Program-made: the position numbers and the translations under genes | The notes under the pieces: generated by a model | The model's input: the letters and a program-made list of their open reading frames with translations, nothing else | Database searches by the model: none | Told to the model about the DNA's origin: nothing | Origin: Verrucomicrobiota bacterium | Lineage (GTDB): Bacteria; Verrucomicrobiota; Verrucomicrobiia; Opitutales; Seribacteraceae | NCBI GenBank assembly: GCA_027622665.1 | Contig: JAQBYT010000042.1 | Location: forward strand, 1-33,429 | Reading direction: 5' to 3' | DNA: 33,429 nt | Part shown: in pieces, positions 1 to 33,429 of the stretch | Numbering within the stretch: position 1 is the first letter of the stretch | Layout of the letters: each line of letters starts with the position of its first letter

Positions 1-107
1 ACAGGGCCAAAACCTCTCACACCGAATAAGGCGAAAAGAAAAATGTTTAACTTAGTGCAACGGCTCACGATTGGAATAATATCAATGGATTCGTACAAAC
101 AGTAAAG

Positions 108-1577
108 TCAAGCCAAGATGTCCTGCACGGGAGAAGCGTCCTCCACCCCGGTTAGGCGTTGCTGCAGGCCTTGGAAGGGAAAGGTAAAGCGATGGTTGTC
201 TATACCTAGGCAATGCATGATGGTGGCGTTGAGTTCGTTGAGGTGGACGGGGTCCTCCGTTATATTGTAGCTGAAGTCGTCGGTTTCCCCGTAGGTGGTT
301 CCCTCCTTGACGCCTCCACCGGCCATCCACATGCAGAAATTACGGGGATGGTGGTCGCGACCGTAGTTCTCTCGGGATAGCTTGCCTTGGCAATAGACGG
401 TGCGGCCGAACTCACCGCCGAAGACGACCAAAGTGTCCTCAAGGAGACCGCGTTGCTTGAGATCCTTGACGAGGGCCGCGGTCGGTTGGTCGACGTCCAT
501 ACATTGTCCCTTGATCAGCTTGGGCAAATTTCCGTGCTGGTCCCAGCCACGATGCAGAATCTGGACGGTGCGTACGCCTCGCTCGATCAAGCGTCGGGTG
601 AGAATGGCGGAATGAGCATAGGTGCCGGGTTTCTGCACGTTGGGCCCATACATCTCCAAGGTGGCCTTGCTTTCAGTGCCCAGGTCGGTCAACTCGGGCA
701 CGCTGCTCTGCATGCGAAAGGCCATTTCGTATTGGGATATCCGGGTCTGGGTCTCGGGATCGCCGAAGCGATCGAAAGTTTTTCGGTTGAGCTTGCCGAG
801 AGCATCCAGCATAGCCCGGCGGTCACTCGGGTCGACTCCCGGAGGGTTCTTTACGTAGAGGACGGGATCCCCGGTGCCGCGCAGAGCCACGCCATCATAC
901 TTGCTAGGGAGAAATCCGCTGCTCCACATGCGAGTGAACAAAGCTTGGGCCTGGCTGGCCTTGGGAAAGGTCGGCGTGAACACGATGAAAGCGGGCAAGT
1001 CCTGACTCTCACTGCCAAGGCCATAACTGATCCAGGAACCGAGGCTGGGTTTTCCCGGCACCTCACTGCCGGTCATGACGAAAGTGCAGGCAGGGTCGTG
1101 GTTGATGGCGTCGGTGTGGACCGACTTGATCATGGTAACGTCATCGGCGATGCCCTTCATGTGAGGTACCAGCTCGCTCATAAGGATACCTGATTTCCCA
1201 CAGCGCTCAAAAGAGAACTTACTCGGTGCCACGGGGAAGCGCTGTTGACCGCTAGTCATGGTGGTGATTCGCTGGTTATTGCGAACCGAGGCGGGCAAAT
1301 CCTTGTCGAAGAATTCCTGCATCTTCGGCTTGTAGTCGAAGAGATCCATCTGGGCGGGAGCCCCGTTCATGTGGAGGTAAATCAAGTTCTTCGCCTTCGG
1401 GGCAAAATGCGGAAACCCGGGAAGGGCCGGGTGCACTCCGCCGTCTACGGAGGGGTTGGTCGCGAAGGCTCGTTGGCCAAGGAGTGGGGCGAGGGCGATG
1501 CCACCGACCTTGAGACCGGCTCCCTGAAAGAAGCGGCGGCGTGTTTGCAATTGATGGTATTCGAGAGCAGCATTCAT
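108..1577 (-). CDS. DUF1501 family protein (PVC-type, alkaline-phosphatase/sulfatase-like fold), probable Tat substrate
   Basis: 489 aa. N-terminal TRRRFF twin-arginine-like motif; typical DUF1501 motifs [51 protein letters not shown]. Starts 7 nt after the stop of the cytochrome-c gene. Confidence 0.9.
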
Positions 1578-1584
1578 GACGGCA

Positions 1585-4500
1585 TCAGTTCTTGTTCACC
1601 ACTTCGTCCAGATTGAGGAGAAGGTTGGCCACGAGAGTCCAAGGAGCGAGATCGCGCGGGAGAATTTCCTTGTCCGCGACACTTTCCCCATAGCTGATCA
1701 GTTTTTGAGCGGACTCCAAGTCATGGGAGTAACGTTCGTGATACATGTGCAAGACATCGAGTACGATCCGTGTTTCCCCTAGCTCGGGTCGACGGGAAGT
1801 CACGGCACGCCAAGCCCACTGGATACGTTCCTCGTCCTTAACTCCGCCTTCCTTGATGATGCGCTGGGCGAGGTTGCGGGCAGCCTCCACATGCTGAATG
1901 TCGTTCATCAACTGGAGGGCCTGCAGGGGGGTGTTGCTACGGCCGCGAACGGTGCAGCTCTGTTCACGGTTGGGAGCGTCAAAACTGGCCATGAAAGGAG
2001 CCGGCGCAGTGCGCTTTAGGAAAGTATAGAGACTGCGGCGATAGAGGTCGTCGCCCTTGCCCTGCTTGTAGTATCGGGTGTTACTGGACCCGAATCCGAC
2101 TGGTTCCCAGATATTGGGAGGTTGATAAGGCAAGACCCCTTTGCCGCCAATGGTCGGCACGAGCAATCCGCTGAGACTCAAAGCTTGGTCACGAATAATT
2201 TCGGCGTCCAACCGATGGCGCGTACCGCGAGCGAGGAGTCGGTTGTCGGGATCCTTTTCGAGCAAGTCGGATGTAACCTTGGAGCTTTGCCGATAGGCGT
2301 GACTGGTCAGGATGCGCTTCACGAAACGCTGCAGGTTCCAGTCGTCCTCGATGAAGCGCAAGGCGAGCCAGTCGAGGAGTTCGGGGTGACTGGGCAATTC
2401 GCCCTGGGTGCCGAAGTCGGCGCTGGTGCGAACCAGTCCCGTGCCGAAGAATTGTTGCCAAATGCGATTGACCGCCACCCGGGCAGTCAGGGGATGATCA
2501 TCGCGCACCAGCCAGTTGGCGAGGTCAAGACGGTTGTAATCTCGATCCTTGGGCTTCGCGGGCAGGGCAGGTAGAAAAGCGGGTACCGCGCGCAAAACCT
2601 TTTCTCCCGGATTGTCGTACTGGCCGCGTATCATGACGTAGCTTTGCCTGGCCTTCGGCAAATCGGCCATGACGAAGGTGATGGCTGTGTTCTTGTTGAC
2701 CTCGGCCTTCTTTCTCTCGAGGGCTTCTTTCTCCCGGGCCAAGGGTCCGAGCGTCTCGCCGGCCCCCGTGTAGACGTTGGCCAACCAATGATTACGCAAC
2801 AAGTCATCTTGCGACTTCGTCCACTTGGCGGGGGCTTTCCCCTTGAAACGCTTGCGCAGGTCATCCGTAAGTTCCTTGTTGCGGGCTCCCTCCCCCTGAC
2901 CTTTCCATGCCTTCCATGAAAAGGTCGGGTCCTTGGCCGGATCGGTGGTGGAAGCGATGCCGAAGTGATCCCAGACCATCTTACCGGAAAACTGCGTGAA
3001 GGCATAACCCGTCACCTTGTGACCGGGCTGGAGGCCCACCTTGGCGGCGGGAAACTCGAGGCGCACCCACTTGCCTTTCTCGGGCAACGGTCCCATGTCC
3101 ACCCGCTCGTGGGTATTCACCTTGCCCCAACCGATCTTCTCGTGAGCCCCCCAAACAGCGCGGTGCTTCCATCCGCCGACGAAGAATTGCACCATCACGG
3201 CCTCTGGTGGGTTATCCGGATCCAAGTAGCAATGAACGAAGAATTTTCCGCCCCGTGGTATAGCCAAGGGGGCTCCTTCCGAGAACACGTCCTGACCCGT
3301 TGCACTCTTAGCCGTGCGCGTGATGGCCCGCTTGCCGCTGAAGACCGGGCCCTGCTCCTTGGTGACGAATTCAAGCGGCGGACCGTTGACCTGAAGCTTG
3401 CCCTTTGGAAAGCCATCCTCGAACCACAAGGTTTCCTTGCGTTTGGGCTTTGGCAAAGGATCGAGCGAAGCAGGATCGACATACTTGATCTTGGTAACCT
3501 CGGTAGCAACCCGCTGGTTCACCTTGACGATTTCGGCATTGAGTTCGGCGAGACGTTTGTCGTCGCCGGGCCGAGGAACACGCAGAATGGGCGGGGTGTC
3601 TTTCTTGTTGCCGTCCATGGCGGGATCGGCAGCGCTGTGAAAGAACGAATAGAGGGAATAATACTCCTTGGTGGAAAGCGGATCGAACTTGTGGTCGTGG
3701 CAGACGGCGCATCCCGCAGTCAACCCCATCCAGACCTCCACCGCGGTCGAAGTGCGGTCGACGGCATAGCGGTAAATCCATTCCTCTTTGATACTGCCCC
3801 CTTCCCCTGTACTGACGTTGCAACGGTTGAATCCGGAAGCAATCCGCTGGTCGATCGTTGGTTCGGGCAGGAGATCACCAGCCAATTGCCAGCGGGTGAA
3901 CTCATCGAAAGGAAGGTTCTGGTTGAAAGCCCGCACGACCCAGTCACGGTAGGGCCACATGGAGCGTTCGTTGTCGAGGTGCAGGCCATGGGTGTCGGCG
4001 TAACGGGCGAGGTCCAACCAGTAGCGTGCCATATGCTCGCCATAGGTTTCGCGACCCATGAGATCGACGATCAGCTTGTCCCATGCCTGGGGCGACTTGT
4101 CCCCGAGGACGGCATCCACCTCGGCGAGCGTGGGCGGCAAACCGGTCAGGTCGAGATACAACCGACGTACCACGGTTTCCGGTTTTGCATATCCCGAAGG
4201 CTTCAGCCCTTCCTTTCGGAGACGATCCTGCAAAAAGGCATCAATGGGGTTATTCGTTCCGGCGACCTTGGGAATCTCCTGTTTTTGCGGAGCCTCAAAG
4301 GACCAATGCCCCTCGTACTGGGCGCCTTGTTCAATCCAACGCTTGAGCGCCTCCTTGTCGGTTGCGGTCAAAACCTTGTGAGACTTTTGGGGAGGCATGG
4401 CCTCGTCCTTGTCCTTCGAGATAATGCGGGCCCACAATTCGCTCTTTGCCAAGTCACCGGGAACGATGGCCCGGACACCATCGCGATCGGCCAAGGCCCC

Positions 4501-4671
4501 TTCCCTTTCGTCCAGACGCAGCTTGGCCTTCCGCTTCTTCGCGTCCTGACCATGGCAGGCGAAGCAATTCTCCGAAAGAATGGGCCGCACGTCGCGATTG
4601 AACCGAATGCCATCATCCGCCGCGAGGGACCACGGCAAAGCGACGGAAAAAGCCAGCATTCGAATTTTCAT
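1585..4671 (-). CDS. Planctomycete cytochrome c (PSCyt1) + DUF1549 (PSCyt2) + DUF1553 (PSD1) domain protein
   Basis: Signal peptide [18 protein letters not shown] (ATG at 4671; ORF track opens at TTG 4683). [83 protein letters not shown]. An extra domain of about 200 aa lies between DUF1549 and DUF1553. Confidence 0.93.
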
Positions 4672-4749
4672 ACCCAGAGGCAAAAGCAGAGTTGCGCCGA
4701 AGTCGCTACAAAATTACTCAGTCAGAGAGAAAGTTGAAAACGAGGACCG

Positions 4750-4817
4750 TTAGAACGTAGAGGTGTGGCACGGAGTGAGCGCAGCGAACGGAGTTGTCCA
4801 CTACCGACTGGTTATGA
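4750..4817 (-). repeat. attC site of cassette B (68 bp)
   Basis: Minus strand: R'' TCATAAC - CAGTC - L'' GGTAGTGG - ACAACTCCGTTCGCTGCGCTCACTCCGTG - L' CCACACC - TCTAC - R' GTTCTAA. L''/L' pair perfectly apart from one bulged base. Confidence 0.88.
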
Positions 4818-5372
4818 CATAGTCCACCGCAAGAATGTGAAGATAAAATACAACCAAACAATAATGCCGCTCATGATTAAAAACCAGATTGTTTTAAGAA
4901 CCCAAGGCTTTGGTTGCGGTTGGAGCAATACGGAGACCAACTTCGCTGCTCCTTCGTCTGATTCGATATGCGTATTAATGTTATCCCAAGTGTCCGGAGC
5001 AAAGTATAAGTAGTTAATGCTGATCTCTTTTTTGGGAATCAATTTTGGAAAGTAAATTTCCCTTCCACCTCCTGGAAGATCTCTAATTTCATGTTGAATA
5101 TCTGGGTAAACGTTGAAATCTGGCAGAAAATGGTGACCTAATCGAACATTCATTGCTGCTTTTCGACCAGGATTCTTAATTACAACGGAGTGAGTATTAA
5201 CAATAGCACCAGGCTTACCATCGGCTTGTGGTTTGAGACTATGTGAGGAAATGAAACCAAGGTGAGCGATTAACTTGGAACGCTTATCAATTAGATGATT
5301 AATCAACGCACCAAGAAAGAGCGTGACAACGGGCATGCCTACAGCAACAGCCAAATTCCAATCAATATTCAT
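4812..5372 (-). CDS. Cassette-borne hypothetical membrane protein (N- and C-terminal TM helices around a beta-rich soluble domain)
   Basis: 186 aa. Hydrophobic LAVAVGMPVVTLFLGALI and IWFLIMSGIIVWLYFIFTFL segments; low GC; stop codon inside attC R''. Confidence 0.85.
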   Translation of the reverse strand: MNIDWNLAVAVGMPVVTLFLGALINHLIDKRSKLIAHLGFISSHSLKPQADGKPGAIVNTHSVVIKNPGRKAAMNVRLGHHFLPDFNVYPDIQHEIRDLPGGGREIYFPKLIPKKEISINYLYFAPDTWDNINTHIESDEGAAKLVSVLLQPQPKPWVLKTIWFLIMSGIIVWLYFIFTFLRWTMS

Positions 5373-5381
5373 ATTTATTTT

Positions 5382-5447
5382 TTATAACGTAGAGATGTGG
5401 CACGGAGTGAGGCACGAACGGAGTTGCCCACTATGGACTGGTTAGCT
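5382..5447 (-). repeat. attC site of cassette A (66 bp)
   Basis: Minus strand: R'' AGCTAAC - CAGTC - L'' CATAGTGG - GCAACTCCGTTCGTGCCTCACTCCGTG - L' CCACATC - TCTAC - R' GTTATAA. Between the R boxes it differs from the 4750-4817 site by 4 substitutions and 2 single-base indels, including a compensatory G-C to A-T change in the L stem. Confidence 0.88.
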
Positions 5448-6044
5448 GCTTTCATTTTTTAGGGCGACTGCCAATTTGTTCATTGTGGAGATCATTACAT
5501 CTGGCCACTCGCAAGTTCCGGGGAAGTTCTTTGAGAAGATACTGGTTGATGTGCCTTTTCCCCAGCTGTTTCCATTTTCTGCTTTATTTCTTGGAACTGG
5601 ATATCTCCCTTTCCAAATGACAAATTCACTTAGTAGCTTTAGGAACTCTCTTTCCTCTTTTTCAATTTCGATGCTCAGACGATCAAAGAAAATATCAATT
5701 TGGTAACTTGGCCATTCGTTTGGGATTTTTGTGTCTTCGTAATTTTTCGTTCCGCTCTTTTTAATCCATATTGCTCGAAGGTAATTTTCGTATGCAAAAC
5801 CAACAAGGAGTAAAATCTGATCTTCCATGCTGTGGGCTGTATTTAGGAGGTGAGAGTCAGGATCTGTTGCTTTAAACTCGGTTTTAGTTTTGAGTTTCTC
5901 GTTGAGCTTTTTCCTATCATCCCAGAGTCTTTCTAGGAGAACTTTGGCTACTCCAAGTAAATTTGAACCTTTAAAAAGCCATGGATGGGGGGAGGAAAGG
6001 ACGTGTTCGAATTGCTGTAATCCGACTTGGTATCTTTTGTTCAT
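5442..6044 (-). CDS. Cassette-borne hypothetical protein, possibly HEPN-like
   Basis: 200 aa from ATG 6044; the TTG at 6062 straddles the cassette boundary. The pattern GFAYENYLRA ... WKGRYPVP resembles the HEPN 'ExxLKA...RYP' layout. Low GC; stop inside attC R''. Confidence 0.8.
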   Translation of the reverse strand: MNKRYQVGLQQFEHVLSSPHPWLFKGSNLLGVAKVLLERLWDDRKKLNEKLKTKTEFKATDPDSHLLNTAHSMEDQILLLVGFAYENYLRAIWIKKSGTKNYEDTKIPNEWPSYQIDIFFDRLSIEIEKEEREFLKLLSEFVIWKGRYPVPRNKAENGNSWGKGTSTSIFSKNFPGTCEWPDVMISTMNKLAVALKNESS

Positions 6045-6075
6045 TCGATTTTTAGCTAACAAAGGGATAAATCAT

Positions 6076-7497
6076 TCAATTCTCCCAGACATGGGATCCA
6101 TCAACCAATTCCTTGTAATGGGTTTCCAATCGCTGCTTCAATTCGGCCAGCTTAGCGGGATTCGACTTGGCCAAGTCCTCGCTTTCCCCAATGTCCTTTG
6201 AGACGTCGAAAACCTGAAAGTCGGACAAGGTGGCTCCCTTGATTTGGGCCACGTTGCGAGCGTCCACTTTATTCAGCTTCCCGATATCCAATTTCGCCAA
6301 CACTTTCCAATTGCCGTCCCGCATGGCGACACGGCGCCTGTTGAGGGCATTGTAATAGACCCAGACCAAGGGCTTTTTTCGAGTGATCGGCTTATTCTCC
6401 AAAGCGGGAAGGAAGCTTGCTCCGTCCAAGGCTAGGCCTTCCGGAGGCTTGGTTCCAGCCAGTTCGCAAAACGTGGGAAGGAAGTCCAGGGCCGAGACCG
6501 GTTGACTGATTACCTGTCCTGCCTTGATGCGGGCAGGCCAATGCATGATGCCCGCCACTCGAAAGCCCGCATCGGTCGTCCATAGCTTCATTCCCCGCAG
6601 AGGTTTCGGGCTACCAAAGGAACGACGTGAACCCCGACCGTAGCGAAGCAGGGTCTCGGGACCATTGTCGGATGTAAAGACGATCAGCGTATTTTCATCA
6701 AGCTTCATGGCGTTGAGGGCCTTCATCAATTTACCCACCGCCGCATCCAGATTGGTGACGTTGGCGAAGTAATGAGCTTGGTCAACGTTCTTGGCAACCC
6801 CCTCGTACTCATCGACCATCTTCTTCGGCGAAGCCACTGGCTCGTGGGGCTCGTGAAAGGCGACGTAGAGAAAGAACGGTTGGGCGGTATCCTTCGCCTG
6901 TTGTTTACTCAGCCAAGCCAATGCCTCGTCCATGACGAGCTGGCAACTGTACCCCTGCATCGGACCGACCGCTGTTCCGTTTCGGACGAAGTTGCGAGGG
7001 TTCTCATGGGACGGACTTGCATTGTTCTGAGTCCCGAACCAATGATCAAAACCAGCCGCGTCCGGCTGGGGTTGCTGAGGCGAATTGAACTTCCCATTGC
7101 AATGCCACTTGCCCGACATGCAGGTGGCGTATCCAGCCTTTTTCAAGAGTTGGGGAATGGTCACCTCGGATGCCCGCATATGCACAGACCGTCCCCCGGG
7201 TATCCAGTCATACACCCCCGCCCGATTCGGGCTGCGCCCAGTCAGCAAACCAACCCGAGAGGGTGAGCAAACCGGAGCCGTCGAGTAAAAGTCGGTGAAC
7301 CGGATTCCTCCCTTGGCCAACTGGTTGAGGTGAGGCGTCTTGATTTTCGGGTGCCCATAGCACTCGAGGTCCCCGTAGCCCAGATCATCGCAAAGAACGA
7401 CCACTATATTGGGCCTCTCCCTCTTGGCATAAACGGGAAGGCAGGCAAGAATGCCGCCGAGCAAAGCGACGACAAGAGATCGCATTGGAATTTTCAT
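6076..7497 (-). CDS. Arylsulfatase-family (S1, Cys-type) sulfatase
   Basis: Signal peptide from ATG 7497; PNIVVVLCDDLGYGD; FGly motif CSPSRVGLLTGR; GKWH; SDNG. Confidence 0.93.
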   Translation of the reverse strand: MKIPMRSLVVALLGGILACLPVYAKRERPNIVVVLCDDLGYGDLECYGHPKIKTPHLNQLAKGGIRFTDFYSTAPVCSPSRVGLLTGRSPNRAGVYDWIPGGRSVHMRASEVTIPQLLKKAGYATCMSGKWHCNGKFNSPQQPQPDAAGFDHWFGTQNNASPSHENPRNFVRNGTAVGPMQGYSCQLVMDEALAWLSKQQAKDTAQPFFLYVAFHEPHEPVASPKKMVDEYEGVAKNVDQAHYFANVTNLDAAVGKLMKALNAMKLDENTLIVFTSDNGPETLLRYGRGSRRSFGSPKPLRGMKLWTTDAGFRVAGIMHWPARIKAGQVISQPVSALDFLPTFCELAGTKPPEGLALDGASFLPALENKPITRKKPLVWVYYNALNRRRVAMRDGNWKVLAKLDIGKLNKVDARNVAQIKGATLSDFQVFDVSKDIGESEDLAKSNPAKLAELKQRLETHYKELVDGSHVWEN

Positions 7498-7732
7498 TCC
7501 CGAAAGCAAACGCAGAACGGGGAAAACGTCGCTACGAAATTTGCCGGGGCGCAAACTTTATTCGACATAACGACAAATGCCGATTCGTCTATTCCAAATG
7601 ATTTTTCGCTGGGTATCCTACCTTGCGAGTTTTTTCATTCCGACTGGGCATTGAAGAATTATCCTTGATTATCCCGCGATATTTTCAATGAATCGTTCTC
7701 CTTCACTAAACCACTGCAAACCTTTTTCCATT

Positions 7733-8737
7733 ATGACCCTAAGAAACAGATCCAAAGTCGAAATCGGCGTCGTCCCCACCCACCTCATGTTCATCGGGGC
7801 TCTCGCCCCGGACGAATCCGGCAAACTTCCACGCACCCGCTCCGGGGATCTCAAGATCGTATCCGGCATGCGCCTCCTTTGCCGAACCTCCCCAGTCAAA
7901 TTAAACAACGTTCAAATTACCTTGTTCCCGGGGACCGATGCCAAGGATTTGGATGAACTGTTCAAGGGAATGCGTTCCCTCAAGCTTCAAGTTCACCTGA
8001 TCATGATGGTCGGCGGAGCTAACCCGCTCAACCCGAAAGACGAAGACGCAGTCGCGGAGATGCTCAACTCCGGGCTTGCCGTGGCCAAAAAGCACAAGGT
8101 CAAGCACGTCTCTTCCACCTCCTTCGAGGAATGGCTGGCAGGCAAAAAGCTCAAGGGCAAGGCCTTCGACGACGCAGTCATGCAAGTGGTCAAGGTGCAT
8201 GCCCGATGCTACAAGGAATCCGGACTGGACAAGAGCACGATTGAGGCCTGGCACATGGAGTTCCTGCGCGGGGTCGAGTTCCAGAATTTCACCAATGCGG
8301 CCAAGGCAGCCACTGTGGTCAAGGCGATCAACAAGAAGATCAAGAAGAAGTTCTTCAAAGTCATGATCGACGCGGCCCACTGCGGGGACTCGGATCTTTC
8401 CATCGCCGAGAACGAAGCCGTCATCAAGGACCTCGCCAAGAACGACGCCCTCGGCATCTTCCACGCATCCGCCAAGACCACCCGCGGGTGCCTGAGCACC
8501 GATGACGGTTGGATCGGGGCCATGCTCGCCGCCTATGCGCCGACGGGCAAGTTAAAGCACGTCTTCGTCGAGCTTTTCCATCATCAGGACCCTGCCCTCG
8601 CTCCCCTGCGCAAGGCGGTGAAAGGACATGGTATCGACACTACCGACGGGCGTACCTACAATAAGACGGTGACCGACGGAATCATCGAAGTCACCCACCG
8701 CCTGAACAACCTAGCCGCACGGAAATTGCTGGTTTGA
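7733..8737 (+). CDS. Xylose-isomerase-like TIM-barrel protein (sugar phosphate isomerase/epimerase family)
   Basis: Metal-ligand pattern EFLRxxE ... DAAH ... H(AS) ... RG ... ELF. Strong GC3 codon bias from ATG 7733 (ORF track opens at 7688). Confidence 0.7.
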   Translation: MTLRNRSKVEIGVVPTHLMFIGALAPDESGKLPRTRSGDLKIVSGMRLLCRTSPVKLNNVQITLFPGTDAKDLDELFKGMRSLKLQVHLIMMVGGANPLNPKDEDAVAEMLNSGLAVAKKHKVKHVSSTSFEEWLAGKKLKGKAFDDAVMQVVKVHARCYKESGLDKSTIEAWHMEFLRGVEFQNFTNAAKAATVVKAINKKIKKKFFKVMIDAAHCGDSDLSIAENEAVIKDLAKNDALGIFHASAKTTRGCLSTDDGWIGAMLAAYAPTGKLKHVFVELFHHQDPALAPLRKAVKGHGIDTTDGRTYNKTVTDGIIEVTHRLNNLAARKLLV

Positions 8738-8762
8738 TCCAACGCATCACCCCAAAGGGCCG

Positions 8763-10163
8763 ATGACGCGTAAGGCTTCACCGAAGCGGAAACCCGCAAG
8801 AACCTCGAAAGGCTCCCTTTCGGAAGGCTTGCTTGTGCGGTTGCGATCGTCTTTCGAGATGAACGAAATCGACCGAGCTCGTTTCAATGCGATCACCCAT
8901 TCCGATCTCAACCAGATCGCCCTCAGCCACAAACTCAATGGTAAGGATGACGGGCATTTCAGCCACAAGGTCACAACCAAAGGGATTACCAATCAAAAAA
9001 CGGCCGGGCTCTGTTGGCTCCATGCCTCGCTCAACCTTCTGCGACCACGGGTGATCAATAACCTGGGCTTGGAAAACTTCGAATTCTCCACCGCCTACCT
9101 TCAATTCTGGGACCTTTTGGAAAAAGGGAACCGTTACCTCGAAGGCGTAATCGAGCTCCGGAACGCAGACCCACTCGATCGCATGTGGAAAATCCTCAAC
9201 CAGTGGATGATTGCCGGGGACGGGGGATGGTGGGGATACGCAAAGGCGCTGATCGAGAAATACGGGTTGGTTCCCAGTTCCGTAATGCCCGAGACCCGGA
9301 ACAACAAGGACACGAGAGTCATGAGTAAGGTGTTGGCCGAGCTTCTTCGCTCCAAGGCTGCTGAAATCCTGAGAGCAAATGACAAGGGATCCGAAGAAAC
9401 CGACTTAAGAAAAATCAAGGAGGCAGCCATGGAGGATGTTTATCGATTCCTCAGCCTTAACCTTGGGGTTCCGCCCACTGAATTCGAGTGGCGCCACCAG
9501 AAGGAGAGAAAAGAAAAGAAAACGGCCAAAGCAAAGGTAGGCGTAAAACAGGACCGCCTAACTGCGTGGAAGAAATACACCCCGCAAAGCTTTTTCAAGG
9601 AAACGGTCGGTCTTGAGCTTTCCGATTACTTCTGTCTTTACCATACCCCCGACAGGCCCTTTGACAAGCATTACGTCTTCGATGAGCAATACTGTACCGT
9701 GGGCACGGATGAAATGAATTTCGTGAACTTAGAGATCGAGCCGATCAAAAAGATTTGCCTCAAGGCGATTCTGGCCGATGAACCGATTCCGTTCGGAGTG
9801 GACATGGGAATCGATCAATCCACCAAGCACGGGCTGATGGAACACAAACTCTTTGACTATGAAGCCTTGTTTGGGATCAAGATGGAATTGTCAAAGTCAG
9901 AACGCAAGCGCCTGTGTGCTCCGAGGGCCGGTCACATGATGGCGATCATCGGTGCCGACCTCAAAAAGGGAGTTACCAAAAAATGGCTGATCGAGAACAG
10001 CTGGGGAGACGACAAGGGCAAAAAGGGACTTTGGACCCTCTACGATTCATGGTTCGACGAACACGTCGACCACGTCATCGTTCACAAGAGACACATTCCC
10101 GCCAAAACCCTCAAGATCTTCCGGGAAAAAGCCGAAAGACTACCCATTTGGTACTGGGACTAG
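8763..10163 (+). CDS. pepC: Aminopeptidase C / bleomycin hydrolase (peptidase C1B)
   Basis: ITNQKTAGLCW (oxyanion Gln and catalytic Cys), DGGWW, GHMMAIIG (His), IENSWG (Asn), ends LPIWYWD. Confidence 0.88.
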   Translation: MTRKASPKRKPARTSKGSLSEGLLVRLRSSFEMNEIDRARFNAITHSDLNQIALSHKLNGKDDGHFSHKVTTKGITNQKTAGLCWLHASLNLLRPRVINNLGLENFEFSTAYLQFWDLLEKGNRYLEGVIELRNADPLDRMWKILNQWMIAGDGGWWGYAKALIEKYGLVPSSVMPETRNNKDTRVMSKVLAELLRSKAAEILRANDKGSEETDLRKIKEAAMEDVYRFLSLNLGVPPTEFEWRHQKERKEKKTAKAKVGVKQDRLTAWKKYTPQSFFKETVGLELSDYFCLYHTPDRPFDKHYVFDEQYCTVGTDEMNFVNLEIEPIKKICLKAILADEPIPFGVDMGIDQSTKHGLMEHKLFDYEALFGIKMELSKSERKRLCAPRAGHMMAIIGADLKKGVTKKWLIENSWGDDKGKKGLWTLYDSWFDEHVDHVIVHKRHIPAKTLKIFREKAERLPIWYWD

Positions 10164-10229
10164 TGGAAAAAAGGTTTCCGATCTACGAGAGAGGGACTTA
10201 AGCTTCGTAGTGAAAAATTTCGCAATGAC

Positions 10230-11021
10230 CTAGACGATATCCGAAGCCGAAACGTTTTCTTCAAGGTGGGAGATCGAAGTAGTGCCCGGAATGACAATAA
10301 TGTTTGATGCGCGCCCAAGTAACCACGCCAAGGATTCTCGGGCTGGCAGCGGAGCCCCGTGCTCCATCGGTTGTGCCCCGAGGGGCCCCCAAGGCAGGTA
10401 GGCTATCCCCTTTTCATTCGTGTAATCGACCATGACATCGTCTTCGTGCTCAGCTTGATTGAAACGATTCTGCACGGACACGATAGAGGTTACCGAAAGA
10501 GCCTGATCAAGTTCCTCACGATTGACGTTGGACAAACCGATGAAACGAATCTTTCCTTCTTTGCGAGCAGTCTCCAGAGCACCGATTGAATCCTCGAGCG
10601 GAACCTCAGGATCGATCCGGTGCAATTGAAAGAGGTCGATGCAATCAGTCTTCAGGTTTTTCAAGGCCGTCTCCACTTGCATGCGCAAAGTTTTCGGTGA
10701 ACCGTCCACTACAATCCGTCCGGGAGCAGGTTTATCGACCCCTCCTTTGGTCGTGATAAAGACATCTTCGGGATAAGGATGAAGGGCATCGGCAATTAGC
10801 TTGTCCGCCCACTCGGGTCCATAAGCATACGCAGAGTCAAAAAATTGCACACCCAGCTCGACAGCCCTCTTCAAGAGTGCCTTGCCTTCTTCCCATTGAG
10901 CATATGGTCCGAAGTTGCCCGGTTGACCAGTTAGACGCATGGCGCCGTAACCCATGCGGTTTACGATGGATTCGCCTCCGATGGCAAAGGTCTGTGATCG
11001 CTTGGTTTCGTTACTCATCAA
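10230..11021 (-). CDS. Aldo/keto reductase (YdbC/pyridoxine-dehydrogenase-like)
   Basis: RMGYGAMRLTG, FDSAYAYG, ITTKGG, IDLFQLHRID, GKIRFIGLSNV, SVQNRFN, IPGTTSISHLEENV. Confidence 0.9.
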   Translation of the reverse strand: MMSNETKRSQTFAIGGESIVNRMGYGAMRLTGQPGNFGPYAQWEEGKALLKRAVELGVQFFDSAYAYGPEWADKLIADALHPYPEDVFITTKGGVDKPAPGRIVVDGSPKTLRMQVETALKNLKTDCIDLFQLHRIDPEVPLEDSIGALETARKEGKIRFIGLSNVNREELDQALSVTSIVSVQNRFNQAEHEDDVMVDYTNEKGIAYLPWGPLGAQPMEHGAPLPARESLAWLLGRASNIIVIPGTTSISHLEENVSASDIV

Positions 11022-11166
11022 TACAAAGAGCTGAAAATTAAAAACGAATCCGCCGTCTAGTTGTCATTTGAGCGATGAAAACATCGTTACCTTCAAGCAA
11101 TAAAATTTTCTCTTGTGAACAGTTTCTAATTGGCTGCCTACATAGAGTGGGAATAAGTTAAAGTCA

Positions 11167-13443
11167 ATGAAGCCAATACACATGATGCTACTGGCCATGA
11201 GCCTGCAAGTATCGTTGATTGGGGCAGTCAAAGAACCGTCGCCCGACGGCTATTTCGTGGACGAGGTATGGGGCAAGGTGGGTGAACTCTCCTGTCTAAA
11301 ATGTCACAACAGCTCGGGCGAGGCGGAGGACAGTCGATTCATCCTTCGGGAAACGATCCTCCTGAAGGGAACGGACCTGCAGAATGCCCATGATGCCAAT
11401 TTCAAGGTCTTCGAAAAAATGGCCCGGATGCGTAAAGCGGGACAACAAGCCCGGTTGCTCTTGAAACCGGTTGGTGAATTGGATCATGAAGGTGAAGAAG
11501 TTCTGGAACCCAAATCGACCGGATACCGCATACTGGAAGGATTCGTCAGCCGAATGGAAGGTAAAGACGTCGCCGAGGCACCCAAGGTAAAATATACACC
11601 GCCATCGTTCTTCGACGGCGTGACCATGCTGGACGATCGACGTTTGCTGCGCCGCCTCACGCTGTCCTTGGCGGGACGTTTGCCGAACGCGACCGAGTTC
11701 AAGGTAATTGAAAAAAAAGGATTGGTCGGCACGAACGAAATCCTCGACCAACTGATGACTGAAGACGCCTTTTACGAGCGCCTCAAGGAAGGCTTCAACG
11801 ATATCTTCCTGACCAATGGCTACGATGGCAACGGGGAGTTGGTCTTGTCCTATGATCATTTCGAGAAGACTCGCCTGTGGTACCAAAAACATGACCTAAG
11901 CCACATAGAGGATAAGAAGGAGCGACAAGAGGCGCTTTGGGACTTGGCGCGCGTCTACCGCAAGGCGATCCGCGGCGAACCGCTCGAGTTGATCGCTCAC
12001 GTGGTGCGGAACGATAAACCGTTCACCGAGATCATCACCGCCGACTACATCATGGTTTCCCCGTACTCGGCCAAGGGCTACGGCATTTTCGAGCAGGTAA
12101 AGGACCGCTTCAAGGATCTCGATAATCCCTTCGATTACGTTCCGGCCAAGCTGCCGGCGCTAAAGGCCAGAAACGGCAAGGTTCAGGAATCGAAAACGGG
12201 GTTATATCCCCACGCCGGCCTCCTCAGCATGTTTCACTACTTGCGCCGCTACCCCACCACGGAAACCAACCGCAATCGCCTGCGGGCCCGCATGTACTAC
12301 CGGCACTTCCTTGGCATCGACGTAATGGAGTTGGCGGACCAAGTCTCGGACGCCGCAGCGATCGATGCAAAGTACGAGACCCCATGGATGGAAGCAGCGG
12401 ATTGCGTGGTCTGTCACCGCACCATCGACCCCGTGGCTGGTTTATTTCAGGATTTCTACAACGAGGAAGGCCACTATGGGCCTCGCAAGGACGGTTGGTT
12501 CGAGGACATGTTTGTTTCCGGACTGGAGGGCGAGGATTTGCCAAAGAAAGAAAAATGGCGGTCCCTGCAGTGGCTCGCCTCCCGCACCGCAAAGGACCCA
12601 CGGTTCGCCATCGCGATGACTGAACACGTCTGGTACCTCCTGAGCGGTCGCAAGGTGTTGCGCTCGCCGCAAGACATCGAGGATCCACTCTTCACGCCAC
12701 GTCGCCGTGCCTACCAAATGCAGCGCCGCGAGATCGCAACCGTCGGGAAACGCTTCGCCGAGGCGAGCTTCAATCTCAAACTGGTCTTCAAGGAACTCGC
12801 AAAGTCACCCTTCTACCGAGCCGATGGTCTAAGCGCGGTGGTTACGCATCCTCATCGCAAGGCAGAGCTTCACGACCTTGGAGTGGCCCGCTTGCTGGCT
12901 CCCGAGCAACTGGAGCGCAAGATCGAGGCGCTTTTCGGGACCCGCTGGGGAAAAGTGGAAAAGGAGATGAAGATTCTCTATGGTGGCATCGACTCAAAGT
13001 CCGTCACCGAGCGACTGACCGAGCCCAGCGGCGCCATGGGCGCAATCCAGCGGATCATGGCCAACGACGTCTCCTGTCGACACGTCGCCGCCGATTTTGC
13101 CCTCGAACCAGCCAAGCGACGTCTGTTCCCCCATGTGGAAAAAGACGTCGTGCCGGGATCCGACCCAACCGCTGACGCTAAAATCCTCAAGACAATCGTT
13201 CATCTCCACGAGTATCTTCTGGACAGTCGCGAGACAGTCGATCACCCGGAGGTCGAACGTACCTTCCAGTTGTTCGCCGCGGTGGTGGCAGAAGCGAAGA
13301 AACATAATGAAATCGATAAGCGGGACACCTATCATTGCGGCCGCATCGATGGCAAACGGGTCGATGATCAGCATTACACCCAGCGCGGTTGGCGGACCGT
13401 GGTGACCTACCTTCTACGACAACCTGAATTCCTCTACGAATAA
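11167..13443 (+). CDS. Secreted planctomycete-type cytochrome-c-like protein with two CxxCH motifs
   Basis: 758 aa. Signal peptide; CLKCH and CVVCH; LRRLTLSLAGRLP; HAGLLS; RNRLRAR; ends PEFLYE; directly upstream of a DUF1501-like gene. Confidence 0.8.
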   Translation: MKPIHMMLLAMSLQVSLIGAVKEPSPDGYFVDEVWGKVGELSCLKCHNSSGEAEDSRFILRETILLKGTDLQNAHDANFKVFEKMARMRKAGQQARLLLKPVGELDHEGEEVLEPKSTGYRILEGFVSRMEGKDVAEAPKVKYTPPSFFDGVTMLDDRRLLRRLTLSLAGRLPNATEFKVIEKKGLVGTNEILDQLMTEDAFYERLKEGFNDIFLTNGYDGNGELVLSYDHFEKTRLWYQKHDLSHIEDKKERQEALWDLARVYRKAIRGEPLELIAHVVRNDKPFTEIITADYIMVSPYSAKGYGIFEQVKDRFKDLDNPFDYVPAKLPALKARNGKVQESKTGLYPHAGLLSMFHYLRRYPTTETNRNRLRARMYYRHFLGIDVMELADQVSDAAAIDAKYETPWMEAADCVVCHRTIDPVAGLFQDFYNEEGHYGPRKDGWFEDMFVSGLEGEDLPKKEKWRSLQWLASRTAKDPRFAIAMTEHVWYLLSGRKVLRSPQDIEDPLFTPRRRAYQMQRREIATVGKRFAEASFNLKLVFKELAKSPFYRADGLSAVVTHPHRKAELHDLGVARLLAPEQLERKIEALFGTRWGKVEKEMKILYGGIDSKSVTERLTEPSGAMGAIQRIMANDVSCRHVAADFALEPAKRRLFPHVEKDVVPGSDPTADAKILKTIVHLHEYLLDSRETVDHPEVERTFQLFAAVVAEAKKHNEIDKRDTYHCGRIDGKRVDDQHYTQRGWRTVVTYLLRQPEFLYE

Positions 13444-13453
13444 CGACCCGACC

Positions 13454-14737
13454 ATGAGACGCGACTTTCTCAAATTTTGCGGTCAAGCGGGCCTCGGCTT
13501 GGCCGTGCCCGTGGGATGGCCGACCTTGCTGCAAGGGAAATCCAAGGAACCCGACCCGTACGAGGGCCCATATTACATCGTATTCAATGCATCCGGTGGC
13601 TGGGACACCACCTACCTCATGGATCCGAAAGGGGTCAACGGGATCAACCGCTTGTACAAGGAAGGCGACATCGTGACCCACGGTAAGCACAAGTTCTCAC
13701 CGACTGCAAAGCAGGTCGAGAAAGGCATGAGTAACGAGGATTTTTACAAGGCCTACGGCGACGAGTTGCTTGTACTCAACGGCCTCGACTACTCGGTCAA
13801 CAATCATTCACCTTGCTCCCGCTACATGGCCACCGGCAAACTCGACAGCTTGGCCTACCCGACCTTCGCCGCCCTCGTCGCCGCCTGTCGTGCCCCCAAA
13901 GCTCCGCTGGCGTTTCTCACATTCGGCAACTACTCGTCCACCGGCAACTTGGTGCCGATGGCAAGAATCCCTTACCTGCCGTCGCTCAAATTGATTGCAA
14001 ACGCAGACTCGATCGACGGGATTGCCCAAAATCTCTACCATGATGATTTCGCCCTCGACCTGATTGAGAGCACCTTGAACGAAAAGACCGAGGCATCCAT
14101 GGGCAAGGCCCGACTGCCTCGGGCCGAGCAAGCCCAGAGCATGCTCTACGCCGCCCAGTCGAACTCAAAGGCGCTGAAGCGAGTGACCCCTTACATATCC
14201 AAGGATATTCCCAAGCAACGATTGTCGCAACAAGCAGAGATCGCGTTGTCCTGCTTCAAGGGAGGGGTCTGCGTATCGGCCAATATCTCGATTGGCCAGT
14301 TCGACAGTCACGCCAACAATGACCCCGACCAAATGAAACTGATCCCCGAGTTCCTCGCCGGAATCGACTACCTTGTCAAGCGCTCCGAGGAGCTGAAAAT
14401 TCGGGACAAACTGGTCATTGTGATACAAAGTGAGATGGGGCGCACACCCCACTACAACAAGGGAAACGGAAAGGATCACTGGTCTATCGGCTCTATCATG
14501 TTCATGGGGAACGGCATCCGGGGAAATCGTGTCGTCGGAGCAACCGATGAAAAGCAATTCCTCGTGCCAATTGCCCCCAAGTCACTCTCCATCGACGAGG
14601 AAAAAGGGATACGCACACGACCGGAACATATCCATCGCGCCCTGCGTGAACTAGCTGGGATCGAGAACCATCCATTCAGCAAGAAATTCCCGATGAAGAT
14701 CCCTGAAGGCGAGAGGCTCCAAGGCCTCTTTGCATAG
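13454..14737 (+). CDS. DUF1501 family protein, Tat substrate
   Basis: MRRDFLK twin-arginine signal; SGGWDT, FDSH, SEMGRTP, GKDHW, GNRVVGATD. Starts 10 nt after the upstream stop. Confidence 0.85.
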   Translation: MRRDFLKFCGQAGLGLAVPVGWPTLLQGKSKEPDPYEGPYYIVFNASGGWDTTYLMDPKGVNGINRLYKEGDIVTHGKHKFSPTAKQVEKGMSNEDFYKAYGDELLVLNGLDYSVNNHSPCSRYMATGKLDSLAYPTFAALVAACRAPKAPLAFLTFGNYSSTGNLVPMARIPYLPSLKLIANADSIDGIAQNLYHDDFALDLIESTLNEKTEASMGKARLPRAEQAQSMLYAAQSNSKALKRVTPYISKDIPKQRLSQQAEIALSCFKGGVCVSANISIGQFDSHANNDPDQMKLIPEFLAGIDYLVKRSEELKIRDKLVIVIQSEMGRTPHYNKGNGKDHWSIGSIMFMGNGIRGNRVVGATDEKQFLVPIAPKSLSIDEEKGIRTRPEHIHRALRELAGIENHPFSKKFPMKIPEGERLQGLFA

Positions 14738-14765
14738 AAGTCAGATTACTCGATCGAACATACGC

Positions 14766-15392
14766 TCAAGGCTTCTTGGCGGACAGTTCCTTGATCGTGA
14801 TTTTCTTGAACTTGACCGGTGCTCCGTGCCCGCAGAAACAAAGATGTCCACTACGACGCTGGGCTCCCTTGTGCTTGGGCTTCTTCTTGTTCAGTTCATC
14901 CAAGTTGGCATCCAAGATAACGACTCCGTTTAGTTCTACCTTCACAAGCGGACCATCGACGGTCACCTTTTCGTGGTTCCATTCGCCGACCGGCTTGAGA
15001 TGACCACGCTTGGCCGCTTGCAAAGTGTAGAGGGAACCATGAAATTGGTAGTCCTTGAGTTTGGCGTACCTGGGGTGACTGTTGTCGAGAATCTGAAGTT
15101 CCATGCCCGAATAAGCCGCATCGCCGGAACCCGGATAATGAATGCCCAGACCATTGTTGCCTCCGGGAGGCAGCAGGAAATCGAACTCGAAGATGTAATT
15201 CGTATACTGCTTTTCCGTGACGAGGTTACCCCCTTTGCAAACGAGGACGCCGTCCTCGACCACATATTCGGCTTTCTTCCAACCAGTGAGGTCCTTGCCG
15301 TTGAAGAGGGAGACGGCTTCCTTGCCTTGAGAGAAGATGAAAGATGCGAGAAAGGATACAAGAAGAAGTTTAGTTTTCATGGCAGGTGTCAT
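14766..15392 (-). CDS. DUF1080 (3-keto-disaccharide hydrolase-like) secreted protein
   Basis: SLFNGKDLTGW, GGNNGLGIH, ELQILD, GSLY, GEWN, FCGHG. Signal peptide from MKTKLLL (alternative ATG at 15380). Confidence 0.9.
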   Translation of the reverse strand: MTPAMKTKLLLVSFLASFIFSQGKEAVSLFNGKDLTGWKKAEYVVEDGVLVCKGGNLVTEKQYTNYIFEFDFLLPPGGNNGLGIHYPGSGDAAYSGMELQILDNSHPRYAKLKDYQFHGSLYTLQAAKRGHLKPVGEWNHEKVTVDGPLVKVELNGVVILDANLDELNKKKPKHKGAQRRSGHLCFCGHGAPVKFKKITIKELSAKKP

Positions 15393-16020
15393 TTTTTGTT
15401 GGGAAGAGGTTTTGTCTTGGGAGGTGTTTTCTTTTTCGGTGAATTCTTAAGGAAGTCAAGGCGACGGGCGAGGAATTGGTGAGATATTTCCACGGCTTCC
15501 TTGCGGTTTTCCTCATCGTAGTCCCAAAAGGCCTGCACCACTTTCTCGGTCTCGGGAAAATCACGTCCGTCGTCTCCAATGCGTTTGCGCAGGGCAGCCA
15601 AGCGATACTTCAGATCCGATACAACCGCGGCGTATTCCGGGTTATCGTACTGGTTGACGGTCTCGAAACGATCCTTAATCAGGGCGTACAGTTCCCAAGC
15701 CGGCGGCGTACGATTGCCTCCCTTATAGTCGGCTCCGTAATAATAGATAAGCTTGTGTTCCTTGGTGCGGATGCCGACATGCCCCGGATTGTCGTGGTGG
15801 GACATGTGCATCCAGTAGCGATAATACGCCTCCTGCTGCCAACCGCGAGGTTCCTTGCCGGTCTCGCAAATCGTCTTAAAGCTATGGCCCTGCATGTAGC
15901 CGGGGGTATTGACCCGGCGAAGGCGAGCATGGTGGGAGCAAAGTCGACGTTGCTCACGATGGCGTCGGTCCGACTGCCCGCCTTAATTATCTTAGGATAA
16001 CGGACGAGAAGCGGTGGACG
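15389..16020 (-). pseudogene. 5'-truncated, frameshifted sulfatase remnant (C-terminal part only)
   Basis: Reads RPPLLVRYPKIIKAGSRTDAIVSNVDFAPTMLAFAG, then shifts frame at about 15914 (one extra G gives GVNTPGYMQGHSF...YYRYWMH...GIRT...WELY). No N-terminal DD or CxPxR region; begins about 20 nt after the next gene's stop. Confidence 0.85.
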
Positions 16021-16038
16021 GTGATAAGACCAAGCCTC

Positions 16039-17523
16039 TCAATCCTCGATCCCCGGGATGGGGTCGTCGGGACGGATCTCATCACCTTGCCAGATCACCT
16101 TTCCATTCTCGTTTCGAGTAAGAATTCGATGGGCGCTTCCGGAAGCCGGCTTTCGATTTACCTTTGGAAGAAAAGCTTGGTGTTCCTTAATAACGCCGGC
16201 GTACTTTGAATCCTTGGCGAGATTGTGCCACTCGTTGGGATCCTTTCGCATGTCGTAGAGTTCTTGGGAACCATCTGCATATTGGATGAAACTCCAATGT
16301 TCCGAACGAACACCGTGATTGTCATGATTATGCGTGGTGATGGCCGGCCACTTGCGAGGAGCCGCCGCATTCTCAAGCTGGGGAACAAGGCTATGCCCCT
16401 CCAGTTTTTCGTTTTTAGGCAAACCGCAAAGCTCAAGCAGTGTTGGATAAATATCCAGTAACTCAGCAGGCTTTCCGCAAAGTTGACGAGGTTTCACGCC
16501 GGGACCGGCAAAAACGAGAGGAACGCGAGCCCCGTCATCCCAAAGAGTGTTCTTCCCCGTAATGTTTTTCTCTCCGAGATGCCAACCGTGATCACTCCAG
16601 AGAACGACGATCGTGTTCTTCTCAAAGCCATTGCTCTTAAGGGCAGCGAGAACGCGCCCGACTTGCGAATCAACGAAACTAGTGCAGGCAAGATACGAGC
16701 GAACTAGATTCCGCCACTGACCGACTTCCTCCAACCACTTTCGTCGAACCTCGGGCAAGTACCAGTGGAGATACCATGAGGAACGAGGAGTGTCGGCTCG
16801 ATCCTTTCGAAGAATCACAGGCAGGACGGAATCGTCGTCAGGATAAAGATCAAACCATTTTTGAGTCGCGTAACACGGAACGTGGGGGAGGAAAAAACCA
16901 ACTGACAGGAAGAAAGGCTTTTGGGGTTTGGCATCGAGTTGCTCAATCGCCCAAGAGGCAACCTTCCAATCCCCCTTGTCTTCGTCCTTGTGCGGGAAAG
17001 TGCCCCAGTCGACGAGCTTGTGATTACCGAAAGGAGTGGTGACTAGCTTCTTTTGCGGAAAGGGGCGACCACTGGCTCCGGGTCCGAGGACGTCAAACTC
17101 CCTATCCGTTTTCTTGCGACCATAACCGCCATGATAAATCTTACCGGTGGAGTAAGTAGTATAACCGCCATGCTTCTTAAGATATTGCGGCAAAGTCACG
17201 TGATCCTTCAACTCGGGTAGAGTTCGAAACCATGGAGCAAGGCCATACACGCCGGTGGTGGAAGGGCGCAACCCCGTCATCAGGCTAGTTCTGGAAGGAT
17301 TGCAGAGAGGAGACTGGCAATGGGCATTAGTGAAGGCAGTCCCGCGGGTCGCCAATCTGTCGATGTGCGGAGTTTTCACCATGGGATGGCCTCCTAGATA
17401 ACCGATCCAGTCGTTCTGATCGTCAATGGCGATGAACAAAATGTTAGACTTAGCGTCCGAGCCAAAGGTGGGAATGGCAAGAAAAGAGAAGAGGGCGAGA
17501 AAGAAAAAAATATGCATAACCAA
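16039..17523 (-). CDS. Sulfatase, iduronate-2-sulfatase/choline-sulfatase-like (Cys-type)
   Basis: Signal peptide; NILFIAIDD; CNPSRTSLMTG; GKIYH; PHVP; WSDHGWHLGEK. Confidence 0.92.
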   Translation of the reverse strand: MVMHIFFFLALFSFLAIPTFGSDAKSNILFIAIDDQNDWIGYLGGHPMVKTPHIDRLATRGTAFTNAHCQSPLCNPSRTSLMTGLRPSTTGVYGLAPWFRTLPELKDHVTLPQYLKKHGGYTTYSTGKIYHGGYGRKKTDREFDVLGPGASGRPFPQKKLVTTPFGNHKLVDWGTFPHKDEDKGDWKVASWAIEQLDAKPQKPFFLSVGFFLPHVPCYATQKWFDLYPDDDSVLPVILRKDRADTPRSSWYLHWYLPEVRRKWLEEVGQWRNLVRSYLACTSFVDSQVGRVLAALKSNGFEKNTIVVLWSDHGWHLGEKNITGKNTLWDDGARVPLVFAGPGVKPRQLCGKPAELLDIYPTLLELCGLPKNEKLEGHSLVPQLENAAAPRKWPAITTHNHDNHGVRSEHWSFIQYADGSQELYDMRKDPNEWHNLAKDSKYAGVIKEHQAFLPKVNRKPASGSAHRILTRNENGKVIWQGDEIRPDDPIPGIED

Positions 17524-17729
17524 GAAGTAGCATCTAACCCCTAAATTTCAAGAAATAGATTGTAAGCTTTTCGCATTTGCATTTTTCAGAAAAAACTGCA
17601 TATTTACTTTTTTATCGTTCTATCCTGAAACAAACCTCGAATACTTAGGTAGCCCCCAAAGGCATCCTCGTAATCACAGTTTGCTACAAGATGAGCGTTT
17701 TCTAGAAACACGAGATAAGACAGAATAAA

Positions 17730-18014
17730 ATGGAAATATACGTAGGAAACCTCGCATGGTCAGCCTCTGAACAAGATATATCCGCTGCATTTGGTGCACA
17801 CGGAGATGTTGAGAAAGCAACCATAATAGTAGACCGTGACTCGGGCCGATCAAAAGGATTCGCCTTTGTCACAATGAATGACGACGATCAAGCAAAAACC
17901 GCTATCGACGCCCTCAACGGCACCGATATGGGTGGACGCGCACTGAAGGTTAATGAAGCTCGTCCTCGAGAAGAGCGCCCCCGTCGCGACGGGCCACGTA
18001 ACGACAGTTGGTAA
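17730..18014 (+). CDS. RRM (RNP-1) RNA-binding protein
   Basis: RNP2 IYVGNL; RNP1 KGFAFVTM; DRDSGRS; GRALKVNEARPRE. Confidence 0.95.
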   Translation: MEIYVGNLAWSASEQDISAAFGAHGDVEKATIIVDRDSGRSKGFAFVTMNDDDQAKTAIDALNGTDMGGRALKVNEARPREERPRRDGPRNDSW

Positions 18015-18064
18015 ATCGTTCAACCTCCAGACATTGCTGAGCAAATTCAGCAATAATAATCAGC

Positions 18065-18097
18065 AAGAACTTCCCGCTGAATTGCGGAAAGTTCTTT
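18065..18097. terminator. Probable bidirectional hairpin terminator between convergent genes
   Basis: AAGAACTT-C-CCGC-(TGAATT)-GCGG-A-AAGTTCTT stem-loop, followed by T. Confidence 0.55.
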
Positions 18098-18118
18098 CTG
18101 GTGTCTGGATGAGATTGC

Positions 18119-18919
18119 TTACATGGGAGCAATACGACGAGAACCGACATCAGTAGTCAGAAGAACATGGGCATCAAAACTACGGGCTAACAATTCATTC
18201 TTGATTTGGGTTTCCGTCGGAACATCCCACAAGTTATTGTGTTCCCACGGATCGATTTCCAAATCGTAAAGCTCACCGACCCCCTTCCCGTGATATACAC
18301 ATAACTTGTACCGCTCGTCTCGAAACATTGTAGCGAAAGTTCCCCCTCCCCCCGTAAAGTGAGGATCGAGGGCATCGAAATATTCACTGCGAACAAAATC
18401 TCTGTGATGATTCGCATTCGCCTCTCCCGTTAAGATTGGCAACAGGCTTCTACCCTGAAGATAATCAGGTTGGTCCGCCTCAGTAAGATCAAGCAATGTT
18501 GCCGTAAGGTCGAGCAACTCGACCAAAGCACGGCTTTGGAGTGAACCAAGAAAACGGTTGGGACATGAAAAGATTAGCGGCACCCGAACGAGACCCTCAT
18601 AAAAACGGCACCCCTTGAACATAAGACCATGGTCCCCGAGACTTTCTCCATGGTCGCTGGTAAAGACGATTACGGTATTCTCTATTTCCCCCGTAGCCTC
18701 GAGAAAACTCAAGATGCGAGCGAATTGATCGTCGATCCGAGCGATCATCGCATAATAGAGAGCTTGGTTATGCTTGGCATCGTGCTCATCAGGCGTTCTG
18801 ACTTCATCCTGAAAATCGCACAGGTCAAGCTTCTCCTGAGTAATGATGTCACTCGGGCGAAAGTGCGGACCCGGCATGGAAGCAGGATCAAATAGATCGG
18901 CATAGCTCTTGGGAGGCAC
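18119..18919 (-). pseudogene. C-terminal half of a sulfatase lacking the catalytic N-terminus
   Basis: PPKSYADLFD, YYAMIARIDDQ, FTSDHGESLGDHGL, VRVPLI, ELYDL. No DD or CxPxR motif; joined directly to the TctC/TM sequence upstream. Confidence 0.82.
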
Positions 18920-20067
18920 ACCCCTAATAATCTCCTAGAGGGAATAGGAAACAAGCTGTTAACCGAGACTGCCTTTTTTCGGCGGCGATCAAAAAACACG
19001 GTCAAGCCAAGAAGAATAAGTCCTCCACCCACCCACGCTATGACAGGAGGTTGCGGGATCTTCGCCCCCTGCCCCACTCCGCTAAAAAGCCGTTTCCTAT
19101 TCGCCAAGAAAGTATTCAGTTCATCCCCTGTCAGAAAAATAGGTTCGCGATGCAACTCGGCAAATTTCTCCTGAACGTACGAAGTATTCATCCCTTCTTT
19201 GAGAATTTCAGCCAAAGCAGAAACACGATCGAGCGGAGTATCCTTGGGTGCCCACCAAAAATGGGTAAGATCACTCACTATATCGAAATCTTGCTCCCGC
19301 GCAGTGGCCGTTTCCGGCAAAGCCGAGTGACGACCTTTGCCCATATAAGCAAGTGCCCGGACGCCCGCTTCCTTGAAGCGAAGGTATTCGGCAATCGAAA
19401 ATGAGGTCACCTCAACATGCCCGCCGAGAAGGGACGATAACCTGTCGGAACCGCCGCCAGTTTGGGAGTAACGGAATTTGGCTCCGGGGAGACCACCTTC
19501 AAGCAATAATCCAGTGAGTTGACTAGGGGCACCCAAATTTGCACCGAAGACAACGCTGTCGGGTTGATCTCGGATTGCGTGTAACAAATTTTTTAAATCA
19601 CCGAATCGAGAATCGTCTCGAACCGCTACGACCACGCCATCACGACCTGTGGCGGCAATGGGGACAAACGACTCGTACCCATAGTCCACTTTGCCAAACT
19701 GCTTGGCAGTGAAGATGCCATCGTGAAGAGCGAGAATCTCGTAACCGTCGGGTTTGGCGTTCTTGACCCGTCGACTACCAATAGTACCCCCGGCCCCACC
19801 AACATTCAGAACAACTAGAGGCTGCCCCGCAACAGCAGAGCGTTCTACTCCGGAAACAAGAATGCGGACGAGCACGTCACTCCCACCTCCTGCAGCAAAA
19901 GGGACGACGACCTTGACCGGACGCGCTGGATAACGAGCTTCCTCCGTAGATAAGCCTTGTCCGCTAGCGCTTTCAAATGCCAAGGCCAATAAAAAGGCGA
20001 ACATCCAAGATAATAGCGATGAAGTTACGGACCCTCTAAAGATTTCATGTGGGGTGATCACTATCAA
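18745..20067 (-). CDS. tctC: Tripartite tricarboxylate transporter substrate-binding protein (TctC/Bug family) with a C-terminal TM extension; 3' end probably cut by a deletion
   Basis: YPARPVKVVVPFAAGGGSDVLVR, NVGGAGGTIG, AKPDGY, GGGSDRLSSLLGGHVE, APKDTP. After about 18920 the tail is out-of-frame sulfatase sequence. Start uncertain (ATG at 20004 possible). Confidence 0.8.
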   Translation of the reverse strand: MIVITPHEIFRGSVTSSLLSWMFAFLLALAFESASGQGLSTEEARYPARPVKVVVPFAAGGGSDVLVRILVSGVERSAVAGQPLVVLNVGGAGGTIGSRRVKNAKPDGYEILALHDGIFTAKQFGKVDYGYESFVPIAATGRDGVVVAVRDDSRFGDLKNLLHAIRDQPDSVVFGANLGAPSQLTGLLLEGGLPGAKFRYSQTGGGSDRLSSLLGGHVEVTSFSIAEYLRFKEAGVRALAYMGKGRHSALPETATAREQDFDIVSDLTHFWWAPKDTPLDRVSALAEILKEGMNTSYVQEKFAELHREPIFLTGDELNTFLANRKRLFSGVGQGAKIPQPPVIAWVGGGLILLGLTVFFDRRRKKAVSVNSLFPIPSRRLLGVCLPRAMPIYLILLPCRVRTFARVTSLLRRSLTCAIFRMKSERLMSTMPSITKLSIMR

Positions 20068-20377
20068 AACTGCAGAGTCCTTCTCAACTTATCTCCTTAG
20101 TGAAACTTGACGGAATAATTTGCCGACCTGCGGACAACCTCCAGCAAAAACTTTTCCTGGACGGAGACAGAAAAAAACGAACCATTAAAAACACAAGGGT
20201 TGAGAATCAGAACACCTAAAAGCTATACGCTCCGAACAAATAAACACCATGATCTCAAGAGTGGTTAAACGGAATAATCCAGCATGAACCAAGCTCCCTT
20301 GACACACGATGCTAAAAGACGCTAGGCAAGAAATAACCTCTTGCCGTTTGAAATTTGGCGATACGTAATCAGCTCAA

Positions 20378-23368
20378 GTGAAAGCAGCCCTGTCCTTCCC
20401 CTCGATTATCCTGTTTCTGTGTGCCGGTGGTCTGCTCGCCCAGAGATCCTTGTCCGTTTCCAGTCCCGAGGCGGACAACTCGGTGACCGCCCAGTTGGCT
20501 TCCTTTCAGATTGCCGATGGCTATGAGGTGAACCTGTTCGCGGACGAGTCCATGGGGATCGCCAACCCGGTCTGCTTTCGTTGGGACGCCGAAGGCAGAT
20601 TGTGGGTCCTTTGCACTTGGGCTTATCCGCAACTCAAACCCGGCGAACCAGCGGCGGACAAACTCTTCATCCTCGAGGACAAGGATAAGGACGGCAAGGC
20701 CGACAAGGTGTCAATGTTTGCCGATGGCTTGAACATGCCCACCGGATTCGCCCTTGGACACGGGGGCGTCTACTTGGCGGAAGGTCCCGACCTGTTGCAT
20801 TTGCGCGATACCGATGGCGACGGGAAGGCGGACCAACGCGAAGTTTTGTTCACCGGATTCGGCACAGGCGACACCCACCAAAACATCAACTCCCTGGCTT
20901 GGAGCCCGGGCGGCGAACTGTTCTTTTGCCAAGGACTCCATTGCTTTTCACGCGTGCAGACACCATGGGGCATCGCCCGCCTTGACGAACACGGTTCCTG
21001 GCGACTCCGCCCCCTGCGCCGCCAACTGCACAGTTACCGTCGCACTTCGGGCGGCGGTAATCCCTGGGGCTATGCTTTCGGCGACTGGGGTGAACCGTTC
21101 ATCAAAAGCAACGGTACCGGCGTGAGTGAAATGTTGCCGAGCATGGTGCACACCGACCACATCGGCGGTGGTTACTGGGGTGGAGCGATGAGCATCGGGA
21201 ATACCAAGATCAAGTCGATGTGCATCGAGATCGTCGACTCGCCTCACCTTCCCGACGATCTGCAAGGCGACTTCCTTATCGCCGGCTACTACGCCCGCAA
21301 CGTAGCTCGACTGCGCCCAACCATCGATGGCGCCGGCCACAGGTTGCAGACCTTGGCCCCGCTCCTCACCTCCTCCCACAACGCCTTTCGTCCTGTCGAT
21401 TTGAACGTGGGGCCGGACGGCGCCCTTTACGTCGCCGACTGGTTCAACCCGATCATCGGGCATTACCAGGCGTCGCTTCGCCATCCCAACCGCGACAAGA
21501 CACACGGACGCATTTGGCGCATCACCGCCAAGCAACGTCCACTCCATCGTCAACCGGTCTTGGCCAAGATGAACGCTGACGAATTGTGCGGGCAACTGGC
21601 CAATCCCATGCGCCGCACCCGCCAACTCGCCAAACTGCGCCTCATGGACTTGCCAAAGGCCGAGGCTATCGCCGCCACCCAAATGTGGGTCGATGGATTA
21701 AAGCCCGACGACCCCGAGCTCGAGCACAAGCTCTTCGAGGCAATCGGGGTATTCGAGTCACACGAGGTGGTGAACCGCCCTTTGCTCGACAGGCTTCTCA
21801 AGGCCAATAACTACAAGGCACGGGCCTACGCCACGCGGGTGACCGGTCGTTGGCAGGACCGCCTAGAGAACCCCATGGCTCTTTTGCAACGAAGCGCCGA
21901 AGACGAGCATCCCCGCGTCCGCCTCGAGACAATCGTGGCAGCTAGCGACGTCCGCCAAGCAGAGGCCATGGTGGTCGCCGCCCAAGCCGCCGCCGGCCCA
22001 ACCGACCGTTTTATCAATTTTGCCTTCACCCAAACCGTCCATGCCTTGGCTTCCCATTGGAAGCCCGCCCTTGTCGAGGGAAGCTTGGACTTCGCCGAGC
22101 CGTCCCACTTGGTCAAGGTGATCAGCGTGGGCGGTGGCGCCGACGTGGCCGGAGTGGTGCGTCAACAGTTGGACGACAAGGCGCTACCCGCCGGGCGCCG
22201 AACCACCTTGGTCGCCCTCCTCGCCAGCATAGGCAGCCATGCCGATTCGGGATTGGCTTTACAGTTGGGGGCGGACCAACCGGAGGTTTTGCGTGCGCTA
22301 GCCACCTCTGCTCGCGAGCGTAACCTGGCCGCACCCGCCAATGCCGAGCAGTTGATCGGCCCGTCATTGGCTCATAAAGACATTGAGGTACGCGCCGAGG
22401 CCATCGAGCTTTGTGGTTTGTGGAAACTTCAAGCCCATGGCGAAACTATTCGAGGCCTTGCCACCGACCGCAAGCAACCGGATCCCGTTCGTTTGGCCGC
22501 CGCCACGGCCCTTAGTTCATTTAAGGGGGAATCCATGGTCGAGACGCTGGCCACTTTGGCCTCATTGAAGGAGACGCCCGCCATCCGGGCCGCAGCCCTC
22601 GGTGCTTTGGCTCAACGTGACCTGCCTCGGGCCGCCCAATTGGCCGCCGCTCTCCTAACCAAGGTGAAGGCCAAGGAAATGGATGACCTGTTGGTCGCCC
22701 TCCTGCAGCGCCGCGAAGGAGCCGATGCCCTGGCCGATGCTTTGGGCAAGCTGAAGCTGCCGGTGGACATGGCCAAGCTTGTTCGACGATGGTTGAATGC
22801 CGCGGGACGAAACGAGCCGAACTTGGTCAAGGCCCTCAATGCCGTCATCGGGGTGCAAGGCACGACCCCAGCCTATGATCCGGCCTATGTCGCCGACCTC
22901 GCCAAGGAGTCCCTCGCCAAGGGTGACGCGACCAAGGGTAAAAAGATCTTTCAAATGCCTGCCCTCAGTTGCGTGGCCTGTCATGCCGTGGATGGTATAG
23001 CCAGCGCCATCGGTCCCATCAAGGGGCCCAACCTCTCGGCGGTGGCCGCTGGTTTGCCGACCGACCTCATCGTGGAGTCCGTGCTGTGGCCAGCCCGCCA
23101 AATCAAAGAAGGCTACGAGGCCGTAACCATAACCACCAAGGACGGTCGTTTCCATAGTGGCTTCCTCCACGCCGCCGACAAAAAAACGATCCGTATACGT
23201 GACCTTGCCAGCGGGGCCACCGTGGTCGTACCGACCACCAATCTGGCCACCCGCTCCAAGGCCCAGACCGTCATGCCTCCGGGGCTGACCGACTCCCTCA
23301 CCAAAACCGAGCTCCGCGATTTGATCAAGTACCTCTCCACCTTAAAAACCTCCGGTCTGCCAAAGTGA
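20378..23368 (+). CDS. PVC-type heme-binding CxxCH protein (membrane-bound-dehydrogenase-like beta-propeller, HEAT repeats, cytochrome c)
   Basis: GYEVNLFADE, NPVCFRWDAEGRLWV, DTDGDGKAD, DTHQ, FRPVD..GPDGALYVADW, HGRIWRI, Ala/Leu-rich HEAT region, CVACH, GPNLS, MPPGL. Confidence 0.92.
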   Translation: MKAALSFPSIILFLCAGGLLAQRSLSVSSPEADNSVTAQLASFQIADGYEVNLFADESMGIANPVCFRWDAEGRLWVLCTWAYPQLKPGEPAADKLFILEDKDKDGKADKVSMFADGLNMPTGFALGHGGVYLAEGPDLLHLRDTDGDGKADQREVLFTGFGTGDTHQNINSLAWSPGGELFFCQGLHCFSRVQTPWGIARLDEHGSWRLRPLRRQLHSYRRTSGGGNPWGYAFGDWGEPFIKSNGTGVSEMLPSMVHTDHIGGGYWGGAMSIGNTKIKSMCIEIVDSPHLPDDLQGDFLIAGYYARNVARLRPTIDGAGHRLQTLAPLLTSSHNAFRPVDLNVGPDGALYVADWFNPIIGHYQASLRHPNRDKTHGRIWRITAKQRPLHRQPVLAKMNADELCGQLANPMRRTRQLAKLRLMDLPKAEAIAATQMWVDGLKPDDPELEHKLFEAIGVFESHEVVNRPLLDRLLKANNYKARAYATRVTGRWQDRLENPMALLQRSAEDEHPRVRLETIVAASDVRQAEAMVVAAQAAAGPTDRFINFAFTQTVHALASHWKPALVEGSLDFAEPSHLVKVISVGGGADVAGVVRQQLDDKALPAGRRTTLVALLASIGSHADSGLALQLGADQPEVLRALATSARERNLAAPANAEQLIGPSLAHKDIEVRAEAIELCGLWKLQAHGETIRGLATDRKQPDPVRLAAATALSSFKGESMVETLATLASLKETPAIRAAALGALAQRDLPRAAQLAAALLTKVKAKEMDDLLVALLQRREGADALADALGKLKLPVDMAKLVRRWLNAAGRNEPNLVKALNAVIGVQGTTPAYDPAYVADLAKESLAKGDATKGKKIFQMPALSCVACHAVDGIASAIGPIKGPNLSAVAAGLPTDLIVESVLWPARQIKEGYEAVTITTKDGRFHSGFLHAADKKTIRIRDLASGATVVVPTTNLATRSKAQTVMPPGLTDSLTKTELRDLIKYLSTLKTSGLPK

Positions 23369-23447
23369 CGAAGAAAGCAAGGGTGGATAAACAAATACGG
23401 GCCAAGGCTCCTAGGCAGAAGCCACAACACGAAAAGAAAAAGCACCG

Positions 23448-25619
23448 ATGAAAATACGAATGTTCTTTGCCTTTGGCCTGTTTGCCGCACTCTTGCTTCA
23501 GGTCGGAACCGCAGAATTTAAAAAAGGTGATAAGCCGCAACCTGACGCCACCTTCTTCAACGGCAAGGACCCAACCGGTTGGTCGGCCTCCGAGATGAAG
23601 TACTGGTCGGTCAAGGACGGTGCCATCGTGGGGTATTCCGCGGTCAACGTACCGGGGAACAAATTCATTTGGGCGGACGGCGAAGTGGAGGACTTTTACC
23701 TGGCGGTCGAGGTCAAGCTCACCCCGGACAACCGCAACGCGGGCATTCAGTTCCGTTCCAAGAAAGCGAATGCCTCCGGACAGGCCGTCGGCTATCAGGC
23801 CGACGTCGGAGCCGGCGTGTGGGGCAAGCTCTATCACGAGCACGGGCGCGGCAAGCTGGACTGGAACGACAACGCCGCTGAGGCGGTGAAACCCGGCGAC
23901 TGGAACCGCTACGAGATCCTCGCCGTCGGTCACAAGATATGGACCGCCATTAACGGCAAGCTGTGCGTGGCCATAGAAGACCCCAAGGGGGAACTGTCGG
24001 GCAAGATTTCGTTTCAAATTCACGGCGGCCCTGCCCAGACTGTTCTCTATCGCAACCCCACTTTGATCCATAACCCGAAGATTGCCCTCGAGAAGCAAAC
24101 CGAGGCGCAATTGCTCGCCGCCCTCCCGAAAAAGGCGGAGGCTCCGAAGCCCGCTCCCCAAAAGCCGATCTCTACTCCGTTACCTCACTGGACGAGACTG
24201 ATCATGGCAGTTGATCCGGGCTCCCAAGGCGAAGCTTGGGCCAAGCCGGCATTTGATCATGGCAAGTGGAAAACCATGGAGGTGCCGGGTCATTTTGAAA
24301 ACGCCGGCTTGCCCGGCTACGATGGCGTGGTGTGGTTTCGCAAAATCATCGAACTGTCCGCCGAGCAGGCCAAGTCCAAGGCCATTCTAAACCTCGGCCA
24401 GATTGACGACATGGACGTCACTTGGGTCAATGGTACGCGTGTCGGTGGCTACGAGAATCCCGGTCACCATTACACGGTGCGGAAGTATCCCGTTCCGGCG
24501 GGTCTCCTGAAAACGGGCAAGAATGCGATAGCCGTTCGCGTCATGGACCACGGCGATCCCGGAGGCATCGCCGGAAAACCGGAGCAGCTCGCCCTGCAGT
24601 TGGGGAAGGAAAGAGTTTCCCTCGCCAACCTCTGGCACTTTGCCCCCGGGGCGAACTTGGACGTGCTCAATCTCCCCGCGCCTGCTCTTTTGCGTCCCTT
24701 TACCAAGCCGTCTGCCTCTGTGTCTGCCTTTGCCAAGGGCTTCGCCTTGAAGGACGACGCCACAATCGTGATCTTGGGTGGTTCAAATGCCGCCGAAACC
24801 CAGCGCTTCGGCTACTTGGAGACTCTGCTCGCCGCGGCCCACCCCGAACGCCGCCTGATTCTTCGCAACATGGCATGGCCGGCCGATACCGTGTTCAACC
24901 AGCAACGCCCGCGCAATTTCTTCGCTGCCACCAAACCCGGTTACGGTGAAAAGGACCGGCGGATCAAGACGGCCGTCGACGTCGCAGTGCTCTGGTTGGG
25001 TCAAGCCGAGGCCTTGGGTCAACCCGATCAGGTCGAGCAGTTTACCCAAGCCTATGAACAGACTTTGGAGCAACTGGCCCCCTACACCGGTCGTATCGTG
25101 GTGGTCACGCCAGTACCTTTCGAGGATCCGCTCGGCCTCGGTTTCGACCTCGATGCCCGCAATTCCACCTTGGGAAAGCACGCCGCCACCATGCGCCGAC
25201 TCGCCCGGAAGCGCGACCTGCCGGTGGTCGACTTGTTCCGTGCCTTAAACGGCAAGAAGGTAACCAGCGACGGGCAACGACTCTCCTCACGCGGCCATTG
25301 GTTGGCGGCCCAAGCCTTCGCCGATCAATTGGGCTACGCTGAATCCGTCGCCAAGATCAGCGATACCCGGGCAGGGACCCTCCAACCAACGACTGCCGAA
25401 CAACTACGCCAAGCCGTCCGGGCCAAGGACGTTCTGTGGCGACAATTCTGGTTCCCCACCAACTGGGCCTTTCTCTACGGCAACCGTCAGACCCAGCCCA
25501 GCAGCCACAGTCACAAAAACAGAGCTTTCCGGTGGTTTCCAAAAGAGATCGATAGCATTCCATCACTCCTCGTTGGCAAAGATGAAGAAATCTGGAAGCG
25601 GGGAAGGAGATTGAATTGA
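23448..25619 (+). CDS. Multidomain secreted protein: DUF1080 + galactose-binding-like (GH2-type jelly-roll) + SGNH/GDSL-like domain
   Basis: FFNGKDPTGW...NAGIQFRS...GYQAD...QIHGG; K/P-rich linker; YDGVVWFRK...LGQIDDMDVTWVNG...GKNAIAVRV; VILGGS...RNMAWPAD...VVDLF. Confidence 0.85.
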   Translation: MKIRMFFAFGLFAALLLQVGTAEFKKGDKPQPDATFFNGKDPTGWSASEMKYWSVKDGAIVGYSAVNVPGNKFIWADGEVEDFYLAVEVKLTPDNRNAGIQFRSKKANASGQAVGYQADVGAGVWGKLYHEHGRGKLDWNDNAAEAVKPGDWNRYEILAVGHKIWTAINGKLCVAIEDPKGELSGKISFQIHGGPAQTVLYRNPTLIHNPKIALEKQTEAQLLAALPKKAEAPKPAPQKPISTPLPHWTRLIMAVDPGSQGEAWAKPAFDHGKWKTMEVPGHFENAGLPGYDGVVWFRKIIELSAEQAKSKAILNLGQIDDMDVTWVNGTRVGGYENPGHHYTVRKYPVPAGLLKTGKNAIAVRVMDHGDPGGIAGKPEQLALQLGKERVSLANLWHFAPGANLDVLNLPAPALLRPFTKPSASVSAFAKGFALKDDATIVILGGSNAAETQRFGYLETLLAAAHPERRLILRNMAWPADTVFNQQRPRNFFAATKPGYGEKDRRIKTAVDVAVLWLGQAEALGQPDQVEQFTQAYEQTLEQLAPYTGRIVVVTPVPFEDPLGLGFDLDARNSTLGKHAATMRRLARKRDLPVVDLFRALNGKKVTSDGQRLSSRGHWLAAQAFADQLGYAESVAKISDTRAGTLQPTTAEQLRQAVRAKDVLWRQFWFPTNWAFLYGNRQTQPSSHSHKNRAFRWFPKEIDSIPSLLVGKDEEIWKRGRRLN

Positions 25620-25622
25620 CAC

Positions 25623-26275
25623 CTACTTTTCGCGGTATTTGCCGTCGGGCAACCGAGAGGGGAGCTTGTACTTGGGATCGGTGATCAGCTCGTACACTTT
25701 TGGGTCACGATCTTTGACTAACTCGCGATTATAGAGACGCCACTCTCTACCAATATCCTCTCTGCGACGAACAGTGTCTTGGGCTCCCCGCACGGAAGTG
25801 ACAGCCCAATAGAGGTACTCGGTGCATTGGCACCCGTAGTCGCAGGTTCGATCGTCGTAGGTGAACCAGGCTCCCTTCGGATAGCGCCGGGGTTGATCTC
25901 CGTAGCAAACTGCCCTTGACCGTGATGAAAGCCGGCATCTTGGAAAACGTCGTGATCCAGCCTGCCCAAAGCCCGTTCATTCGCCGTCATGAAGAGAAAG
26001 GCGTTTCGTTGGATCATAGTCGCCAGAACCTTGGGGTTGTCGGGCTTGCCATCCTCGTCATTGTCAAGGTACTCGGCTAAGATAACCGCTGCGTGACGCA
26101 ATTTGGCAGGCGGGGTGGTCGCTGTTCCGAAAACATTCAGGTAATAGGTGAACTGCTTCCTGAACACAGCCAGTTCACCACTGGGAACATGGCCGATTTT
26201 CAAAGTAGGCGGAGCGGCCACGATCCCGGAAACCCCAGGGCATAGAAGGATCAACATGAGGACTCGGCGGAGCAT
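25623..26275 (-). pseudogene. Frameshifted, probably internally deleted, secreted hypothetical protein
   Basis: ATG 26275 MLRRVLML... reads AEYLDNDEDGKPDNPKV...EINPG. At about 25885 protein-like sequence continues in another, Met-less frame: RYPKGAWFTYDDRTCDYGCQCTEYLYWAVTS...LPSRLPDGKYREK* (TAG at 25625-25623). Confidence 0.75.
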
Positions 26276-26343
26276 TATTGAATGGAACAATCGCACCTTT
26301 TGGAACGGCAATCTAAAAGACCCCTGAGAACAGGTTCTGACAT

Positions 26344-27885
26344 TCAGATTCCGGCCGGGGCACTGCGTCCGCTTTTCTTGTACTCTTCCAACTTGGCCTT
26401 CAGTTCCTTCACCGTCTCGGGATGTTTGAAGTATAGGTTGTTGGTTTCGCCGGGATCGAACTCGAGGTTGTAGAGTTGGCCCGGAGCCTCTGGAGCTTTC
26501 TCGGGCAGGGCGTATTGCTTGAGCCCCCACTCGCCATCGCGGCTGTAGTTGCTTCCGCCGGATCCCTTGTGGTCGAGGTACTTCCATGGGCCACGGCGAA
26601 TGGCCATGGCGAGGCTGATGGTTTGGTGCAGGGTGTACTCGCGAATCCGTTTGCCTTTATCCTCGCCCAATAGAACCGGAAGGAAATTGTAACTGTCTTC
26701 GGCCGCGTCGTTGGGCAATTTCACGCCCACGATTTCCGCGTAGGTAGCCATGAGGTCGGTCAGGCAGATGGTTTGATCCGAGACGCTTCCCGGTTTTACC
26801 TTGCCGGGCCAACGGGCAATGAAGGGTACGCGGTGCCCACCCTCCCAGTTGTCGCGCTTTACTCCACGCCAAGGACGAGCACCGTCGTGCTTGTGGGTTT
26901 TACGCATGTTGATCACAGTCGGCACTTCGGGACCATTGTCACTGGAAAACATAACCAAGGTATTTTCGGAAAAACCATGCTTCTTCAAGGCTTCCATCAA
27001 TTCGCCCACGACGTAATCGAGCTCAAAGATGAAATCGCCATGCGGACCGGACTTCGTCTTGCCCTTGAAGGCATCACCGGGGAAGGAGGGAAGATGCACC
27101 CCTTGGGTCGAGTGCAAGAGGAAGAAAGGTTTCTTCGAGGAACGCTTTGCATGGTTGTCCAAAAATTGAAGGCTCTTGTTGAGGAAAGTCATGTCCACTT
27201 CCTCCAGATCAAACCCCGGAGCGATCATGCCGGCGCGATTGTCCCTTGAATAAGGATGCTTGGGCAGTGGCCCACGATCAACGATATGGGTGGGCGGCAC
27301 CGGAATCCGATCACCATCGACGTAGGCATACAGCCAATCGGTCGTTGGGCAACACACCGTACCGAAGAAATGATCGAATCCACGATGGATCGGAGCATCG
27401 GGAATTGCCCGGGAATAGTCGATGCGCTTCACCGCCGCCAAACCGTTTTGGTTGATGGGCTTCCCGGTCTTGTCATGGAAAGTCATTCCAACGTGCCACT
27501 TGCCAAATAGGGCGGTGGAATAACCCTTCCGTTGAAACATGCCGCCGAGTGTAAGGCGCTTCTCCTCAATCATGCAGGGACCGCCGGCACCAGTGAACAC
27601 ACCACGCATTCCCGTCCGGAAAGCCATACGACCAGTCAGCACGCTGTAACGCGTAGGAGTACAAACGGTTGACGGACTGTGGGCGTCAGTGAAAAGCATA
27701 CCCTCGGTCGCCAGTCGATCAAGGTTTGGCGTGGGAATATTCGATTCCGGATTGTAGCAGGCAACGTCACCGTAGCCTAGGTCGTCGGCAAGAATGAAGA
27801 CGACGTTGGGGTATTTGTTATTCGCGGCATCTGCAAAATAATAAGCAAGAAGGCAAAGGAAGAGAGAAATTGTGAGGTTTTTCAT
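26344..27885 (-). CDS. Arylsulfatase A-like sulfatase (Cys-type)
   Basis: Signal peptide MKNLTISLFL (ATG 27885); PNVVFILADDLGYGD; CTPTRYSVLTGR; GKWHVG; SSDNG; WEGGHRVP. Confidence 0.93.
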   Translation of the reverse strand: MKNLTISLFLCLLAYYFADAANNKYPNVVFILADDLGYGDVACYNPESNIPTPNLDRLATEGMLFTDAHSPSTVCTPTRYSVLTGRMAFRTGMRGVFTGAGGPCMIEEKRLTLGGMFQRKGYSTALFGKWHVGMTFHDKTGKPINQNGLAAVKRIDYSRAIPDAPIHRGFDHFFGTVCCPTTDWLYAYVDGDRIPVPPTHIVDRGPLPKHPYSRDNRAGMIAPGFDLEEVDMTFLNKSLQFLDNHAKRSSKKPFFLLHSTQGVHLPSFPGDAFKGKTKSGPHGDFIFELDYVVGELMEALKKHGFSENTLVMFSSDNGPEVPTVINMRKTHKHDGARPWRGVKRDNWEGGHRVPFIARWPGKVKPGSVSDQTICLTDLMATYAEIVGVKLPNDAAEDSYNFLPVLLGEDKGKRIREYTLHQTISLAMAIRRGPWKYLDHKGSGGSNYSRDGEWGLKQYALPEKAPEAPGQLYNLEFDPGETNNLYFKHPETVKELKAKLEEYKKSGRSAPAGI

Positions 27886-28045
27886 ATGGAACAGAAAATC
27901 GTTACCGAATCCGTCTGGCTTTTCAACCACAGGTTGCCATTCCCAAAACAGTTCGAATTTGTAATGGACGGCTAAGTCGCTAGCGCTCTACTCTATCGGT
28001 TCAACCTTTAACCCCGTCAAATACGCCTTGGGCTAACATTCTTTT

Positions 28046-29461
28046 ATGAGTTCATCAAACCAGACATCCTTTCTCGACAACGTAAACCTTTGTTTCGACC
28101 GGGCCGCTGCGGCTATCGAACTGCCAAGTGGGCTCGCCCAGCAGATCCGCACATGCAACGCCATCTGCGAAATGAAATTTGGCGTCGAGTTACATGGAGG
28201 GTATGAGGTCTTTACTGGCTGGCGAGCCACCCACAGCGAGCATGTCCTTCCCGTTAAGGGAGGAATACGCTACGCCACCTTCTCCGACCAGCAGGAAGTG
28301 GAAGCCCTCGCGGCCCTCATGACCTACAAGTGCTCCATCGTCAACGTCCCCTACGGTGGCTCCAAAGGCGCATTGAAAATTGACCCAAAGAAATACACGT
28401 CGGAGGAACTTGAGCACATCACCCGGCGATTCACCCAGGAACTAGACAAGCGTGGATTCATCGGTCCCAGCCTAAACGTGCCGGCTCCCGACATGGGCAC
28501 GGATCAACAAATGATGGCGTGGATGGCCGACGAGTACCAACGGCTTCACCCCAAAGACATCAACGCTCGTGGTTGCGTCACAGGCAAACCCGTCCACTGC
28601 GGGGGGATCCAAGGCAGAGTCGAGGCTACCGGACGTGGCGTACAATACGGCCTGCGTGAATTCTTTCGCAACCCGGACGACGTAAAGGCGGCCGGCCTCG
28701 AAGGAACCCTCGAGGGTAAGAGAATTATCATTCAAGGTCTCGGTAACGTCGGCTACCATGCCGCAAAGTTTCTGGAGGAAGAAGACGGTGCAAAAATCAT
28801 CGCAATCCTCGAACGAGACGGAGCTCTGCTGAACGAAGACGGACTGTCAGTCGAGGAAGTATTCGCCCACAAACAGGAAAAGGGCTGCATGGAAGGTTTC
28901 TCGGGAGCGCAATTCGTCCCCGGGGGAGCTAAACTTTTGGAACACCCCTGCGACATCCTCGTGCCCGCTGCAATGGAAGGCGTCATCTCTCAAGATAATG
29001 CCGGAAACATTCAGGCGAAAGTTATCGCCGAGGCTGCCAATGGCCCCGTTTCCTATGAGGCCGACCGCATCCTCAACGAAAAAGGGGCATTCATCCTGCC
29101 CGATGCCTACCTCAATGCCGGCGGGGTAACGGTCTCCTACTTCGAGTGGCTCAAGAACCTCTCGCACGTTCGCTTCGGCCGCATGGACCGTCGCTACGAG
29201 GAAGCGCAAGGACAAGCCATCCTCGACGTTCTCGAGCAAGCCCTCGGGAAGCCCGTCGAGGGTCAGGCCCGCGACAGCCTCCTGACAGGACCGGATGAAC
29301 TCACCCTCGTTCGCTCCGGTCTCGACGACACCATGCGTGAAGCCTACGGAGAAATTCGTGAGGTACATCTCTCCAACGACAAAATAAACGACCGGCGAAC
29401 CGCCGCCTTCGCTCTATCCATCAAGAAAATCGCCGCCATCTACGAGAGCATGAATCTTTAA
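28046..29461 (+). CDS. gdhA: Glutamate dehydrogenase (Glu/Leu/Phe/Val dehydrogenase family)
   Basis: PVKGGIRY, MTYKC, PYGGSKG, VPAPDMGT, VTGKP, ATGRG, QGLGNVG, EAANGP, NAGGVTVSYFEW. Confidence 0.95.
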   Translation: MSSSNQTSFLDNVNLCFDRAAAAIELPSGLAQQIRTCNAICEMKFGVELHGGYEVFTGWRATHSEHVLPVKGGIRYATFSDQQEVEALAALMTYKCSIVNVPYGGSKGALKIDPKKYTSEELEHITRRFTQELDKRGFIGPSLNVPAPDMGTDQQMMAWMADEYQRLHPKDINARGCVTGKPVHCGGIQGRVEATGRGVQYGLREFFRNPDDVKAAGLEGTLEGKRIIIQGLGNVGYHAAKFLEEEDGAKIIAILERDGALLNEDGLSVEEVFAHKQEKGCMEGFSGAQFVPGGAKLLEHPCDILVPAAMEGVISQDNAGNIQAKVIAEAANGPVSYEADRILNEKGAFILPDAYLNAGGVTVSYFEWLKNLSHVRFGRMDRRYEEAQGQAILDVLEQALGKPVEGQARDSLLTGPDELTLVRSGLDDTMREAYGEIREVHLSNDKINDRRTAAFALSIKKIAAIYESMNL

Positions 29462-29474
29462 GGCTTATTTTCAT

Positions 29475-30890
29475 GTGAACGAAGCTGTTCCAAATGCCAC
29501 TTCAGAAGAAGTCGATTGCAGTCTTGAGGCTGCCGCACAGGCCTTTCATTCTTTCAGAAAGCTTTCGGGCGAACGCAGAGCGAATTTCCTAGAAACGATC
29601 GCCGACAGACTGGAAAACAATTCCGAGGAAATCATTTCCCTCGCCCATCGCGAAACCTCGTTGGGCCTTCCACGCCTAGGGATGGAACTCCGGCGAACCG
29701 TAAACGAGACCCGACTCTTCGCCGGGCTTGCCCGATCCGAAGATTGGCTGGAGTCACGATCGGACGAGGCAGAACCAGACCGTATCCCAGTGCCAAAGCC
29801 CGCCCTGCAGAGCAGCCACATTCCCCTTGGCCCTGTTGTCGTGATAGGTGCCTGCAATTTCCCCTTGGCTATCTCGGTAGTCGGAACGGATACCATGTCG
29901 GCCCTAGCTGTAGGATGCCCGGTCATAGTAAAGGCACACCCGGGACATCCGGGCACTTGCGAGAAACTCGGGGAAATCGTTAATGAGGCCTCTACAAATA
30001 CCGATATGCCCTCCGGAACCTTTTCGCTTCTGCAAGGGAAAGACCACCGAGTCAGCCGCGAAATGGTCGGGCATCCGCTCACCAAGGCAGTTGCCTTCAC
30101 GGGTTCCCTGCAAGGTGGTCGAGCTCTCGCCTCCATCGCCTCCGCTCGCCCCGAACCCATACCTTTCTATGCCGAGATGGGAAGCCTCAACCCGGTTTTC
30201 ATCCTTCCCGGATCCCTGCGGGAACGCAGTGAAAAAATCGCCGAGGGGTATGTTGGAGCCGTAAACTTGTTCGCAGGCCAAATGTGCACCAAACCCGGAG
30301 CACTCGTTCTGATTGACGGTCCTGGTCTCGAAACCTTTCTCTCGACCGCAATAGCGACCACACGAGCGAAACTACCCGTCGCCATGCTCAACTCCGACAT
30401 TCGCGAAAACTACGAGACGAGCGCAAAGACCCTTGGCGAAAAGGCGGAACTCCTCGCCGAATCAGAAACGCCGCCCGAAATTTCGCGGAACGAAGCTGCC
30501 TCGCGGCTGTTCGTCACCGAAGCAAGAAGCTTCCTCGCCGACCCCGAATTGCGAGCCGAGGCATTCGGCCCGGCTTCCCTAATCGTCAAGGCCAAAGACA
30601 AGGAGGAACTGCTAGAGCTTGCTCGTCAACTTGAGGGAAACCTGACAGCAACCCTACACGCAGAAAATGGGGACGAGAAGCTACTGGACGAGATTCTGCC
30701 CCTTCTCGAGCAAAAGGCAGGTCGAGTTCTCTGGAAAGGGTTCCCTCCCGGCGTTGTTCCCACCACATCGACACATCACGGTGGCCCATGGCCGGCCACC
30801 TCCGATTCCAGACAGACCTCGATCGGGCTTTACGGTTATCGCCGGTTCGTAAGACAGGTCTGCCGACAAGGGTTTCCTAAAGACGCATAA
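29475..30890 (+). CDS. Aldehyde dehydrogenase, alpha-ketoglutaric semialdehyde dehydrogenase (KGSADH)-like
   Basis: PLGPVVVIGACNFPLA, VKAHPGHP, AFTGSLQGGRAL, PIPFYAEMGSLNP, GQMCTKPG, EAFGP, HGGPWPATSD. GTG start 13 nt after gdhA. Confidence 0.88.
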   Translation: MNEAVPNATSEEVDCSLEAAAQAFHSFRKLSGERRANFLETIADRLENNSEEIISLAHRETSLGLPRLGMELRRTVNETRLFAGLARSEDWLESRSDEAEPDRIPVPKPALQSSHIPLGPVVVIGACNFPLAISVVGTDTMSALAVGCPVIVKAHPGHPGTCEKLGEIVNEASTNTDMPSGTFSLLQGKDHRVSREMVGHPLTKAVAFTGSLQGGRALASIASARPEPIPFYAEMGSLNPVFILPGSLRERSEKIAEGYVGAVNLFAGQMCTKPGALVLIDGPGLETFLSTAIATTRAKLPVAMLNSDIRENYETSAKTLGEKAELLAESETPPEISRNEAASRLFVTEARSFLADPELRAEAFGPASLIVKAKDKEELLELARQLEGNLTATLHAENGDEKLLDEILPLLEQKAGRVLWKGFPPGVVPTTSTHHGGPWPATSDSRQTSIGLYGYRRFVRQVCRQGFPKDA

Positions 30891-30955
30891 TCAAACCGAC
30901 CTCTTCTCCCCTGCCTTTCTTTTGGCGTTTACAAAAGCCTCGGGCTGGTAACAGT

Positions 30956-31795
30956 TTGGCACCCGTTATGTCTCCTAATAGTGAAAAGGACTCGGCGATA
31001 CCTCACGCCTTCGTAAGCGAAGGCCCTGTGCGGGCAAGAGTTTGGAAAATTTGGTCTCCCCTGTGGAAGCTCCGAAACCATCGGAACGGTCGCCTCTTTC
31101 CTCCCCTCGCAACATTCGGAATGCTGGTTTTGCTTTCACCCTACCAATTGACCAACTGGATCGCCTCCGTTCGTGGAGAAACTATATGGGATCCGAAGTC
31201 CGTCTTCGTCTTGGCCGACGGTCGCTACCTCGATCACATTATCCCCTTTGTGCCATGGACCATATTCGTGTACTACACCATTTTTCTTTTTTACCTAGCC
31301 CTGTCGTTTGCAGCCCCAAAGACAAGAGACGGGCATCGCGAACTGCTAGTCACCATCCAGTTCGTCGTCTTGGCCAGTTGGTTTGCCTACGTCGTATTCT
31401 TGCTATTCCCCGCCCAAGTGGACTTGCGAGGGCAAGCCTTTGCCTTAGGCGCCACGGAAGGGAGCCTTGGACCGTTTTACGCCAGCTTCCACTGGCTGGA
31501 TCGCCCCTTCAACTCTTGGCCCAGCCTGCATGTCGCTCAAACCTTTCTAGCTGCCATCGGGCTGACTCATTGGTGGGCGCGCGAAGGCCGCAAGTTGCGA
31601 ATAATGGCCCTGTGGATTCTCTGGACTACTCTCGCCCTTAGCGCCCTCACGACCAAGCAGCATTTCCTATGGGATGTACTCACGGGATTCGCTCTGGGAC
31701 TGACTGCATGGTGGTTCGGACTTCGACCGGCGTTAAGACATCTTTCTGGAAAATCGCCTTTAAACGAAAAAAACCTTGCATCGGTTTCCAACTAA
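30956..31795 (+). CDS. PAP2-superfamily membrane protein (AUR1/IPC-synthase-like)
   Basis: About 6 TM segments; DRPFNSWPSLHVA (C2-like) and TTKQHFLWDV (C3-like HxxxD). Start uncertain (ATG at 30968). Confidence 0.8.
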   Translation: MAPVMSPNSEKDSAIPHAFVSEGPVRARVWKIWSPLWKLRNHRNGRLFPPLATFGMLVLLSPYQLTNWIASVRGETIWDPKSVFVLADGRYLDHIIPFVPWTIFVYYTIFLFYLALSFAAPKTRDGHRELLVTIQFVVLASWFAYVVFLLFPAQVDLRGQAFALGATEGSLGPFYASFHWLDRPFNSWPSLHVAQTFLAAIGLTHWWAREGRKLRIMALWILWTTLALSALTTKQHFLWDVLTGFALGLTAWWFGLRPALRHLSGKSPLNEKNLASVSN

Positions 31796-31851
31796 ATAAT
31801 TAATCAAACACATACCATTCTTGTACTAAACCAATTAAATCTACAAACGCC

Positions 31852-32721
31852 ATGGAAAAGAAAATCTCCCTCTTCCTCGCAATCCTCACCCTAGGATTCG
31901 CACAACAAATATTCGCACAAGACGAAAACGCCAGCGCAGGCGACTCGGAACGCTGGTCCGACTTCCTTCCGCTCAATAAGGAAATGGCGGGCGATGCCGA
32001 CCTACCGCTGCCTTTTGGCATAGGGATAACGGGCTACTGGCAGGAACAGGATTTGAAATCCAAGACAATAGGTTTGGCTATCCCCGCCAGGGCAATCCCT
32101 CAAGGTGTTATCACAGCTGCAAACGCAAAAGTGGAAAGTGAAGTAGACAGCTGGACCATTCGTTTAGACACTTGGATATTGCCATTCCTGAATATTTACG
32201 GCGTTGCAGGCAAAGTTGACGGACAAAATACAGTTGCACCCGGATTGGACATACAAGGGGCCATCACAGCTTTAGGCGGTCTTTCGGCAGGTATCGAAAC
32301 AAACGGTTTCAATGTGCACTATGATGGCGATGTTTATGGTATTGGTGCTATTCTCGCAGGCCAATGGGGTAAATATTGGGGAACAATTGACTACAACTTC
32401 ACTCAAGCCGATCTTGACATCAGCACCTCCGAAATTGATACTCACACCATCTCCCCTCGCATCGGACGCTCAGGTTCTCTTGGTAATGTAAAGGGATCTC
32501 TATGGATTGGAGCGATGCACCAAGCAGTTGATGAAAATCATAACGGACAAATAAACCAAGGTGGTCTTGATATTGAATATATTGTTCTGAACGAACAGGA
32601 AGACGAATGGAACTTTCTCCTTGGTGGGTCTGCAGAACTGAGTAAACAGTGGAACGCTTCAATAGAGGGGGGCATCGGCGACAGGAAGCAAGTGATGGGC
32701 AACCTGACCTTCCGCTTCTAG
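31852..32721 (+). CDS. Putative outer-membrane beta-barrel protein
   Basis: Signal peptide; alternating hydrophobic strands; C-terminal LTFRF beta-signal. Confidence 0.75.
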   Translation: MEKKISLFLAILTLGFAQQIFAQDENASAGDSERWSDFLPLNKEMAGDADLPLPFGIGITGYWQEQDLKSKTIGLAIPARAIPQGVITAANAKVESEVDSWTIRLDTWILPFLNIYGVAGKVDGQNTVAPGLDIQGAITALGGLSAGIETNGFNVHYDGDVYGIGAILAGQWGKYWGTIDYNFTQADLDISTSEIDTHTISPRIGRSGSLGNVKGSLWIGAMHQAVDENHNGQINQGGLDIEYIVLNEQEDEWNFLLGGSAELSKQWNASIEGGIGDRKQVMGNLTFRF

Positions 32722-32753
32722 AGGCTAGGCGAAAAATTAAACGCAAACTTTCT

Positions 32754-32791
32754 AAAAGGCGACTTGCTTGAGCGGGTCGCCTTTTTCTTTT
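32754..32791 (+). terminator. Rho-independent terminator of the beta-barrel gene
   Basis: AAAA-GGCGACTTGC-(TTGA)-GCGGGTCGCC-TTTTTCTTTT. Confidence 0.85.
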
Positions 32792-32835
32792 GTGAAGATC
32801 AAAACCAATTCCAAGCAATCCGGAACATCACTCGA

Positions 32836-32946
32836 TTGTCATTGCGAGGAAGCCCACAGGGCTGACGCGGCAATCCAGTTCAATTCTTACTGTCTTCCTG
32901 ACGATTCAGCTGGATTGCTTCGTCGCTCCACTCCTCGCAATGACAA
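32836..32946. repeat. REP/RPE-like palindromic element (GTCATTGCGAG...CTCGCAATGAC type)
   Basis: Perfect 15-bp terminal inverted repeat TTGTCATTGCGAGGA / TCCTCGCAATGACAA plus an inner stem GCAATCCAG / CTGGATTGC. Confidence 0.8.
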
Positions 32947-33066
32947 CGAGGGAAGCATCCACTCGCAATCGTTAGCAACACATTCCATCCGGGATTACCC
33001 CAACCGCGAGTCAGTCATGCATTGGGAAGAAGTTCCGAAATGAGCAGAAGGCACCAGCAGTAAACT

Positions 33067-33098
33067 CAGACGCCCTCCGGCGAACCGGAAGGCGTCTG
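33067..33098 (-). terminator. Strong hairpin, probable terminator of the minus-strand transcript
   Basis: Minus strand CAGACGCCTTCCGG-(TTCG)-CCGGAGGGCGTCTG: a 14-bp stem with one G-U pair and a UUCG loop. The U-tail is weak. Confidence 0.65.
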
Positions 33099-33140
33099 TT
33101 GAAAAACTTGCGACGTCTCCGCCGCAATCAAACGTATAAG

Positions 33141-33371
33141 TTCTGCTTAATCATAATCAACGCGCGTTCTGATGAAACGAGTGTGTCCCTCAAGGGTTTT
33201 GGTTTCCGTGCCGCCGCCGGTTAATTCCTCCAGCTTACGAAAGATGACATTGCGATCCTTGGCCGTCGTGGCGTCCCTCGCTGCTTGCTGCAAACGTGCA
33301 ATCTCCGCAGAACAATCGGATGCACTACAATCATTCTCTCGTTCCTCGTTCATGATGTGTGATCCTTGGAG
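33141..33371 (+). mobile_element. Solitary 231-bp integron cassette, apparently integrated at a GAT (attG-type) site
   Basis: Left junction G|TTCTGC (33140-33146) is the exact complement of R'' GCAGAAC (33307-33313). The right junction at the R' position reads G|ATCAGG. Confidence 0.75.
33147..33353 (-). CDS. Small hypothetical protein in reverse orientation within the cassette
   Basis: 68 aa. AAGGA lies 9 nt before the ATG, both inside the attC. The stop abuts the left cassette junction. Confidence 0.55.
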   Translation of the reverse strand: MNEERENDCSASDCSAEIARLQQAARDATTAKDRNVIFRKLEELTGGGTETKTLEGHTRFIRTRVDYD

Positions 33372-33377
33372 ATCAGG
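33307..33377 (+). repeat. attC site (71 bp) with a hybrid R' box
   Basis: R'' GCAGAAC - AATCG - L'' GATGCACT - ACAATCATTCTCTCGTTCCTCGTTCATGATG - L' TGTGATC - CTTGGA - R' GATCAGG. Arm GGAT(G)CAC(T)ACA(A)TCAT pairs with ATGATGTGTGATCC, leaving three single bulges. Confidence 0.78.
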
Positions 33378-33429
33378 ACACTCCGGCCACTTCCCAGCCT
33401 TTTCTGTACTTCTTGGTGACGTACTGTTG
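33373..33429 (-). CDS. 3' end of a gene entering from beyond the window, probably a Gfo/Idh/MocA oxidoreductase
   Basis: QQYVTKKYRKGWEVAGVS* with TGA at 33375-33373. 'YRKGW' is a typical C-terminus of PVC Gfo/Idh/MocA proteins. Confidence 0.6.
   Translation of the reverse strand, partial: QQYVTKKYRKGWEVAGVS

Follow-up and report, generated by a model that had tools for sequence, protein, structure and literature searches.

Integron cassettes inserted at GWT sites close behind host stop codons in a Verrucomicrobiota genome

Two insertions and their empty alleles

The window, a stretch of 33,429 nucleotides, contains two cassette inserts placed just 3' of host stop codons, as the initial annotation had described and as alleles empty of the inserts confirm. 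A 1,304-bp insert of two cassettes lies 15 nt 3' of the stop of a sulfatase gene (TGA, 6078-6076), and a single cassette has its crossover 1 nt behind the stop of an oxidoreductase gene, which its attC site overlaps. The features at site 1 are as follows (slash, crossover point).

6076 to 7554, minus strand: host sulfatase gene (open reading frame list; Pfam PF00884; conserved in congeners)
6054 to 6060, minus strand: 5' junction G/TTAGCT, exact complement of R'' of the first cassette
5442 to 6044, minus strand: ORF of cassette 1, 200 amino acids from ATG, without Pfam family, stop within R''
5382 to 5447, minus strand: attC of cassette 1, R'' AGCTAAC, R' G/TTATAA
4812 to 5372, minus strand: ORF of cassette 2, 186 amino acids, without Pfam family, stop within R''
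4750 to 4817, minus strand: attC of cassette 2, R'' TCATAAC, R' G/TTCTAA being the host DNA that resumes (empty-allele alignment)
1585 to 4683, minus strand: downstream host gene (PSCyt1/DUF1549/DUF1553; ORF, Pfam, congeners)

The crossover G of site 1 is 6060, with the internal G at 5388 and the last G at 4756. Both ORFs are on the host (minus) strand, and the site is flanked by two co-directional genes, because the downstream PSCyt1/DUF1549/DUF1553 gene shares this direction. Homologues of the cassette 2 ORF include proteins of Thalassolituus, Marinobacter and Colwellia. The attC sites had been described as solitary, a term that does not apply to two cassettes with two attC sites. The congeners G002 and G004 carry the site empty and colinear, while in the runs examined (four of the 24 listed) the insert is fixed, being unbroken in runs of two studies.

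At site 2, the features are the following.

33373 to 33429, minus strand: 3' end of the Gfo/Idh/MocA oxidoreductase host gene (461 amino acids, continuing on contig C41)
33141 to 33371, plus strand: cassette of 231 bp, in only part of the population
33140 to 33146, plus strand: 5' junction G/TTCTGC after host TATAA, exact complement of R'' GCAGAAC
33307 to 33377, plus strand: attC, R'' GCAGAAC, R' G/ATCAGG overlapping the host stop
33147 to 33353, minus strand: 68-codon ORF, antisense to the attC and beginning inside it, coding-like
33108 to 33127, minus strand: terminator-like hairpin with a U tail, belonging to the host oxidoreductase gene
33067 to 33098, no strand assigned: second host hairpin, present in relatives, absent from the terminator-scan listing

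The left G is 33140 and the right G 33371, with the R' heptamer GATCAGG overlapping the complement of the host TGA (33375-33373). Relative to the host gene the attC sites have opposite polarity, as first noted, following the gene at site 1 and opposing it at site 2. That the ORFs are co-directional with their host genes equally holds for both sites, with the restriction that the only site-2 ORF running with the host is the backward 68-codon frame; its ATG at 33353, 19 nt after the TGA, was placed correctly from the beginning. Elsewhere, forward ORFs accompany the same attC family. With an ORF that is antisense to the attC and starts inside it the cassette classifies as backward-coded, and the coding score of this ORF was reached by none of 2,000 shuffles and by 13 of 843 intergenic stretches. 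No homologues of the 68-amino-acid product were found at near or longer lengths or in viral contigs, with Atlas matches remaining below 0.8, and frames that begin antisense within attC sites of this family are also found next to normal forward cassettes. A search for a phage link recovered no relative in viral contigs and three pattern matches, none of them this cassette, which is a single copy in a bacterial chromosome. The proposed position between the gene and its terminator stands, because both hairpins lie beyond the cassette; the U-tailed one is, however, 33127-33108 and not 33067-33098.

The empty site 2 is present as positions 1-137 of contig C41, identical to the joined flanks, and also occurs in G003, G004 and G005 and in the runs X1, X4 and X18. 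The site is about half filled in X1 and empty in X4 and X18. Although the overlap of contigs C38 and C41 at this site might point to misassembly or to a duplicated gene, the depths of the filled (4.9) and the empty contig (4.2) in X1 add up to about the flank depth of 10.2, and X2 contigs cross both junctions of an insert with a full attC, which makes such an origin extremely improbable.

Attachment sites, integrase and the route of insertion

All three attC sites display R'' AWC, R' GWT, spacers of 5-6 nt and complementary L'' and L' with an extra base in L''. Across 34 sites the attC pairs covary (89.6% paired; 0 of 500 shuffles) in an alignment that had been fitted to the model, while shuffled sequences fold as stably as the three hairpins (z about 0 to 0.5) and the expected stem occurs in the minimum-energy fold of the site-2 attC only. 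Both targets are GWT with the crossover after G and host DNA otherwise unchanged, and the R''/R' complement is exact at the 5' junctions. The hotspot motif CRGM is absent from positions 6-9 of the empty sites (ACGG at site 1, GACA at site 2); this motif defines hotspots, not all attG sites (10.1101/2022.09.11.507474). No Rfam match reached the gathering score, and the exact attC pattern was without a match in metagenomes, with three genome matches in unrelated taxa. With one attC at site 2 and two at site 1 and no intI nearby, the loci belong to the SALINs or small CALINs; intI and attI beside the array, as in a complete integron, were found at neither site. A coding sequence is attached to the attC at site 1, and at site 2 solely as the backward ORF.

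No IntI above the cut-off was detected in the window, in contig C41 or in the assembly (G000, 93.5% complete), nor in any of eight congeners, whereas two sister genera have one in 5 of 20 and in 6 of 29 genomes, respectively; no integrase attributable to the two insertion events was found. The arrays C58, C65b and C65c of G000 start at attI-like heads, that of C65c matching the attI of one sister-genus integron with 85% over 33 nt. The initial idea of an integron without a platform consequently fits sites 1 and 2, C25 and C26 and fails for these three arrays. Such integrase-less arrays, together with integrase loss being listed as a source of CALINs by Cury et al. (PMC4889954), would speak for a remnant origin of both loci, from integrons whose intI and attI were deleted. 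Removal of the cassettes restores, however, the short intergenic stretch of the relatives with no extra DNA, and by this contradiction with the empty alleles a remnant origin is very improbable.

Both inserts are integron gene cassettes joined at exact crossovers to ordinary GWT triplets of the chromosome. We consider it probable that an integron integrase acting from elsewhere placed them, and that they lie close to stop codons because harmless insertions survived there and not because the sites were targeted. The folded attC bottom strand of a circular cassette would recombine with a double-stranded GWT site, as in the attG route, with an integrase that might stem from a visiting element or from an integron that was lost or escaped assembly. 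Insertion would be near-random, with events in genes and promoters mostly purged and the gap behind a stop tolerated. Transcription running on from the host operon would express the ORFs of site 1 and perhaps the backward one of site 2; the cassettes may nevertheless persist for reasons other than expression.

Relation to published cassette insertions

The dispersed cassettes without nearby integrase are real, but match the published attG/SALIN/small-CALIN route and represent no new kind of integron. SALINs, of which 3,400 are reported from 2,469 genomes, are likewise isolated cassettes at GWT with no integrase nearby and possible expression from a host promoter (10.1101/2022.09.11.507474). 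The insertion map of that work is built on de novo events in Escherichia coli, which show no orientation bias and are fewer in essential genes, and its main text contains no gene-context survey of natural SALINs; here, in contrast, a wild population shows empty alleles as well as an event still segregating, and one of the cassettes is coded backward. Site 1 with two attC and no intI equally resembles a CALIN, a kind of locus that may, among other origins, arise by integration at secondary sites and of which half the cases lay in genomes without IntI (PMC4889954), whereas here empty alleles demonstrate an origin by clean insertion. Single cassettes outside an integron with expression, or expected expression, from a resident promoter are also described for aadB at secondary sites in the plasmids RSF1010 and pRAY (cited by 10.1101/2022.09.11.507474) and for dfrA14 inside strA (PMC11213556); these are plasmid resistance genes under drug selection, in contrast to chromosomal genes of unassigned function. 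In the open-access literature, a context survey of natural SALINs or solo attI was not found beyond the cited papers.

Stop codons, orientation and retention

A genome-wide attC scan with a stem-score grammar was overwhelmed by noise. A profile built from 19 seeds yielded, beyond array members, no convincing new attC above the shuffled maximum; its best other match, C16:12105, sits inside a gene. A boundary-plus-ORF filter was dropped with 31 matches versus 22-35 in decoys. The covariance models R1 and R2 returned 15 and 13 sites, nearly all of them their own seeds, in a survey limited to 34-150 scored candidates per genome, and R2 missed the site-2 attC in the genome search.

Stop distance and orientation, proposed with the initial annotation for comparison with random GWT sites, were assessed on three independent clean insertions (the glgB cassette, C26 and C25), five with sites 1 and 2. 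The glgB and C26 insertions, 11 and 39 nt behind a stop and both co-directional, fit, while C25 lies within codon 7 of a gene and misses. Two independent co-directional, stop-proximal fits have a chance of 0.011-0.033 with the threshold set afterwards; for all four intergenic insertions lying within 40 nt of a stop P is 0.002-0.018, with the founding two included and again a threshold set afterwards. Of intergenic GWT sites, 11-19% are within 15 nt of a stop, and for two of two simple arithmetic gives about 0.01-0.04 for a pattern chosen post hoc. By attC polarity four of the five insertions are co-oriented (P about 0.11-0.12); by ORF direction all five match the host gene that they adjoin or disrupt. 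That four of the five clean insertions are intergenic, versus 11% of GWT sites, is as purging predicts, and the break of C25 at codon 7 is as untargeted insertion predicts. Stop-proximity and co-direction exceed, however, what plain intergenic survival predicts, with thresholds chosen afterwards.

Of 59 array loci from other genomes of the phylum, 33 have attI-like heads and one is situated behind a stop (59 of 66 loci analysed, seven long arrays running to contig ends being excluded; 14 of the 59 without assignment). The earlier proposal that cassettes are kept when appended to operons thus agrees with two of the three independent clean insertions, disagrees with C25 and does not hold as a rule across the phylum.

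The excess over plain survival might be due to positive selection for expression, whereby near-random insertions persist mainly when the host operon transcribes the ORF, even where a backward cassette has to lie antisense for this. Both independent intergenic cases, the direction of all five ORFs, the unbroken state of site 1 and the coding-like backward ORF agree with this, as does the report of Loot et al. that up to 10% of inserted cassettes are expressed (10.1101/2022.09.11.507474). The glgB cassette equally appears to have spread between species: G003 differs from G005/G008 by 2-3 of about 485 nt in the cassette versus 35-36 of about 775 nt in the flanks, which suggests a recent spread and so a possible benefit. 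Given only five insertions, one of which disrupts a gene, a site 2 that is unfixed, a backward ORF without relatives whose like also lies beside forward cassettes, and a single fitting locus in other genomes, we regard selection for expression as conceivable but rather unlikely. Its furthest form would make the stretch behind a stop a selected landing zone in an integrase-less marine lineage, where cassettes brought in by an integrase acting in trans spread if the host transcript reads their ORF in either attC direction, with the backward cassette expressed by antisense insertion, site 2 caught segregating and the glgB cassette swept across species; this is a speculative and unlikely scenario. 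The contigs of the RNA run X18, a kind of data that shows neither absence nor strand nor ends of transcripts, contain only the empty site-2 allele and leave 4732-6187 uncovered, with thin coverage of the flanks.

Alternatively, the integrase could prefer GWT sites with an attI-like left flank (AT-rich, A/T at -2), commoner behind stops. The left flank of site 2 ends in TATAAG like the attI of its family, TGAATG..TCCCT precedes the crossover at both site 1 and the glgB site, and an attI profile from 21 other genomes (16-nt window) puts site 1 among the best 2% of intergenic GWT sites and site 2 among the best 6%, with a combined P for the five sites of 0.025-0.071 over four window sizes. The profile set was, however, chosen by eye, and places C26 and glgB at the 40-46% level with the 16-nt window; CRGM is absent from both empty sites, and none of the relatives and runs inspected showed a second cassette at the same site. 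Such targeting is accordingly quite doubtful, and survival of harmless insertions remains our preferred reading.

Knowledge of the route comes from laboratory E. coli, and this genome adds natural cases with both alleles, one case segregating, in a genus without detected IntI. With them it can be tested whether SALINs in the wild pass a filter for harmlessness or one for expression; an expression filter, at present numbers a modest trend, would, if true in a large set, show how cassettes turn into ordinary operon genes. Two additional loci, C58 and C65a, do not figure among the clean insertions, as neither has flanks colinear with those of relatives; both are co-directional, 52 nt behind a stop and 10 nt behind that of a gene fragment, respectively.

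Two cassette insertions at attG-type targets

Single attC sites without integrase (SALINs) and cassette insertion at GWT, the chromosomal target (attG) of the integron integrase IntI, have been described, whereby de novo insertions showed no orientation bias and were depleted in essential genes, and inserted cassettes were expressed near host promoters (Loot et al., 10.1101/2022.09.11.507474). Off-target insertion has equally been named as a source of attC clusters without integrase (CALINs) in passages of Cury et al. (PMC4889954) and of a review. The two insertions which the initial annotation had placed in the window are upheld as real, clean and attG-type, with empty alleles in congeners and, for site 2, in C41, another contig of the same 4.5 Mb, 93.5% complete assembly (G000).

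Site 1, behind the sulfatase gene:
minus strand, end at 6076: sulfatase gene (PF00884)
minus strand, G at 6060: 5' junction G|TTAGCT, 15 nt past the sulfatase end
minus strand, between 5' junction and attC 5447-5382: first cassette ORF, 200 aa
minus strand, 5447-5382: first attC
minus strand, between the two attC sites: second cassette ORF, 186 aa
minus strand, 4817-4750: second attC, terminating in G|TTCTAA

Site 2, behind the oxidoreductase gene:
33141-33371, attC on plus strand: insert, beginning G|TTCTGC, with R'' GCAGAAC and R' G|ATCAGG
minus strand: host gene, Gfo/Idh/MocA oxidoreductase
minus strand: 68-codon ORF, starting within attC, 19 nt past the host TGA
33127-33108: terminator-like hairpin with U-run

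The site-1 insert comprises 1,304 bp (GC 41%), and R'' of its first attC exactly complements the first junction. Both host genes are present in G002 and G004 with a colinear spacer lacking the insert; in runs X1 (possibly the source run of the assembly) and X4 the whole stretch lies within a single contig, and no empty joint was found among the matches listed in the four runs compared (4/4). The 186-aa protein has 56 matches, its own cluster counted, gammaproteobacterial proteins among them.

At site 2, the first 137 nt of C41 are identical to window 33062-33140 fused to 33372-33429, which delimits the insert to 231 bp. Filled and empty contigs have depths of 4.9 and 4.2 in run X1, with flanks at about 10; both junctions are spanned by contigs in run X2, the empty joint occurs in run X4 and RNA run X18, and G003, G004 and G005 are empty. 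As the host gene is on the minus and attC on the plus strand, the cassette points against the host gene. The frame of the 68-codon ORF is coding-like in a self-trained dicodon model (score reached by 0/2,000 shuffles and 13/843 intergenic stretches); searches found no homologue. Elsewhere, the attC family includes members with forward ORFs, and in some also open antisense frames from attC.

A palindromic repeat that belongs to a multi-copy family (170 BLAST matches; fold z -9.5) occupies window 32837-32945; it resembles REP-type elements.

Further insertions and the null expectation

Grammar, profile and covariance scans of G000, of limited sensitivity, gave cassette loci on C38 (the window's contig; two), C25, C26, C58 and C65 (three), and one on C5 was recognised by eye; these were compared with five congeners. 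C26 carries a clean, co-directional 924-bp insert 39 nt past a stop, empty in G003, G004 and G005. The clean 885-bp insert of C25 (C25:3016-3901, L033) lies within codon 7 of a gene, 145 nt past the previous stop; the gene is intact in G003 and G005, and an in-frame GTG in attC, four codons ahead of the resumed host gene, could permit restart. This gene also lacks about 350 nt found in G003. Flanks of C58 and C65a are not colinear with congeners. A further cassette, scored as one event, lies 11 nt past the stop of a branching-enzyme-like gene with alpha-amylase domains ('glgB' is our own label), co-directional, in G003, G005 and G008; the site is empty in G000.

The initial annotation had proposed that cassettes sit just behind a host stop codon with the ORF co-directional. 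With our own calls of 3,428 genes, 33,101 of 297,821 GWT sites in G000 are intergenic. The gene upstream is co-directional for 43% of these; 10.5-18% are both co-directional and <=40 nt past a stop, and 11-19% are <=15 nt from any stop. Both independent intergenic insertions fit the rule (2/2; chance 0.011-0.033, with the 40-nt limit chosen after the data were seen), the third independent clean insertion departs from it, and attC polarity is co-directional in 4/5 (P 0.11-0.12). Near-random insertion followed by purging is probably the best account. Selection for expression of inserted cassettes seems rather unlikely, although the glgB-site cassette (L050-L052 = G008, G003, G005; 1080-1566), far less diverged than its flanks across three species, speaks in its favour; this low divergence suggests spread via recombination, or repeated insertion. 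Mimicry of attI at the target sites is a weaker rival of still lower probability than such selection.

An ATC/GAT core replaces AAC/GTT in attC sites or cassette ends at C65:6474-6540 and 32667-32737, and also at L119, L135, L153, L155 and L169. At C5:58029-60973 (L001), an AT-rich block that contains a truncated tyrosine integrase, and whose attC-like ends differ in style, meets host-like DNA abruptly: a foreign integron fragment or a chimera. In C65:26500-41700 (L032), two divergent arrays flank one gene, a homologue of which occurs as a cassette in both G056 and G065. The region also holds pieces resembling group II intron reverse transcriptase, transposase and toxin-antitoxin genes, and 29 nt at 36929 are repeated directly at 41133.

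Order, phylum and attI-like heads

The attC covariance model R2 was applied to 150 order and 150 phylum genomes; among the matches listed, 66 apparently isolated loci were fetched and 59 analysed, with classes assigned by eye. An AT-rich attI-like head was seen by eye in 33/59 of these listed matches, 27 of the 33 having no IntI match in the fetched DNA, with the closest long ORF upstream of them ~130-1,700 nt away; other classes, among the matches listed, were 4 integrons, 2 ambiguous loci, 5 running on and 14 unresolved. One of the 59 (L146, 32 nt; among the matches listed) is co-directional behind a stop. Across the phylum the rule therefore does not hold generally, although lone cassettes may be picked up less readily than arrays under strict thresholds.

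IntI above the TIGR02249 cut-off was found neither in G000 nor in eight congeners, and occurs in 11/60 family genomes, every one in two other genera. Their attI 3' ends read AAT(A/C)TAAG|TT or CTATAAG|TT, and one such attI matches the head of the array at C65:37185. The C58, C65b and C65c arrays start at attI-like heads.

Arrays with attI-like heads and without integrase occur among L104-L169 and at C58:19688, C65:35509 and C65:37185. The single-contig genome G199, with such arrays, has no IntI above the cut-off; full IntI is present elsewhere in 3/5 genomes in which they are repeated. Within one genome they recur with common upstream DNA, 84% alike over 131 nt in L152/L156 and 97% over 261 nt in L104/L106.

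What the first reader, a model, noticed from the sequence alone, without database searches (positions are those of the whole stretch)
33131..33380. Natural footprint of cassette integration at a non-classical GAT (attG) site overlapping a host stop codon
Seen: exactly where R' should be (6 nt after L') the sequence is G|ATCAGG rather than GTT, while the matching TTCTGC lies at the far end of the cassette. Removing 33141-33371 rebuilds ...CGTATAAG|ATCAGGAC.... The GAT overlaps the TGA of the upstream minus-strand gene. Established: integron integrases can insert cassettes at genomic sites with consensus GWT, cutting after the G. Inference: this is a fixed attG insertion. Loss of the GTT would make it nearly non-excisable and easy for attC scanners to miss.
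Basis: partly seen in the sequence, partly recalled or inferred. Interest (0 to 1): 0.8.

Follow-up and report, generated by a model that had tools for sequence, protein, structure and literature searches.

The report
Integron cassette inserted at GAT site
A 231-base integron-type gene cassette sits just behind a host gene's stop codon in part of a marine bacterial population, and the empty site is present in the same sample, so it is likely a natural, recent case of an integron recombinase pasting a cassette outside its normal docking site.

Summary
Confirmed and extended. 33141-33371 is a single integron cassette: it starts TTCTGC and its attC starts with the complement GCAGAAC, with G|AT at R'. 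The predicted empty allele is on contig C41 of the same assembly. Both alleles occur in the source run (contig depths 4.9 and 4.2). Four samples from three other studies and six related genomes show only the empty state. A near-identical attC in another sample has GTT at exactly this position. The flanks share AG (2 bases), not only G.

No IntI is in the assembly or in 8 congeners, but the host keeps an orphan attI ending TATAAG|TT, like the target TATAAG|AT. It also has other integrase-less cassette loci, two with exact empty G|TT sites in congeners. The cargo is a real, inverted 68-aa gene whose start codon lies inside attC, placed between the host stop codon and a terminator-like hairpin.

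'Fixed' is wrong at population level; 'non-excisable' is untested. This is a natural example of the published attG/SALIN route, not a new mechanism; the scan noted similar insertions in phages before.

The parts
33141..33371 (+). Inserted gene cassette, 231 bp (attC top strand is +); single copy in the assembly
   Evidence: Absent from C41:1-137; joint 'skips 231' in 6 of 7 runs laid; no second copy by BLAST
33307..33377 (+). attC site, now a hybrid with host DNA: R'' 33307-33313, L'' 33319-33326 (extra-helical G), L' 33358-33364, R' position 33371-33377 reading GATCAGG
   Evidence: near-identical site with GTT in runs X6/X7; excised-circle form folds at -10.7 kcal/mol, 5 of 200 shuffles as good
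33140..33146 (+). Left junction G|TTCTGC: host G plus the cassette's own R' remainder, complementary to R''
33135..33140 (+). Left half of the target, TATAAG, identical to the last 6 bases before the crossover of the host's orphan attI (C65:37180-37185)
   Evidence: precedes 107 of 298,007 GWT sites in the genome
33147..33353 (-). 68-aa cargo gene, inverted relative to attC; first 16 codons lie inside attC; small unnamed family
   Evidence: Seven other clusters of small proteins, 47-64% identical; predicted two-helix hairpin, mean pLDDT 62
33363..33367 (-). AAGGA, likely ribosome-binding site, 9 nt before the ATG, inside the L'/spacer part of attC
   Evidence: Sequence; function inferred
33373..33429 (-). 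3' end and TGA of the host Gfo/Idh/MocA oxidoreductase gene (rest on C41:81-1466)
33067..33127 (-). Two hairpins downstream of the cargo gene; 33127-33108 scores as terminator-like; the 33067-33098 hairpin is conserved behind the host gene in relatives
4756..6059 (-). Second integrase-less locus in the window: two cassettes (attC 5444-5383 and 4817-4750) behind a host gene; not the finding itself but the same process
   Evidence: flanks adjacent without cassettes in congeners

Best explanation
The 231 bases are one integron gene cassette that an integron integrase likely inserted at the host sequence TATAAG|ATCAGG, cutting after the G, and both the filled and the empty site occur in the source sample. 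Shown: cassette anatomy, exact breakpoints, both alleles in one run, empty state in relatives, host stop codon intact. Inferred: (1) the excised circle carried a complete attC with a 7/7 R box and recombined with the double-stranded chromosome site (attC x attG); (2) the enzyme was a lineage-type IntI acting in trans or since lost, because none is assembled although the host keeps an orphan attI and several arrays; (3) the site was favoured because its 5' side matches that attI; (4) the inverted cargo gene, lying 19 nt behind the host stop codon and before the terminator-like hairpin, is transcribed as an extension of the host gene and translated from signals inside attC; (5) the A-A mismatch in the hybrid R box lowers, but need not abolish, excision.
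For: Empty allele on C41. Source run X1: insert contig depth 4.88, empty joint 4.2, flanks 10.2-10.3; run X10 (other sample, same study) spans both insert junctions with no mismatch. Empty only in X2, X4, X5, X6, X7 and in 6 of 6 related loci aligned. Contigs in X6/X7 match 33307-33367 only (2 differences in 61) and go on with GTT at the R' position. Of 18 collection hits of the attC's two-part motif, 8 have GTT exactly 6 nt behind L', several in arrays (2 of the 18 came from a pattern that required GWT). IntI over the TIGR02249 cut-off in 11 of 76 family genomes, with same-style attC and attI ending TATAAG|TT in 7 of 8 read. Own orphan attI at C65:37185, 84% over 50 nt to one of these, followed by a cassette with the same GTTCTGC/GCAGAAC core. 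Exact empty G|TT sites in congeners for the cassette loci on C25 and C26. GWT consensus and cut after G: bioRxiv 10.1101/2022.09.11.507474.
Against: No IntI in the assembly (93.5% complete) or in 8 congeners. Flanks share AG, one base more than the model needs. The base before the crossover G is A here but C in 23 of 24 reference attCs, and the closest attC differs in the last three spacer bases. As inserted, the site folds no better than shuffles (-5.8 kcal/mol, 124 of 200 as good) and scores only 14.8 bits, E 0.13, with my covariance model. The attI likeness is post hoc and holds for 1 of 6 non-attI left junctions; the other five end in TTG. The CRGM hotspot motif of IntI1 is not met. No RNA data were examined.
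Confidence: 0.9

Rival explanations
1. Same insertion, but the empty copies in the source sample come from ongoing precise excision by an integrase active in that population, rather than from a strain that never had the cassette. This concerns the dynamics and is compatible with the main reading.
For: Near-equal depths in X1; Loot et al. saw excision of some genome-inserted cassettes; the left junction now equals the host attI junction over 12 bases; GAT-core cassettes exist in this genome.
Against: Empty is the ancestral state and the only state seen in 4 other samples, so strain mixture suffices; no IntI assembled; X10 shows only filled contigs.
Confidence: 0.15
2. Insertion by another recombinase (XerC/XerD or the truncated tyrosine recombinase on C5) or by microhomology joining at AG.
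For: These are the only tyrosine recombinases assembled; 2-base shared end.
Against: The ends coincide exactly with a cassette's R' and attC; the C5 protein is truncated and lacks the IntI insert; other loci show the same G|TT rule.
Confidence: 0.05
3. Non-autonomous IS110-type element or MITE, the shared AG (CT on the other strand) being its core or target duplication (IS110 CT core recalled, not from a call).
For: Two shared bases AG/CT.
Against: Single copy; ends show no inverted repeat; no PF02371 match in the assembly; homology with the X6/X7 contig starts at R'' and stops at the attC spacer.
Confidence: 0.03
4. GTT-to-GAT point mutation or sequencing error in a decayed array, a deletion creating the empty allele, or an assembly chimera.
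For: The window ends at a contig break 58 bases behind the site.
Against: GAT is in the empty allele in 6 runs; relatives are empty; two runs assemble both filled junctions; the contig break is explained by the two-allele bubble.
Confidence: 0.02

Closest known systems
attC x attG insertion and SALINs (Loot et al., bioRxiv 10.1101/2022.09.11.507474; whole main text read; supplements and the 2024 Nature Microbiology version not seen)
   Same: Single attC cassette, no integrase nearby, target fits 5'-GWT-3', cut after G, precise ends, expression possible from a host promoter.
   Different: The preprint shows insertion experimentally in E. coli and V. cholerae with IntI1-3 and infers it for 3,400 SALINs without showing empty sites; here filled and empty alleles are seen in one natural sample. 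Its attG sites are said to differ from attI, whereas this one matches the host attI 5' of the cut. The CRGM hotspot motif is absent.
Natural secondary-site insertions of aadB in plasmids RSF1010 (pIE723) and pRAY (seen only as cited)
   Same: A complete single cassette precisely inserted outside an integron, downstream of a host promoter.
   Different: Chromosomal, marine, non-resistance cargo, inverted gene, GAT target, segregating in a population.
CALINs (Cury et al. 2016, PMC4889954; passages)
   Same: The host's other loci (window 4756-6059, C26, three on C65) are attC clusters without intI; secondary-site integration is one of four origins that paper lists.
   Different: For C26 and the single cassette on C25 the exact empty target is read in congeners, which picks that origin over integrase loss for those loci.
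Sedentary integrons of sister genera (IntI of about 400 aa, TIGR02249 over cut-off)
   Same: Same attC style (extra-helical G in L'', cores such as GTTCTGC/GCAGAAC) and attI ending TATAAG|TT.
   Different: The window's genus has no IntI in 9 of 9 genomes searched (51-97% complete); only an orphan attI and scattered cassettes in this genome.

Membership tests
Integron gene cassette / attC | R'' ending AAC, 5-nt spacer, L'' with an extra-helical base, L' complementary, R' 5-7 nt behind L' | tested here: met
   L boxes 6 of 7 paired; spacers 5 and 6 nt
Integron gene cassette / attC | Cassette start complementary to its own R'' so that the circle has a paired R box | tested here: met
   7 of 7; circle folds at -10.7 kcal/mol, 5 of 200 shuffles as good
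Integron gene cassette / attC | Related attC sites occur in arrays with GTT at R' | tested here: met
   X6/X7 contig; 8 of 18 motif hits; family integrons
Integron gene cassette / attC | Bottom strand is bound and recombined by IntI | not testable with these tools
   Needs a recombination assay
Integron gene cassette / attC | Scores with the IntegronFinder attC model | not testable with these tools
   Model not available; own model gave the best hit of the window, 14.8 bits, E 0.13; no Rfam family above gathering score
SALIN / attG insertion | Single attC with no integrase gene or other att site nearby | tested here: met
   Nearest other attC in the window is about 28 kb away; no IntI in the assembly
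SALIN / attG insertion | Empty target fits GWT with the cut after G and no loss or gain of host bases | tested here: met
   C41 and six runs read G|AT; host sequence intact; the cut position is ambiguous by 2 bases from sequence alone
SALIN / attG insertion | Catalysed by IntI on a double-stranded site, bottom strand cleaved | not testable with these tools
   Inferred from anatomy and orientation
IntI1 attG hotspot | CRGM at positions +6 to +9 | tested here: not met
   Reads GACA; motif
attI site / complete integron | Adjacent intI and extended attI sequence at the locus | tested here: not met
   Only the last 6 bases match; 10 of 16 against a family attI, reached by 307 of 298,007 GWT sites; upstream lie host hairpins
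IS110-type element or MITE | Several copies, terminal or subterminal repeats, cognate transposase | tested here: not met

The most novel reading that the evidence does not exclude
In this marine genus, which shows no integrase of its own, a visiting IntI that accepts GAT keeps scattering cassettes behind host stop codons. attI-like chromosome sites act as seeds of new arrays, and an inverted cassette can use its own attC as ribosome-binding site and start codon to join a host operon at once. The segregating insertion would be a new array caught at birth.
Probability: 0.25. Interest if true: 0.72.

Novelty: new member of a known kind. Interest (0 to 1): 0.5.

Why it matters
The attG route was shown in laboratory strains and only inferred for the thousands of lone cassettes in genomes. 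This locus gives the missing natural control, filled and empty alleles in one sample with exact ends, and the same genome gives two more loci with exact empty sites in congeners. It makes three things directly testable with a named enzyme family: whether a native IntI prefers attI-like chromosome sites, whether GAT junctions trap cassettes, and whether attC can supply translation signals for an inverted gene. It also suggests that scanners and assemblers lose such events: the site broke the assembly and scores weakly once inserted.

Tried and rejected
Finding the donor cassette: no true match of the 231 bp in 75 other family genomes (best E 0.009); exact 22-base attC motif 0 hits in JGI metagenomes; attC pattern 0 hits in viral contigs; cargo family in 0 of 400 other phylum genomes and 0 confirmed viral loci. 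Finding the integrase: TIGR02249 and tblastn with five family IntI proteins give only XerC/XerD-like genes and fragments on C5 and C18. The attI motif in viral contigs and 301 order genomes gave mostly chance hits in coding DNA. The simple attC heuristic was too noisy (124 hits). The genome-wide covariance search scored only 150 of 1,167 candidates and missed this site and most array sites, so it is no census. The four-cassette locus at C65:3.9-8.0 kb could not be tied to an empty site. WD40 hits of the cargo protein (2 of 7) are chance matches to a short motif. ESM Atlas gave nothing above 0.79; Pfam only DUF6800 at E 0.067. The structure model was too poor for a fold search, which was not run. 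The idea that all secondary targets here mimic attI was rejected (1 of 6).

Full report
Observation. The window is the whole contig C38 of a 4.5-Mb, 93.5% complete assembly. The described anatomy is present: R'' GCAGAAC at 33307, 5-nt spacer, L'' with an extra G, L' at 33358-33364, 6-nt spacer and G|ATCAGG at 33371. TTCTGC at 33141 completes the exact complement of R''. The GAT overlaps the host TGA by one base. The host gene is a Gfo/Idh/MocA oxidoreductase whose body lies on contig C41. Gene content suggests a PVC bacterium; 'marine Opitutales' comes from an earlier scan note and was not tested.

The empty allele. C41:1-79 equals window 33062-33140 and C41:80-137 equals 33372-33429, so the assembly holds both alleles and broke at the bubble. 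Of 21 runs listed, 7 were laid. X1, possibly the source, has a 289-nt contig through the insert (depth 4.88) and the empty joint (4.2) beside flanks of 10.2-10.3. X10, another sample of that study, spans both insert junctions and shows no empty joint. X2, X4, X5, X6 and X7 (four samples, three studies) show only the empty joint. Contig depth is not a share of cells and contigs drop rare variants. The six related loci aligned (four congeners, two family members) run from the gene end into the hairpin with no insert, so empty is ancestral. The two ends share AG, so the cut cannot be placed to one base from sequence alone; the integron model predicts the G, and the A has about a one-in-four chance.

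The attC is real. Contigs in X6 and X7 match exactly 33307-33367 (2 differences in 61 bases), have other DNA upstream, and continue with three other bases and then GTT at the position of the window's GAT. A two-part motif from this site gave 2 genome and 16 metagenome hits; 8 of the 18 have GTT 6 nt behind L', 10 do not, several of these being chance or degenerate. The reconstituted circle folds into a full attC hairpin (-10.7 kcal/mol, 5 of 200 shuffles as good), whereas the site as inserted does not stand out (-5.8, 124 of 200). A covariance model from 24 other sites ranks it first in the window but weakly (14.8 bits, E 0.13), and a profile scan ranks it 7th in the genome; both training sets were partly seeded by this site's motif. 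One departure: the base before the crossover G is A, against C in 23 of 24 reference sites.

Where the enzyme could come from. No IntI is assembled. TIGR02249 passes its cut-off in 11 of 76 family genomes, all in two sister genera, and in 0 of 9 genomes of the own genus. Those integrons have attC sites of the same style and attI sites that end TATAAG|TT in 7 of 8 read. The own genome has an orphan attI at C65:37185, 84% identical over 50 nt to one of them, and its first cassette has the same GTTCTGC/GCAGAAC core. The window's target reads TATAAG|AT; TATAAG precedes 107 of 298,007 GWT sites, and the filled junction equals the attI junction over 12 bases. This comparison is post hoc, and the five other non-attI left junctions end in TTG, so attI likeness is a feature of this site only. 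The IntI1 hotspot motif CRGM is not met. Two cassettes on C65 have compensated GAT/ATC cores, which suggests tolerance of GAT by some integrase serving this gene pool.

A pattern in the genome. Integrase-less cassette loci lie at window 4756-6059, C25, C26, three places on C65 and on C58. Five congeners were searched for each of C25, C26 and one C65 locus. C25 is empty in 2 of 5 (exact G|TT in G003; three lack one or both flanks), C26 in 4 of 5 (exact G|TT in three), and the C65 locus was inconclusive. The window's second locus is empty in four congeners, with a target too diverged to read.

Cargo. The 68-aa minus-strand ORF fills the cassette except for 24 bases. It has seven other clusters of small relatives at 47-64% identity and no Pfam family. 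Residue I18 is invariant in 10 of 10 sequences and the only ATG, GTG or TTG before it inside the cassette is the ATG within attC, so start codon and likely ribosome-binding site come from attC. The gene points the same way as the host gene, 19 nt behind its stop and ahead of a terminator-like hairpin; co-transcription is inferred, no RNA was examined. The model shows two helices at low confidence; function is not resolved, and a regulator or antitoxin-like role is only a lead from P0013.

Mechanism. Best reading (0.9): attC x attG insertion by an IntI in trans or since lost. Rivals are an IS110-type or MITE insertion (single copy, no terminal repeats, no PF02371 match), another recombinase, and mutation or misassembly, all weak. 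Whether the empty copies in X1 are never-filled or excised is open. 'Nearly non-excisable' is plausible from the mismatched R box but untested; Loot et al. saw notable excision in 2 of 24 clones with genome-inserted cassettes.

Comparison with print. Loot et al. (bioRxiv 10.1101/2022.09.11.507474, whole main text; supplements and final journal version not seen) define attG, GWT and SALINs and cite natural aadB insertions in two plasmids. Cury et al. (PMC4889954, passages) list secondary-site integration as one origin of CALINs. Passages of PMC12901181, PMC13323075 and 10.1101/2025.06.18.660453 showed no natural filled/empty chromosomal pair. Six searches (listings only) surfaced none either, but the library lacks most subscription papers. 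Earlier unchecked notes of this scan describe four similar lone insertions in phages, one at G|AT.

Verdict. A clean, segregating natural member of a known kind, with useful extras (attI-like target, attC-borne start, several loci in one genome). Interest 0.5.

Noticed in passing
window 4756-6059 (-): Two-cassette array without integrase between two host genes; flanks adjacent or nearly so without cassettes in G002, G004, G005, G007 (G003 broken); target too diverged to read.
   Followed up: partly
G000:C65:33011-33005 and 7044-7038 (-), closing sites at about 32737 and 6540: Two cassettes with a compensated GATCTAC/GTAGATC core instead of GTT/AAC inside ordinary arrays; suggests that some integrase serving this lineage accepts GAT. 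Also noted earlier by the scan.
   Followed up: partly
G000:C65:37064-41160 (L084): Orphan attI with about 120 AT-rich bases upstream, no intI, followed by a methyltransferase-like cassette and several toxin-antitoxin-like pairs (names from recall); a 30-base repeat of the neighbouring gene's end recurs at 41132.
   Followed up: partly
G000:C25:3016-3900 and C26:42284-43207 (-): One and two cassettes with exact empty G|TT sites in congeners (C25: G003; C26: G003, G004, G005).
   Followed up: yes
G000:C5:58029-61634 (L008 8030-11635): Low-GC contig end with a truncated tyrosine recombinase lacking the IntI insert and genes that look Bacteroidota-like (from recall); foreign DNA or misjoin.
   Followed up: no
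L025, L028, L034 (metagenome contigs): The same attC-like site with R'' GCAGAAC but no GTT behind L' (GTA one base early); possibly another off-site insertion.
   Followed up: no
L135 = G128:C9:9616-9632: attI-like sequence of the same type in another family, followed by a sulfatase-like gene, with no integrase in the 1.5 kb upstream.
   Followed up: no
P0013: A 124-aa homolog of the cargo protein has an N-terminal extension that looks like a ribbon-helix-helix domain (by eye); hints at a regulator or antitoxin role.
   Followed up: no
window 32820-32950: Palindromic repeat family with many copies across the assembly, often at contig ends.
   Followed up: no
runs X4-X7, at window 33132-33373: A sister strain has a different 9-base stretch at the target and lacks the GAT site, as do the congeners.
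   Followed up: partly

Follow-up and report, generated by a model that had tools for sequence, protein, structure and literature searches.

A lone reverse-polarity integron cassette, probably of phage origin, with a putative gene start inside attC in a Verrucomicrobiota genome

Introduction

In the textbook view the asymmetry of attC places the gene of an integron cassette downstream of the integron promoter, and occasional reversed cassette ORFs are mentioned in reviews. IntI1-3 recombine the folded bottom strand of attC with a double-stranded site, attG, which has the consensus GWT and in which crossover occurs after the G; lone cassettes that result from this attC x attG reaction are known as SALIN (Loot et al., 10.1101/2022.09.11.507474). 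Phages carry CALINs, and these resemble the present case in having attC arrays without an integrase, DNA methyltransferase cargo and sites that IntI1 can recombine (Qi et al. 2023, PMC9892861). They differ in that the available text of that paper presents typical same-direction arrays with one case of a divergent attC, and describes no start in attC. The symE/sRNA-Xcc1 cassette of Xanthomonas demonstrates that genes running against the array direction exist, and the accessible text states no attC start (10.1101/2025.06.18.660453). A recombination site that carries translation signals is known from ORF-11 in attI1, where, according to the accessible part of the source, they serve translational coupling (PMC8876359). 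ORF-11 differs in being a top-strand sequence of attI that encodes a separate leader peptide and not the N-terminus of the gene itself. The available text of 10.1101/2023.11.21.568050 also reports cassettes that lack a gene and carry promoters on either strand. In the open-access literature we found no description of genes starting inside attC or of reverse polarity as a phage trait, and the accessible portions of PMC9668308, PMC13108822 and PMC10661359 held nothing relevant.

The locus described here lies near the end of a 33,429-nt stretch of DNA (the window), which makes up the entire contig C38 in a Verrucomicrobiota genome of 4.5 Mb that is 93.5% complete. Domain annotation revealed sulfatase, DUF1501 and PSD/PSCyt genes, which are typical of the PVC group. 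Like SALIN at attG, the locus has a single cassette with neither integrase nor attI in its vicinity, a crossover that follows the G of GWT, and possible expression from a resident promoter. It differs in that both alleles occur in a natural population, that the CRGM hotspot motif (+6 to +9, not required) is absent when the empty-site sequence is compared with 10.1101/2022.09.11.507474, and that a bottom-strand gene starting in attC would have to be read by transcription from the attC side. With a classical cassette it shares the R''-5-L''-loop-L'-6-R' geometry, complementary R' and R'', small size and the lack of a detected promoter. The difference is in the polarity of the gene, which is mirrored: in place of a top-strand gene ending at attC, the conserved gene is on the bottom strand, with its stop beside R' and its start and a Shine-Dalgarno (SD)-like motif in attC.

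Insertion at an attG site and its two alleles

The initial annotation had described a 231-bp cassette, and comparison of the empty and the filled allele showed this length to be exact. The insert occupies positions 33141..33371 (+ being the attC top strand). When the genome was searched with the end of the window, contig C41 of the same assembly was found to begin with the empty allele, in which the same flanks (79 nt identical on the left and 60 on the right) are joined directly and the 231 nt are absent. The cassette edges have a 2-nt ambiguity, which was settled by the G|TT rule (crossover after the G). The left junction at 33140..33146 (+) consists of a host G and the R' half of the cassette (G|TTCTGC); it is complementary to R'' in 7 of 7 positions and pairs with it in the fold of the circular form. 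The right junction G|AT at 33371..33373 (+), identified by the empty-site comparison, is the host half of the attG target. The empty site reads G|AT in agreement with the consensus GWT (10.1101/2022.09.11.507474), which is a weak criterion with 66 such sites per kb.

The alleles were checked in contigs of four public runs (X1, X2, X13 and X15) out of 23, and the joint that skips the 231 nt was found in three of them (X1, X2 and X15). In X1, which may be the source run, the depth was 4.88 on the filled path, 4.2 on the empty path and 10.2 on the flanks; contig depth is not the share of cells, and X1 still holds both alleles. In X13, another sample of the same study, contigs span both filled junctions, and the gap at 33224-33311 carries no weight, just like the missing cover of the insert in X15. 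The empty joint reached a depth of 70 in X2, from another study, and of 66 in X15, an RNA library from a third study. Thus the filled allele is present in two samples of one study only, and the two other studies examined show the empty one. Three genomes of the same genus also have the flanks without the insert. The insert is real, derived and not fixed in the population. Two points were missing from the initial annotation: the cassette was inserted alone at an attG site, and it is polymorphic in the population. The next attC-like pair in the window is 28 kb away, so this is a single attC; on the C41 side, 1.6 kb was scanned unfiltered, and the genome as a whole with filters.

X2 also contains a second empty allele, with a joint from 33132 to 33373 and a different 9-nt stretch at the target without the G|AT context, perhaps from a related strain. 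A 245-nt contig of the same run matches the attC only (61 nt, 2 differences) and has different flanks. At 32835-32945 of the window there is an inverted REP-like repeat pair, of which many copies exist in the genome and in its relatives, and this stretch varies between strains.

The attC site

The attC has canonical geometry on the + strand, R''-5-L''(extra base)-loop-L'-6-R'. The R'' box GCAGAAC lies at 33307..33313 (+), as recognized from the sequence and the covariance model, and its minus strand forms part of codons 14-16 (C-S-A). It is followed by a 5-nt spacer and by the 8-nt L'' box at 33319..33326 (+), in which sequence, fold and covariance model place an extrahelical base at 33322, the fourth position. 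The variable terminal structure of 31 nt (33327..33357, +) holds the minus-strand ATG (33351-33353) and codons 1-9. At 33358..33371 (+) sequence and covariance model place the L' box (33358-33364), a 6-nt spacer and the cassette's own G (33371) before the crossover. R' and R'' are complementary in all 7 positions.

Of the 80 bacterial and archaeal attC sites fetched, 52 were used to build the covariance model. The site scored 18.7 bits with it (E 0.009 within 41 kb), the top match in the window, on the + strand only and with none on the - strand; genome-wide the same score corresponds to an E of about 1. The training set was picked by a pattern that resembles the query attC, so the model tests geometry and polarity and is not an independent discovery. 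The precise insertion is stronger evidence than this score. In a free fold the bottom strand of the circular form is predicted to give the R stem, an open spacer, the bulged L stem and the loop. It is a weak folder: the fold has -9.2 kcal/mol against a median of -15.3 for 96 others, and 9% of 500 shuffles fold as well. The initial annotation had called the attC well formed. This is true of the circular form only: the chromosomal copy is a hybrid whose right half is host G|AT and not GTTRRRY, and even the circular form folds weakly. No significant match to the attC was found in named phages.

A small gene on the bottom strand

The ORF at 33147..33353 (-) encodes a 68-aa protein of a small family, with a helical hairpin and a conserved tail (LTGGGxETK...TRFIRTR). 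Full profile search found five relatives at 49-60% identity, and alignment search seven at 50-61%; three of the eight profile matches (P0005, P0006 and P0009) were spurious WD40/repeat matches and were dropped. The core of the family extends from an invariant Ile18 through the conserved tail; the N-termini differ among members and are 11 residues shorter in two of them. The DNA context is known for one of the seven other members, a 65-aa homologue whose DNA (L036) was recovered by a pattern match in metagenomes; L037, the other of the two pattern matches, was a chance match. Over 53 codons the mismatches to this homologue are distributed 14/13/38 by codon position, with 25 synonymous against 17 replacement changes, and 36 of 53 residues are kept in the minus frame as compared to 10-25 in the other five frames. 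By this pattern, and with the relatives, the minus-strand frame is the gene and is under purifying selection. The proposal of a protein-coding 68-aa ORF on the - strand, reversed with respect to attC, is borne out; the alternative that the + strand frame from ATG 33172 is the conserved one does not fit the codon-position pattern. The TAA had been placed exactly at the cassette boundary. This was not correct, since it directly adjoins the R' box and lies 6 nt inward of the crossover point.

A word-index search with the single protein returned only itself, and the ESM Atlas gave only leads under 0.8. Family-member DNA was absent from 300 genomes of the class (DNA search; 9 short chance matches) and from 400 genomes of the phylum (profile search), and it was not found in viral contigs, GTDB contigs, plasmids or named phages. 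None of 56 candidates in a first metagenome scan was confirmed as a family member. No longer fused form was seen among 8000 candidates of 218-2000 aa, which is weak evidence. The protein matched no sequence family in Pfam, PHROG or PDB. The predicted structure is a two-helix hairpin (H11-27 and H31-45; mean pLDDT 62) in which the conserved tail is not modelled confidently, and Foldseek with this low-confidence model returned only generic helical hairpins, none at E <= 0.001. In one relative the N-terminal part resembles ribbon-helix-helix proteins (score 0.92; a lead). Our best guess, which is weak and held with low confidence, is that the protein could be a small phage accessory or regulatory factor. 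The helical hairpin, the conserved tail and the ribbon-helix-helix-like fusion in one relative are the reasons for supposing that it might act via protein-protein contact.

Translation signals within attC

Codon inspection found no ATG, GTG or TTG between R'' and the invariant Ile18, and none between ATG 33353 and Leu21. As there is no start codon from R'' to Ile18, the only usable start of the cassette is in attC. The claim that ATG 33353 and about 16 codons lie within attC holds: 15 2/3 codons of the 68-aa ORF do, and no other start in the cassette keeps Ile18. The chromosomal frame is open for 51 codons further up and contains GTG and TTG codons there, in the oxidoreductase gene and outside the mobile unit. 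An SD-like AAGGA is present at 33363..33367 (-), 9 nt before the ATG; its placement in the R'-L' spacer and the edge of L' was reported correctly, and the position is common to four viral attC. Its predicted pairing is weak (-5.2 kcal/mol), and its last three bases (GGA) are paired in the predicted RNA fold, with a P unpaired of 0.01-0.05. The initial annotation had also explained a 'CSA' tag as R'' read backwards. R'' and its spacer are indeed read in this way, but the tag is a by-product: homologues lack CSA, and attC heads in the other phase encode 'VHPVVR' instead.

The same head is found on another gene. The attC of the viral locus L038 is 81% identical to the cassette attC over 58 nt (E 5e-9 against the whole genome), has the same ATG in the same phase, and heads a DNA methyltransferase that is unrelated to the 68-aa family. 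In the terminal structure, 23 of 26 aligned bases are the same in the two sites (p < 0.001, 2000 shuffles). Of the first 48 coding bases the cassette gene has 37 in common with L038, and of the following 48 it has 12. As near-identical heads are found at the start of unrelated genes, the attC head is probably a portable module. In L039 the PHROG match starts at residue 12, at R'', and there is no start codon between R'' and the P-loop. L038 and L049 have downstream ATGs, so the attC starts may be optional there.

Whether homologues also start inside attC-like hairpins had been suggested as a check, and the L036 homologue was found to begin, in the same phase, in a decayed attC-like head. This head has an R''-like box, and 18 of 21 aligned columns are like the L049 loop (p < 0.001); its L'/R' side is decayed and the covariance model gives no score. 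A clean reversed methyltransferase cassette adjoins it. We read L036 as probably viral; the methyltransferase is the only product there that PHROGs matched. At 2840-4270 of L036, a phage-like contig, there are three reversed units that resemble cassettes; one of their attC sites also ends in G|AT, and runs of a 7-base tandem repeat flank the units, in both orientations.

Orientation of viral and bacterial cassettes

Searching with an attC pattern turned up 15 loci in viruses and at least 123 in genomes, of which 80 had flanks. With two further viral patterns there were 8 and 30 loci, some of them the same and others chance matches. The viral set (n=33) consists of 36 matches scoring 20 bits or more, minus 4 duplicates or partial ones, plus the L036 site; the genome set (n=70) was taken from the 80 sites, with 10 that were doubtful by eye left out. 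Judged by ORF length, 23 viral cassettes were reverse, 7 forward, 1 unclear and 2 too short. The corresponding numbers for the genome cassettes were 4, 50, 12 and 4. Matches to PHROGs were obtained for 8 of 47 viral candidate ORFs from both strands, and 8 of 8 were on the bottom strand; Pfam matched 23 of 70 genome candidates, and 23 of 23 were on the top strand. Several viral sites belong to a common array or are related, and formal p-values on orientation therefore overstate the difference. The TJE1 array looks forward, so phage arrays are not uniformly reversed.

Most of the reversed viral cassettes begin just past R''. Four distinct viral sites (L038, L039, L049 and L179) carry an AAGGA across the spacer and L'; in each of the four, a bottom-strand ORF opens at an ATG located 2-6 nt behind the L' box. 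An ATG in the same stretch was seen at none of the 27 viral sites without AAGGA; in genomes it was seen at 0 of 3 sites with AAGGA, which are forward, and at 5 of 67 without. The eight viral matches to the AAGGA pattern also included L178, L180 and L181, which are chance matches without G|TT or a stem, and two that are one site. These four sites, together with the head that L038 has in common with the cassette in sequence, ATG and phase, uphold the inverted cassette class suggested in the initial annotation.

In the viral locus L046 an array of six attC with bottom-strand genes was observed at 1997-4293, and some of the genes read through the next attC, which thus encodes their C-terminal tail.

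Chromosomal setting, expression and integrase

On the far side of the right junction, at 33373..33429 (-), is the 3' end of a host Gfo/Idh/MocA oxidoreductase gene with its TGA (33373-33375), which continues on contig C41. A terminator-like hairpin with a T tail is predicted behind the oxidoreductase at 33100..33127 (-) by a consensus scan only (2 found, 0.9 expected); it lies 20 nt past the stop of the cassette gene, in a region conserved in three same-genus genomes. The cassette is thus located between the oxidoreductase stop and its terminator-like hairpin, in the same direction, with the insertion site 1-2 nt behind the TGA. Such a placement applies to about 0.3% of all GWT sites and to 937 of 44,718 (2%) of those outside long ORFs; it is a hint only, being one event that was noticed afterwards. 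From the upstream stop to the start ATG there are 19 nt here and 18 in L038, and in L039 the two overlap, which suggests re-initiation.

No sigma-70-like promoter was found in 32600-33429. A contig of the RNA library X15 runs through the empty site, and contigs give no strand; no transcript of the filled allele was found in this library, the sole RNA run examined, which holds only the empty allele. The host barely uses SD motifs: SD-like 4-mers precede 118 of 1165 well-bounded starts (10%) as compared to 98 (8%) inside genes, nearly no enrichment in this crude gene set. Judging from these signals, the chances that the cassette gene would be translated in this host are near even.

No IntI over the family cut-off was detected in this genome, at 93.5% completeness, or in 8 same-genus genomes, and intI with attI was found in 0 of the 9 genus genomes including this one. 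IntI is present in 11 of 52 other genomes of the family. Given its lack in genome and genus and its presence in the family, the enzyme may have come from DNA that was not assembled, from a passing element or from a previous host. In five viral records with such cassettes, four of them incomplete, no tyrosine recombinase was found. The recombinase on contig C5 was rejected as the integrase (105 bits against a cut-off of 265). This gene (L022, C5:58101-58613) is a shortened, AT-rich tyrosine recombinase with a Phage_int_SAM_4 domain, the best match to the IntI model in the genome.

Interpretation and alternative explanations

Taken as a whole, the locus is probably a reverse-polarity integron cassette whose source was most likely a phage and which an integron integrase from elsewhere recently inserted alone at a GWT site (attG). 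Phage origin is proposed because of the look-alike viral attC heads and L036. IntI would excise the unit as a circle and recombine its folded bottom strand with the double-stranded GWT site. The bottom strand of attC would thus be used twice, as folded single-stranded DNA for recombination and, in the form of RNA, as the 5' end of the gene, where it could supply AAGGA, ATG and about 16 codons. As in phage operons, such cassettes would be read by transcription that arrives from the attC side, and re-initiation after the stop of the upstream gene might help to open the hairpin. At this locus the oxidoreductase transcript could be playing the upstream role; it is proposed to serve the cassette because the cassette lies between its stop and its terminator in the same direction.

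Only over this last step does another reading differ, which we regard as a serious contender, a little short of even chances. It holds that the cassette is a real reverse cassette whose attC start works in the source phage and is not translated here, intergenic insertions merely surviving. The scarcity of SD motifs in the host, the partly paired AAGGA and the lack of an RNA contig over the insert are consistent with this, as is the restriction of the filled allele to two samples of one study, with the empty allele in the two other studies examined. The placement is rare, at 2% of GWT sites outside long ORFs, but was noticed after the fact. Against such a silent passenger, the ORF is intact and under purifying selection, the 19 nt from stop to ATG are nearly the 18 nt of L038, and the filled allele has about half the depth in the source run. 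The locus might also have arisen by accident, a reversed gene fragment having been captured beside attC and a chance ATG in the loop completing the frame. The variable N-termini of the family, with two members 11 residues shorter, would permit this; five of 67 bacterial attC without AAGGA have an ATG there, and the four viral AAGGA sites are related and so not independent. Yet the same ATG, spacing and phase occur on the unrelated methyltransferase of L038, the ATG is found at 4 of 4 viral sites with AAGGA against 0 of 27 without and at 0 of 3 forward bacterial sites with AAGGA, a second family member starts in an attC-like head, the stop abuts R', and R' and R'' are fully complementary. An accident is thus unlikely and largely refuted.

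Inversion of the body of a forward cassette between the R' and R'' heptamers is less probable still. These form a perfect flanking 7-bp inverted repeat, and the gene, if flipped back, would end just before R'' as in textbooks, but it would then have no start before the invariant Ile18; neither the ATG-bearing head common to L038 nor the reverse bias of viral arrays would be explained. The least credible reading is a classical forward cassette, with its + strand ORF from ATG 33172, or a gene-less regulatory one. A 69-aa + strand frame does exist in the circular form, and the available text of 10.1101/2023.11.21.568050 reports gene-less cassettes with promoters on either strand. The substitution pattern, on the other hand, fits the minus frame only, the stretch 32600-33429 showed no sigma-70-like promoter, and the + frame has no match in Pfam, the collection searched for it.

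The reading that we prefer, a recent reverse-polarity insertion, can be extended to phages in general, although we consider this extension rather doubtful. Phages may run a mirror-image cassette system in which attC is a portable translation-start module joined in frame to unrelated genes, and from which cassettes leak to attG sites of bacterial chromosomes and are kept between a stop and a terminator. In that case a cassette behind any gene could be translated by coupling, the present locus would be a natural snapshot of the process, and the joining of attC heads with phage ORFs would be relevant to how cassettes are made. A reverse class with its start in attC would combine the same recombination chemistry with another logic of expression, which is apparently the one of phage operons. 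In bacterial arrays reversed cassettes would be silent or would be called gene-less, and their starts would be mis-annotated. The locus is also a natural example, with both alleles, of attC x attG insertion, which has so far been known mainly from laboratory assays. At 231 bp, the cassette could be a convenient test piece for the dual use of one hairpin.

Other cassettes and repeats in the genome

Two classical forward cassettes are present on the - strand at 4750-6062 of the window. They encode proteins of 186 and 206 aa, are low in GC and have no Pfam or PHROG match; their near-identical attC sites lie at about 4750-4815 and 5382-5445, and with no integrase nearby they form a small CALIN. 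Another attC (28.2 bits) was observed on contig C65 of the same genome (L215, C65:27404-30477), where the cassettes look forward and a MarC gene and the end of a reverse-transcriptase-like ORF are also present; this resembles a group II intron beside attC. An 81-nt direct repeat (74% identical) at 4635-4715 and 7461-7541 of the window corresponds to the 5' ends of two - strand genes and probably represents similar signal-peptide coding.
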